Translations under genes and position numbers: made by a program
Notes under the pieces: generated by a model
Told to the model about the DNA's origin: nothing
Seen by the model: only the letters and a program-made list of their open reading frames with translations
Databases searched by the model: none
Shown here: piece by piece, positions 1-64,000 of the stretch
How the letters are laid out: the number at the start of each line of letters is the position of its first letter
How positions within the stretch are numbered: the first letter of the stretch is position 1
From: Carcharhinus longimanus
Taxonomy: Eukaryota
Direction of reading: 5' to 3'
DNA: 64,000 nucleotides
Assembly (NCBI GenBank): GCA_030264375.1
Contig: JASCQW010000109.1
Span: 51,933,809 to 51,997,808 of the forward strand

Positions 1-291
1 TAACCTTCCTATGGGAGTTCCAAAATGGATTTTAGTCCAGTGGGACTTCCCGTTGCAGTTGTATCTCCAATGGTGTAACAGGCACCCCAACATTTAATGT
101 CAGGATCCCCACTGAAATATATTTAAATATTATCAGGCCTTTATAGTTCCCCCGCATTAAATCTTCCATTCACATCAGCATGAGGGTATGTCGATGAGAA
201 TCATGACAGGTCTCCCACGTTATGTACCTGACTAGCAGAACTGCTGGAGGCACACAGGGATGTACAGCCCCTGAGGGGAGGGGGAGAGTCA

Positions 292-800
292 TAAAGTACA
301 AAGAACATTATAGCACAAGAACAGGTCCTTCGGCCCACCATGTCTGTGCAGACACAGATGCCTCCCCAATCTAATATTTTCTTGCCTCCATGTGGTCCAT
401 ATGTCTCTACTCCATGCCTATTCATGTATCCATCCAGATGCCACTTGAACATTGTTATAGAATCTGCTTCCACCACCTCCTCCAGCAGTACGTTCCAGGT
501 ACTCACCATCCTGTGTGTGAGAAACTTGCCCCTACCATCTCTTTTAAACTTCCCCTCTCTCACTTTCAACCTATGCTCCCTTTGACCCTGGGGAAAAGGC
601 TCTGATGAATCATTCTATCCATAATCTTGTAAACCTCTATCGAGTCCTCCCTCATCCTCCAACGCTCCAGTGAAAACAATCCAAGTTTGTTCAACCTTTC
701 TTCATAGTCCATATCCTCCAAACCAGGCAGCATCTTGGTAAATCTCTTCTGCAGCCTTTCCTATGCATTAACACCCTTCCAGTAGTGTGGCAACCAGAAT
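292..800 (-). mobile_element. CR1 LINE 3' fragment
   Basis: Encodes the ORF2 C-terminal remnant (KVREGKFKRD..FLTHRMVSTWNVL..FKWHLDGYM) followed by the CR1 3' tail with microsatellite end. Confidence 0.85.
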
Positions 801-884
801 TGTACACAAATGCCATAAAGCAACACCACCACCTCTTTTGTCACCCGCTTATCTCACCTGAAGCATCTAAATNNNNNNNNNNAC

Positions 885-1330
885 TGTGTGATTGCATCAC
901 TCCTTTTCCTGAGTTCTACCTACATGGCCTCACTACTTCATCCCACCAAGGTATTGTCCCTCTGTATTGCTGTGACATTCTTCCTAATCAGTAAAGCAAC
1001 ACTCCAACCTCTTTTTTGTCACCCTCTCTATCTTGCTTGAAGCACCTAAATCTTGGAATGCTAAGCTGCCTGTCCTGCCTTTCTTTCATCTAAGTCTCCG
1101 TAATTACCACAACATCATAATTCCATGTAGTAATCCAAGCTTTAAGTTCATCCACCCTACCTATCATCAGCCTCTGATACGCTGTCCTTCCCAACAGCAT
1201 CTAAAACAATGTATCTGTTTGCGAGAGGGAGAGGGAGAACCTCAGGGGGCTCGTCCACTGACTGCCTACTGTTTATGACTGTCACCCATTTATCTTCCTC
1301 AACAATGGGTGTGGTCATTTCCCTGAAACT
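885..1330 (-). mobile_element. CR1 LINE ORF1 remnant
   Basis: The translation contains WVTV...LPLANRYIVLDAVG, which resembles a CR1 ORF1 motif. Confidence 0.55.
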
Positions 1331-1620
1331 TCTGCCTATGATGCTGTCCGCCATATGCATGCCCAGGCAGTACCTGGGCCGTCTACCCGGCACCACCAGG
1401 GGTGGGGGTGGGGGGGGGAGGGTGGGTGCGTGGAGTTCCACTGTGGGGAGGATCCAAGGGTGGGGGTGGTTCTATGACTGGAGAACTCTATGTCCATGGG
1501 GTGAAGGGTGTGTGGCTTTGTGATGGTAGGGATGTGGGACGGGGGCTCCATGGTGGTAGGACAGTGAGAGTGTGGGGTGAGGTCTCTGTGGTGGTGGGTT
1601 TGCCTTTTTTTAAAGGGTCT

Positions 1621-2750
1621 TACTGTCAAGACTAATAACAGGTCATTCTATAATAACATCGGCAAACAATCTGCATTTAGGAGCATAACACATCACCCAT
1701 TGTAAAACCCTAAAGTAAATCAATGTGTGAGTGTGAACACATTCTGACTGCTAATTATTAAAGAGCAACGTTGCTGGAGAAAAGGAAAGGCTAAGGCAAT
1801 GTTGCACCATTTTAGTTGGAATGATATAGTTGGGTATCACTGGCACATTTTCATCCAAATGATCATGTTGCCATAGCAACTTGGACTTCCTGAGTGATGT
1901 GTAACACATCACCACCACAAACACATATAGACAAGATCTTGGTTGAAAATCTTATTTGCACTTGTGACAATAAGCACTCATTACTGAACCTAGATTATAT
2001 GCATGAAGGTTTGTGTGTGAGAGATTCAAACGCACGGCCTTTTGAAATGCAGGTTATCCTCAAATTGATGTGCATATGTTCAATAAAGTAATTTACTGAA
2101 TGTAGAGTCAGGAGGAGTGGGATTATTCAATCTAATCTCACGATTACCACTCCTCCCAACCAGTTGTGCCCACCCACTTCAGTCCCTGACCCTCCCTCCT
2201 CTATACCGGCTTCTTCTTTATACTCCTGTCAGCCTCACCACTTGAACCTAAGCCTCTGAACCCTGCCAATGCCTCCTGTACTGAACCCTGGATCCTAGAC
2301 CTACTTATCTGAGGGCCACTGCCAGCAGCAGGTCACTGGCCTTCACTGGTGGGAAGTTAAGTTTTGCTGCTTCCCTTGTAATGAAGTCCAAGGTAGAGTA
2401 TCTGGTGTGCCTCAGGTCTCACCATCTTTGCACAGAAATTGTAATGAATGCCCAGAATGGGCACACTTAAATTTCCAATGGTCATTTGGATGAAAATGTG
2501 CCAATGGTACCCAAATATATTGTTCCAACTAAAATGGTGCAACATTGCTTTAGGCTTTCCTTTTCTCCAGCAACATTGCGCTTTAATAATTAGCAGTCAG
2601 AATGTGAGAGAATACTGTTCACACATTGATCTACTTTAGGATTTTACAATAGCTGAGTGATGTATTATACTCCTAAATGCCCATTTGTCTTTGGCTACAC
2701 CTGCTTACAGTTGTTATTATAGAATGATCTGTTATTAGTCTTGACAGTAG
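1621..2750. repeat. Diverged inverted duplication with arms at ~1621-1867 and ~2477-2750
   Basis: For example tactgtcaagactaataacaggtcattctataataac is the reverse complement of gttattatagaatgatctgttattagtcttgacagta; the arms are collinear over ~250 bp. Confidence 0.9.
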
Positions 2751-3120
2751 ATCATTTTTTTCTGCACAGAAACATTCTAAAGAGACCAATAAGTTGCAGA
2801 AAAGAAACTCTCTGATAGCACTGCAATGTTTTAGAAATGTGTAATAATGCCATCTGTTGCTGCTTTTAAATTATTGTTCAATAAATATCTGTTACTAAAA
2901 TATCTGAGCTCAGGTTGTTCACCAGCTGTTATTGAACAGCAGCTCAATTTAAAGACAGCTAATAGCCCCTAAATGATAAGATAATATGATTTGCAATAAT
3001 ATTCATCAATTTGTCATTACTGAGAGTGTTGCCTCTAAACTGCAGTCAATGCTGAGCTAGTTGGGGAGCACTTCATTATCAGTAGAACTTGCAGCATAGC
3101 TCTGCAGCATAAATTGTTTT

Positions 3121-3365
3121 GATGTGGGTATGCCGGCATTGGACTGGCGTAAACACAGTAAAAAGTCTGACAACACCAGGTTTTAGTCCAACNNNNNNNN
3201 NNNNNNNNNNNNNNNNNNNNNNNNNNNNNNNNNNNNNNNNNNNNNNNNNNNNNNNNNNNNNNNNNNNNNNNNNNNNNNNNNNNNNNNNNNNNAACCCGAA
3301 AGCTTGTGAGTATATTATCAAATAAATAGGTTGGACTAAAACCTGGTGTTGTCAGACTTTTTACT
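3121..3365 (-). mobile_element. Palindromic Penelope-like non-autonomous element (family A), centre in an N gap
   Basis: Inverted arms cagtaaaaagtctgacaacaccagg / cctggtgttgtcagactttttactg. 14-bp direct repeat gcataaattgtttt at 3107-3120 and 3366-3379. Confidence 0.75.
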
Positions 3366-3379
3366 GCATAAATTGTTTT

Positions 3380-3690
3380 CCAGAGATTGGGAATCAAAAA
3401 CTAGAGGGCATAGGTTTAAGGTGAGAGGGGAAAGATTTAAAAGGGACCTGAGGGGCAACTTCTTCATGCAGAGGGTGGTTCGTATGTGGAATGAGCTGTC
3501 AGAGAAACTGGTTGAGGCAGGTACAATAGCAGCACTTAAAAAGCATTTGGATAAATACATAGAAAGAAAAGGATTAGAGGGATATGGGCCAAACGAGAGC
3601 AATTGGGACTAATTGGGAGGGCACCATGATTGGCATGGACTGGTTGGGCTGAAGGGCCTGTTTCCATGCTATATTGCTCTATGACTCTAC
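3380..3690 (+). mobile_element. CR1 LINE 3' end
   Basis: ORF2 end TRGHRFKVRGERFKRDLRGNFFMQRVVRMWNEL followed by the tail ..ctctatgactcta. Confidence 0.9.
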
Positions 3691-3734
3691 AACATATAAC
3701 ATCCTAATCTTTCCCACTTTTTAATGTATTTTAT

Positions 3735-4125
3735 TCAGGTTCATGATGTAGGTATCACTGGCATTTATTGCATTTCCTTAATTGCCCTGAGAAGGTAGCA
3801 TGCGACTTTATTGAACCATTGCATTTTGGCTGATTAGCTTGTTAAGTCACTTCAGAGGACAGTTAAGAGTCAGACAATTTGGTGTGGGATTAGAGTCACA
3901 CACAGTTTATAATTACAGATCACTTCCCTAATGACAATCGGTGAACTGAATGGTCACTTTTGCTTACACACTTATGCACTTTTGTATTTTCTGGATTTGT
4001 TTAACAAACTGAACTCAAACGATCAAATTGCCACAGTGGGATTTAAGGTTATATTTTACAGGATAATTAATCCACACCTCCATATTACTAGACCAGCAAC
4101 AACCATTGTAATCTTGTACTCAACT
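3735..4125 (-). mobile_element. Decayed tRNA-derived SINE plus LINE-like tail
   Basis: Reverse complement resembles the SINE at 15000-15375. Confidence 0.55.
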
Positions 4126-4369
4126 TGACCTATCCTATTCCTAATCAAGTATTCAGCAGTTCTTTTTCATATTGTAGTCAGCGCAGCATTGGAGCCAGGA
4201 GCCCATTGCAAATAGAACATAGTGGGCAATTATTGTATACCACAAGTTCAGTGGTATCTTAGGATGCTGTAAGATTGGACAGCTGGAGCTAAATATAAAC
4301 TAAATTCAGTCAGCATAATATCCATTCATCCTGCTGCCTGGATTACCAAAAGCCAGGATTCATGACCTT

Positions 4370-4593
4370 AAGAACATAGAACATAGAACACTACAGCACA
4401 AACAGGCCCTTTGGCCCACAAGTTGCGCCGATCATATGCCTACCTACTAGGCCTACCTGTAACCCTCAATCCCATTAAACCCCATGTACTCATCCAGAAG
4501 TCTCTCGAAAGACCCCAACAAGTTTGCCTCCACCACCACCGACGGCAGCCAATTCCACTCACTTACCACCCTCTGAGTGAAAAACTTACTCCT
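4370..4593 (-). mobile_element. CR1 3' tail (young subfamily, also at 6470-6720)
   Basis: Microsatellite end (agaacat)n and acagcacaaacaggccc motif. Confidence 0.85.
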
Positions 4594-4693
4594 NNNNNNN
4601 NNNNNNNNNNNNNNNNNNNNNNNNNNNNNNNNNNNNNNNNNNNNNNNNNNNNNNNNNNNNNNNNNNNNNNNNNNNNNNNNNNNNNNNNNNNNN

Positions 4694-4871
4694 TCTCAAG
4701 CAGAGAACCATTGGACGTACCTTCCCAACCCCTAACCTCCCGGAACATCTCAAGCAGAGAACCATTGGACGTACCTTCCCAACCCCTAACCTCCCGGAAC
4801 ATCTCAAGCAGAGAACCATTGGACATACCTTCCCAACCCCTAACCTCCTGGAACATCTCAAGCAGAGAACC
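4694..4871. repeat. 54-bp minisatellite, at least 3.3 copies, running into a gap
   Basis: Unit tctcaagcagagaaccattggacgtaccttcccaacccctaacctcccggaaca starts at 4694, 4748, 4802 and 4856. Confidence 0.95.
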
Positions 4872-4879
4872 GTTAAATG

Positions 4880-5201
4880 CTCAGCATTCATCTCCTCACT
4901 AACTGGAGCATCCGAATTGGACTTTTGTGGAGCATGTCTGTTTTATGCTGATTCTGGATGCGTGCACGTGGTGGTAAATGGGTAAGTGCTAGTAAGATTG
5001 GGCATGCAGCCCATTAAGTCAATTTAAGTGCATTTAAATGGCCGTCGCACCCATTTCAGCGCGGTCCCAATTGCGGTCATTTTCGGGGGCTTTAGTAAAG
5101 GGGGAACCGGCATGGAGGCGGGCGTGGATCGTGCTACTCGCCTCATGCCCGACTTTACCAAGTCTTTGCGCCCTAAAACGGGCGGTGGTAAAATCGGGCC
5201 C
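4880..5201. mobile_element. Right part of a TIR element of the same family as 10991-11988
   Basis: Collinear with 11660-11988 and ends in the TIR ggtaaaatcgggccc. Confidence 0.85.
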
Positions 5202-5650
5202 CATGCCTTTTTCTGTAAGAATCTGTCCGTTGATTTGGTGTCTTGTCCACCTCTGCCACGGTACCAATGAGAAATAAATTACTCTTGCTGTAATCAGTGT
5301 GGTGTTCTTGCTTGTGTGTTAAACATGAATTAATAGTTTGAACCAGATATGTTGTCTGTCAGAAAGTTATTTGTCCATTGTTTGGAGAGATCAAAACTGG
5401 ATGAGAATATCTCATATCATTTCTAGCGCACACCTTTATAATAGAAAAGGATTCATTGTTCACTCTGAAGCTTGAAATCCCAGACCACCTCATGCACAAG
5501 GTCACATTTCAATTTAAGGGAAGTGAAGATTTGCCTGTAAGAAATTGATTTAATTGTGCATTAAAGGGGACAAAGTGCCAGGCTGCAGCATAAAATGAAT
5601 TATATTATTCCATGAAATGCTGGATCAAAGTTCTGATGTATGTATTGTCT

Positions 5651-5915
5651 TGTGTTATGATGGCCGCGAGGGATCATCAGTAGGTCTCCCCAGGGATCTC
5701 ACAGAGTACGAGCAGAGTACTACTTAAGCCAGTGGAGTTTTACCCAATAGGGAAGGGGCAGTGGAGGGGGAGGAGGGAGGAGGTTTAAAACCAGCTGGCT
5801 CCACTCAGCCAGCAGTTGAAGGGCTCCAAGTCTTTACTTGTAGCCTGTAACTGCCGGAGCTAAACCTTATTCACGTTGTAGATAAAGGCCACAGCAAGAT
5901 CATTACTTATTGACA
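5651..5915 (+). mobile_element. Possible solo LTR
   Basis: TG...CA ends and a tgtagataaag polyA-like motif, but no clean TSD found. Confidence 0.35.
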
Positions 5916-6469
5916 TTTCTTCTTCTGCGAACATCTTAGGAGGAGTTCATCCACCTCAGAAATATTTCTCAAACATATTCACAATCAGGTTATTTTGGGA
6001 TTCTGCACCTGGGTGCTAGGCAGTTAGAAAACACTCAAACACACAACTTTGACCAGAAGACACAAATGTATTGAAAGTTCAGATAAATGGGGGGAATCCC
6101 GCCAGCTACTGACGGGATTCCCAATGGCGCATTGGATCAAGAGTAATGGCTGCAACAGGATTCTCGCCAAGCATCAAACCTGTTGTGAATCTCCAGCCCG
6201 CTGCACAGGCCCCCGTCAGGATCTCACCCAGAGCGGGCAGGAACCTGATGAGTTTTCATTTCAATGTAATTACCGGGTTTGAGGCTGGCTGCTCCAGAGT
6301 CCTGATATGCTTCCCCTCCACCCACTGGAAGTCCAGCGAGTGCCAAACAGTACAGATCCTGACAAGCATAGACCAGGTGCCTTGGTGTCTAAAGAGGGCA
6401 AGGAGGTAAGTATTGTGCCCATGTGCCCCTCTGCCACTGCCAGACTGCAGAAGGAAGGTCACACAAGGG

Positions 6470-6720
6470 ACATAGAACATAGAACACTACAGCACAAACA
6501 GGCCCTTCAGCCCACTAGTTGCGCCGATCACTTCTATAAGCCATAGGCCTATCTATAACCCCCAATCCCATTAGATCCCATATACTCAACCAGAAGTCTT
6601 TTAAAAGACCCCAGCGAGTTCGCCTCTACCACCACCGACGGCAGCCAATTCCACTCACTTACCACCCTCTGAGTGAAAAACTTACTCCTGACATCTCCTC
6701 TGTACCTACTCCTACTCTGC
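6470..6720 (-). mobile_element. CR1 3' end
   Basis: Encodes RYRGDVRSKFFTQRVVSEWNWLP and has the tail repeat. Confidence 0.85.
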
Positions 6721-7984
6721 ACCTTGAATGGCATAAAATTCACCTACCCACCCCATGATTGTAGGGTACCAAGGTGTGGTTCCATGCTGGTCCCCGTTTC
6801 AATGCAGGTGTCCTCTGCACTATCTAGGGCGCTAAGTAATGTTCCAAGCAGCCTTCTCTATTTAAAGGTACCTTCCCTGTAGAAGGAAAGCTGCAGCAAT
6901 GCTCGATAATTGCTTTTGATCTCTGTCAGAGAAGACCTGTCGCACCAGGGGAAGGAGAAGCCTCTCAAATCCAGCACTGCCACTATTCTGGACTCACACT
7001 GCTGAGAGGTTGAAGCCAGGAAAGAGGCCACATTTTCATTCAGGGACAAGAAGCCCTCCAAAGCAAACATTAGAAGGGAGTGGAAGCATTTGTCAAGAGT
7101 CGTAAATTCCCAGAGTATTCAATTGCTCATTTAGCTGCTATGATGGAAGAAATTTGATGACACTCTATTGGTTAATGTAAGTGATTGCATCTGGACATCA
7201 GCTTGCATCCACCACAACACACAGTTTTCATACGGTTCGATGCATCACATCCCCTTTAACTAACACAACACCACACCGACACAAACTCACCCCTAACATC
7301 CTTAGGCTATACCTCACCCACACACACCCTCGAAGCACAGCAGGGGCACACACATCTCTTATTGCTTCCATGTATCTCTAGCTAATCAGCTACGACAGGC
7401 ATCATACAAACACTCACCTTGAGAGGTGCCTTGAAATAGGAACTGCTGACTGAGTGGTCATGAAGCTGCAGATTTCTTCCCCACTTTCTTCCCCTCTCCT
7501 TATCATTTTGTGACTGCAGGTAGTGAAGAACTCTCAGCTGCCCGGTCCCAATGGAAGAGCGAGGGGAGGTCTACAGTTTTGGAAAGCCAATATTGTCACT
7601 TGATCTAACAATCATAGTCACCAGTTCTGATACTGGCACAGTGTGAATGTTAGAGGTGAGTTCAGAGTTAAGATCTATACATGATAAGACATGAGACCTA
7701 ACTGGGTGTCCATTCCAAGCCTTTAGAGTCCTCCCTGTCCCTCTTCAATAGGCTCTTAATCGGTCAATCATCCAGCCACTGCCGGCACTCACTCATTTAT
7801 TCATTTCTAGCCAGATTATGGTAACATGTCGCCTCATTGACCCAACATCCTAATCTACAAGCTTGCTCCCAAGCCCATCTTCAAACCCATCTCTGCTGTA
7901 CCAGGAAGATCTTGTCCCTTCCGAGCCTCAACATTTCTACAATAGTAAATTTTAATGTGGTAATGCAGTCATTGCAGTGAGTGA

Positions 7985-8298
7985 GCGGCATGGTGGCATA
8001 GTGGTTAGCACTGTGGCCTCACAGTGCCAGGGACCCATGTTCAATTTGGGTGACTATTTGTGTGGAGTTTGTATGATCTCTCCATGTCTGCCTGGGTTTC
8101 CACCGGGTGCTCCAGTTTGCTCTCAGTACAAAGCTGTGCAGGTTAGGTGGATTTGCCATGGTAAATGTGTTGGGTTACAGAGATAGGCTCAGAGGAAAGG
8201 GCTTGGGTAAAGTATGTTGCCAGAGAGAGTTGGTGCAGGTTTGATGGGCTGAATGGCCTCATTCTGCACTGTAGGGATCCTATGTAGGGATTCTATGA
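7985..8298 (+). mobile_element. HE1/V-SINE-type tRNA-derived SINE
   Basis: Head ggtggcatagtggttagcactg (A box), central tgtgtggagtttg..ggtttccaccgggtgctcc domain, CR1-like tail ctgcactgtagggattctatga. Confidence 0.85.
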
Positions 8299-8619
8299 GT
8301 GACAAGAAAGAGTCCTGGAGAGTCTGGAAGTATTGAGTGTGACTAGGCCGGAGTATGACAGGGTACAAATGTCAATTTGGGAGTTTGGTATGGGTGAAAG
8401 TTCAGTGCCTTGTGGGGAGGGATCTTTTATATCTTTTTCAGCCTCCGGAAGTGATGAGTGTTAAGTGAACAAGTAGGTGAAGCTTTGGCAAGATTTTAAA
8501 ATTTTATTCCTCTGAACATGAACAGTAATTTTAAATTGGCACTGGGGAGATACAAGTATTGCATTAATTTGTAGCATAACTAGTTAAATTAAAGCTGAGT
8601 GATATTTCTAAACTTTGAA

Positions 8620-11600
8620 CCTAATAAAGTAAACAAAATACAGATGATAGGTCAAGTGATGGATTGCAGCTGAAGCATGTGGGTTCAATGGTCAACAGTG
8701 TGATCAATGGTAACCACGTATGCACTAAGTGCCTGCAAATCAAAGATCTTTGACTATCAATTGATGAGCTTTACACACGTGTGATGCATCAGCAAAGGAA
8801 AAAGTTATCCTTTTCAGGCGACCCCTTTGGCTAGCTATTTTAGATATGGTCCATGGTTAGTGACAGGATTGTGACTATGACTGAGGTATGTATGGCAATC
8901 CAGAAAGTAGCTGGGGAAGAGCCTCAGCACTTGCAATAGTCCATCTGGTTTCCTCCCATAGTCCAAACGATGTACTGGTTAGGTACATTGGCCATGCTAA
9001 ATTCTCCTTCAGTGTACTTGAACAGGTGCCAGAATGTGGTGACTGGGGAATTTTCACAGTAACTTCATTGCAGTGTTAATGTGACTACTAAATAAACAGG
9101 TTTGAAGTTCTAACAACCTGTATGGACAAAAACAGGGACTGCAATGAGATAAACAACAAGCCATAGAACAATTTATGGTGCAGGAAGCTATTCAAGTGGT
9201 GGGGGGAGAGGGAGAGTGAAAAGGAACACACTTGTAATAGGAGACAGGATAGTACAGGGATAGCTATGTTCTCTGCAGCAGAGAACAGCATGAACAGATA
9301 CAAATGAATATAATATGATAGCTATTACAGAGACCTGGTTGCAAAGTGACCACAGTTGGGACTTGAATGTGCAAGGACATTTGACATTTCAGAAGGATGG
9401 GAAGGAAAGGAAATGATGTGGCGTGATTCTGTTCACAGAGGATGATAAATGAGTTTGAATGTGAGGATTAAATCTATCATCATTTCAGATGGAGATAAGA
9501 AACAGCAAAGGAAATAAGTCGCTGGTAGAAATGGTTCACAGGCCCTCTGACAATAGCTATACTATAGGACAGAGTATAAATCAAGAAATAATAGGAACTT
9601 GGAAGAAATTATTGTCACTGTCATGGGAGATTTTAATCTTCACATTAATTGGATGAATCAAATTGGCAAAAGTATCCAGGAGGGTGGATCCATAGAGTGC
9701 ATTTGGAACAGTTTCCTTACCTGGTCTGGCCTACATTCAGCAATGTGGTTGACTCTTAAATGCCCTCTGAAATGGCCACTCAGTTCACGGCAATTAGGGA
9801 TAGGTAATAAATGCTTGTTCAGCCAGCAACACCCACATCCCATGAACAAATGAAAAAACAAGATAGTTTGGAGCCAACCAGGAAAAAGGCGATTTTAAAC
9901 CTAGTAATGTAGAGTGAGACATGGTTAATTAATTAATGGTCTCATAGAAAAGGATCCTCTAGGCAAGACTGATCCTAACATTAAATTTTGGGGTCTGAAA
10001 GTAATGTCTTAATCTTAAGGACAGGCAATTACAAGCCCATATGAACATAGAGTTGGCTAAAATGGAATGACAGAGGGTAGACTAATTGACTTGTAGTTTC
10101 CTGCTTTCTGTTTAGAAGGTAAGATAGCAGAGAAGAAATGGCAGACGTTTGCAGAGATATTTCATAACCCTCAAAGTAGATACATTCCATTGTGAAAGGA
10201 AGAGCGACTCTTACCACAAGAATCACCATTTGTGGATGAGTATGGATGGTGTCAAATTGACAGAAAAAAACTATAATTCTGCAAATATGTACAGTAGCCC
10301 AGAAGACTGGGAGCATTTTGGAAACCAGAAAAGGATGGCTAACAAAATAAAATAAAGAGGGTGAAATTGACATACGAGAGAAACTGAGCAAGAAATATAA
10401 AAACTGACAGTAAAAGCTTCTACAGTTATGTAAAATTGAAGAGAACAGCGGAAGTAAGCATTGGTCCCTTAGAGGGTGAGACTGTGGAATTAATAATGTG
10501 AACAAGGAAATTGCAGAGATTTTGAACAAGTATTTTGCACCTATCTTTCCAGGAGAAGACAAAGAAATCATTCTAAAAATAGTGGGCGATCAAGAGGCAA
10601 AAGAGAGGGAGAAACTTAAAATATGATAACTAGAGAAAAAATATTGTGAAAAATAATGTCACTAAAAGCTGACAAACCCCCTGGACCTGATGGCCTCCAT
10701 CCTAGGGTCTTAAAGGGAATGGCTGCAAATATGGTGAATGCATTGTTGTAATCTGCCAAAATTGAATTGCAAATATAAGTACAGGCCAACTAGTCTAACC
10801 TCTATTGTAATACAAGAAAATACAAGAATAGATTATTAAAGATGTGGTAGCAGAGCAATAGGAAAACCAAAATATAATCACGGAGATACCACATGGTTTT
10901 ATGAAAAGGTAATTGAGTTTGGCGAATTTACTTAAGTTCTTTGAGGATGTAAGAAGCAGGATGAATAAAGGGGAAGCAGTAGAGGTATGATGGGCCCAAT
11001 TTTACCATTTTGATTCCAAGTGCTGGACGGACTGGAATCTGGGAGTGTTTGAGATCCAATTTTTAGACCTGTTCTCAGGTGTCCCTGTATGCCCTCTGTC
11101 TGAAAAAAATCAGCAATTCTGAATCACACTGCAGAAACATGTGGTCAAGGCTTATTGTGCCTGAAACACTGCAGTTATGATTGGTGTCTCCAACTGCACC
11201 TGCGCAGTAAGAAAAATAGAAAAACACTCCCCTGCCACATTGCTTCTGGGCTGGATAATGCCTCCCTCTGCCCCCCCCCCAGACATTGCCCCCACCCCCA
11301 CAACATAACTGATCTCTTTATCCTGCCCCCACCCCCGCCTCGCTACCCAGACTGATCGTGTCTCTCTGCCCCACTCCTCCCCCTCACTGATCACACGCAG
11401 AGTGACAGCGGACACCCCGTTCCCCATCCCCAGTGATTGCACACAGAATGGCAGCGGACCCCACCATCTGAGAGTGATCTGACCCACTCCCCCCACCACC
11501 AAAGAGCCATCTTACCCGTCTCCCCTCCCTACTATCAGACAGTCATCGGACCTACCTCCCTCCCCAATCAGAGATTCATCTGACCTGCCTCCCTCTGTCC

Positions 11601-12562
11601 CCCACAAACCCCCTCCCGACTCCCCACTAAGTCAGAGAGCCGTCAGTAGCTCAGGACACGACTCCTCAGAAGTGGGAGCGCCCAAATCGGATCTTTTGGA
11701 TCATGTCTGTTTCACACTGAATCTGGACGGGTGAACGCAATGGTAAAGGGGGAAGTGCCAGTAAATTTAGGCTTCCAGCCCATTAAGTCAAGTTAAATGC
11801 GTGTAAATACATTTAAATTGTCGCCATGCCCATTTTGGGCATGGTGCCGACGGTGGCCATTTTAGGCCATTGTTAAAGGGGGAACGGGCATGGTGGTGGG
11901 CGCGGATTGCACTACTCGTCTCATGCTCGACTTTACCAAGTTTTCGTGCCCAAAAAACAGGCACAACCTGATGGTAAAATTGAGCCCAAAGAATCCGCAA
12001 GGGATACAGATATGTTAAGTAAGTAAGGAAAAAAAATTGGAGTAGAATGTTAGAAAATGTAAAGTTGTCCACTTTGGTGAGTAGAGTAGAAAAGGAGAAT
12101 AATATTTAATTGGACAGAGACTGTGAAATGCTGCAGGACAGAGGGATCGAAATGTCCTTGTACATGAATCACAAAAAGTTAGCATGTAGCTACAGCAGGT
12201 AATTAAGAAGGTAATGGAATGTTGGCCTTTATAACGAGGAGATGCAATATAAAAGTAGAGAAGTAAAGGTCATTGATGAGATTGCACCTGGAGCGCTGTG
12301 TATAGTTTTGGCCTTCTTAATAAAGTGTTGCATTGGAAGCAGTCAGAGAAGGTTCACTGAATGGAGTCTTGGGTTGAAGAGGCTGTGTTATAAGCAAAGG
12401 TTGAGCAATGGGGGCTGGGTTTTTGATCAGTAGGGAGTTAAAGCTAATGAAGGACAGGCAGGAAAGTGGAGTTAAGGTCATGGTCAGATCAGCCATGATC
12501 AATTGAATGCCTGGGTAGGATGGGCAAATGGCTCATGCTTTCTGCTGTTTCTTATGATCTTG
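8620..12562 (+). mobile_element. Long, heavily decayed CR1 LINE (ORF1, endonuclease, RT, tail) with nested insertions
   Basis: Collinear remnants: IIAITETWL (~9315), MGDFN (~9622), K.PGPDGLHPRVLK (~10675), HGFMK (~10890), then the 3' tail at ~12480-12560. Confidence 0.8.
10991..11988. mobile_element. ~1 kb non-autonomous TIR DNA element inserted in the CR1
   Basis: TIRs tgggcccaattttaccat / atggtaaaattgagccca around a C-rich, internally repetitive core; no ORF. Confidence 0.85.
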
Positions 12563-13787
12563 TGAGCTCAAGACAGAATAAAAAATGAATTAAAAAAAGA
12601 AAGCATCAACTGCATTAGAGAGAAGCAATCTTTGCTTTGAAGGGAGGCCACTTGATGGTAACTTGCTTTGAAGAACATCTTGCCAGAGCTTGTTAAAGAC
12701 TGATAAATGATTCAGAGGTGTAATAATTTCTTCATGGAAACAATTGCTGTTCAATTCTGTTTCCATTTAAAACTTAAACTTTAGTTTAGTATTTTGCTGT
12801 AACCATCTGCTTCAGTCATTCCTGTTCTCAGACCTGGCATCTATTTGACAATGACAGAAAAAATTCAATCACTCTCAGCTATTAGAGGAATTGATAAATA
12901 TTTACAATTACATCCTCCTTTGTGGCAATGATCAAGTAATTCTCAAAAACCCAAAAGAAAATACACAACTCAATTTACCATTTTGCTTTAGTTTCAAAGA
13001 ATCATTTACATAAGTGTATAAAGCTACTATTTATACTCCCATGATCTCAGAAACTGTGCTTTCAACCATGCATCACATGGCTTCTGCTGGCTTCTATACA
13101 GTTTTTTACTTGTTAATAAAACCCTTTGTATTCCTGATGTAGTCTGCAGAATGCATCATTACAGTCTCTGAATGTTTGCTGGAGAGAACTCACAAAGCAG
13201 CTGTCAGAACTGAGCATTTGTTAAGTTTGGGCTATTTGATGTTGTTGGTGCATCTGTTTTTTAAACTGATCATAGAATCGTAGAATGGTTACAGCACAGA
13301 ATGAGGCCATTTGGCCACCTCAGGTCTGTGTAGGGTCTCTGCAAAAGCAATTTAGCTACTCCCACTCTGTCAATTTTCCCATGACCCAAAATGGTTTCCC
13401 TTTAGCTGCATCTCCAATTCCCAGATTGAATTTCCTTCCAACACCCAGATTGTGTTGTAATATGCTTTAAGAGATGGTAGCATGTCACCATTAGAAGGGA
13501 AGTGAGTCATGTGATACTGACCTGTAGCTTGGCATTGAGCTTTGAGAAAAGCGCTGCACCTGCAAATCTAGAATTTAACACTTTTAATGTAAGAATTTTG
13601 TAAGGACATTTCAAAGCTGCATTTCAGAAAATTGCACTGTTGATTCTTCTGTAGTAGCTGTTATGAAAACATAACAGATCATAGTCACTCACAACATTAA
13701 AAAATGTATTTCTCATATCACCTTTGATTCTTTGGAATAAATTTATAGATGAATCCTCCAGTTCTCACCTTTCTGCCAATGGTTTTA

Positions 13788-14640
13788 CATAAGAACATAA
13801 GAAATAGGAGCAGGAGTAGGCCATCTGGCCCTTCGAGCCTGCCCCGCCATTCAATAAGNNNNNNNNNNNNNNNNNNNNNNNNNNNNNNNNNNNNNNNNNN
13901 NNNNNNNNNNNNNNNNNNNNNNNNNNNNNNNNNNNNNNNNNNNNNNNNNNNNNNNNNNCACACAGTACTCCAGCTGCGGCCTCACCAATGCCCTATACAG
14001 CTGCAGCAAGACCTCCCTACTTTTATATTCAATCACCCTCGCTATGAAGGCCAGCATCCCATTGCTTTATCCACTTTGTTCTTACCCCTCATTATTTGAA
14101 CATCTCTCTCAAATCCCATCTCAATCTTTTCTTGTTTAAGGAAAAGAAACCCAGCTTTTCCAATTTTTCTACATAACTGAAGTCTTTCATCCTTTGATCT
14201 ATTCTTGTAAGGATTTCCTGCACCGTCTTGAAAACCTTCATATTCTTCCCAAAGCGTGATGTCCAGAATTGAACATAATACTCTTGATAAGGCCAAACCA
14301 GTGTTTTATAAAGATTAATCATACTTTCCTTGCTTTTGTACTCTGTTCCTCTATATTTAAAACCCTTTTAACCATATTTTTCAATCTGCCCTGCCACCTT
14401 CAATAATTTATGCACAACTGCCTCTGGGTCTCAATGTTGCTGAACCACCTTTAGACTGGTAACCTTTATTTTCCATTGTCTGTTCTCATTCTTCACACCA
14501 GAATGTGCCACTTCATATTCCTCTGCATTAAGTTGCATCTGCCTCTTGTCTGAGCATCCTGTCAGCCTATGTCATCATGAAGTCTGCAACTTTCCTACTT
14601 ACAGTTCACAATCGTTTCAAGGTTACTTGGAAATTTCATA
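13788..14640 (-). mobile_element. CR1 fragments (a young copy with a gap plus an older copy)
   Basis: Encodes MLAFIARVIEYKSREVLLQLYRALVRPQLEYC and has a cataagaa tail. Confidence 0.85.
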
Positions 14641-14999
14641 ACTGACTCCTCCGCCAGCATTCTTTCTCCCAAATCCTGTAATATTCTCCTCAAATAATAC
14701 TGTCAGTTTGGCGGCGGGCGGGGGGGTGGTGGTGGTGGATGGAATACAATTCTATTGTCAGTAGACCATAAACCTCAGTCCCAGGGTAATGCTCTGAGGA
14801 CCTGGATTTGAATCCCACCATGACAGATGGTGAGATTTTAATTCAATAAAAAAAATCAACCTGGAATTCAAAGTCTAATGGAAACCAATAAACCATTGCT
14901 GTTACATGTGCTGATAAACCTCAGGATGTTAACTCTAACCCTGTTCACGAAAACCAGAGCCTGAAGATTGGAAGGCACTGCACAACTAATTGTGCCGGG

Positions 15000-15375
15000 A
15001 GAGGCAGTGGTGCAGTGATATTGTCGCTTGACTAGTAATCTAGAGACCCAAGGTAATGTGTTGGGGACAATGGTTTGAATCCCACCATGGCAGATGGTGA
15101 AATTTGAGTTCAATAAAAATCTGGAATTAAAAAAACTAATGATGACCATTGTCAATGATCACAAAAACCCATCTGGTTCACTAATGTCCTTTAGGGAAGG
15201 AAATCAGTCATCCTTACCTGGTTTGGCTTACATGTGACTCGAGATCTACACCAATGTGATTTATTCTTAAATGATCTCTGAAACAGTCCACTCAGTTCAA
15301 GGGCAATTAGGGAATGGGCAATAAATACTGGCTCAGATATTGATGGCCACATCCCATGAATGAATAAAAAAAATC
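15000..15375 (+). mobile_element. tRNA-derived SINE sharing its 3' tail with an L2/CR1-clade LINE (partial copy at 14760-14890)
   Basis: Head gaggcagtggtgcagtg..ggtttgaatccc; tail gggcaattagggaatgggcaataaa..cccatgaatgaataaaa. Related copies at 30170-30512 (+) and 55878-56068 (-). Confidence 0.8.
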
Positions 15376-16473
15376 CTCTTTCTTTCATACTTACCAGGAA
15401 TATTTAGTACCCAGTTCAGTTTAGATCTCTGTAATTGTAGTAATGTCATCTGAATTTGGCTACACATCCAGCCCCAACTCTGTTCTAGCCTTTTAAAATA
15501 CCTTCCATAATGTTTCTAATATAATATCCAAACTTGGTGTGAATGATCACACTGGTGGTTTTGCAAATGTCTCCAGTTCCTGGAAAGATCAATAAAAAGC
15601 TAGAATCTGGAAGAAATGCTGGCAGTTCTCCTTCCTCAATGCAAACTATTTTCTATTAATATTCATCAGTGGGACTTGTGGGATGTCTCATCTGCCCACG
15701 TCTAACCTTCACCCTCACCTCGCAACCCAATCCTAGTCAAACTTTGGGCCTTTGTTGCAATGGTTGTATGTGTCCAGTAGCACAGTGCTGTCGAGATAGA
15801 TACTGGTATGTGGCACCAGGGGAAAGTAGACTAGGTTAAACTAGGTATAATTTAAAGTGAAGATTAACTTTCTCACTATATTTCAGTTGTTTGGCCTTTC
15901 AACCACTTGAACGCCTGGAGTGCAGACCTGAGTTTCACTTACCTGTATTTTTAAAAAGCTTTCATGGGTTGTAGGTGTCGCTGGTAAGGCCACTATTTGT
16001 CACCCTCACTCAATGCCCTCGAGAAGGCAGTGGAGAACCACTTTGTTGAACTGCTGCAGTCCGTCTGGTGTACCTACACCCACAGTGCTGTTAAGAAGGA
16101 GATTACAGGTTTTGACCCAATGGCAGTGAAAGTCTTTATATAGGTCTTCATATACCTGCCTGATTTTAGTGGGCAAGTTATTTGCATCCAGCATTAGTTT
16201 TGTTTTATAGAATCTTACAGTGCAGAAGGCCAATTGGCCCGTTGAGTCTGCAGTGACCACAACCCCACGCACTGTACTGATCCAACCCAGTGACACAGCT
16301 GGGCTCCAGGGTCCAAAAGCATGACACTGTCCTTGAAGGCCAGCTTGACATGGCGACTGAGGGCAGACACCAGACTGTCCCAGCATCTGAAGCAGTGCAG
16401 CACTATGGCAGATGGGCTTTGCATGTTATACTCATCTCAAAGTCTCTGGTGAACTGAAAATCATCTTGTGCAT

Positions 16474-16627
16474 AAGATAATAGCAAAATACAGCAGATGC
16501 TGAAATCTGAAACAAAAGCAGAAAATGCTGGAGAAACTCAGCAGGTCTGACAGCATCTGTGGAGGGAGAATAGAGCCAACATCTTATCTTTGGCTGACCC
16601 ATGACCCAGACTTGAAATGTTGGTGAC
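16474..16627 (-). mobile_element. Penelope-like short element (family B)
   Basis: Body gcagatgctgaaatctgaaacaaaagcagaaaatgctgg; 12-bp TSD catcttgtgcat at 16462-16473 and 16628-16639. Confidence 0.75.
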
Positions 16628-17109
16628 CATCTTGTGCATGTCATCCCACCAAATTTATCAATTTGGTTTGACGCCAACATAATTTCTCACTAGGGTGACA
16701 CAAGATTGCAAGGCCTGACGGGGTGCCAGCAGCAGCTGTTTTGATGAGCCTTCATGTGATGCAAATGAATGCAAATGGAACCCGTGCCATCTGCCATTGG
16801 GAAGACCAATGGCCATTGGGGGAAATGCAATCTGATTTTATATCACGGGTTTCTGATTTTTTGGCTCTCACGGATTCTCTGTGCCCATCTGTTAGCAAAC
16901 CTGCGATGGGGTAGCTAGGAGAATTCTGCCTTATTTCTCCATTCCTTCACTGCCACCTGGTCAAAAGCTGTAATCTCCTTCTTAACAGCACAATGGGTGT
17001 AGTTACACCAGATGGACTGCAACAGTTCAACAAGGTGGTTCACCACTACCTTCTTGAGGGCAATTAATGATGGATGATAAATGGTGGCCTTGCTAGCGAC
17101 ACACTTAAA

Positions 17110-17452
17110 AAACACTTAGAAACCCAACAATGCAGAAGGAGGCCATTCAGCCCATCATGTTTGCACCAGCAACAATCCCACCTTGAATTTAACCCTGTCA
17201 CCCCACATATTTACCCTCCTAACCCCTCTAACCTACACATCCTGGGATGCTAAGGGGCAATTTAACATGGTCAATCAACCTATCCCGTACATCTCTGGAC
17301 TGTGGGAGGAAATTGGAGCACTCGGAGGAAGCTCACTCAGACATGGGGAAAACGTGCAAACTCTACACAGACAGTGACCCAAGCCAGGAAGCCGACCCCA
17401 GGTCACTGGAGTTGTGAGGCAGCAGTGCTAACCTCAGTGCTAACTGTGCCAC
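17110..17452 (-). mobile_element. HE1/V-SINE-type SINE
   Basis: Reverse complement of the 7985-8298 type. Confidence 0.85.
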
Positions 17453-18645
17453 CCACAACTCATGCAAGCTTTTTAAAACTAAAGGCAAGTAAAACTCAGA
17501 TCCGCACTCCAGTTGTTCAAGTGGTTGGAAGGACAAACAACTGAAACATAGTGAGAAAGTTAACCTTCACTCTAAATCATACCTAGTGTAATGAAGTAGA
17601 TTTCTTTCAGATTCGTACTGTGTAAATTCGCAATGCTGTAGCGTCTAACTCATTCCCAGTGATGAGTGTCACTATGGTATTTCGACAATTTTAATCACAG
17701 CAACAGTGGATGGCCTTGTTGGAGATCTGACCAAGCTAGACTTTAATACTGTCAGAGTGGTTCCTCTGCAGTCAGACTCCTTTTCCGTCAATCCCTCTAG
17801 TTGTGTTTATCATTCCAACCCTTCTGCATAGATAATATGTCTAATGTACTCCACTTATTTTCTTTTGATATTATCTTCTTCTGGCCTCATTCTTCATTAG
17901 TGCTTTTCTTTGCCCAGTTTACCCTTGGGGTCATTCTTAATCACCACATTTCAAAGCTGTTGATCTTTTTTTCTTTCTCTTTCCTAAGGCTCCAAGCCTC
18001 ATATCCGTAATTCATTATTGAACAGACAGAAAGTTTTACACCACATGGATTCTTGTTTCAAGACTCAAGCTGACATTTCTTAGAATGCTACTTAATTTTG
18101 TAAAATTATTTTGGCATTTTCAATCATTCTTTAGATTTTTATATTGCTTTTGATAAGTGGGTAGTATCCCTATTGTGGTATAATGTGTTAATAGTTATGG
18201 TAATAATATAGTTATGATACTATTTCATGATGTAACAGTGACATCAGTAGTCATGTGCTAGGGAGTCTGTAGAATAGTCTGCACACAAGAGAGACGTATT
18301 TACTTAATAGCTTAGCATGTATATGTTAAAAATCAAGTCATTTTGAAATAACCTACCTGAGTCACACATGATTAGTAAAGATTAGGCCATGAGAAACCTT
18401 GAGTATATCTACCTTTGAGTCAGAAGCTCTGGGTTTGAGTCCCACCCCAGCACTTGATGGCCATGAAAGGCACATTAATGGCATGGCTACACAGGTTGAC
18501 TGCCATCCTGTAAATCCTTCCAGTATGCCTGCAGCTAGTGATAAGACTGGCAATTTCCCAGTCAGCCAGAACGTGCAGGAGGCGAAGACAAACCAGAGCA
18601 GTACCTTGCCAACCATAACTATGGCCAACATATCAAAGTCCATGG

Positions 18646-18934
18646 GCTGACGTTTCAAGTCCAGGTGACCCTACGTCACAGTCTTGACAAAGGGTCATCT
18701 GGACGCGAAACGTCAGCTCTTTTCTTTCCTTGCAGATGCTGTAAGAAGTCTCACAACACCAGGTTAAAGTCCAACAGGTTTATTTGATAGTAAATGCCAC
18801 AAGCTTTCGGAATGCTGTTCGTCAGATGAGCCTGCATCTCCACATCATGCTTATAGATGCTGCCAGACCTGTTGAGATTTTCCAGCGTTTTCTCTTTTGG
18901 TTTCAGATTCCTGCATCTGCAATAATTTGCTTTT
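18646..18934 (+). mobile_element. Penelope-like family B element containing a nested family A fragment (18742-18847)
   Basis: 16-bp TSD atatcaaagtccatgg at 18630-18645 and 18935-18950; palindromic head at 18646-18717. Confidence 0.8.
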
Positions 18935-19454
18935 ATATCAAAGTCCATGGTTGCCAACACCCTTTTACAGTATGGTACCTGAAAAGAGAGAGGGAGAGAG
19001 CTGCTGATTTTGACAGCGTGGGTTGCTATGCTTCCTAGATAGTTGAATTCACTGACGTCTCCTAACTTCTTTCTGGCTCTGATGTTGCAAAGTGCATGTC
19101 CTTTGCCTTTGTCATTACCACAGTGTAAATTTTCTTGCAATTAAGTGTAAATTGGTGCCAGCCCCTTTCTTTAACCAGAGTATTCATTAATTTTTGCAAG
19201 TCTTCTGCACTTGTTGTAATAGAAGATATTGTTGATGACTCTCCCTCCTACCCCTATTGAATTTAGGTTAATCATTTTACTTAGATTGATAATTAGAAGA
19301 AGAATCAAGGTAGCATGATGATTGCGAAAGAGCATGGACCGTTATGTAGATAAAATTCAAATATTTACAAGTAAAACTTTGCCAACGTTTCATCAAAATA
19401 ACACAACATATTTAAATGCCATTTTGTTCTCTTTCCAATGCCTATTCTGAGATA

Positions 19455-19585
19455 TGGGGTGGAATTTTCCAGTCCCGCCTGCCACAGGAATTGTAGAGGG
19501 CAGAACACAGACCATTGTAAAGTCCATCAACCTCAGGTGGGATGTTTCGGTTTCGGGCCAAGTACGGCCAGAAGAATCCCGCCTG
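19455..19585. mobile_element. Short MITE (related copies at 25582-25699, 35006-35133, and split at 49457/51403-51490)
   Basis: Imperfect TIRs gggtggaattttc / gaagaatcccgcc and a shared internal aaggtcc(a/g)ttgacctc motif. Possibly PIF/Harbinger-derived (inference). Confidence 0.7.
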
Positions 19586-22264
19586 CATTACCAAGATTGC
19601 AGATGGTGGAGAATGGAAGGCATAATTTTATCTTGGGCTGTAAATTAAACCAGATACAGTGCTTGCAGTCTCACAGCTTTCATTGGAAGTTCTTGCGTTG
19701 GCATTTTCCTCATGATTACAAAATGGATTGTTCTCGAAATAGCGGCTGCCAGTCTCACCTCACAATTTTCGTGCTCACGAAGGCTGTTATTGCACAACTT
19801 CAAAAAGTTTGGCACAGTTTTAATAGAGTAGACTCCATATTTGGTGCTAAACTTAACTCCAGCTTAATTTAGACCTCACTTCTGATTGAGTGGCTGCAAG
19901 CTCATCATTTATTTTTCAAGTGCTGAAACAGTAGAGATAATCCGTGCTGAAAATTTCTGCAGCAGTGTTTCAAATTTCACAACTGTGGGAGCATAAATAA
20001 AGCCTCTGAAAATGTAGTTTACATGTTATAACAAAAGGAACTATTCCTCTATATAAGGAAATGTATTTAATTTTATAAATAAGTTTAGAGTATCACAGTT
20101 GGCTTTTCAGAAAGTGAATTTGCAACGTGGTATTTCCCTAGAGTCTCGTGGAAGGAATGAATACAGGATACACAGTATATGAATTTAAACACAATATGGC
20201 TTTATTCATTGGATATAAAACACTTGACTGAGATTAGCTGTAGGGGACATCTGTTTCCCTGTTCCATTGCCAACTGACTGAAATGTCCTTGGATTTTCAG
20301 AAAGGGTTTTAGGCCTTCTTGTCGCTGACAACATGTATTTCCACTTTGCAGTATTTCGTGTTTTTTATTCAAGTCAACTTTTTTTAAAAAACAGAAGAGG
20401 GCAATCTTGCCAATAAAATTCAAGTCCAGAACAAGCAGGAAAACAGGAGAGTTTCAGATGTGTTTTTTTTTGGTGAGGCCACTAGTCAAATCTTTCGCAC
20501 TTTGTGCAATAAAAAAATCCCTCGATCTGATTTCCACCTATAGTGGGAGTGGGAGTGGGAGTGAAATCACCTCAAAGCCGGCTGATAGCAGCAGAGGGAA
20601 CCATTACACATGTGCAAGTCTTTGACCTCAGAGCCGCAGAGACCTGTTGGTGCCTCTGCTGCTAATAACCTGCCGGCCTCTGTTGGCCCTGCATCCTCAC
20701 CACCTCCATACTACTGCAGAGCTCAGCTGCCATTCAAAACCTCTCCCTTGCCCAGAGTAATCGCATGGTGTAGACACAAGGCTGAATGTGCCAGATAGAT
20801 ATCTGGTGCTGACAAGATTGCGATAGGCAAGAATTTGGACGCGAACCTGATTTCTCAGTTATTGCGTAATCTTACCAGCTTGCCTTGTCCATCAACCGAT
20901 GGGACGCAATGATAAGATCACCGCCAAAGTGTTTAGAATGACAGTGTCCAGTTAAATTGGCTATTCCACAGCTGGTTACACCTGCAAATGAGCTGTGAAA
21001 ACAAGCTACAACCAAAGATCAAATCTCTTTGGTTAATTAATCAAGATCAAGAAAGCATTGGCTATGAATTAAAAGGCAAATATATCTTCAAAATGTATTT
21101 GATGATCAGACTTTTGCATATCTCTTATTATTGACGATTGGGTTGTCTCCTGATCTTGTGAATACTTTGCTGAATTAATGATGTCAGTTGGCACTTGCCT
21201 GAATGATATAAAAATATTATATCTGCTACTTTACTTTGTTCTGAATTTCCATCCTGCAGTCACCTTGATCCCATTTTACTTCATCTACAACCAAGGCCTA
21301 CAATCACTAGTAAGTCACTAGCAAATTACAAGTGCATGTTTGACCCTTTGCTAGTTGGATGCTAGGCATCAGCAACTCATGACTACCAGGCTCAGCACCA
21401 CAGTTATCTGAAAGCGTATGGGTGCACTGCTATCATCCTCCTGACCAGGACATGAACATACACCACAACCTATGGCATGGAATCATAGAATTTACTGTGC
21501 AGAATAAGCCATTTGGCCGATTGAGCCTACGCCGACAACAATCCCACCCAAATCCAATCCCTGTAACCCCACATATTTACCCTCCTACTCCCCATGACAC
21601 TAACGGGAAATTGATCATGGCCAATCAATCTAACCTGCACGTCTTTGGAGTCCCACCAGTTGGAGTTGCGGAGCTTCAGCAGCAGTTGTTTAATTTTCTA
21701 CAATCAGGTCATAGTAAGCACAGCACCATGGATAATTATATTCAGGAGCAATGATTTTACAAGTAATGCCCACCCTGCTACTATACGAGATCAGTTAAGT
21801 CAATATAGATTGGAAGTCCAACTTGCGTTATTTCTGCTCTGTATAATGGTACTCTGTATAATAGTACTCAGTGAAAAAGCTCAGACAAAACTTGCATTAA
21901 TATTTTTCCTTTGGGACTGACCTTACTTTGGGTCCAATTCTTAATTTAATTTTTATTCTTTTCAAAGCACACATCTCTCTTGACCTAGCTGTGATGCAGG
22001 AGCATCTCTCTCTGCATCATTTTCCTTTTAACACGCTGAGTTCCAGATACATTCTGGTCCTCAAATCAGTCCAACAGAAACGAGACAGAGCCGGCATTAA
22101 TCTGTTAACACTGTTCATTAGGGTGAGATTTCGGTGTGGCAGATTAACAAATGTTAGCCTTGCCAGTAATGCTCACATCCCATAAAATAACAAAGTTAAC
22201 GGAATGGCAGAAGGGGGAACTGTTGTAAACAGTTATTATTCAGACTGGTAGAATGTAAACGGTA

Positions 22265-22652
22265 CAGTAAGAAGTCTCAAGACACAAAGTTAAAGTCCAA
22301 CAGATTTATTTGGTATCACAAGCTTTCGGAGCGCAGCCCCTTCATGATCTGATGAAGGCAATGTGACTTTACGAGCTTGCCTTGTCCGTCAGCTGACAGG
22401 CTGCAATGGTAAGATTGCCCCAAGTGTTTAGAATGACAGTGTCCAGTTAAATTAGCCATATCCACAGCTGGCTACACAACAGATGATCTGTGAAAACAGG
22501 CTTCAACCAACTAATCAGAAAGATCAAATCTCACCTGATGAAGAGGCAGCACTCTGAAAGCTCGCGCTATCAAATAAACTTGTTGGACTTTAACCTGGTG
22601 TTGTGAGACTCTTTACTGTCCCACCCCAGTCCAACGCCAATATCTCCACATC
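22265..22652 (+). mobile_element. Palindromic Penelope-like family A element with a captured genomic spacer, inserted in a CR1 RT fragment (22200-22940)
   Basis: Arms at 22265-22345 and 22535-22619; TSD aatgtaaa(c/t)ggta at 22252-22264 and 22653-22665. Confidence 0.85.
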
Positions 22653-25294
22653 AATGTAAATGGTAGTTCTCCCCAAGGGTCACTTCAAGGACCACTGCCC
22701 TTTCTGATCTATGTTATTGACTTTGACTTGGGTGTGCAGATGACATGAAACTTTGAAGTATTGTGAGAATAGGGATAGACTTAAAGAGAACATAGACAGG
22801 CTGGTGTGATAGGCAGATAATGCATCAGATGAAATTTAACACAGAGAAATGGAAGTGATACATTTTTGGAAGACTGAGGAGAGGGAACATAAACTAAAGA
22901 AAGAGTGAAATTCAAAAGGAATGCAGGGACAAAGAAACCTAGCTGGGAGTATACTCATTTGAGTAAAAATCAAGTTAACAAATTGACAACCCTTTAAAGA
23001 GCTATTTTAACAAAACCAAATCTTTAAAGGAAACATACCTAATTGAGACCAAAATGTTTTGAGCAGAGATGATGCACTCCAGCACACACATGCACGAGAT
23101 CTTCCGTAACCCTATCAGTAGAGATCATGTGCTCTTTCTCCGTGAACATTTGTACACAGACCTATCAAAGGATGATTTCTCTAATTCCCTGGCTTGTTCA
23201 GGAGTCAGCGACCCAACATATACAGTAAGAAAAATATATAAGATGGGGCAGCACAGTATGTAGAAGGGTGCATGAACTTGTTTGCTGGCATGACATAGTG
23301 AAGTTGGAACAGGGTGTCCATTTATAAACTTCTAAGTGCCATTTGTCATAACTTGAATGTTGTAATATCGACGATCGCCTGTAGGTCATTTGTGGAAAAG
23401 AAATACACCCTGATTAATGAAGTAGGATGGTGCATTGGACTATGTTGATCACTTTCCGAAAATATGAATTGGTGAATTAAACATTATATTCTTAAAAAGA
23501 ATATGTTTTCATTAAAAATTGCTTTTGTACAGTTATACTGACTTTTTTAGTACCTCGTGTTGTATTTGTGCACTTACTGAATAAAAGGTCATTTCGGTCT
23601 GCTTACATTTATAAATACACATAAATATTTAAATCCACCATTAGTCTTGGGGCTGAGAGAAAATCTTACATTCTCTAATTCATTTCCTTTAAAAAGGCTG
23701 CCCCGTAGTTGCATACAGGCCAGCTCGGGGGTGGGGGGGGGGGGGGGGGGTGGGGGTGGGGGGNNNNNNNNNNNNNNNNNNNNNNNNNNNNNNNNNGAGA
23801 GTGGCTGAGGGACATCATCGCCTCCACCACTCAAATAATGGAGGCGGGTGTCAACCCCCACCCACAACACAGGCATGAGGGTGACCTGATTTCCCTCCCC
23901 CCTCAGGTCCCCCACCAAGCTCTCCTCCCTCTCAGACCCCTACTCCTCCCTTATAGCCCCATTCAGGTCCCGTGCCTTGGCAATGCCAATGGTGCACTGA
24001 CCCCTGGCACTGACAATCTTGTCTGTCACCTTAGACCCTGGAAAGGAGTGAAGGAGATAGGTCCGGTGCCCGTGTGCCCTCTGCTACTGCCAGGGTGCAG
24101 AGGAAGAGTTTTCCAAGGGTCCTAGAGGTTGGGTGGTTCAAGCTGGGTACAAGAGGTTGATCTCGGCATTGTCTCCCGGGCTGGGGCTCCCATGGCTGGG
24201 TTGCCCTTTCCAGCACTGGCAGACTGAAGATCACCCCTGGCATGGTGATTTCAGGCAGCTGTGTAATCAACATCCTCATTCCTGTCTGTCAGCTGTGAAG
24301 ACTTTGAAGTGGCCTGGTCACTTTAATGTCCATCTGGCTGACTTTCAAGTCACAGCACTCCATTCTACATCAGAGATTTCATTTTCTCATTGTCAGAAGC
24401 TGCAGCTGTGAGAATATCTATTTTGAATCCTCTGACTGACAGTGATACTCACTTTCAGTGGGAGCAGGTGTTTCCCATCTATCTCCACAGTTGTTCACTC
24501 AGCCTCATTGTTTTAATATTGCATTTATCTCAAGTCTCTGAGCCTTCATAAAAAGCTCAGAGTCATTGAAACATCTTCTAACCCTTTGAAAACCTTTGTT
24601 TCCAATTCAATTACATGCCAGTCCTTTTAAACTCTCATTTGATTGACAGCCTAATGGTTTTTATTCAGCATACAGTCAGCTGTATTTATCTGTTTTTCCT
24701 TTCACAGTTGGCTGCTTCTCAGGTACCTCATTATTCCTAATTGCAATGTTTATATAAAAGAGGAACAGAGACACAGTTAGCTCTTGTGAAGTTGCTTGCA
24801 GCTTTGACCAACATTCCCAGTGTTAGAAAGGGAAGTCCGGCCATGAGACCCTCATCCTGGGGGCAAGTGGTAAGATGAAACTCTTTCACCTAGCCCCAGC
24901 CCACCCAATCCCCAGGACCCTAGGGGACCCTTCCATTGCAGCCTGGCAGCTGCAGAAGACACATGCAAACTGGCTTTACCTCTTTGATTTGTTTTTGGGG
25001 TCTTGCACACGAGCTCCATGATTGTCAGGACCTGTACTGAAGCTTACCTTGTGCCAACCTCACTGGGGAGGTGGGTGAATCGTGTGAGGGAATTGAATCA
25101 GGCTTCAGATCCCCTGATTACATTTAAAATTTGAATAATTATTGGATTCCTGGCTGTTCTGGCTGGGAGCCCAGTTGGGGTCAGCCTGGCAGGCTGGGAA
25201 CATCGTGAAAGCCATTTTTTGTCCAACACCCGATTGTCTGGGCCAATACGATCACCATCTGGAGCTAGCAGGCCGGAGATTCACCCCCATCATT

Positions 25295-25845
25295 TCATTG
25301 GAGGCACTTCAGAGAAGGTTCATTCAGATGAGCCCCAGTATGGAAGGATTGTCTTATAGAAAAAGGTTAAACAGTTTCAGAAGAATGAGAGGTAATCTCA
25401 TTGAAATGTATAGGATTCTTAAGGGACTTGACAGGGTAAATGCTGAGAGAATGTTTAGACCAGAGGGCCTAATCTCAGAAGAAAGGGGCACCAATTTAAG
25501 ACTCAGATGAGGAGGAATTTCTTCTGAGGGTTGAGTATCTTTGGAACTCCTGGCTGCACAGAGCTGTAGGGACAGCGTCCTTGGGTGGAATTTTCCTATC
25601 CCACTAACCATGGGAATCGTAGTGAGTGGGACACAGGCCAGGCAAAGGTACATTGACTTAGGTGGGTTTTTCTGGTCTTAGGGCCAGAAAATCCTGCCCT
25701 TGTGTATATTTAAGGAAGAGATAGAAAGATTTTTGATTAGTAATGGAATCAAGGGCTACATGGAAAGGGTAGGAAAGTGGATGTGGGCTATGTTGGATCA
25801 GCCATGATCCTATTGAACGGCAGAGCAGGCTCGAGGGGCTGAATG
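25295..25845 (+). mobile_element. CR1 3' fragment with a MITE insertion
   Basis: Encodes LEALQRRF..RRMRGNLIEMYRILKGLDRV and has the tail gatcagccatgatc..gaatggcctactc. Confidence 0.85.
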
Positions 25846-27337
25846 GCCTACTCCACTCCTTATTTCTTGTGGCCTTATGGTCTTGTCAGTCATGGAATCA
25901 AACCTCTGCTTCCAATCTTCAGAATCAATATACCTAAAATTCTGAACAACTTATTTTATCTCCTCTAGTGAAAATGATCACGTGGGGCTCCAAATTTATT
26001 TCTCAGCCCATTTATGTGGGAACATATAAACATACAAATTATGAGCAGAAGTAGGTCATTTGGCCTCCAGGCCTGCTCCGTCATTCAATAAGGTCTGAAC
26101 TGATAGTGGCCTCGGCAACACTTTCCTGTCTGACTCCTAAACATGGCAGCCAAGCCCTCTTAGCTGCAAGAAAGGCCCCATGTCAGGTAGTGGCAAAAAT
26201 CTCTCCCAAAAAAGTCAGCAGGCAGGAGGGACTGATGCAGGGTCTCTGTCCACCACTGGCAGAATGTCAATCAGTTCATTATTTCCTGATTGGCTGGCAG
26301 TCTCGGGACTTCTGCCACCGGGGTCTTCAAGTGCATGGAAGACCTGATCGTGGCCATTCAAATGACTGAAAGGTTATTGATTCCATTGGGCTCCCACAGT
26401 AAACTAAGGGGGCTTCTCCCTGAGTGTACTGTGGGAGTCCAATGGAATGAAGTGCCAAGAAGAGACCCCCNNNNNNNNNNNNNNNNNNNNNNNNNNNNNN
26501 NNNNNNNNNNNNNNNNNNNNNNNNNNNNNNNNNNNNNNNNNNNNNNNNNNNNNNNNNNNNNNNNNNNNNNGTGCCAAGAAGAGACCCACATCCACCTGAA
26601 AAATTGAGATCTACACAAAATGGTTTGTGCATTTGTCAGTACAGCATGCTGAACGTCACATAAAATTGTGAAAACATAATAAAGACCCTCTCCTCGTCAC
26701 AATATTAAGAAAAAGAAAGCCGTGGCTTCAAAATGAATTACTGTGACCCGCTGCGTTCACAGGGACTAATTGCTGATTGAGAGGGAAAGGGGGCTGAGCA
26801 ATGCACAAGGTTTATCACACCCTTCTTACACAATTGGTACATTATTGTGAATCCAGATGGAATCAAAAAACTTTACTCAGCATTATGTGAAATACATTTT
26901 GATGATCTAATCATGCTTCTTATGGGATTTAAAAAAAACCTTGCACGATTCAGCATAAATTGGCATTTCGTTTAAAGGGGAATGGTGCTGAAAGACTGAT
27001 GTCCTGAGGGAGAGTCTGGAATTCTCCGGCCATTCACGCCCCACCACTGCTGCCAGCAAGAAGGGAGAATTTGGCGCTCAGCCCAATCTCCATTCACTGC
27101 AACGGGATTGGAGAATCCCAGCAACGGGTAAGGTCAGAGAATCTGGCCCAATGTCCCAGTAAAACCATCTTGGGCAACACGATACCAATTTACTTCTTTG
27201 ATTTATCTGATCTCATTATAACTTCAAAGTTTAGCAACAGTTAGTTCTGCCATTCTAGAATTTTAAAAGCCTTTAAAAGAAGGGGATGAGGAAACATTTA
27301 AGGGATTTACAGTTTTGAGCTCTTGGTGAAGAATCAG

Positions 27338-27652
27338 GGTGGCACAGTGGTTAGCATTGCTGCCTCACAGTGCCAGGGCCCTGGGTTCGATTCCCGGCTT
27401 GAGTCACCGTCTGTGTGGAGTTTGCACGTTCCTCCCGTGTCTGTGTGGGTTTCGTCCAGATGCACCGGTTTCCTCCCACAATCCAAAGATGTGAATGTTA
27501 GTTGGATTGGCTTTGGTAAATTGCCCCTTAGTATCAGGAAGACTAGCTAGGGTAAATGCATGGGATGATGGGGATAGGACCAGGATGGGATTGTGGTCAG
27601 TGCAAACTCGATGGACCGAACGGTCTCCTTCTGCACTGTACGGATTCTATGA
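27338..27652 (+). mobile_element. HE1/V-SINE-type SINE
   Basis: A box ggtggcacagtggttagc, B box ggttcgattcc and a CR1-like tail. Confidence 0.88.
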
Positions 27653-30169
27653 ATTTGATAGGATAGATGAAGCGATGAGTGAATTTATACAAAGTGATGT
27701 TTTCCCAAGGAGGAAAGATGTGCAAAACAACATTTTTGGAGCCTAAGGACAACGTGGAGTCGCTGTGATTATTGTGATAAAACCATGTTTTTTTAAAAAT
27801 TATAATGACTTAGTTTACTGAGTGGGCTGAACCCACAGGATAAGTTTTAAAAAGACTGACAACAGTATTTTTAAGTGACCCAATTAGCAGTTGCCAAAAT
27901 GGCTCAATATTTACATAACTTCGTCTTACAAATTACAAAGCTATCAGAAAGCAGTTGTCCTGCCTGAAAGTGATCCAGCAAGACAATCAGTTTATATGAG
28001 AGTGAATGGCCCTTCCTCTGAATTAATCAGACATCCAGATATAATCTGTTTAGGTAGGTGAGTGTGGATCAAGCTCTTAAAAACTCATACAAATTGAATA
28101 GTGGGTCCAAGCTGAGAGGAGGCCTCCACATGATCATTTTCATTATATCACTTTNNNNNNNNNNNNNNNNNNNNNNNNNNNNNNNNNNNNNNNNNNNNNN
28201 NNNNNNNNNNNNNNNNNNNNNNNNNNNNNNNNNNNNNNNNNNNNNNNNNNNNNNATGATCATTTTAATTATATCACTTTGAACAGTGCACCTAGAAAGAA
28301 TGTTCCCACCTTGCTGTGACCATATACAGTAACTACCTTTTATGTGGATAAAGATTGTGATAGCAAGCTAAACCTTTGTGTGAAAAAGACACTACTTTTC
28401 CAGAGACAGACAGGCCATGAGTTGGTAACAGCGAGAAGGGGACTCATGGTCCCTCTTTCTTTCTCCAGCCAGGTGCTCTGTTGTATTTGACTGGCCAAAT
28501 GCCATAAACAGCATCTTCAACCTAAATCAAACAGCTGTTGACTCCAGAGGAAAAGATACAGATCATCCATTACAATGTTAAATTGCCTCTGTGCAGAATC
28601 TGGAAAAAACACTCAGCACGGCCTGAAACCATCCAATGCATCAACCTACAGGGCATGTAAATGATTGACTTTCTTTTGGACATCCTTAAACAATGTGACC
28701 TATTGAAATAATGTTTTGTCAATGTTGCTTTTAGTTTGATTGTTCTAGTAAGAGTCTTAAACTTTGAAACCTCGTAATCCTTTCAATCATTCATTGGTAG
28801 TTTAAATTTATTTTGTAGAAAGGTATCAGGTGCAAAAGAAATTGTAACAGTGGACAAAGATAGGTTTTTTGTAAGACAACAGATCATTAGGCCCAAGTGA
28901 TACTTAGCAAAGAAACACTTTTTAACTTGCGTCTTCTCTTCCCAAAGATGTGAGGGTTAGGTTGATTGGCCATGCTAAATTGATGCTAGTGTTGGGGGAT
29001 TAGCAGGGTGAATATGTGGGGTTGCGGGAATAGGGCCTAGGTGGGATTGTGGCCAATGCAGACACGATGGGCTGAACAACCACCTTCTGCATTGTAGGGA
29101 TTCTAGGATTCTCGTAACCTATTTGTGTGGAAATCTTTGTGCTGCACCTGGGTTTGAGAATAGGAGCATTTATATTATTTTTTGTCTATCAGATATTACG
29201 GAGAATAAACACAATTTCCTTTTCTTTTAAAGCTTAACAAAAACATTGCTCCAATCAGTACTTAGGGGTATCTAAGAAACAAAATTTTAAACGTTATGCT
29301 TGCTCTTCGAGATCTCAGGAGAAAAATACAAACTTGATCATCCCAGTGCTTCAAACCATTCCCGGCTACTGAGAATTGTCTTGGAGGATGGAAATTCAGA
29401 TATGGTTGGGCAAAATCAAATTGGGATCTCATTATACAACTCACTGAGACCCACATTCCATTGGAAATAAGAAGCGCTACTTGCGATCTGAAAAGGACTG
29501 TTGCATCTCTATGTTGAAACTGAATATAAAATCATATCTCATCATTAAAGACGACAATATAACATATCCTTTATCCAATTAAATAGAAAAATTACAATTT
29601 ACGTACATCCACAGCGTTTTCTGGGCCAAATAATGTAAACAGATGGTTCTTTTTTCCCTAGTCTTATACTGCACTTAATTGCAAATTGCCGAACTGTGAT
29701 TTACTTGGAGTGTTGTGGGTGTACATTTACCACTTGACCTTGCAATTAGCTTGCAATCTAAGATATTCTGGTATCCTGTAAGCTACTAGAATTTTAATGT
29801 TGGATCCAATACTCAGAAGCAAAGCGATGGATTGTTAAATAATTACAGATAGGCTGCATATGAAATTGGAAATGTTTAATGAATGGAAAAGTCTGCTGCA
29901 AAATATGCAAGGTTTAAAGTACAAAGAACAATGTCTAATGGACTGAGTTTGCTGATGTTACAACTGCACTCCCCACATATGCAATTGCTGTGCCAATAAT
30001 ATCACTGCCAGGAAGGTTACATTAAAGATGGCGCAGACCAAATTCAACCAAAAACAATTTCCTTGAACAGAAAGCTGCAAATAATACTATAATCATCCTC
30101 TATGATAAAAAAAATTGCTATTTTTTAATTAAAATTGTAATACTTAAGCAGATTGAGTATCAGTTTGGA

Positions 30170-30512
30170 GAGACAATGGCCTAGTAGTATTATTGCTAGA
30201 CTATTAATCCACAAACTCGATAATGTTCTGAGACCTGTGTTCAAATCCCATCATGTCACATAGTGAATTTGAATTCAATAAAAATATTTGGAACTAAGAA
30301 TCTACTGATGATCATGAAACCACTATGGGAAAAACCCACTGGGTTCACTTATGCCCTTGAAGGAAGAAAATCTGCCATCCTTACCCATTCTGGCCTACAC
30401 GTGACTCCAGAGCCACAGCAATGTGGTTGACTCTGAACTGCCCTCAGGCAACTAGGAATGGGCAATAAATGCTGGCCAGCCAGCGACACCCATGTCCCAT
30501 AAATGAATAAGA
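30170..30512 (+). mobile_element. tRNA-derived SINE (15000-type)
   Basis: Collinear with 15000-15375. Confidence 0.8.
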
Positions 30513-31424
30513 AGATAGATTATTAACCATTTAAAATGTGAGTGATGTTGCAAAAAGCAGTTTTTTTACTGATTGTAATTAGAGACTAGCATATACTTGG
30601 CAATTTAAATAGACAGTATGCTTCTTTACTTTGTATCTACTTATTGTTGCTTCTTTCCTGGCGAATATGAGATAGAAAATGTGCAGGGCAGTTTCCGTTG
30701 TGTCTAACTGATTCTGTAAGCACAGGAGAACAGCAGTGAGGACATGGTGGAGAGGGACATGGGGGTCTCAGGCTAGTGGTGGACTGGATGGCACAGCTGC
30801 AAACCAGAATTGGCATCAGCTGACGGGCACACGTGTGATACCAGCATGGGAGAAATGGTGAGTGCATGCCAAATGCGCATGTGCACCTCTTCCTAGCACT
30901 TGGTCAGTCAGCATCAGGAGTTGAAGTGTTCTTATTAATTTTGCTTACAAAGGACAAATGAAATGGAACAATTTCCCCATTTTATATATCCAACTGTGTC
31001 AGGCACTTTCACATTAGATACTCTTAGCTGCAGGATTGAGCTCTCTAAATTTTGGTTCAGGAAAGTCTCAGCTTTAATGTTTGAGCAGTGGAGCAACGTC
31101 CCTACAATATTTTCCTGTTTACTATACCATCTATTAAAGGACAGATTCAAAATGTTCATTAAGACTGAAGTACCTGCAATTTAGTGATCCCAACTTACGC
31201 CTACTAAGAACGGGTTAAAAATTGCCCAAAACAGTTTCAAATATGAAACCTTACAGTTCCCACACTATGGAGATGCTTATCCAATTAATCTGGTCTTGAT
31301 TTGAAGCCAGAGGCTGAGCTTTTAGGAATGAGGCAGAGCACCATGTGTGTTCTCCACCCCCACTCTGTTCCCAGGTCACTTTCTCATCAGCAGGATGGGG
31401 ATGGCTGAGCTACACACCCACAAG

Positions 31425-31771
31425 TAGAACCACAGAATCCTTAGTGCAGAAAGAGGCTATCCAGCCCATCGAGTCTACACTGACCCTCTAAAAGAGCATC
31501 CCACTTAGGCCCTCCCTTCCAGACTATTCCTGTAACCCTGTACATTTATCATAGCTAATCCACCTAACTTACACATCCCTGGACATTAAAGGGCAATGTA
31601 ACATGGTCAATCCACCTAACCTGTACGTCTTTAGACTGCAGGAGGAAAGTAGAGCACCCGGAGAAAACCCACAGGGAGATCGTGTCAACTCCACACAGAC
31701 AGTCACCCTAAGCTAGATTCGAACTTGGGTACCTGGTACAGTGAGGCAGCAGTGCGAACCACTGTGCCACT
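31425..31771 (-). mobile_element. HE1/V-SINE-type SINE
   Basis: Full reverse-complement copy. Confidence 0.85.
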
Positions 31772-32649
31772 ATAGAGGGTAGTAGATTCATCTAACTAAG
31801 GAAGTGGTATGGCGTTTTGTTGGAGGTTGACTGGAATTTTCCACACAGCTTCTTGGTTCCCAGAAGTATTGTGAAACAAGGCAGTTACCTGGAGGCAGCC
31901 TCCCAGCAGTAGACTGGGAATGTTAGTGCTCTCAGCTGGCTTAAAAGCCCTCAGTGGCTACCTTGGTTACAGCTGCAGGCTGCCTTGCTGTAGAAGGGTT
32001 CTGACCCTGCAATAAAGTTAAAAAGGTTAGAGAGAGGCACCTCAGAGTGGTGGTGTCCCCTGTCTCTCTCATTTACCTTGAAAGGCAAATTGTTGCTCCT
32101 TCTGAGTTGGATGCTTCCCTATTGGCACCCGTCATCCTTAATTAGATGGGTAGCCCATCCTTTGGCTACTAATTAGCCGGTTGAGGGAAAGTCACAGATG
32201 AATGACCATTTCCCACACAGCGTGGTTTCTGACCTCCATTTGAGAAACAATCAAATCCCAAAGAGTTAACAAACAGGCAGATCAAGCCTACAACTGAGAA
32301 GGGGAATTGGTTTTGAGCAGTAGCACAAAATGGGAGAAAGTAAATCAACCCCAAATTCAATGATAAGAAATTTGGAGTGGAAACAAGGCAGCCACTTCAC
32401 AATTGCCCATTTTGATTGACCAGCTTAACTTCCACTGGCTCACAACACTTAACCTAACACTTCCATTCATGAAAAAAGGAACAGGATCCACTGATTTACC
32501 TCTTTAGAACTGACACACCCTCTAGGCTTGTACAGGAACATTTACTGTACTTCCAGAACGACTGTCCAATATCTCCTGCAAATGAAGACACCTTAACTTT
32601 TGTTTTCTTAAGTGACTGAAATTGTTCTGTGGACAAGCTGCCAACGTGA

Positions 32650-32945
32650 TACAGTGGCAGAGGGGGTAGCACTGTTACCTCATAATGTCTTGAACACAGG
32701 TTCAGTTCCTGGCGTGGGTCACTGGCTTTGTGGAGTCTGCACGTTCTCCCCATGTCTGTGTGGGTTTCCTCTGGGTGTTCCAGTTTCCTTCCACAGTCCA
32801 AAAGACGCGTTGGTTAGGTGCATCGGCCATGCTAAATTCTCCCTCAGTAGGTGCTGGAGTATGGCTAGTTCGGGGATTTTCACAAGAACTTAAATGCAGT
32901 GTTAATGTAAGCCTATTTGTGACAATAATAAACAAACTTTAAATT
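32650..32945 (+). mobile_element. V-SINE-type SINE with an alternative 3' tail (also 33487-33750 -, 8945-9095 +, 59765-59890 +)
   Basis: Same head and core as the HE1 type, but the tail reads ggggattttcac..tgcagtgttaatgtaagcc..gtgacaataataaa. Confidence 0.8.
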
Positions 32946-34794
32946 TTAAATTCTGACTATTAGTGCCAACTGCCCTGCAATTAATAACTTACCAACATGC
33001 CCTGATGTTGTTCTACTTATTAGAATTTGATGAATGCTGAGTAGATTTACATTAAGTTTCTATTAAAACCAACATATTCATTACTGTAAACAACCTGTTT
33101 TAATACCTGCAAAATACATTACAAAATTTAAGTTCATACAAAAACTAGAACTTTGCTTTCCTGAGAATTGTATTTCTTCATTTACCTTTGCATCGGAACC
33201 ACATTGTCCATCACTTTACTGCACACATTGATCATGAATGCATGAATTTGCTCCAAATTTAATTTGGAAGTAGTCTTATTTTCCCTAAGTAATGTGCGGG
33301 AATCTGATGCAAAGTTGTTTCTCCATAAGTTTACATGTCTTCCTCTTTTTAGGAAAGACTAAATAAAAGGTGATAGTAACAGAAATATTGATGGAGAATA
33401 GCTCCAGGACAGTTATGATGCTGGGTCACTATTGATATTGAATAATGCTAAACAGTGTCCATGACCACCACAACAACGTTATTGAACTTAAAGTTTATTT
33501 AAGTGCCACAAGTAAGCTTACATTAACATTGCAATGAAGCTACTGTGGAAATCCCCTAGTCACCATACTATGGCACCTGTATGGTTACATTGAGGGAGAA
33601 TTTAGCATGGCCAATGCATCAAACTAACAAGTTTTTTGGACTGTGGGAGGAAACCCGCGCAGACACAGGGACAACATGCAGACTTCGCACAGACAGTGAC
33701 CCAAGCCAGGAATTGAACCTGGGTCCCTGGCACTGTGCCACTGTACTGCCCCAAGACTTGGAAAGGAATTTGTAACATTGACCGATTTGATGATAACCAA
33801 AGAGCAATGAGTTGAAGAGAAAGGGGACACAAGTATACTTATGGAGAGGACAGGCTTGAATACCAAAGGTTCACTGGGTTTGGTTATAAAGATTTAATTC
33901 TCAATAAACAAATGTATGAAAAATCTTATTTTCTGACTGAAAGATTCTGATTAATATAAGCAGCAAATGCAGAAAATACTCAACAGGACTGACAGCACCT
34001 GTACAAAGGGAGAGAAAAAAAACTGACCCAATGACCCAGACCTTCTGGTCTGTGGATTGTTGGAGACCAGATATGCAACACATGGGAAATCCCAAAGCAC
34101 TGACTCCATGGAAATTGCCCAGGAAGTTTGAACTTTCAATGTGCAATTCTTCAGTTTCCCAGGACCCGCCAAAAAGGTTACCAACTCTGAGTTAAAGTCA
34201 AAGATTTCATACAGTTCCAATTGAATTATCCAGGAAATGTTATACAGAAAAGTCCTAGTCCAACTCCTGGGTAACTATGAAACTGACTCCACCAAACACT
34301 CAAACTGACCCTGTGACATCGCCCTCCACCCCGAACTATCTCCCTAACACCCCAACCACCTACCCTCAAAGTGACCATCCCTCATGACCAGACCTGGTAC
34401 TTTTGCCCAGCTAAATGCTTTGGGACCTGTAAACAGTTGTCAGAATATGGCAGCGAGCACAGATTCTTCTCACTGCCCCCTGAGTGGATCCCTGCTCTGT
34501 GGGTGTTCTTCTGCATGGTGGATCAGAAGTTTGGCCAGAAAGATCGAATCCAAGTAAGTAGGTAGTTTTCTGTCTGATCAGCATTGGACAAAGCGGTTCC
34601 AATTCTGATCAGAAGATTTGGGCCAATGTTTCATGTCTGTGGCCTTTCATCAGACCCAGAACCTGAAGCATTAATTCTAGTTGTCACACCACAGATGCTG
34701 TCACAGGTGCTGAGTATTGCCCACATTTGCTGCTTTTGCTTCAAATTTCCAGCATCCACAGAGTTTTGCTTTGGAGTGATTCTGGTTATTGGGT

Positions 34795-34800
34795 TTTATT
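34795..34800 (-). promoter_or_regulatory. Candidate polyadenylation signal (AATAAA) for ATP10B
   Basis: tttatt on the + strand, about 600 nt downstream of the stop codon in AT-rich sequence. Position is the only evidence. Confidence 0.35.
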
Positions 34801-35402
34801 ATAAAATTCACATCATTTACTAAGTCAATAAACACATATATAATGTGCAAGGGTTAAATAAAAACATCTCGGAAGATTGTGCAGATTTATATACTTCATA
34901 ACTAATGGGCTGTCATGAAGGCAAATAAATGTCAATGGCACAAAAGTTGGTAGTTTGGCAGTTAAGTTCATGTGGTCTTGGTTACGCAAGGAGATAGAGA
35001 AAGCTTGGGGGCAGAACTTTCCAGTCCCCCCACCAGGGGAATCATGGCAGGTGGTTCACAAGTCATACAAAGGTCCGTTGACCTCAGGTGGTATTTTCCG
35101 ACCTTTGGGCGAGTATGGCGGTAAGATCCTGTGCTTAGGCTTTCAGACTAGATCATTTGAAACTTTGCACATGTATTGCAGTTTTTGGTTCCAGTGACAA
35201 CAATATCTGTTTTCTGCAGTAGACTTGGTGCTTATAAGTCCTTTCAGGAATGTGGTTTCCAGTCAGGATTTAGTATTGACTGATAGGAAGGAAGCCGAGT
35301 TTCTGTTGTTCTTGCAGCTAACCAGGAATGGGTAGTTTCACAAGAACTCTCATTGATTCCACTTTGCATCATTTTATCTCCGGTGAAAGTGACTCCTGAT
35401 TC

Positions 35403-35685
35403 TCACACAGTATTGATGGAACTCTGTACTTTAGCTATTCCAGCTGGATTGGAAGAAATAAATTGAGGATCGTGATTACTTGCCATTGTACAAGGATGGT
35501 TGGCATTTTCAACTGGCAATTGATCCTCAGAATCTGTTAAAGGTGAAGTATCATCTGCTGTGATGTCAAGGCCTTTCCAATGTTTGATTGCTTGAATGCG
35601 TTGCTCTCTATCCAATTTGTCCAGTTGTCGCGCTTTGAGGACATGAGATGCAAAGACTGTGCCTTGAAGACTACGAAATAAATAC
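35403..35685 (-). CDS. ATP10B: ATP10B-like terminal coding exon: (R)YLFRSLQGTVFASHVLKARQLDKL...VQSSINTV*
   Basis: RYxxxSLQGT follows ALLP as in ATP10 proteins. Acceptor ttctcAG|G is in the correct phase; TGA at 35403-35405. Confidence 0.9.
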
Positions 35686-36342
35686 CTGAGAATATAAATA
35701 AAGGCATGCTGACTGTGCTTGCAATGTGTTAAAACAAATACTATCAAAACATGATTCAGGTTTAACTCCAATGCTGTAAACCTGTGAAGTTTATACCAAC
35801 GGAGTATCACAAATTTCCATTGTCAAAGGAAGTTCTTTTTTCTAATATTAAACTGGAGAATTTCCTGGGATAAGTGAGAAAGCCCAGCAGAACAGAAAAT
35901 AATTAAGTGGTAATATTAGCCCTCAAAAATGGGTGGGTTTGGATCGAGTGGGAGGTTAAAAACATTAACAATCTGAAACAGGAACCAACCTGCCTACATT
36001 CAACTGTGGTATTAATCAATGCACTCGCAGGAAACTAGTCGGTCATTAACACCCTTTAAGCAGGCTGTGTCTCATTTTATGATGTTTCTATTTTAAACCT
36101 GTGTCAGCCATGTCTCCCAGGCCTCAGGAAACAGGTCAAATTCAAAAAAAGACTAGATTTATTAGGTAAGTGCCTTTACAGCCCTGATTGTGGGTCAGAG
36201 GAAAGTTCAAGGGGTTTCCCCACAGGTCCAATGAGCTTGCTCATAAACTAGTTCCATGATCTCCCCGTAATAAACCCCAACCCCACCACCATGTCCCCAT
36301 GGTCACCAACCACTGCTGTGATCATTGATTTTCCCCATTTCA

Positions 36343-36855
36343 AAGAACAAAGAACAGGATAACACTGGAACAGGTTCTTCGGCCCACCAAGTCTGTGCTG
36401 ACACAGATGCCTCTTCAATTTAATATTTTCATTCCTTGACATGGTCCATATCCCTCTATTCCCTGCCTATTCATGTATCTATTGAGATGCCTCTTGAACA
36501 TTGTTAAAGAATCTGCTTCCACCACCTCCTCTAGAAGCACGTTCCAAGCATTTGCAACCTTATGTGTGAAAAACTTGCCCTTTGCACCTTTTAAACTTTT
36601 CAACTCTCACTTTCAACCTATTCTCCTGAATATTGATCCTTCAACCTTGGGTAAAATAATCTGATTATCCACTCTATCCAAGCCTGTCATAATCTGTAAA
36701 CATCTATCAGGTTCTTCCTCATCCTCCGATGCTCCAATGAAAACAGTCAAAGTTTGTTCAACATTTCTTCATAGTCCATATCCTCTAAACCAGGCAACAT
36801 CCTGGTAAATCTCCTCTGCACCCTTTCCAATGCATTAACATCCTACCAGTAGTGT

Positions 36856-36886
<31 letters not shown>

Positions 36887-37505
36887 ACGGTCTAACCTAA
36901 GTCTTATACAGCTGCAACATGATTTTTCAATTCCTACACTCAATGCCCTGACCAATGAAGGCCAGCATGCCATGTACCTTTCTTGATCACCTTGTCCACC
37001 TGAGTTGTCACATTCAGGGAACTGTGGATCTGCATGCCTAGATCCCTTTAAATGCTAATATTCCTAAGGGCTCTACATTTACTGTATACGTTCCTTCTGC
37101 AGTAGACCTTCCAAATTGCATGACCTCATATTTGTCTGGGTTAAATTCCATCTGCCATCTTTAAGCCCAGCCAATTTGTATCCTGCTATATCCTCTGACA
37201 ATCCTCCTCATTATCCGCCACTCCCCTAATTTTTGTATCATCTGCAAATTTACTAATCAGAACACTTACATTTTCTTCCAAATCATTTATATATATTACA
37301 AACAACAGAGGTCCTAGCATGAATTCTTGTGAAACGCTGCTTGTCACAGACCTCCAGTTGGAAAAGTGCCCTTCCACTGCTACTCTCTGCCCAAGTCTGT
37401 TGTGTATCCATCTTACCACTCATCTTGGATCCCATCTGACTTAATCTTCTGTATCAGCCTGCCATGAGGAACCTTATCAAAGGCTTTACTAAAATCCATA
37501 TATAG
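36343..37505 (-). mobile_element. CR1 LINE RT to 3' end (intronic)
   Basis: Encodes YMDFSKAFDKVPHGRL and LGPLLFVIYINDL..ISKFADDTK, followed by the 3' tail. Confidence 0.92.
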
Positions 37506-38014
37506 AACATCCCTCTGATTCCCTACAATTGCTGCCTCTCCTAATAATCTCCCCATTTCCAACCTTGAACACCAAATTCCAACCCTTTTCCACCCCATCT
37601 TTCCTCCCATTCTCTGACTCCCCATGATCTGCCCCTTGAACTTGCAAACATACAAATTAGGAGCAGAGGCAAGACATTCAGATCCTCCAGACTGGCTGAT
37701 CTGATTGTAACCTCAACCCCACATTCCTGCCTATTTTTGATAACCTTTCACTCCCTTGTTAATCAAGAATCTATTTAGCTCCATTTTAAAAATATTCAAC
37801 TACTCTGCTTCCACTGCCTTTTGAGGGAGAGAGTTTCAGGGACTCAGGATCCTCTGAAAGAAGAAATTTCTCCTCAACTCCGTCTTAAATGAACAATACA
37901 TTTTTAAACCTAGTTGTCGATTCTCCAATAAGAGGAAACATAAGGGCAGTTAGTCATGAGCAATAAATACGAACCCAGCCAGTGACAATCACATTCCCCG
38001 GAATTGTTCTTAGT

Positions 38015-38850
38015 GCCAGAGATTGTCAGAGGATACGAAGGGATATAGAGAGATTGGAGACTTGGGCACAGAAATGGCAAATAGCTTTTAATCCAGACAA
38101 ATGCCAGGTGATGCATTTTAGAGGATCAAATTTAGGTGTGAATTATACTATAAATGGTAGAACCCTTAGGAACATTGACATACAGAGGGATCTGGGCATG
38201 CAGGTCCAGTTTCCTAAAAGTGGCAACACAGGTGGCCAAGGTGATTAAGGAGGCATATGGCATGCTTGCCTTCATTGGCTAGGGCATTGAGTACAAGAGT
38301 TGGGAAATTATGTTGTAGCTATATAAAATCTTTGTTAGGCCGCATGGAGTATCGCCTGCAGTTCTGGTTGCCACACTAACAGAAGGACACGGAAGCTTTG
38401 GAGAGGGTGCAAAGAAGGTTCACCGGGATATTGCCTGGTCTTGATGGTGTTGGCTACGAGGAGAGGTTGAATAAACTAGGAATGCTTTCACTCGAAAGAT
38501 GGAGATATCTACAAAATTATGAGTGGCACAGACAGGGTGGATAGTCAAAGGCTTTTTCCCAGGGTGGAAGTGTCAATTACAAGTGGGCACAGGTTCACAG
38601 TGAGAGATAGAAAGTTTAAGGGAGAAGTGCAGGAGAAGTTTTTCACACAGAGTGGTGGATACCTAAAATGCACTACCAGAAGTAGTGGTGGAAGCAGACG
38701 CATTAGCAACATTTAAGAGGCATTTGGATGGGTTCATGAATAGGAAGGGAATAGAGGGATACAGACCCAGTAAGGGCAGAAGGTTTTATTTTAGTTTAGT
38801 TAGGGCACCGTGATCGGCGCAGGCTTGGAGGGCCGAAGGAACTGTTCCTG
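38015..38850 (+). mobile_element. CR1 LINE 3' part (intronic)
   Basis: Encodes WAQKWQIAFNPDKCQVMHF..QRDLG, followed by the tail. Confidence 0.9.
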
Positions 38851-39731
38851 TTTTTTTTTTGTTTTTTAGATGCTGAAATTTTGCTGGCATTAACACTGGC
38901 GGGATCTTACAGTTCCGCCAATGGTGCATCTCTGTTGCAGGTTTCCTGGCATTGAGGGGTGCATTCAATGGAAAACCCCAATGGCCAGACCCTAAAATCC
39001 TGTCACCAACAAGCAGCGCAATTCTTCCTGCTGCCATGAAACACACCATGGAGGGGGAGGAAATTCCCATTCATGTTCTCCACATCCACTCTGTCAATAT
39101 CCCTCAGGATCTTAAAGGTTTTGATCAAATCACCTCTTACTCGTCTAAACTCTAGTGGATACAAATCTAACCTCCAACCTTTTCTCATCAGGCAAACCAT
39201 CATTATTGGCATTAGTCCAATGAATCAATAATATCCAGTAACTGAACTGCTTCTAATGTATTTTCATTCTTCTTCAAATAAGGAGACCAATACTGCACAC
39301 AACACTCCAGTTTGGTCTCACCAATGCTCTGTACAAGTGAAGCATAACCTCCCTACTTTTGTAGTCACATCCACAAAACTATCCTGAACCTTGACTGCGA
39401 TTGATCCGCTCTGCAGAACTTCCTTGCCTGACAGGAAGGCAAGCTTGTCAGTCAGGTTGCCAGGTAGACAACCTGTTTAAAAAACATCTCCATGACATTT
39501 GCTGTTACTTTTCCCTTTGCTCATTGAATATTGAGGCCATTCAGTAGCTAAGATGGTTTGCTGTTTTTTATCAGATTTTGACCTTTTTGATTCAATTCTG
39601 AGGAGAAATGGGATTGGAACTCCAACAGATAAAACAGACAAGGTGTGCAATGGGTAACTGATTCCCTGATGCTTATTTGTCGATGACAAAAATTCTTGTG
39701 GACAATTCTAAAATTTAAAATAATTAATTAC

Positions 39732-39919
39732 CTTGGTAACAGGGCTAGAACTGGTGTGATGAGGCAAACAAGGTAGAAGAGTGGATCAGTCATCTGACGT
39801 TGCATTATCCAATAAGGATTTGATGGATGGTTGCAGGTCACACAGTTGGCACAATAAACAAGTGTAATCAAAATGTAGAAGGCTATGCTGCCAATCATTG
39901 AAACCCAATGCAACCAAGT
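39732..39919 (-). CDS. ATP10B: ATP10B-like exon (TM9-10): TWLHWVSMIGS...CNHPSNPYWIM...FYLVCLITPVLALLP(R)
   Basis: ATP10 motifs PSNPYW and ALLPR. Boundaries ccgacAG| and AG|GTaat; 188 nt, ending in phase 2. Confidence 0.95.
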
Positions 39920-40659
39920 CTGTCGGAGAAAGATTAAAAACAATAAGGCACAGACTATGTTAGAGGATTGAGCTAACCACTGATTTTCTGACCCTTGTTT
40001 CTGGGAATGCCCATATTGTCAGGCACTGGTTCAGGAAAATGGGGTGAAGCCCATTTCACAGAGTCATCTGCCCTGTTAGGTTGTCTTAAATTGGTGAAGC
40101 TTTCCGAAGAAGGGCAGAGACACTTAAATAGTTTCTCTTCCATGTGGCTGTCCTTGTATAACTGGTGGGACAACAGAAACACCTTGCGTTTTCAGAGATC
40201 TTACGAGCCTATGGAGCGTTCCACACATACACACAACTCACTGAACGGTCTCTCACTGTAGGAATGAGTCAATGGTTCATGAGGCCCCATGAATTGATTG
40301 AAGCTCTCACCACATTTGCAGCCCACTCACACTAATGTGCCCCATCATTTCGTGAGATATGGTAAGATGTGGCCTCCTGGACACATGCCAACCAATGGGA
40401 CCACAAGTTTCCTGCATTCAGTCAAAATAATCTACACAGTAATTCTCGTTCAAGTGTAAAATCTCTCAAAACATCTGGCTGCAATTGAACCTTGCGTATT
40501 GATCACCAGCAGCAGTCAATAGACCTTGACTAGAGGCCTCATGTGCTGCAAGTTGCTGTTTAATGCATACAGTACCCAACCACTGGTGAGCCACTACCAG
40601 TCAGTCCATGTTATAGGACCAGGACAGAGGCCTGGCATGCTTCAACTTGCAGAATGCTG

Positions 40660-41685
40660 AGGTGCTGAGGGATTTCGGTATTTCCATGTTTGAGTCATGA
40701 AAAGTTAACATTTAATCAAGAAAGTTAATGGAATACTATCCTTTATTATGAGAGGAATTGAACATAAAAATAAGGATGCTATGCTTCAGTTATACAGGAC
40801 ATTGGTGAGACCACATCTCAAATAGTATGTGCAGTTTTGGTCTCCTTTTTTAAGTAAGGATGCAAATGTATTGGAGAATACATTTGCTGCTCAGAGGAAA
40901 TTTATTACATTGAGACCTGCAATGAGCAGGTTGTCTTATGAGGATAGGTTTGAAAGGCTGGGCTTCCTTCCACTGGAGTTTGAAAGATTGAGGAGTGACT
41001 TGATTGAAGCATAGAAGATCCTGAACGGTATTCACAAGGTGGACATTGAAAAGATGTTTCTTTCTGTGGGTGATTTCAGGACAAGGGGATATTGCTTTAA
41101 AATTGGGGGTCACCTTATAGAACAGATGTGGAGAATGCTTTTCTCGCAAGGGGTTGTACCATTTAGGAACTCTCTGCCTCAGAAAGCAATGAAAGTGGGA
41201 CAAACGAATATTTTTGGGCGGCACAGTGGTTAACATTCTGCCTCAAAGCATCAAGTACCTGGGTTCAATTCCTGGCTTGGGTCATTGTACATGCGGAGTT
41301 TGTGCATTTTCCGCTATCGCATTGGTTTGCTCTGCGTGCTCAGGCTTCATCTCACAGTCCAAAGATTTGTGGGATAGGTGGATTGACCATGCTAAATTGC
41401 TCCTTAGTGTCAGGGGGACTACTAGATTAAATGCATAGGGTTATGGGGATAGAGCCTAGGTGGGATTGTGGTTGATGTAGACTTGATGGGCTGAATGACC
41501 ACCTCTGCACTGTACGATTCTATGATTTTTAAGGCAGAGGTAGATAGATTCTTGTTAGATAAGGGAATCAAAGGTTATTGGGTGTAGATGGGGAACTTGA
41601 CACAGATCAGCCATGATTTCATTGAATAGTGGAGCAAGCTCTGGAGACCGAATGGTCTACTTCTGCTCCTATCTTGTACATTCGC
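40660..41685 (+). mobile_element. CR1 3' part interrupted by an HE1-type SINE (41216-41527)
   Basis: Encodes QFWSP and RLRSDLIE; CR1 sequence resumes after the SINE tail at ttttaaggcagagg. Confidence 0.85.
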
Positions 41686-42504
41686 AGGACAGGAAATACT
41701 TGCAAACCTGGACTGGGCAGGAGCAGTTGCCCATGTGATGCTCTGTTTCATTTAGGAGAGGGTGCAGTAGGAAAAGAGATATACCTATTTATCTATTAAC
41801 AAAGAGTATTGGTACAGTAATCACACATCAAGTTAGTTTTGTCCTTTTGTATAAAAAATATCCAGAATTATCATTTATTTTATACACTTTTGCAAAATCC
41901 TTTGGCAGGACAACACATACTGTACAAAACTATTAAAATAAATAATTTGTTGCTCACATAATTGGATTACGCACACAAACATTTTTAATTGTCACCTATC
42001 TATTCTTCCTTGCTTTGAAAAGTCTTCTTGGCATGGAAAGCAACATCCTCACATCAAGGGAGGCTGGCAGAAAGCTGAAAGCATCTGACCAGGTGAAGTC
42101 AATAGAGAATAATCTCAGGCAGGTGGAGAAAGAATACTTGATTCAATCCTGACAAGTTCCTGACAGTTTAGTTCAATTCGAGACTGGTCACAATGACATC
42201 TGCGTGATTCACCAAATGTTTCACCAGGTCACGATGAAAAATAAGGGCATTTTCTCTTTCTCTTACAATCTACAGATGTAAGATCGAAGCTCAGAATTCC
42301 TTAATAACAATAGCTGTAGATTTGCTGACATTCACTCTTTTTGACCTGTGTGATGATCTGCAATATGCACCTTCAGGCGAATTTTTCAAATAAAAATCCT
42401 AACGCTAATCTCTCCTCATTAGGTAACCACCCACAGAAAACCAATGCAGCACACTGGCTTATTCAAAGACCTAAATTCTATAGCATTGCACATTTTGTTT
42501 TATA

Positions 42505-43010
42505 CAACCACAGAATCCCTATAGTGCAGAAGGAGGCCAGTCGGCCCATCAAGCCTGCACTAACAAATATCTCATCCAGGTCCTATCCCCAAAATCCCAT
42601 GTATTTACCCTGCTTATCACCCTGACATGAAGGAACAATTTACATTGCTGATCAACCTAACCAGCACATTCTTGGACTGTGGGAGGAAACTGAAGCAACC
42701 GGAGGAAACCCAAACTGGCATGGGGAGAACACGCAAACTCCACGCTTTCACTAAGGGGATAATATTAATCATCTTTATTAGGAACATAAGAACTAGGAGC
42801 AGGATTAGGCCATCTGACCCCTTGAGCCTGCTCCGCCATTCAATAAGATCATGGCTAATCTTTTTGTGGATTCAGCTCCACTTACAAGCCCACTCACTAT
42901 AATCCTTAATTCCTTTACTGTTCAAAAATGTATCTATCCTTGCCTTAAAAGCATTCAATAATGTAGCCTCAACTGCTTCACTGGGCAGGGAATTCCACAG
43001 ATTCACAATA
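42505..43010 (-). mobile_element. SINE fragment plus CR1 tail
   Basis: HE1-type reverse complement at 42505-42745 and a CR1 tail at 42780-43010. Confidence 0.8.
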
Positions 43011-43331
43011 ATTTTAATTATTTTCCAAAAATATAGCTTAGGCATCACAATAGTTAAAGTCATTCATTTGTCATCTATTCTGTGCTAATGTGACAGACAA
43101 TGTTATTTTGTTGTTTTAAAGACAGTAATATCATTAAAGGAATCTCGTCAGTAAACTCAGATTTTACCCAAGTACAATGTAGTCAGTAATCCAACTCCCT
43201 GTGCTATCTTCATTTAGCTTTCCCAGTCAAGTGCATACCTTGCCACATTACCACTGCTCACTTTACTCACTTTACTAAAGGAGTGTTACTGTATGAACTT
43301 TATAACATGTATTTCTACGATATGTACTTAC

Positions 43332-43436
43332 CCATGTTTTGGTTTCAATTGCTAGGTGTGCTAGGATTGTGAACAGGGACAGAGTGTTCATGGGTGTTCC
43401 AAACGTAAAGACATCAATATCAGAATCTCGATAAGT
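43332..43436 (-). CDS. ATP10B: ATP10B-like exon (TM8): [35 protein letters not shown]
   Basis: [11 protein letters not shown] matches ATP10B as recalled. Boundaries ttaaAG| and TGG|GTaagt; 105 nt, following an 88-nt intron. Confidence 0.94.
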
Positions 43437-43524
43437 CTTTAAAATAAAGTATTAAAAAATAGAATGAAGGGAAAATATAAACATGATCAAGGTTAACATT
43501 GAGTAAAATGACCGCAGTACTTAC

Positions 43525-43605
43525 AAAGTACGGAACAAAGAAGCAGACAAGGCTCTGATAAAAGGCATCCAGCATGGTGATCGAAAAAGTGCAGAGATTG
43601 GAGGC
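43525..43605 (-). CDS. ATP10B: ATP10B-like exon (TM7): ASNLCTFSITMLDAFYQSLVCFFVPYF
   Basis: ATP10 motif DAFYQSLVCFF. Boundaries cttcAG| and TTT|GTaagt; 81 nt. Not in the ORF track. Confidence 0.94.
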
Positions 43606-44064
43606 CTGAAGAGAAGTGACAAAAACAAGATTCTGATTGGTTGCCAGAAAGATTTGTACATTTTTTCCAAGCGTCTCTTGCTAATTTTTAATCATAAAAA
43701 ACTTCCCTCCCTTTACTTTGGCTGTTCTTTTAACACAATATCTTCACCAAGTTAGTACACGATCACATGTCCCAAAACACCTCAGAAAAGAACACTTAAG
43801 AAAATTGACAGACGTATAAGAATTGTCTGAGGTATATCTCTATCTGATATGTTTAATCCATTTGAGAGAGACCAATGTGGCACTCTTATGTCATATTCCA
43901 TTTACGAATTCATCATCATCTAACTTCCTAATTTAGAACAAGTTTTCAATTGAGAACTGAATGAAGTTTCAGGTAAATAAATATTGAAGCTTCTGGTGAG
44001 CAAGATAAAGAAAATTAATTTTAAGCATTCAAAAGTTGAACTACGGGATGAAAGAATTTAGGAT

Positions 44065-45585
44065 AAAGAGCAAAGAAAATTACAGCACAGGAACAGGCCC
44101 TTCGGTCCTCCAAACCTGCACTGACCATTCTGCCCGACTGAACTAAAACCCCCTATCCTTCCGGGGATCATATCCCTCCATTCCCATCCTATTCATGTAT
44201 TTGTAAAGATGCCCCTTAAAAGTCACTGTCATTTCTGCTTCCACTACCTCTCCCGGCAGCGAGTTCCAGGCACCGACTGCCCTCTGTGTAAAAAAAATTG
44301 CCTCGTACATCTCCTAAAGAACAATAACTGTCTTTTCACAACCTACACGATCAAATGTTTCATTAGCCTGGCTCAGTATTCTTAATGCCTATTACAGTTT
44401 AAAAGTTAGAAAAATCACTTTATAGCCAGCTCAAGAATGGAGAAACCAGCAGAAACCATGGCTAAGGTGTTAAACGAATACTCTGCCTCTCTCCTTATCA
44501 AGGAAGCAGACCATAGCAACAGAGGAGGAAACAGTCAGTAGAATTGTTCATAATTAATAAAGAGAAAATATTAGATAAACTATCGATACTTAACAGTTGA
44601 CAAGACACCAGGACCAAATGAAATGCTTCCAAGGGTATTGAAGGAAGTGAGAGTGGAAATCCCTGGACTCAGGGGAGGTGCCAGAGCAGAATTACAAACC
44701 ATGTGCCCTTGTTTAAAAAAGGCTGTAACAATAAGTTGAACAATTATAGACCAGTCTGTAATAGGGAAGCTTCTGGAAACAATTGTTTGAAATAGAGTGA
44801 ATAATCATGTGGAAAAATGTGGGTTGATTTTTTTTTAAGGGAAACGCATGCTAACTAACTTGCTAGAGTTTTTTTTGAAGAGATAACAGAAAGGTCATGA
44901 GGGTAATGCTGTTGATGTGGTATCCTTAGACTTTCAGGAGGCATTTGACTTGATGCCACACAATAGACTTGTAAGAAAAGTTATCGCTTATGATGGAAAA
45001 GAGACAGTAGGAGCATGGAGTATTCTGGACTTTATTAATATAGAGTACAAGAGCAAGGAGGTTATTGCAGAACTTGTATAAGACACAAGATAGCTGGAAT
45101 ATCATGTACAGTTTTGGGTGTCACATGCTAGAAAGAATGTGAATACATTGGTGGGAATGCAGAAGGGGGATGAGAGACTTTGGTTATACAAATGGATTGG
45201 GAGACTGGGATTGTTTCTTTTGGTGAGGAAAGGCCAAGAGGAATTTTAATGGATGTGTTTAAAATCATGAGGGGGCTGGACAGAGTAGATAGGGAGAAAC
45301 CGTTCCCGTTCACAAAAGGATCGAGAACGAGAGGGCACAGATTTAAAGTGATTTGTAAAAGAAATAAATGCAACGTGAGGAAGGAATTTTCACAGAGCAA
45401 ATGGTTTGCTCTGTGATGGCGACAGATTCAACTGAGGCATTCAAAAGGACATTAGACGATTACTTGAATAAAAAGGGTTAATGGGGAAAAGGCAGGAGAA
45501 TGGTACACAGTAATAATACTCATTTGGAGGGCAACTGCAGATATGATGGGCTGAATGGTTTCCTTCTGCACTGTAACAATTCTGA
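44065..45585. mobile_element. CR1 tail (-, 44065-44320) and decayed CR1 ORF2 (+, 44400-45585)
   Basis: Remnants include NYRPV, DF..AFD and FKIMRGLDRVDREK..RTRGHRFK. Confidence 0.8.
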
Positions 45586-45699
45586 GATTCGGGAAAGGCC
45601 AACCCCATGACTGCGATCACCGAGAATGATAAGGGCAGAAGATATGTCCCCTGCATCATCCCCTGCAAATTCACCAATCACTCACCATCCTGAACAATA

Positions 45700-45990
45700 G
45701 AACATAAAATCTCTACAGTGCAGAAGACAGCCATTCAGCCCATCGAGCCCACACCAACAACAATCCTACCCAAGTCCTATCCCATAACCCCACATATTTA
45801 TCCAGCTAATCTCCCTGACACTAGGGTCAATTTGACATGGCCAATCAACCTAATCCACACATCTTTGGACTGTAGGAGGAAACCCACGCAGATACAGAGA
45901 GAATGTGCAAGCTCTATACAGCCATCCCAAGCCGGAATTAAACCTGCGTCCCTGGCGCTCTGAGGAAGCAATGTTAACCACTGTGCCGCC
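45700..45990 (-). mobile_element. HE1/V-SINE-type SINE
   Basis: Reverse-complement copy. Confidence 0.85.
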
Positions 45991-46739
45991 CTCCATTCCT
46001 TCACTGTCACCAGGTCAAAATTCTGGAACTCCCTTTCTAATGGCATTGTGGAAATTCCTACAAGATACGGACTGCAGTGGCTTAGAGAGATTAGTGGGTA
46101 AAATATGTTTGGATATGAGGGTAGGGCCTGGGTGGGATTGTGGTCGGTGCAGACTCGATGGGCCAAATGGCCTCTTTCTGCACTGTAGGCTTTTTAATAT
46201 TCTATGAAGAGGATTTGCAGCTCTGGTTGACAATGGAGGCCACACTCTCCTCACGGTGACAGAGACGCCGGCCCACAATGCCATGCTCCAACAGAGCACG
46301 CTCAGTTGGGCGCAGGCCGCTATTTACAAACAAGGGTCGCTGCGTTAATAAAAAGCTGAAACCGGGCTCCCAGATTAGCGTCGGTGCGGAATTAACTCGA
46401 GTCAGAAGGCAGGGGATGGGATCATAACAGATGAAGACAACGCATATGGCAAACACAAAAGAAGCTGACAGAAATTGATAAAAACTTCATCCCGGGGCTG
46501 ACAGAGCATCAATCAATGCATTAAATCTCTCTCTCTGTGTGTGCGCTTCAGAACTCCACCAGGTCCTGCCAAACCATATTTATTGAGAAACGTGTGATTG
46601 GATGGACACTGTATTACCACCATTAATGATGCATCAGTCTCTTGAATTACAAGAAAAACAGTCAAATTGATTTTTTATTATACTTGGAGTTGCTCACATT
46701 TCATTCCCTTTCATCCACCACCCCCCACCTTCAGAGACT

Positions 46740-47090
46740 GGAGCGCGTGATCTAGGTTCGTGCTCCAATGCAGTACCGAGGGAGTGCCGCACGGCAGAGG
46801 GAGCGCCGCACCGCGGAGGAGTCTTTCAGACAAAGTGAGATCCCCCCAACCCCCTCCGCCCGTCCACCCCCAAAGCTCAATGTCAATGGACTCACGGCTC
46901 CATTCCAGCATAAATCAACATCACAAAAACAGATTAGCTGCTCATGATCACATCTTGGGAGCTTGCTGTGCATAATTGGCAGATGTGTCACCAACATTAC
47001 AACACTTCAAAATGTACTTCATTGACCAGAAAAGACTTTGGGCTGGGCCTGCAGTGGGGGTTAATAGTGCTGTACAAATACAAGCCCAAT
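46740..47090. mobile_element. Deu-domain SINE (SacSINE/AmnSINE-like) fragments; another copy at ~62410-62800 (-)
   Basis: tcacaaaaacagatt..gggagcttgctgtgcataattggc..caacattacaacacttcaaaa resembles the Deu core. The first ~130 bp look inverted relative to the rest. Confidence 0.6.
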
Positions 47091-47325
47091 TGTATTATCT
47101 ACAACTCGCACTGCAGCAATTCACCAAGGATCCTCAGACAACACCTTCCCCACAATCACTTCCATCGAGAAGGACAAGGGCAGCAGATACATGGGTACAC
47201 CACCACCTGCAAGTTCCCCTCCAAGCCACTCACCATCCTGACTTGGAAACATATCGCCGTTCCTTCACAGTCACTGGTTCAAAATCCTGGAATTCCCTCC
47301 CTAATGGTACATGAACTGCAGTGAT

Positions 47326-47429
47326 TCAAGAGGGCCGCTCGCCACCACCTTCTCAAGAGGGCCGCTCGCCACCACCTTCTCAAGAGGGCCGCTCGCCACC
47401 ACCTTCTCAAGAGGGCCGCTCGCCACCAC
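47326..47429. repeat. 27-bp perfect minisatellite running into a 605-nt gap
   Basis: Unit tcaagagggccgctcgccaccaccttc, about 3.9 copies. Confidence 0.95.
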
Positions 47430-48464
47430 NNNNNNNNNNNNNNNNNNNNNNNNNNNNNNNNNNNNNNNNNNNNNNNNNNNNNNNNNNNNNNNNNNNNNNN
47501 NNNNNNNNNNNNNNNNNNNNNNNNNNNNNNNNNNNNNNNNNNNNNNNNNNNNNNNNNNNNNNNNNNNNNNNNNNNNNNNNNNNNNNNNNNNNNNNNNNNN
47601 NNNNNNNNNNNNNNNNNNNNNNNNNNNNNNNNNNNNNNNNNNNNNNNNNNNNNNNNNNNNNNNNNNNNNNNNNNNNNNNNNNNNNNNNNNNNNNNNNNNN
47701 NNNNNNNNNNNNNNNNNNNNNNNNNNNNNNNNNNNNNNNNNNNNNNNNNNNNNNNNNNNNNNNNNNNNNNNNNNNNNNNNNNNNNNNNNNNNNNNNNNNN
47801 NNNNNNNNNNNNNNNNNNNNNNNNNNNNNNNNNNNNNNNNNNNNNNNNNNNNNNNNNNNNNNNNNNNNNNNNNNNNNNNNNNNNNNNNNNNNNNNNNNNN
47901 NNNNNNNNNNNNNNNNNNNNNNNNNNNNNNNNNNNNNNNNNNNNNNNNNNNNNNNNNNNNNNNNNNNNNNNNNNNNNNNNNNNNNNNNNNNNNNNNNNNN
48001 NNNNNNNNNNNNNNNNNNNNNNNNNNNNNNNNNNGGCCTGGGTGGGATTGTGGTCGGTGCAGACTCGATGGGCCAAATGGCCTCTTTCTGCACTGTAGGG
48101 TTTTTATGATTTCTTTCTATGAGAATCTTTTGTTAACCATTTTACCAGCTTGGCTTCCTTCTCTTCTAAGATGCACACAAGTATATGCATGCTAAACTTT
48201 CCTTTAAACTTTGTTTCCAAAATACCTCTTGTTTATTTTTTTAAATGAACAGTGCACACTTCAGCAGTAGGGATAGTTTATTTGGCAAAGTAATTCCACT
48301 ATAATTCTGTCAGTCTTTTATTTTCTTTACAATTGAAAAATGGCAGAACAACATTCAGGACTCAAAACTGATGAAATGGGTCACTGCTTGAGTCTCAGGG
48401 GCAGACCGATCTGGCGAATGTTTACTCATGTATTAGGCAATAAAACTGCAAGCATTAAATTTAC

Positions 48465-48665
48465 CATAGACTGCTGACTGCTTCCATATAATTCAGGGAA
48501 CTCCAAAAGCATTTCCGCAGAAATATCTTTGTCCAATATTCCGCACATTAGTGGAGGAAGGGAGGTGAAGAGAAGGTTGAAGAAAATCATCAGCCAGTAG
48601 TCAATCATTGTTGACCCAGTAAATCCACAGAAAAACTGATACCAGAACAGTAGATTCACATAGGC
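48465..48665 (-). CDS. ATP10B: ATP10B-like exon (TM5-6): [38 protein letters not shown]...[11 protein letters not shown]
   Basis: Conserved [15 protein letters not shown] and PELY motifs. Boundaries tcacAG| and ATG|GTaaat; 201 nt. Confidence 0.96.
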
Positions 48666-50384
48666 CTGTGAGTGAAGAAATAGAAAATAGGTTCAGAATC
48701 CAAATATCCCTGAGAAAATGGCTCAAAGTTATTGCAGTTTCAAATTATAATTTTATAGGAAATAGGGGAAGTGAAAGATGATGATGTTAATGCTCAGAGG
48801 GAGATAATAATGCTTGAAATAGAATATTGCCTAGTTTTATTGCATTGAATCCCAGCATCAAGGGCTCTTTCAAGATATGCTATGAGATAGATGCAAAGTG
48901 AAGTCCTCATTATTCTGTCCTAACAGTTTCGCTTCAATTCAAGCTCAATACACTTTGTGTATCACTCTACCATTTCCATTGCTAACATCATCATCTGGTT
49001 TGTAAAATTGTTCCAGCAGTTCCCAGACTGAGTATTATTCTAAATTGCATCAGAGTTGTCTTGGATTGTAGCCAACCACAATATTACATATGCCAATTTA
49101 ATATTTTCTTTTAGGTGAAGAAGGCCTTTGTGGAAAAATATTTAAGGCAGCCACAGAGTATGAACCCACTTGATTTATTTTTTGGATAATGTTGGGATAT
49201 GGAATAATGGCCTGGGCAAGTTCCTGAAGCTGTCTTGTCTGTTGTAAAACTAGTTGTGAGGCCACAACTTTATAAAAGTGAGAATTTAAATGTCCTGCAA
49301 CCATTATGCAAACAATCTGCTAATGGCCAGTGCCACTCGCTGCCTCATTTTAAGTACTTTGACTGTCTGAACGTGATTTTGAAATTCAACCAACTGGTAT
49401 TTTTAAATTTAAACTATAACATAAAGTTTTATTCTCAGATGCATTTATAATATTTAGGACAGAATTTTCCCATCCTAACACAAGAACATAAGAAATAGGA
49501 GCAGGAGTAGGCCATCTAGCCCTTCGAGCCTACCCCGCCATTCAATAANNNNNNNNNNNNNNNNNNNNNNNNNNNNNNNNNNNNNNNNNNNNNNNNNNNN
49601 NNNNNNNNNNNNNNNNNNNNNNNNNNNNNNNNNNNNNNNNNNNNNNNNCTGGTGGTGTTGAGATGGTGGCGCGGGCTCGTTGGGCCGAAGGGCCTGTTTC
49701 CCGGGCTGATTTTGTTCTTTGTATTATACATGAGAGAGAAAAATGAAACAATTTTGTCATAGGAATAATCAATTATTACTGATTTAACTCATCTTACATC
49801 TGTGGATCACCACCTTGTTACGGTGAAGAGAACTGTCTGCTCTGATGGCCACTTGAGCAATGCTGTAATGATCCCCTTGCTCCTTTGGGTGCACCCGTGC
49901 CACAAGTTTGGCAGGAGGGAGGTGCAGAAGAATGCAGTTGAAAAAGTCCTCGAAGGCAGAACAGACGAAGGAAGACTGTCGTTAATTGTGAACGTAAGAA
50001 GGTTGCAGTGGCAAGGTGGTCCTGATTCAACATGTCACTGAAACCTGACACCAACCCATGAAGACTGGGAACAATGAAGGTGCCCCAAATTAAACCAAGT
50101 CACATGCGGGCTTCTACGAGGGTGCATTTGCCAAGAACTGTGGTAATAGAGAATTGGCAACAGGACAGGGCTGCAAACCTGGGAGTTTCTAGTTAAGAAT
50201 CGGTACATATGTGACATATCCATGGAGGTTATTGGATACCTGTGTTGGGACACGGGTGTCTTTGGGCAGCATCACCTGTAACTGAACAGTCCTGCTTAGC
50301 CCAAATGGGGAGGGGTGTTGAAAAGGTGTTCTAAAACTAGACTGGCTGGCTGAAGAACTACACCCTAAGAGATCACCATTTTAA

Positions 50385-50915
50385 AAATTAATTTGTGTGA
50401 TATGGGCATCGCAAGCTAGGTCAACATTTATTGCCCATCCTTAGTTGCCATTTAGAAGGTGGTGGTGAGCTGCTTTCAACCACTGCAATCTCTGACGTAT
50501 AGGTACAACCACAGTGTTGTTAGGGAGGTTTTTCCAGGATTTTGACAGCGGAGTGAAGGAATGATGATGTATTGCCAAGGCAGGATAATTGACTTGGAGA
50601 GGAACCTCCAAGTGGTGATGCTCCCAGGAATTTGCTGCTCTTGTCCTTCTAGACAATGTGGTCATGGGTTTGGAAGGTGTTGCCAAAAGAACCGTGATGA
50701 GTTCCTGCACTGAATCTTCTAGATGGTACACATGGCTGCCACTGTTCATAGCTGGTTGATGGATTGAAACTTTGTGAAAGGGTTTGCAATAGGTGCTGTT
50801 AAGCTTCTGTTGTTGGAGCTGCCCTCATTCACGCAAATGGAGAGTATTCTATCACTCTCCTGACTTGTGCTTTGTAGATGGTGGGCAGGCTTTGGGGAGT
50901 CAGGAGATGAGATCT
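50385..50915 (-). mobile_element. L2/CR1-clade LINE 3' fragment (related pieces at 47105-47330 and 52720-53065)
   Basis: Tail gatgggcaataaatg and gcagctcaccaccaccttct on the minus strand. Confidence 0.75.
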
Positions 50916-51655
50916 CATATGAACGTAGGAACGGGAGTAAGCAATTCACCTCTTCAAACCCGTTCCACCATTAAACATGATCATGGCTGATCTTATCTTG
51001 GCCTCAACTCCACTTTCCTACCTGTTCCCCATAACTCTTTATCCTGCTTTTCATCAGAAATGTATCTATCCCTTTCTTGAATCTATTGGTTGATTCTGCC
51101 TCCACCACATTCTAGGGCCGTGAGTTCCACAGATTCACAACCTTCTGAGAGAAGTAGTTTCACCTCATCTCAGTTTTGAACCTACCTCCTCTCACATACC
51201 ACATGATTTATAGTCTTACATAAGAACATAAGAAATAGGAGCAGGAGGAGGCCATCTAGCCCTGCCCCGCCCTGCCATTCAATAAGATCATGGCTGATCT
51301 GAAGTGGATCAGTTCCACTTTCCTGCTTTCTCCCCATAACTCTTAATTCCCCTGTCTATCAGAAACCTACCCACCCGTGACTTAAATATATTCAGTGAGA
51401 TAGCGGGCGGGACATGGACCATGCACAGGTCCGTTGACCTCTGGAGGGATTTTCCGGCCTTGGAGAAAGCCAGCCGGAGAGTCCCGCCCAGAGTTTGAGA
51501 TTGAACCTATCAGTACAGCTGCGGAATTGAAGACAAAAAACATGCATGCTTAGATTAATGTTATCAATGGCCTAATGATGTGTACAGAGTACAAAACAGC
51601 TGGACATCAGCCAGATCAGTCTAGTACCTCGACAGCAAAAGCTTTATCCACTTAC

Positions 51656-51781
51656 CACATTCTTATAAAAGAAGTAAGTGATCATGTTGGCCAATCGAGT
51701 GTAGCACCAGTGACCATGTACCAGAAGCAGCTTTTTTAGGTGTTTGAAGTGAGGGATTGCAAAATCACTGGCCATCACAGC
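51656..51781 (-). CDS. ATP10B: ATP10B-like exon: [42 protein letters not shown]
   Basis: Has the P4-ATPase LLLVHGHW and FYKN (TM5) motifs. Boundaries cggtAG| and GTG|GTaag; 126 nt. Confidence 0.96.
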
Positions 51782-51829
51782 CTACCGACAGAGAATACAA
51801 GTGGAAACTTCAGAATTTGTTAGATACAA

Positions 51830-52320
51830 TGCAGAATTACATAGCTCACACAGCCGAGACAGGCTATTCAATACTGCCAGTCCTTGCCAGTGTAAATGCT
51901 CCACTGGAGCCTCTTCCTATCCTTCTATGAACTCCATCGACAGAACTCTGCATTCTCTTCTTCGTGCCTTAAATGTATTATACCTTCACCTCAGCCACTC
52001 CTTGTGCAGTGAGCTTCATATTCTTACTATGCTCCAGGTGAAGAAAATTTATCTTTATCTTCCTATGTGATTTCTTGATGACTATCTTATATTGATCATC
52101 TCTAGTTTTGCTTTTCCTCAAAAGGGGAAACCTTTTAGCTTGGTCTACTCTATCAGAACATTTCATAATTTTAAAGATCCCTATTAGGTCACCCCTCAGC
52201 CTTTGCTTTTCAAGGGAGAGACAGCCTGTTCATCCTTTCTTCATAGGTATAACCTCTCATTTCTGGTATCATCCTTGTCAATCTTTTTAAACCTTCTCCA
52301 GCACATCTATATCCTTTGTA
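51830..52320 (-). mobile_element. Decayed CR1 3' fragment in an intron
   Basis: Remnants of RLRGDL..FKIMK..DRVD and KTR. Confidence 0.7.
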
Positions 52321-52516
52321 AATATCTAACTGACCGATGAAAAGTACTCTAATATGTTATGAAATTAGGGCAACTCAGTATGAATGCATATTAGTTTTGG
52401 TAGGTTTTCCTACCATGTTATGGAGGTGGAAGGATGATATGCTAGTCCACTGTATGAACCGCTCTTTCAGCAGTATCCATTTTTTATCAGATTAGCACAG
52501 AAAGGAAACCCTGTAC

Positions 52517-52593
52517 CTGCATTCCTTCTTGACCAAAGATTCCAATGCCCACATCAGCAGCCTGGATCATGCTGACATCATTGGCCCCATCAC
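52517..52593 (-). CDS. ATP10B: ATP10B-like exon: (G)[25 protein letters not shown]
   Basis: Completes the GDGAND P-type ATPase hinge motif. Boundaries ttgcAG| and CAG|GTacag; 77 nt, phase matches the upstream exon. Not in the ORF track. Confidence 0.96.
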
Positions 52594-53616
52594 CTGCAAG
52601 ATGAAATACATAGTTGCACATTTTAATACATCCTTCACCAGTTAAACACAGATTGATTGCAAACACGTTTTTGCTGTGGCCTTGTGTTCTAAGGGGGCCA
52701 AAACCTGATGGCCACCCTGATGATTCCCCGGTATCAACATTCTGGAGTTACCATTGATCAGAAACTGAACTGGACAAGCCATAGAAATACTATGGCTATA
52801 ACAACAGGTCAGAGGCTAGATGTCCTAAGACAAGTACATCTTCTCCTGACTTCCAATAGCCTGTCCACCATTTGCAAAGCACAAATCAGGACTGTAATAG
52901 AATACTCTGGATGAATGCAGCTCCAAAAACACTCAGGAAGTCAATGACATCCAAGACAAAGCAGCCATTTGATTGGCATCCCATCTATCACCTTAAACAT
53001 TCACTCCCTCCATCACTGATGAACAGTGGCAGCAATATGTACCACCTTTAAGATGCACTGCAGGAGAGGTTGGATACACTGGGATGTTTTTCCCTGGAGC
53101 ATAGGAGACTTAGGTGTGATCTTGATAAAATAATGAGGGGCATAGATCAATTAAAGTTAACATATTTTCCCAAAGGTAGGGGAGTCTAAAATTAGAGGAT
53201 ATAGGTTTAAGGTGAGAGAGGAGAGATACAAAAGGGTTCAGAAGGGCAAAGGGTGGTGAGTATCTGGAACAAGCTGTCAGAGTTGGTAGTAGTAAAGGCA
53301 AGTACAATTTTGTCTTTAAAAAGCATTTAGACTGTTACATGGGTAAGATGGGTATAGAGGGATATGGGCTAAATACAAGCAATTGGGACCGGCTTAATGG
53401 TTAAAAAAAGGTGGCGTTGACAAGTTGGGTCGAAGTGCCTGTTTGCATGCTGTAAACCTGTACGATTCTATAATAATGGTGAGGTTGTCAACAATGAAAG
53501 TGGACAGCAACTTGTGGTATCCAAAACTGAGTTTAATTGCATTTGAGGGAACATAAGTCATAAACAACTGTTTAGAGTAGGAAATTCTTTACCAGACATT
53601 TAAGTAAGATGTATAC

Positions 53617-53920
53617 CTATCGCTAGCGTCATGACCTTTAGATGATCTCGGACTAGCTTGAGTACCATGCTTTTCTGCAGAGGAGTAAAACGGCAGCACA
53701 GTACAGATTGGCAACACTTTGCCAAATCCAGGAATTTCTTCTGCAGGTTCCCATGGAAGACCGCACTCAAAGTATTTCCATCAATCACTAGACCAAAGCT
53801 GGGTTTGAATATAGAGGAAGTAGGGTCAGAGTTCACTGTTAATTTGGACGTAGTGCAATTTACTTCTCTACTCATTTTAATTTCTTCCAAGATGCAGTCC
53901 AGCAAAGATTCACAGGCCTC
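53617..53920 (-). CDS. ATP10B: P4-ATPase (ATP10B-like) coding exon, P-domain: EACESLLDCILEE...FGLVIDGNTL...VLCCRFTPLQKSMVLKLVRDHLKVMTLAI(G)
   Basis: The translation shows the P4-ATPase motifs LVIDG and CCRxTPLQK..TLAIG. Acceptor tttaacAG|GAG and donor G|GTatac; 304 nt, ending in phase 1. Paralog assigned from recalled similarity to human ATP10B. Confidence 0.93.
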
Positions 53921-55274
53921 CTGTTAAATGAAAGCAAAGTTTCTTTTAAAAAATACAGTTTACAAAATAGAATAGTTATTTCAATGAGATCATGCCAGGA
54001 GCACTCCAGTAGTAGGGAAAATGCTAACATCTATTATAAAGGGTGAGATAACAGAAAACTTAAGAAAGATTCAATGGGTGTAGACAAAGTCAACGTGGAT
54101 TTGTGAAAAGGAAATTATGTTTGGAAAAACTACTGATGTTTTTTTGAGGCCCTAACTAGCAGAATAGGTAAGGGAAAATGAGTGGATGTGGCTTAGGATT
54201 TTAAAAAAATCTTTGATCAAGTTCCACAAGAGATTCATTTGAAAAATTAATGCACATGGAATTGGGGATAATATAGTGGCATGGATTGCAAATAGGAAAC
54301 AAAGAGTAGGAATAAATGATTTTTTTTGGAGTGGCAGGCACTGACTAGAGGGGTACCACAGAGATCAGTGCTTGGGCCCCAGCTATTCACAATATGTATC
54401 AATGGTTTGGATGAGGGAACCAAATGTAGCATATCCAAGTCTACCTGATGACTCAAAACTTTGAGGATATTAAGAGGCTTCAAGATGAGTGACAGGACAG
54501 GTATGTGGCCGATGCAGAATAATATGGATAAGAGAATTTATCCACTTTGAATGGAGAAACAGTATGGCAGGATATTATTCAAAAGGTGATAGATTGGAAG
54601 ATGTTGACATACAAAGGGACCTGGGTGTCTTTGTATGCCAATTACTGAAATCAAGCATACAGGTTCAGTAAGAAGTTAAAGACAATTGGCGTGTTGACCT
54701 TATTGCAAGACGACTTGAGTACAAGAGCAAGGATGTCTTACTGTAGCTGCATAGGACCATGGTGAAAGCACAGCTGCAGTATTGTGTGCAGCATTGGTCT
54801 CCTTATCTAAGAAAGGATATAGCCACCATAAAGAAGGTGCAGCAAAGGCTCATCAGACCGATTCCTGAGATGGCAGGATTGCCATGTGAGGAGAGATTGG
54901 GTTAACTGGGCCTGCGTTCACTAGAATTGAGAGGAACATATAAAATTCTGACAGGTTTAAACGGAATGGAAGCAGGGATGATTGTTCCTCTGGCTGAGTG
55001 AGGGAGATGGATGCTGTCTGGGACAAGGAACTACGGTTTTAGGATGCAGGTTTGGCAATTTAGGACTGAGATGAAGAGAAATTTCTTCTCTCAAAGGGTG
55101 GTGAACCTGCAGAATTCTCTACCACAGAAGGCTGTGGATGCCAAGTCACTGGATATATTTCAGAAGAAAATAGACACAGTTTTAGACTCAAAGGCATCAA
55201 GGGGACAGGGAAAGTATGCTTCTTTTAGGGCAAACCAAATAATGGAGAGATTGTGGGAGTATGGCACTGCAATA

Positions 55275-55480
55275 CCGCAAGAAGTCTCACAACGCCAGGA
55301 TAAAGTTCAATAGGTTTATTTAGAATCACGAGCTTTCAGATCACTGCTCCTTCATCACTCACCTGATGAAGGAGCAACGTTCTGAAAGCTCGTGATTCCA
55401 AATAAAACTGTTGGACTTTAACCTGGTGTTGTGAGACTTCTTACTGTGCCTACCCCAGTCCAATGCTGGCATCTCTACAT
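55275..55480 (+). mobile_element. Palindromic Penelope-like family A element
   Basis: ~80-bp inverted arms at 55279-55357 and 55364-55443, plus the tail ccccagtccaatgctggcatctctacat. Confidence 0.8.
55359..55395 (+). ncRNA. Minimal type I hammerhead ribozyme motif
   Basis: UCAC-CUGAUGA-A-GGAGC(AAC)GUUCU-GAAA-GC-UC^GUGA. Core boxes are intact, helix I is UCAC/GUGA, helix II is 5 bp (2 G-U), and helix III is the palindrome AGCU. Confidence 0.7.
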
Positions 55481-56212
55481 TGTTGAGATAGAGGATCAGC
55501 CATGATCACGTGGAAAGGCAGAGCAGGCTCAAAAAGCCTGAATGACTCTAGCCCTGCCCCTACCTTCTATGTTTCCAACTACCTGTTCACGTCCAACGCT
55601 ACAGCACATAGCTATAATATGTTGTTAACTATTGAAATAGCATTGTTAGATCTAGTGCTGGGTATCCTTGGACGAAAACTCACAGGTGACACACATGGAT
55701 CTGTGAGGTTAGAGGCTTCATGTCAATGCCAGGTTAGGGTGTAAACAAAACAGGTACAGCATCCCTGTGGAACTAACTATGCACAGCAAACAGCTTCATG
55801 TTTAGCTGCTGCCCTCTTCTAATTATATCAATGCTACCATGAAAACAAAGCAGAACATGCTGGAGAAAATCTCAGGATGTGAATGAACCAGATGGGCTTT
55901 TCCGACAATTGTTTCATGATCATCAATAGACTCTTAATTCCAGATTTTTTTTATTGAATTCAAATTCCACCATCTGCTGTGGCGGGATTCAAACCTGTGT
56001 TCCCAGTACATTAGCTGAGTCTCTGGATTAGTAGTCCAGCAATAATACCACAAGGCCATCGCCTCCCTGTTTGAGTATCAACACTGATTCCTTCAGAGGT
56101 TAATTACAATAAGCACAGCCTAAATTCTTATACTTGCCCTGCTGCAGTCAGGTTTCACATCATCTAGCTGCAGAATCTATTATGAAAGTCAATTTAACTC
56201 CAGAAAACAAAG

Positions 56213-57740
56213 ACATAATCTGCTGTTGCTATTCAAAGTTCAAGATGCAAAGTTTCCCAGTACATTTCACCCACTGATTTGACATTTACAAGAAAACAGG
56301 AGCCACAAATTAATCTGTAATATGGAGCAGAAAGAAAGGTTAGAGAAATGCCAAACACTTATTTGCAAATGTCAACATTTTTTAGGTTAGAAATGACTTT
56401 GTTTTTTAAAAAAAGAGCAGCCTGCCAGTTGTGCATGCCTGGTAATGTGCCACCATGTACTACTTTGAAAGGAAAAGATTTGATGCAAACGAAGATTTGT
56501 TACATCTTCTCTTGCTATTACATCCTACCAATGTCAGGATCTGTTTCCTATAAACCACAGGGGGTGAGGGATGAAAGTTTGGCCCCTGCTCCCCCAGGTT
56601 AGATTATTGCAATGCATAACTCCCTTCTACATACTTTCAATTGCCACGTTGATGCACTTGTATGGAAATACATTAGATTCACTTCAATAATGCAAGTAGA
56701 ATAGTTGCTCCCTGTTATCATGATAGCATTTATGCATCTTAAGCATAGCTCATTTTTATGTGAAACATCGAATGGTGTATGTTTTCAAGGAAGGAGAGGT
56801 GTGGGGGTAGACTTGTGAGAGATGTGGGCTGAGAAATCTGGAGCTTTGGATAATGTGAAGTCCTGCCAAATTTAATGGCAGGACCTTATTTGTATCTTGC
56901 TTTCTTTGTTTCCCTGTTGGCTGCTACCCAGATTGAGAGAATAAGACACTGGCTGGCTGTTGGCTAGGAAGCAAGGTCTGTGTGTGTGTGAGAGAGAGAG
57001 AGAGAGAAAAAGAAAAAGAGGAAGACCACAGGGATGGGGTGTGGACTTCAGAGAAGAGTTATTCTAGTGATTAACTGGTCATATTTCCCCAACCTCTCTC
57101 ACACTCCCAAGTATGCCCCATGCCATGCTTAGTCCTCCTCCATACCAGCCCTCTGCAACCTTCCCCAATTAAACCGAATGTGGGCTTGTTCATGGCAGGA
57201 CTGGTCAAATTTTAAAATCTAATATTCCCCCCCTTCCCCCCACCCATCTTGGGCTTTGAAACTCCCCTTAGTTATTTCTGTAAGATTGCTGGTCTGTAAT
57301 AAGGCTTCAGAGGCAGAAGTCCCTTCACCAAAACCCTTTATTTACAATTCCAACAGCAGTGCACAGAGTGCTATCAATCAGCAGTCTACCTTCGGGAGTG
57401 CCAAAGGACCTGACACTCCCAGTTAAGTCCAAGGAAAAGGCTACCTGATGGTCCATCAATTGACTCTTTAATCAGGGGGATTCATATTCCATTAGGCCAA
57501 TCTCAATGGCCTGAATGAAGTCATTGCAGGTCATAAGCTGATCTTGAATAGATAAGAGGTGCAATGTTAAACACACTGGACAAATACAAATACATAATCT
57601 GCTGCTGCTATTCAAAGTTCAAAGTTCAAACTACAGATTTTCCTGGTACATTTTCCTCTCCTGCTTTGACATTTAAAAGAAAACAGGAGCCACAAATGAA
57701 TCTCTGATATGAAGCAGAAAGGGAAGGTTAGAGAAAATGC
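56213..57740. repeat. Diverged direct duplication of ~140 bp (56213-56351 and 57592-57740)
   Basis: acataatctgctg.tgctattcaaagttcaa ... aagaaaacaggagccacaaat.aatct ... aggttagagaaa is present in both copies. Confidence 0.9.
57295..57528 (-). mobile_element. Solo LTR (Gypsy-like)
   Basis: Ends TGTAAT...ATTGCA, exact 4-bp TSD ggtc at 57291-57294 and 57529-57532, and tgtaaataaag polyA motif on the minus strand. Confidence 0.8.
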
Positions 57741-59447
57741 TCGCATCCAGAATCAGGCCCAGGCCTATCAATTCTATCAACTATTCCCCAAATGAATCTT
57801 GGCACTTCATTTCCCATAAACTGCCCAGTGGCTATTGAACTGTAGGCTGTTCTTCACCACAAGCTCTTTTTCTTCCATTGCCCTTAGGGGAGCAGCTAAA
57901 CTCACTCCTGCCACCTTTCTCACTTTGCACCTTTCAGAGATAACATTAGCTGAGCTCATTGGCATAAAAAGAGAAAATCCAAACTGAGAAATTAATTGAT
58001 GAGCCTCAATCTCAGGTGGGTCTTTACTTTTCTTCACTCCACATAATTCAGTCAAATTGACCTTGATTTAAAATAAATAATTTACATTACAACAAAGTGA
58101 TAAATACCTTAGTCACAAAAAGGCTGTAGTTACGTTTGAATGAATATCCAAAAGCAGATTCTTACTTATAGAAAATTCACAAATCTGGATTAAGGCTCAT
58201 GGATTCCATGGATCTGGGTGAAATGCTGAGCGGATTCCTTGCACCCCAGCATAAATGTCAGGGGTGAGCCTGACTCTACCTGGCTGTTAGGTCTCACTTT
58301 AATTTTATCATCAATGGACCTTTAATTATTATAAGGCACCAACTCTGCTGTTCAGCAGGAGGAAGATCCGCCTTATAGAACTGCTGGCCAATCAGAAGCT
58401 AGCAGCTCTACAGTGCCAACAGTGCCCCCATGAGGAGTGATCAATACTAGTACTGCAGCTAGGCTAAGGAAGAGACTACCAACAATGGACTGGCACCCAA
58501 GGGATAATAGGACTGTAGGTGGGGGAGTGTTGGAGAAGGTGGGAGGAGTGCAAACCCAAGAAAACTGTGGAGCCAGGGCCTCTGATTGGCATAAGGGACC
58601 CAGAAAGGATATGCCCACTGCAATCCCCTTCCCCCACCTTCAGTGACCACCAGCCTGCAGGATCAAACCTGCTAGGTTTTATGTTGGCACAGGCCTCTCC
58701 TACCACCCATTAAATCTGAATGGAAGCAAGCAGCCCAGTTAAGGCTATCAGGGGCAGGCTCGAAGGGCTAGATGGCCTACTCCTGCTCCTATTTATGTTC
58801 TTATGTTCTAAATCAACCATGGGCAGGTGGCCCACCTGAAGCTTCCCCTTCAATTCATAACATTACAGTGGGGTTTGGCAGGCTGGCAGTGGACATGCTG
58901 CCACTGGCATAACATCACAGTTGTCACATCCACCCTCCTGTTTTTCAATCACTGGTGCCCTGTAAAATCTAGCCCCATCTTTACAACTGCTAAATTCATC
59001 AAGGTTGAAAAAGTTTAATAACTTGCCATTTTTTTTCAATATAAGGAAAAACACATAAAATAGAGCAAATCTTCAAAGGCAGCAAGCTCCACCTGTTCTG
59101 TTAAATTATCACATCCCAAAAGATCTTAAGCAAATGCGGCTGGATTACTGAGATGGCATAATGTTTACATCTAAAATGTATCCTCAAACACTTGAATTCT
59201 CAACATCTGTAATATTGGGCATGCAAAGAAAGTAATATCAACAAGGCTGGGGTAAAGTTTACCAAAGCACTCACCACTAAAACTGAAGTAAAGTGAAGTA
59301 GGGAAGAATCATTGGGTTCATCTAATAATCAAAATGGGTCCAGAATTCTAACACAGAAAGTGATCTACCCAGTCTGAACCTGTGGTTCCTATATTAGTGC
59401 TGGATGGACTTGCTGGTTAGGTGCACCAGCACCGTTAAATCACGGAA

Positions 59448-59762
59448 ATCATAGAATCCCCACAGCGCAGAAGGGGACCATTCAGCTCATTGAGCTTGCA
59501 CTGACAACAATCCCACCCAGGCCCAATCTCCATAACCCCACATGTTTACTCTGCTACTTCTCTTGACAGTAAGAGTCAATGTAGCATGACCACTCAACTT
59601 AACCCATATTTCTTTGGACTGAGAGAGGAAACCGGAACACCTGGAGGAAAGCCACACAGACATGGGGAGAATGTGCAAACTCCACACTGTCACCCAAAGC
59701 TGGAATTGAACCCAAGTCCCTGACACCGTGAGGCAGCAGTGCTAACCACTGTGTCACCGCGT
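59448..59762 (-). mobile_element. HE1/V-SINE-type SINE
   Basis: Full reverse-complement copy. Confidence 0.85.
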
Positions 59763-61124
59763 CATCCCTCATTGTACCCGAACAGGCGCCAGAGTGTGGC
59801 AATTGGGGGATTTTCACAGTAACTTCATTGCAGCATTAATGCAAGCCTACTTGTGACACTAGTATATAAACTTTAAAAAAAACTTTAAAATTAGACTGCT
59901 ACCAATTACTTGTTCTAAAAGAATCATTTTATTCTGATTTCAGAATTCATAGTACCATGTAACCATGAAAAGCAAAATTGAGTCAAAAGTATTCTTATTT
60001 ACTAAATCATGCGTGAATTTTACAAACATTTCCAACACGGATCTAATGCAAGTTTAATGTGAAATTAATGCCTTTTGGTATGAATCTTTTATAAAAGACA
60101 TAGTAATAAAAGTTTTATCTAAGTCTGCATTTCATTTAGCTCTGAAAACCTAAGTAGCTGGAAGGTTAGATTTTAAAAATGAAGCTGTCTCAGCCAGGGC
60201 GGGGTGGTAACAAAAATATTCTGATCAATGGGTTGGATGGAGAACATGATTGGAGCTGGCTCTGGGTAACGGTGCCCCGTGTCCTGGGCTAATATTATTT
60301 TGTTTCTTATCAAACAACCGGGTAAGCAATCCAATGTCAAACTCTGTGCATATGCATAGCTGTTTGACCGACCATAAGACACAGGAGCAGACAGGCCATT
60401 TAACCCATCCGGTCTGCTTCACTATTCAATGAGACTGTGCAGTCAGGCAGCATGGCCAGTGCAGGTTGGGAGGGCCAAAGGGCCTGTTCCTGTTCTGTAA
60501 TTTTCTTTGTTCTTTGAGATCATGGCCGATCAAATAATTCACCACTCCACTTTCTTGCCTTATCTCGACTCCCATACTGATTAAAAATCAGTCTCAGTCT
60601 TGAGCATAGTTAATGAGCCAGCCCCTCTGCGGTAGAGAATTCCTCAGATTCACTACCCTCAGAGAAGAAATTCCTCCTCATCTCTGTCTTAAGTGAGCGA
60701 CTGTACTGATCTTTTTTTTGGCTTGGACTAATTTTTAAAAAAATTGAACGGCATTTCTATGTTGAATGCTTCTAGCCAGGTTTTTGAGATGACTTGCCAT
60801 GCTTCACGCTATTTATCACGTTGAAGTGCGCAATTATTATGGATGTGCAACATTTCCTATGGAGCTACTTATTGGCAGGTTGTGTGACTGATACCAGCTC
60901 AGTGGCTCCCTGCTGAGTGCGCAAAGACAGCAAATTAATTCTTTCAGCAATGTGGGGTTAGGTTTGGAATATTTTAAATGTTATAAAAATTAATGAGGGT
61001 AGAGGCATTGGAAGGGAAAGGCAGGGATGACGAAGTATTGTGTATGAGATGTCTCTCTTTCTTGTTCAGGGATATGTTTGGCCTTCAGGGAACAGTGTGG
61101 CAACATTCATGTTATACAAAACAT

Positions 61125-62168
61125 GACGAAGAATTCTCCCAAAAAAATGACAACGTGTATAGTGGCAAGAAAACAGGAGTGATGCGTGTTGGTCTCTCAG
61201 GCGTGCGCCACACTGCAGTCACTTGACACTCAGTGTTTTTTGGAGAGTGGTGAGTTGTGTGCCATGTTGGGGTTGGAAGGGCTAAACACACTAGCGAGTC
61301 TGGCTTCAGAATGCTCGGGCGCCATTTTCATTGCCCTGATTTCTTAGTGCACTGGGAGATCCCCTCCACTTTCCCTCCGCCCCCAATGGATATTGGTATG
61401 TTCCCCCACCCCCTCCCCAACATAGGTCGCCGGCATCATGGGGTGGTGAGGGGGAAATTGGGGTCCTCCTGACGGGTTCCCCATTATGACCCCCAACATG
61501 CCCATCCAGCAGGTCCTCTGATATGATCCACCCCTGCGTAATCCAGTAGGGGTTGGGGAAACATGCTGATATCCATTTGAGGGGGAAGTGGAGGAGATCT
61601 CCCATCATAGCCCCCACTCAGAACCCAACCTCTACCTGGCATATTGATGGTGTCCATCTGGCTCTGCTGTGGTGCCCAACTCTCAGTACCTGGTAGCCAT
61701 TGCTATTGTGCCAGGTGGGCATCGCCCAACCATGCCCTGCCCACTCAGTTGCTTCCATGGTCTCTGAGTCCCCTGGTGTGGCCATTGCATAAGGTCTCCA
61801 CCAGTAGTGATTTGTACCGATGTAACTTCCCGCCAGAGGAGTGGAAACATTCTGGGATTGGGAGGGGATATTCAAAGAACAATGCAGCACAGGAAACAGG
61901 CCCTCCAAGCCTGTGCCGCTCATTGGTCCAACTAGACCAGGGGCGGACGAGTGATTACGTGCCGAACTTGTTAATGTGATTGAAATCCAGTCAATCTCAT
62001 GCAAACCGGCCTAGTCACGACACAATCCGATTCGTGCTATTGAAAAGGGGCTGGAATGATCGCAAACTGTTTGGCGCCATGTGCAGAGCCAATTTTTAGG
62101 CCTGCATATTATTCTCCAGGAATGCTGCGATTTGCACCAAGCACTGTGAGGTCAGAAAATCACCCCCC
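61125..62168. mobile_element. ~1 kb decayed GC-rich non-autonomous TIR element
   Basis: Ends resemble the MITE TIRs (gaattctccc / cagaaaatcacccc) and the interior resembles other GC-rich relics (1335-1615, 23640-24260). Confidence 0.5.
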
Positions 62169-64000
62169 AAGTATATTTTGTCTAAGAATCACACAACACC
62201 TATTTTCTTTTATTTTATACCTTCTTCAATTTTTGAACAGATGTAGAATTTTGCAGGAAATAATTTTCCCAGCTACTATCTAAAGGAACAAATTGTGAGG
62301 TTTGAAAAGCTGACTAGGACAAAGTGTTCAATACAACTTAAACATTGCAAATATGAACAATTACTTGTTAGTGCTCAGAACATTTCCTATTTGATATTAA
62401 ACAAATGAAGAACTTGCATCATTATAATGTATTTCATGACACATGAAGTGTTTTATTCCTAATAAAATACTTCTAAAAGTGTAGCTACTGTTATAATACA
62501 GTAAAACACGACAGTCAAACTTGCACGCAGCGAGTTTCCACAAACAGCAATGAGATCATTGATTTTAATAAGTTTGTTGAGGGATCAATATCAGCCAGGA
62601 CACTGGAAGTCCCCTGCTTCTATGGCCACCTAGAGGGCTATAGTTTAACATCTCATCCAATTGAATGCACCTCCAGCAATGCAGCACTCCCTCTGTACTA
62701 CACTAGCCCAGGTTTGTTCTTAAGTCTCTTGAGCCCACATGGGCTTGATTCCTCGACCAGAGGAGGATCTGCTAAATGTTGAGCCACAGCCAGCATTCAG
62801 GGCAGTACTTGCACTGAGCTGGGAAGACTTCTTTGAAAATTGAATTCAGGAATCAGATGCAGAAGTCTCACCCCCATTTCCAACAATTGCCAATGGGGGA
62901 AGGAGGTGGGGTGTACTTGACATAAGGGGGGAACCAAACTCAGCACCACCATTTGAACTTGGTGGTGAGATGAAAAAGATCCCAATTTGCCTATGGCAAG
63001 GGCCTTAAACCATATTGTGCAGGACACACGTGATTGAGTTAGATGTGAACAGTCTTGAAGGGTGACTAAGGTCCATCTAATTTTCACGGTAAATTTCTTT
63101 TAGTGCTTGCTCTTTAAACTTAGAAAACTGCAGCTATTAGTAAGTTTTAAAAAAACTTCTGCTGGACTGCTTTGATTGGCAGGCATAGATTAGAAAAAAA
63201 TTCACTGGAGTTCTTTGCTGATGCTTTCGCTAAGGGCTATCATTATGTCATTATGGATGTTGGGCTTCAGTTTCAAAAGCTCCAATTATCTCAGCAGGGG
63301 ACCATGAGGGGTGGGGAGGAGGTGTGNNNNNNNNNNGGTTAGAGGGCCTAACAACTTCTAAAACAACTCGGACAAAGATCCAGCAAGCTGAGCTGGGCCT
63401 TCTAACCAGCCTGACTCTTGGTATTAGACTGTCCCCATAGCTGCCTGTTCTGCTTCCAGGGATCAGTGACTCCAACTTTATCTCCCAGAGCAAGCAATTG
63501 TGTTTTTCAAGTGAGAGTTCAAAGTGGCTGTGCTGAGTACAGAAATTTCCCGACTTGAATACCCAACCCGGCAGCCAAAATCTAGCCTTCACATTCATTT
63601 TGATATCACCATACTAAATTAGTGTGTCATCTGAAGCATCAGGAAGGTAGGTGCTCAAAGATCCACTTGATAGAAGTTCTGTAGTATAAAAATTATCATT
63701 CACTGAGGAAGTGATAAATCTGCCAATCCAGCATTGTCTGTCTCCTAGTCTGATTAAAGGTTCAGATATGCAAAGACCCATTGTTCAGATTTTTATTTGA
63801 CATGTTCACTGAAACGCTTTGATGTAGGGCAAAACATCAAAGATTATACAGTATAAGACATCAAAGGTGCGCTTCAATTAAAAGGAGCTTACGAAGCTTC
63901 CTGGGTCCTTTGCAAGCTATGCGCAAGTGGGCATATATTAGAGTTAGAATGTTAGTGCTGGCGGTTTTAGACTAATTTAATTTGCAGCACTGTTGGTGAT

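What the first reader, a model, noticed from the sequence alone, without database searches (positions are those of the whole stretch)
3107..55480. Window-wide system: two families of palindromic, hammerhead-bearing short retroelements with 12-16 bp TSDs
Seen: family A (3121-3365, 18742-18847, 22265-22652, 55275-55480) and family B (16474-16627, 18646-18934, degraded at ~33940-34060 and ~34620-34775) differ in sequence but share one architecture. Each has a truncated inverted copy of a unit, then the unit with a unique tail. The symmetry centre sits at a motif CUGA(U/C)GA-A-stem-GAAA-(GC/CG)-UH. Long TSDs flank them (14, 13, ~15, 12 and 16 bp) and there is no coding capacity. Established: Penelope-like element pLTRs carry minimal type I hammerheads with palindromic helix III, and these elements often insert with inverted 5' portions. 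Inference: these are non-autonomous, ribozyme-processed Penelope derivatives (retrozyme-like). With a hammerhead on each strand, they could be processed from transcripts of either orientation.
Basis: partly seen in the sequence, partly recalled or inferred. Interest (0 to 1): 0.8.

Follow-up and report, generated by a model that had tools for sequence, protein, structure and literature searches.

The report
Penelope retrotransposon end fragments in shark
These short mirror-image repeats in shark DNA are most likely the clipped ends of ordinary Penelope-type jumping genes, whose tiny ribozyme motif is already known, and not a new self-cutting RNA system.

Summary
The repeats are real. The window is shark DNA in and downstream of ATP10B. 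It holds four family A and five family B copies; one B copy is new. Five of eight copies tested have 12-16 bp target-site duplications. The hammerhead motif matches the published Penelope minimal consensus. Family A also shows the head-to-head arm, the 33-35 nt tail and the tail distance described for Penelope-like elements. One of 38 related peptides joins a family A arm to a Neptune-like endonuclease linker (compared by eye).

No copy has an intact hammerhead on both strands (4 of 12 arms keep the core). A read-through RNA folds into a hairpin that buries the core. There are no tandem units, so these are not retrozymes, and centre junctions mostly differ between copies.

Best reading: dead, 5'-truncated insertions of two autonomous Penelope-like families. 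Two points remain open: arms stop at the hammerhead, and one copy carries DNA matching a site about 1.4 kb upstream.

The parts
3121..3365 (-). A1: family A palindrome; 35-nt tail at 3121-3155; centre is a 100-N gap (3193-3292); TSD 14/14 at 3107-3120 and 3366-3379
16474..16627 (-). B1: family B; short inverted arm joined to the direct arm inside helix II, no intact CUGANGA box; TSD 12/12 at 16462-16473 and 16628-16639
18646..18934 (+). B2: family B; ~34-nt inverted hammerhead arm plus direct arm, both cores mutated; TSD 16/16 at 18630-18645 and 18935-18950; interrupted by A2
18742..18849 (+). A2: family A nested in B2; inverted arm with intact core but deleted helix II, plus last ~20 nt of tail; TSD 13 bp with 2 mismatches at 18729-18741 and 18850-18862
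20872..21027 (+). Probable local donor of the DNA between the arms of A3 (83% over 145 nt; 4-nt microhomology at the junction with the direct arm)
   Evidence: no further long copy in the window
22265..22652 (+). A3: inverted arm, ~11-nt restart, ~165-nt spacer (about 22369-22532), direct arm with intact core (22535-22563) but weak helix I, 33-nt tail; TSD 13 bp with 1 mismatch at 22252-22264 and 22653-22665
33929..34066 (-). B3: degraded family B copy, same helix II junction as B1, no core, no TSD
34622..34776 (+). B4: degraded family B palindrome; inverted arm keeps CUGAUGA and GAAA but the helix III palindrome is mutated; no TSD
55275..55481 (+). A4: cleanest family A palindrome; inverted arm lacks C3; 34-nt tail; no TSD; sits in another repeat with ~60 nt of unmatched DNA at its left end
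55359..55395 (+). Only complete minimal type I hammerhead in the window: helix I 4 bp, CUGAUGA (55363-55369), extra A, helix II 5 bp, GAAA-GC-UC, predicted cut after 55391
55805..55899 (-).

Best explanation
These are dead, heavily 5'-truncated insertions of two autonomous Penelope-like element (PLE) families of sharks; family A is probably of the Neptune type. Only the terminal ~120-130 nt was copied: minimal hammerhead, spacer and tail. SHOWN in the sequence: two arms head-to-head, RNA 3' ends at the outer boundaries, tail on one arm only, variable 12-16 bp TSDs, variable centres, decayed cores. FROM THE LITERATURE: an Anolis PLE protein cuts and extends both target strands and starts reverse transcription at two internal sites that bracket the tail. 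INFERRED: staggered nicks 12-16 bp apart each prime a cDNA, one from the tail-bearing start and one from the tail-less start. Both stop early near the hammerhead and are joined end to end through short homologies, sometimes via a jump to nearby DNA (A3). The hammerhead is a passenger here. It works, if at all, as a weak dimer or protein-assisted ribozyme in tandem transcripts of the parent element, not in these copies. Confidence is about 0.9 for PLE identity and about 0.55 for the two-nick joining step.
For: A4's motif fits the published consensus CUGANGAH-G..C-GAAA-N-palindrome-N-UH, including the extra base after A9. That paper reports thousands of single motifs per genome and opposite-strand pairs 100-700 bp apart, read as truncated PLEs. 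An inverted 5'-truncated copy and a 30-40 bp one-sided tail are standard PLE anatomy; inverted pLTRs with 8-10 bp TSDs, 18-38 bp junction palindromes and captured DNA occur in Adineta. In the window 4 of 4 A inverted arms start at the tail-less boundary and 4 of 4 A copies end at the tail end, each within about 3 nt; the three complete tails are 33-35 nt (D. virilis has a 34-bp repeat). Helix II start to 3' end is 111 nt in A4; the Anolis start site is 111-118 nt from the same point. Both strands are cut and extended in vitro. 37 of 38 related peptides from other contigs carry the family A unit in differing flanks and with differing centres. One, P0149, continues into a CX4CxxC linker with 10 of 30 ungapped identities to Neptune1_Ap (by eye).
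Against: No full RT plus GIY-YIG element sharing the unit was obtained. The link rests on one 30-residue stretch. The motif alone appears in 33% of shuffles of the peptide set, Pfam, the Atlas and PDB did not recognise it, and the best of four displayed Neptune rows was chosen by eye (7 of 27 non-cysteine identities, p 0.001-0.004, uncorrected). Family B has no protein link (1 hit, no domain). Random truncation predicts more long copies than seen: no window arm extends more than about 6 nt upstream of the core. B inverted arms start just 3' of the cut site, not at a tail boundary. A4, B3 and B4 lack TSDs.
Confidence: 0.8

Rival explanations
1. A dedicated short RNA is the template: either a non-autonomous ~125-nt PLE derivative, or run-off cDNA to a transcription start just upstream of the hammerhead, mobilised by PLE protein.
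For: Three A arms in three independent insertions begin at the same base, 5 nt upstream of C3. Several external peptides restart about there (P0125, P0152, P0154, P0157; peptide resolution). B1 and B3 share a centre junction. PLE-derived non-autonomous elements are described.
Against: Centres differ among A2, A3, A4, B2, B4 and the external copies. P0140 runs on past the hammerhead and P0149 reaches coding sequence. The B1/B3 junction could recur because the two helix II strands are complementary.
Confidence: 0.12
2. One reading: retrozyme-like elements cut out by a hammerhead from transcripts of either strand.
For: A real minimal hammerhead motif is present; vertebrate retrozymes derive from pLTRs and occur in the one chondrichthyan sampled.
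Against: No head-to-tail units. No copy has two intact cores. The palindrome buries the core. Copies span the cut site. Minimal motifs do not cleave as monomers and cleave weakly as dimers; 8 of 9 Xenopus dimers tested did not cleave.
Confidence: 0.04
3. Same PLE origin, but the inverted arm comes from fold-back self-priming on one (possibly antisense) template rather than from priming at two nicks. This is an alternative for one step of the best explanation.
For: Proposed for Adineta junction palindromes. The short B inverted arms resemble those palindromes.
Against: It does not by itself explain why 4 of 4 A inverted arms end at the tail-less boundary flush with the TSD.
Confidence: 0.25
4. 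MITEs of a DNA transposon.
For: Short, non-coding, strongly palindromic.
Against: TSDs vary from 12 to 16 bp; the inverted repeat does not reach one end (tail); centres vary; a PLE-type hammerhead is present.
Confidence: 0.01

Closest known systems
[quoted passage not shown]
   Same: Type I core, extra base after A9, no loop 3, palindromic 15.2-16.2, many single truncated copies, opposite-strand pairs.
   Different: No shark appears among the alignment rows or accession table I read. Most window copies are decayed.
EN+ PLEs, Neptune and Penelope/Poseidon clades (Craig 2021, PMC8557442; PAc of Anolis, PMC11167929)
   Same: Inverted 5'-truncated arm, one-sided 30-40 nt tail, similar hammerhead-to-end distance, Neptune-type linker next to one related copy.
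   Different: No ORF in these copies. PAc's ORF starts in helix II, whereas the family A frame from the AUG in the core closes after 9 codons.
Adineta vaga Penelope solo and inverted pLTRs (Arkhipova 2013, PMC3846280)
   Same: Head-to-head pLTRs, junction palindromes, TSDs, unrelated DNA captured between solo pLTRs.
   Different: TSDs of 8-10 bp there and 12-16 bp here. Here the captured piece has a probable donor about 1.4 kb away.
Animal non-LTR retrozymes (PMC7229834; bioRxiv 10.64898/2026.07.22.740005)
   Same: Non-coding, type I hammerhead, pLTR ancestry, TSDs longer than 4 bp.
   Different: Retrozymes are head-to-tail tandem units; these are head-to-head and cannot place two ribozymes on one strand.

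Membership tests
Penelope-like elements (EN+) | Terminal repeat with a minimal type I hammerhead | tested here: met
   Family A: complete in A4 direct. Family B: recognisable only in decayed form.
Penelope-like elements (EN+) | 30-40 nt tail on one end only | tested here: met
   33, 34 and 35 nt in A3, A4 and A1. Not defined for family B in the window.
Penelope-like elements (EN+) | Inverted 5'-truncated copy, head-to-head | tested here: met
   A1-A4, B1, B2, B4.
Penelope-like elements (EN+) | Variable-length TSD | tested here: met
   12, 13, 13, 14, 16 bp in 5 of 8 copies tested.
Penelope-like elements (EN+) | Same unit flanks an ORF with telomerase-like RT and GIY-YIG endonuclease | tested here: inconclusive
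   None in the window. 1 of 38 related peptides has a Neptune-like linker, by eye only; not confirmed by Pfam, Atlas or PDB. None for B. No shark genome could be searched.
Penelope-like elements (EN+) | Self-cleavage as dimer or with element protein | not testable with these tools
   Needs a cleavage assay.
Hammerhead ribozyme (structure) | Covariation in helices I and II | tested here: inconclusive
   79.5% of cells paired, 0 compensatory changes in 6 closely related arms; slid controls 23-59%. The helices pair in both families although their sequences differ.
Non-LTR retrozymes | Head-to-tail tandem units, each with a hammerhead on the same strand | tested here: not met
   No adjacent same-strand copies with hammerheads.
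Non-LTR retrozymes | Canonical type I hammerhead with helix III stem-loop (2020 definition) | tested here: not met
   No loop 3; no Rfam hammerhead match. The 2026 preprint also admits minimal motifs.
Non-LTR retrozymes | Expressed as circular RNA | not testable with these tools
   Needs RNA data.
MITE | Terminal inverted repeats at both ends and a fixed TSD length | tested here: not met
   One-sided tail; TSD 12-16 bp.

The most novel reading that the evidence does not exclude
The minimal hammerhead acts in PLE insertion as an RNA dimerisation and joining site, not as a cutter. Its AGCU or ACGU palindrome holds two template RNAs in a dimeric protein complex, each target nick primes on one RNA, both reverse transcriptases stop at the paired hammerheads, and its self-complementary helices let two same-sense cDNAs anneal. 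That would explain why the palindromes centre on the hammerhead, why three A arms begin at the same base of helix I, and why the B inverted arms begin at its 3' edge. Shark genomes would then hold a very large fossil record of a little-understood step of PLE transposition.
Probability: 0.15. Interest if true: 0.6.

Novelty: new member of a known kind. Interest (0 to 1): 0.27.

Why it matters
As found, modestly: it adds shark examples to a known class and corrects the idea of a two-strand ribozyme system. The families cover about 2.6% of this window, so sharks could supply a very large sample of PLE junctions. How inverted pLTRs and the tail form is still called undefined. A genome-wide tally of arm ends, TSDs and captured DNA would test two-nick priming against self-priming, and would test whether the hammerhead has a role other than cutting.

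Tried and rejected
Rfam scan: no hammerhead, 4 chance-level hits. GTDB scans with one A and one B motif, hoping for host-contaminated contigs: 0 loci each. Phage search with A4 and plasmid search with B1: no match. Pfam on 278 frames: P4-ATPase exons, two weak RVT_1 fragments away from the elements and one chance hit. Profile search with a family B sense-frame peptide, looking for a PLE N-terminus: 1 hit among 101 candidates, no domain. Pfam, Atlas and PDB on P0149: nothing relevant. A loose TSD search with 25-nt slop left A2 inside the null; with fixed boundaries it is significant. Folding single hammerhead arms gave no signal above shuffles (8 arms, z -1.3 to +1.9), as expected for a motif without helix III. 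The A spacer-plus-tail hairpin was mildly stable (z -1.8 and -2.5). The source taxa of the external peptides stayed unknown; they are cited by id only. Lunse 2017 (PMC5785218) was not held and the PAc GenBank file was unreadable. Eight paper searches found no description of these shark families. Repbase, Dfam, subscription journals, the metagenome and viral contig collections and bioRxiv supplements were not searchable, so prior annotation remains likely and unchecked.
Full report
Context. Exons on the minus strand between 53923 and 33050 match shark ATP10B; the best hit is Mustelus asterias at 88-100% per exon, and the next named hits are other cartilaginous fishes. The window is therefore shark DNA. 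A4 and B5 lie upstream of the first matched exon with no further exon to the window's end, so probably in an intron. B3 and B4 lie between the last two matched exons, and the other copies lie downstream. The assembly has ten N gaps.

Observation. Blastn and window-built profiles recover four A copies, the four B copies named and a fifth B fragment at 55805-55899. A arms are 76-95% identical over their shared ~64 nt. With boundaries fixed, 5 of 8 copies tested have TSDs: 14/14, 13 (2 mismatches), 13 (1 mismatch), 12/12 and 16/16. Only 5 of 3000 random sites reach the weakest score. A looser search had left A2 within chance. A4, B3 and B4 have no TSD. No element overlaps a Pfam hit among 278 frames.

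The hammerhead. A strict descriptor finds 3 cores against 0.25 expected, all in family A arms. A4 direct has a 4-bp helix I, CUGAUGA, an extra A, a 5-bp helix II and GAAA-GC-UC. This is the published minimal PLE consensus (PMC4209133: parts 1-2 of 4 of the text, parts 1-2 of 3 of the supplement), although position 11.1 is U where the consensus has C. Rfam does not detect it. Of 12 arms examined, 4 keep CUGANGA and no element keeps it on both strands. A1's centre is a gap. B cores are mutated or truncated, and B1 and B3 join inside helix II and lack the box. Six A arms show 79.5% pairing and no compensatory change, so covariation is untested in practice.

Why 'either orientation' fails. The A4 transcript folds into a hairpin of about 80 bp (-121 kcal/mol, z -18). 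The core and GAAA are paired in it on the strand that bears the intact motif, and both strands fold equally well. Arms that reach the hammerhead span the cleavage site. Minimal motifs are inactive as monomers and weak as dimers. In the Anolis element the hammerhead needs protein and is dispensable for insertion in vitro (PMC11167929, main text read whole). Retrozymes are defined by head-to-tail units (PMC7229834, passages; bioRxiv 10.64898/2026.07.22.740005, parts 1-3 of 5, supplements closed). None are present here.

PLE anatomy. All four A inverted arms start at one boundary and all four copies end 33-37 nt further on, at the tail end. An inverted truncated copy plus a 30-40 bp tail is standard (PMC8557442, passages; PMC8969392, passages; 34-bp repeat in PMC2377424, passages). 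Adineta shows the same layout with 8-10 bp TSDs and captured DNA (PMC3846280, passages and Discussion). In A4, helix II lies 111 nt from the 3' end; Anolis reverse transcription starts 111-118 nt from the same landmark. Passages of two reviews were also read (PMC6155905; PMC6765202).

Related loci. No shark genome was searchable, and bacterial, phage and plasmid collections gave nothing. An antisense reading frame of A4 did retrieve 38 distinct short predicted proteins from unnamed contigs. 37 carry the unit; P0156 is an unrelated tandem repeat. Their flanks and centres differ. P0125 is a complete palindrome. P0124 places A directly after B sequence, echoing A2 inside B2. P0149 runs from an antisense arm into a CX4CxxC motif, the Neptune/Nematis linker signature, with 10 of 30 ungapped identities to Neptune1_Ap in the Craig supplement (searched by term only). 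This match is by eye. The motif alone arises in a third of shuffles, and three profile or feature searches did not confirm it. It also agrees with my recollection of shark PLE proteins, which is not a test. Family B has no such link.

Mechanism. Inferred: the PLE protein nicks both strands 12-16 bp apart and each 3' end primes a cDNA, one from the tail-bearing start and one from the tail-less start. The two short cDNAs are joined head-to-head, leaving a TSD. Cutting and extension of both strands and the two start sites are shown for Anolis; the joining step is my inference, and fold-back self-priming is the published alternative. A3 fits template jumping. Its 165-nt centre matches 20872-21015 at 83%, about the same as the identity between its two arms (81%), and there is a 4-nt microhomology at the junction. 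That donor could instead be an unrecognised repeat.

Unexplained. Three A arms start at the same base, 5 nt upstream of C3. The inverted arms of B1, B2 and B4 start 3-7 nt 3' of the cut site. Long copies are absent from the window. These points keep alive a short dedicated template and the bolder idea that the hammerhead serves as a dimer and joining site.

Verdict. The repeats are real but of a known kind: new or unchecked shark members of PLE terminal fragments. Eight library searches found no description of them, but Repbase and Dfam were not available. Interest 0.27.

Noticed in passing
window 33050-53923 (-): 3' exons of shark ATP10B. The exon at 35404-35687 aligns to the Mustelus protein (flagged low quality) in two frames.
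   Followed up: partly
window 22369-22532 and 20872-21027: The A3 spacer duplicates DNA about 1.4 kb upstream in the same orientation, 83% identical: a probable locally templated capture.
   Followed up: partly
window 18742-18849; protein P0124: Family A inserted in family B here, and A directly follows B sequence in an external contig: possible targeting of one PLE end by another.
   Followed up: partly
window ~55205-55274: About 60 nt with no match in the window lie between an interrupted repeat (CR1-like 3' end, label recalled) and A4's left arm; no TSD.
   Followed up: partly
window 55357-55365 (-): The antisense of A4's helix I and core reads CAG|GTGAGT, a consensus splice donor (recalled), on the host gene's strand; it would be buried in the hairpin.
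   Followed up: no
window 15836-17591: Fold-back element with ~295-bp inverted arms (86-87% alike); B1 sits inside it and a dispersed repeat splits the right arm.
   Followed up: no
window 1738-2606: Element with 129-bp inverted ends, 92% complementary, 611 nt apart; MITE-like.
   Followed up: no
proteins P0127, P0129-P0131, P0133-P0135, P0139, P0143, P0145, P0154: Antisense peptides read FVK, FLK, FFK or FIK where family A has FIR, implying a subfamily with U instead of C at hammerhead position 3 (inferred from codons).
   Followed up: no
window 55410-55465 and 22581-22635: The tail pairs with the spacer in a stem-loop that encloses the tail-less boundary (z -1.8 and -2.5); candidate start signal for reverse transcription.
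   Followed up: partly
window 37189-37419 (-) and 37967-38245 (+): Weak RVT_1 fragments (E about 0.002), probably decayed LINEs.
   Followed up: no
window 3155-3192 and 3329-3366: A1's arms are identical over their visible shared part and differ from the other A copies: a young subfamily, with the hairpin centre lost in a 100-N gap.
   Followed up: no

Follow-up and report, generated by a model that had tools for sequence, protein, structure and literature searches.

A local genomic copy between the inverted arms of a Penelope-like fragment, and candidate routes to its capture

Penelope-like elements with inverted pLTRs, a tail and a hammerhead motif have been described in several studies (PMC8557442, PMC4209133, PMC11167929), and the way in which they complete inverted insertions is still open (PMC11167929, PMC8557442). 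In its purified form, the protein of one such element cuts and extends both DNA strands, with two start sites, one at either edge of the tail (PMC11167929). There are earlier descriptions both of host DNA lying between the terminal repeats of Penelope elements and of templated local inserts at retrotransposon junctions. In Adineta vaga, captures of unrelated non-coding sequence lie between solo pLTRs and are flanked by target duplications, and Pen1 carries unique host spacers of 0.9-1.5 kb; the part of that report drawn on here maps no donor locus for these non-coding captures and reads the main case as mobilisation in trans (PMC3846280). Genomic templates shorter than 250 bp were copied into 22 of 3,598 L1 insertions, and the L1 and R2 junctions include three insertions with DNA templated near the site, co-insertion of nearby pre-mRNA, and R2 cDNA ends that prime on nearby DNA (PMC11702581, PMC10191854, PMC11371274 and 10.1101/2024.08.27.596794). 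Finally, end joining by polymerase theta involves, in the portion of PMC5068794 used here, priming on very short homologies, aborted extension, switching, and some templates more than 1 kb away.

The element considered here lies in a 64,000-nucleotide stretch of Carcharhinus longimanus DNA (the window), and its features are listed in Table 1. It shares with the Penelope-like elements of PMC8557442, PMC4209133 and PMC11167929 an inverted 5'-truncated terminal repeat beside a direct one, a 30-40-nt tail on one arm only and a target duplication, and it has a putative, degenerate counterpart of their minimal hammerhead motif. The inverted arms are identical at 64 of 80 positions (22265-22344 against 22539-22619), and the sequence-only reading that prompted this analysis was correct that the target duplication brackets the whole element. 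The same inverted-plus-direct repeat form is found in the copies at 3.1 and 55.3 kb, the former with a target duplication matching at 14 of 14 positions. Unlike the elements of those three studies, the present copy has a local genomic copy between its arms and no attached RT or GIY-YIG frame. The frame that opens at the core ATG ends after 23 codons, and none of the 26 frames of at least 120 aa in the window, judged by eye, adjoins a family copy as a candidate. The arm pattern had no match in viral contigs and none in metagenome contigs, so these sets gave no further loci and no full-length element.

Table 1. Features of the spacer-bearing element and of its donor region (positions in the window)
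Feature	Position	Strand	Basis or remark
Putative MITE-like repeat, right end inside donor	20399..20926	.	contig depth, end match
Donor: end of the repeat, as far as 20926, then ~100 bp of unique flank	20872..21027	+	start may be near 20863
Target-site duplication, left copy, 13 bp	22252..22264	+	12/13 identical to right copy
Left arm: tail-less inverted terminal-repeat fragment	22265..22347	-	aligns with arms at 3.1, 18.7 and 55.3 kb
Duplicate of the right arm's first ~14 nt, overlapping left-arm end	22345..22358	+	11/14 identical to 22531-22544
Join, probably partly donor-derived	22359..22368	+	weak alignment to 20861-20871
Spacer, 164 bp, templated copy of donor	22369..22532	+	alignment, contig depth
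3-nt microhomology CTC, common to donor end and right-arm start	21025-21027 / 22530-22532	+	
Right arm; putative minimal type I hammerhead motif, degenerate	22530..22619	+	motif anatomy
Predicted hammerhead parts: helix I 22531-34, core 22535-41, helix II 22542-55, GAAA 22556-59		+	motif anatomy
Tail, 33 nt, one arm only	22620..22652	+	copies at 3.1 and 55.3 kb likewise have a one-armed tail
Target-site duplication, right copy	22653..22665	+	12/13 identical to left copy

The hammerhead of the right arm is a predicted and degenerate one, assigned from motif anatomy. Its predicted cut falls after 22563, and an AATAAA lies at 22573. The core, helix II and GAAA are present in this copy; the pairing of the helix I 3' strand (22564-67) has been lost, and a hammerhead descriptor of our own matched once in the window, at the 55.3-kb copy and not at the spacer-bearing one. 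There was no Rfam match at gathering score in the window. At E values up to 10, the only match within 22200-22720 was NEAT1_1 (E 4.6; score 13.5 bits, cut-off 50), which is read as chance. Single arms gave no folding signal above shuffled sequences (z of -0.11 and 0.60), as expected because the motifs are of the dimer type.

The sequence-only reading had described the DNA between the arms as a diverged, same-orientation copy of sequence upstream, and this description holds. In a local alignment within the window, spacer and donor are identical in 132 of 153 columns on the same strand, the differences comprising 15 transitions, 6 transversions and 4 gap events; the local score of 163 compares with scores of at most 31 in all 30 shuffles. 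When the donor is masked, the best remaining score in the window is 25 in the forward and 37 in the reverse orientation, which shows that there is no third copy in the window. The donor's 3' end lies 1225 bp upstream of the target duplication, and the template is 1.2-1.4 kb from the junction. The copy probably begins a few bases further 5' than the alignment does, because all three contigs of run X16 at 22368 carry letters that fit donor 20869-20875 better; the improvement in fit involves 22367-22368.

At the right junction, the spacer was said to meet the arm with a microhomology of two letters, TC. The microhomology is present, but its length is 3 nt, since the 55.3-kb and 18.7-kb copies also have CTCA before the core. 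To the left of the insert is a feature absent from the earlier reading, namely the 14-nt duplicate of the start of the right arm. This duplicate is covered by contigs in runs X6 and X16, and together with the left-arm end it forms a small hairpin (z = -2.75; 3 of 200 shuffles fold equally well). The sequence across the join that follows (22358-22369) has no second match within 17-27 kb at 2 mismatches.

The explanation that we put first, and regard as just about probable, is that the spacer is a templated insertion that arose during integration of the Penelope-like element into the chromosome. Integration would begin with cuts in the two strands, 13 bp from each other, by the enzyme of the element. 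Reverse transcription of its terminal repeat would then lengthen both 3' ends, with one cDNA starting at the tail and the other at the site that lacks a tail. Being of the same sense, these cDNAs could not anneal, and end joining would therefore be needed. A first join via a short overlap may have run for ~14 nt and aborted, leaving the duplicate. One 3' end, most simply that of the right cDNA ending at hammerhead helix I, would then have annealed over 3 nt to the + strand at a place 1.2 kb upstream, with either resected DNA or a nascent transcript as the template; it would have copied ~165-170 nt before letting go and being joined to the other end. The copying enzyme could have been the element's own RT or a theta-type polymerase. 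Typical theta inserts are shorter than the 165 nt seen here.

Several observations favour capture at insertion. The insert sits exactly at the arm-to-arm junction, which, with the insert left out, has the same arm ends as the spacer-less 55.3-kb copy, and the target duplication is intact. Spacer and arms do not differ significantly in divergence (figures below), and the two-strand, two-site activity of the protein in PMC11167929 and the templated inserts at L1 and R2 junctions also fit this route. The predicted cut and the tail end lie 26 and 115 nt from the core ATG, in agreement with values of 26 and 111-118 nt in PMC11167929; Poseidon of Anolis has both sites at the same distances as here. 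In addition, the arms of other family copies, among the matches listed, are joined directly or via short fillers, arguing that this junction is made by end joining. Other observations weigh against it. Taken as a point estimate, divergence is lower for the spacer than for the arms, which would make it the younger, and in X15, the run most distant from the window, the donor has other letters at 21025 and 21027, two of the three microhomology positions. Among the matches listed, no species has an empty site or the element minus its spacer, and there is thus no evidence that links the copying in time to the insertion. Off-centre opening of a hairpin would leave the 14-nt duplicate just as well. 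The window also contains at least three other local two-copy duplications that have no family arms beside them, and local copying therefore occurs here without this element. Lastly, most L1 templates are found no more than 15 bp from the insertion site, against 1.2 kb here. The L1 and R2 cases (10.1101/2024.08.27.596794; PMC11702581; PMC10191854; PMC11371274) are moreover LINE-type events in human cells, with templates mostly within that same distance, whereas the present case is a fixed germline one, at the internal inversion junction of a Penelope-like fragment, with a template 1.2-1.4 kb away.

The sequence-only reading had also named the templated repair of a break at the centre of a cruciform, and both routes stand as candidates. 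A near-perfect 80-bp palindrome, like the 55.3-kb copy, would have inserted first; a cruciform or hairpin would later have broken at its centre, end joining would have patched the break with nearby DNA, and the spacer would then have stabilised the element. This is a serious contender that we nevertheless judge somewhat improbable. Unspaced inverted repeats are prone to breakage and spacers suppress it, according to the part of PMC3300023 used here. A left arm, a short loop and then ~10-14 nt of the opposite arm may be the form expected of an opened hairpin end, and the further local duplications in the window fit the same route. The comparison of donor-copy with arm-arm divergence, proposed as a way of dating the capture, gives pairwise point estimates of 13.7% for the spacer (21/153) and 20% for the arms (16/80), as later repair would predict. 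However, this difference is not significant (Fisher p = 0.26; 0.37 with the duplication included, 0.42 without CpG sites), and the comparison does not separate the routes. The leave-one-out arm divergence of 11/79 per arm was kept out of the dating because subfamily differences inflate it. Breaks at palindrome centres usually delete sequence, but neither arm has lost centre sequence relative to the 55.3-kb copy. Furthermore, copies with no spacer or nearly none persist, the 55.3-kb copy among them.

The shared stretch at 20.9 kb is continuous with the body of the repeat and with its far end at 20399, and the one at 22.4 kb is only a cut piece between the arms, a context that fixes the direction of copying and bears out the proposal that the upstream stretch is the donor. 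The repeat is putatively MITE-like, judging from its end match (its left end matches, at 13 of 14 positions, the reverse complement of the copy of its right end that the spacer contains) and its raised depth: in all four sequencing runs summed contig depth reaches 349-1248 over bins 20432-20613 and 247-620 over bin 20796-20886, compared with ~4-28 in unique flanks. Copying in the opposite direction, or later gene conversion that homogenised the two stretches, is accordingly very unlikely. Donor and spacer do share an identical run of 32 nt (chance ~0.04), but differences are scattered on both of its sides, and the run was picked after looking, which makes its p of about 0.04 weak as proof of gene conversion.

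The spacer might instead be part of a dispersed repeat, or of a subfamily that bears cargo and arrived here as a unit, and its first ~20-55 nt do derive from the repeat end (bins 20796-20977). Origin from a dispersed repeat or from the family consensus, which the sequence-only reading had named as refuting it, was examined in the contigs of four sequencing runs at 80% likeness, and the reading was not refuted. Donor bin 20978-21068 has depths of 10.1, 8.4, 25.5 and 5.75, like adjacent unique bins, and spacer bin 22434-22524 has depths of 2.5, 4.8, 3.3 and 2.7, at or below the unique flanks in 4/4 runs. Arm depth, in contrast, is 1.8e5 to 3.1e6, four to five orders above the 3' part of donor or spacer. 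With its 3' 100 bp at unique-flank depth in both places, the spacer is therefore neither a dispersed repeat nor part of the family consensus. A donor only 1.2 kb away would also be an extreme coincidence, and the copies at 18.7 and 55.3 kb, the other two with a readable centre, have no spacer; we regard this explanation as highly improbable. Runs X17 and X6 are without cover at 21251-21432, which is not treated as a finding.

The same depths bear on the earlier description of the locus as a cargo-carrying element, which is not supported. With spacer depth at or below that of the unique flanks, no amplified daughters are seen (the depth of the donor bin would accommodate less than one additional copy, although contigs can drop rare copies), the spacer pattern had no match in metagenome contigs, and the pairing of hammerhead helix I has been lost. 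The product is a one-off, inert and fixed repair scar that never spread; it differs in this from the A. vaga captures, in the part of PMC3846280 cited above, as it does in having a donor mapped 1.2 kb away.

The event is old, since the spacer is found in other species: a second species has the entire spacer on one contig, and a third has the left junction. An assembly artefact is a negligible prospect in spite of the 10 N runs in the window, because 21 sites and 4 gaps distinguish donor from spacer and because, in an independent run of another organism (X6), a single ungapped contig with 9 differences spans 22316-22603 and thus both junctions. In X17, one contig seems to pass from the left part of the spacer to the right part of the donor by way of the 32-nt identical run; it is probably a graph chimera rather than a rearranged allele.

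As a single case, one old repair scar in non-coding DNA matters little, and its value is as a clue: on the explanation put first, the junction would preserve traces of a join that was aborted, of a jump across 1.2 kb to other DNA and of a re-join over 3 nt. Double priming would leave two non-complementary cDNA ends in need of end joining, and the arm-to-arm junctions of this very abundant family may for this reason take up local DNA regularly, so that kilobase-range local patches would be present in a measurable share of copies. This generalisation is unlikely on present evidence. If it is true, the last step of Penelope integration would be captured in thousands of datable junctions across the genome, and the right arm and tail could carry some of the patches onward in trans.

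The DNA between the inverted arms of the hammerhead-bearing element at 22.3 kb (spacer, 22369-22532) is a diverged, same-orientation copy of upstream DNA at 20872-21027 (donor), as the sequence-only reading had proposed. The two segments are identical at 132 of 153 aligned columns, and they differ by 15 transitions, 6 transversions and 4 gap events. The spacer's local score against the remaining window is 163, compared with 23-31 for all 30 shuffles, and with the donor masked the top score within the window is 25 (forward) or 37 (reverse), arguing that exactly two copies exist in the window. The donor was also said to span the junction between a repeat end and its flank, and this is borne out: summed contig depth in the four runs climbs to 247-1248 in the bins over 20432-20613 and 20796-20886, placing the end of the repeat within the donor. 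Its left end lies at 20399 and agrees, at 13 of 14 positions, with the right end as copied into the spacer. Because the donor is unbroken with the repeat body and the spacer is only a cut piece, the direction of copying is fixed as donor to spacer. At position 20923, contigs from two of the sequencing runs compared with the window (X15 and X16) have one letter in common with the spacer, whereas the window and a third run (X6) differ, so that the spacer retains the older state of the repeat end. Further ends like the terminal repeat at 20399 are found at 10992, 11987, 5201 and 35922; those at 10992 and 11987 point toward each other and may delimit a 1-kb element.

The region is partly present in 21 sequencing runs from at least nine organisms, and four of the 21 were compared at 80% likeness. 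One run (X17) shows no difference from the window in the five orthologous contigs listed, while divergence is about 2.3% (49/2117) for X6, 6.8% (137/2017) for X16 and 9.0% (205/2275) for X15. Summed contig depth, which is not copy number, was used purely as a contrast between bins. The arm bins reach 1.8e5 to 3.1e6, far above the 3' bins of the spacer (22434-22524; 2.5, 4.8, 3.3 and 2.7 in the four runs) and donor (20978-21068; 10.1, 8.4, 25.5 and 5.75), which resemble the unique flanks (about 4-28). The flank-derived part is thus neither a dispersed repeat nor part of the Penelope consensus, the origins that the sequence-only reading had itself named as fatal to a capture. The low depth of the spacer bin also argues that this part is not amplified in any of the four runs, and the description "cargo-carrying element" is therefore not supported; contigs may lose rare copies, and one or two stray daughters could escape the depth contrast.

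A single X6 contig covers 22316-22603, including both junctions, with 9 differences and no gaps, and an X16 contig covers 22337-22451, the left junction and half of the spacer. The copying is therefore older than the split from X16's organism. Contigs of X15 link each flank to its arm (21707-22312 and 22581-22948), indicating that the element is present in that organism as well; its spacer was not found among the 32 pieces listed, beside 172,175 others, and the 15 joints listed, with a further 426 behind them, include no empty site. The patch is real, old, common to related species and not amplified.

The arms flanking the spacer are identical at 64 of 80 positions, and the target duplication (13 bp, 12/13 identical) still brackets the whole element, as claimed. 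The window is rich in repeats, which resemble those of cartilaginous fish, and contains assembly gaps; inspection by eye of its 26 frames of at least 120 aa revealed no gene at the element locus.

Features of the 22.3-kb element and positions of related structures in the window
Feature	Position	Remark
Target duplication	22252-22264 / 22653-22665	encloses element
Inverted arms	22265-22344 / 22539-22619	flank spacer
Hammerhead helix I strand	22531-22534	right arm
Hammerhead core	22535-22541	right arm
Helix II, 4 bp		right arm, minimal hammerhead motif
GAAA	22556	right arm
Predicted ribozyme cut	after 22563	right arm
AATAAA	22573	right arm, 3' of predicted cut
33-nt tail	22620-22652	after AATAAA; one arm only
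3.1-kb family copy	3121-3366	opposite orientation
18.7-kb family copy	18741-18848	single inverted arm
55.3-kb family copy	55275-55480	palindrome without spacer
Hairpin, 33 bp	18646-18717	directly before 18.7-kb copy

Measured from the core ATG, the predicted cut lies at 26 nt and the tail end at 115 nt; the distances are alike in Poseidon of Anolis, where they are 26 nt for the cut and 111-118 nt for the RT start (PMC11167929). The standard Penelope-like insertion is an inverted truncated copy that bears a tail of 30-40 nt (PMC8557442); minimal hammerheads are also on record in pairs, with the two motifs on opposite strands and separated by 100-700 bp (PMC4209133). An Rfam search gave no hammerhead match in the window, and a hammerhead descriptor had a single hit in the window, the 55.3-kb copy, and missed the 22.3-kb copy, whose helix I pairing is lost. 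No RT frame linked to the element was found among the window frames or by the arm pattern in viral and metagenome contigs. Judged from its anatomy, the element, of whatever clade, behaves as a Penelope terminal-repeat insertion.

The window holds four family copies (3.1, 18.7, 22.3 and 55.3 kb). The 3.1-kb copy has a perfect 14-bp duplication, and its arms have private changes in common (37/37 match beside the assembly gap that forms its centre and hides any spacer). The 18.7-kb copy retains only the final part of the tail and is flanked by a degenerate duplication of about 15 bp; the preceding hairpin (85% complementary, 6-nt loop) is weakly hammerhead-like on both strands and belongs to another family. 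The 55.3-kb copy has no clear target duplication, and its right arm carries the window's best hammerhead motif, with a 5-bp helix II and a helix I that can pair.

At the right junction, donor and arm have 3 nt (CTC) in common. The microhomology noticed earlier is present, then, with CTC replacing the tc first given, a length counted so because the 55.3- and 18.7-kb copies too have CTCA before the core. Two of these three letters differ in the X15 donor; since only one of the nine X15 differences listed in 20921-21027 clearly matches the spacer, they are read as changes that probably arose in the X15 lineage, a caveat on the microhomology that stands. At the left junction, 22345-22358 duplicates the right-arm start (11/14) and hairpins back onto the left arm (z = -2.75). 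The next ten or so bases align weakly to 20861-20871, a match strengthened by the X16 letters at 22367-22368. With the insert removed, the arm ends equal those of the spacer-less 55.3-kb copy; contigs of other family copies join their arms directly or via 2-30-nt fillers (in the 12 listed, beside 339 more).

The best reading, which we hold with modest confidence, is capture of local DNA during closing of the insertion. In purified form, the Anolis protein cuts each of the two strands and extends it, and its two start sites delimit the tail (PMC11167929). Two same-sense cDNAs could not anneal, so that end joining would be required, and the 14-nt duplicate would be the remnant of a first join that was aborted. 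The right cDNA 3' end could next anneal through 3 nt to the plus strand 1225 bp before the target, on resected DNA or a nascent transcript, and about 165-170 nt could be copied from the donor before joining. A close rival, itself quite possible, is that a near-perfect palindrome broke later at its centre and was patched in the same way. An opened hairpin would account for the 14-nt duplicate equally well, and inverted repeats without a spacer are fragile (PMC3300023). The suggested dating leans toward a later break in its point estimates (13.7% +/- 5.5 for the spacer versus 20% +/- 8.8 for the arms); however, the difference is not significant (p = 0.26, rising to 0.37 when the target duplication is included and to 0.42 when CpG sites are left out). 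A dispersed repeat, the reversed direction and misassembly are each highly improbable, given respectively the near-unique depth of both 3' bins, the donor's continuity with its repeat and the gapless X6 contig across both junctions.

Comparable events are on record. Unrelated non-coding sequences are caught between solo pLTRs inside target duplications, and Pen1 has unique host spacers (both PMC3846280). For L1, one study counts 22 templated cases in its set of 3,598 insertions, the templates typically being <250 bp and <=15 bp from the site (10.1101/2024.08.27.596794); a second describes three insertions that carry DNA copied from close to the site (PMC11702581), and a third the co-insertion of nearby pre-mRNA (PMC10191854). 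R2 cDNA ends use nearby DNA for priming (PMC11371274), and theta-type repair produces aborted, switched templated inserts (PMC5068794). A literature search covering a minority of subscription journals returned no report in which a spacer lying between inverted Penelope arms is traced to its source a kilobase off. The locus is a dead Penelope-like fragment whose inversion junction was patched from a local template, and the patch is of a kind already known; that such junctions are a regular sink for local DNA throughout this very large family seems doubtful.

Local copying is not peculiar to the hammerhead family, since the window has three more local duplications, 150-300 bp long (copy number within the window only), that lack adjoining family arms. 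One is direct (56204-56348 / 57583-57736; 81% over 154 columns, 1.38 kb apart) and is like the spacer and donor in size and range. Two are inverted: 15836-16130 / 16946-17591 (about 300 bp, 86-87%), whose second copy is split by a younger multi-copy repeat (about 17103-17449), and 1621-1866 / 2478-2749, whose copies lie 610 bp apart and align over 272 columns at 81%, with several gaps. A further direct pair, 4374-4593 / 6470-6689 (220 bp, 88%), adjoins an assembly gap and a 54-bp tandem repeat and probably represents two copies of one repeat.
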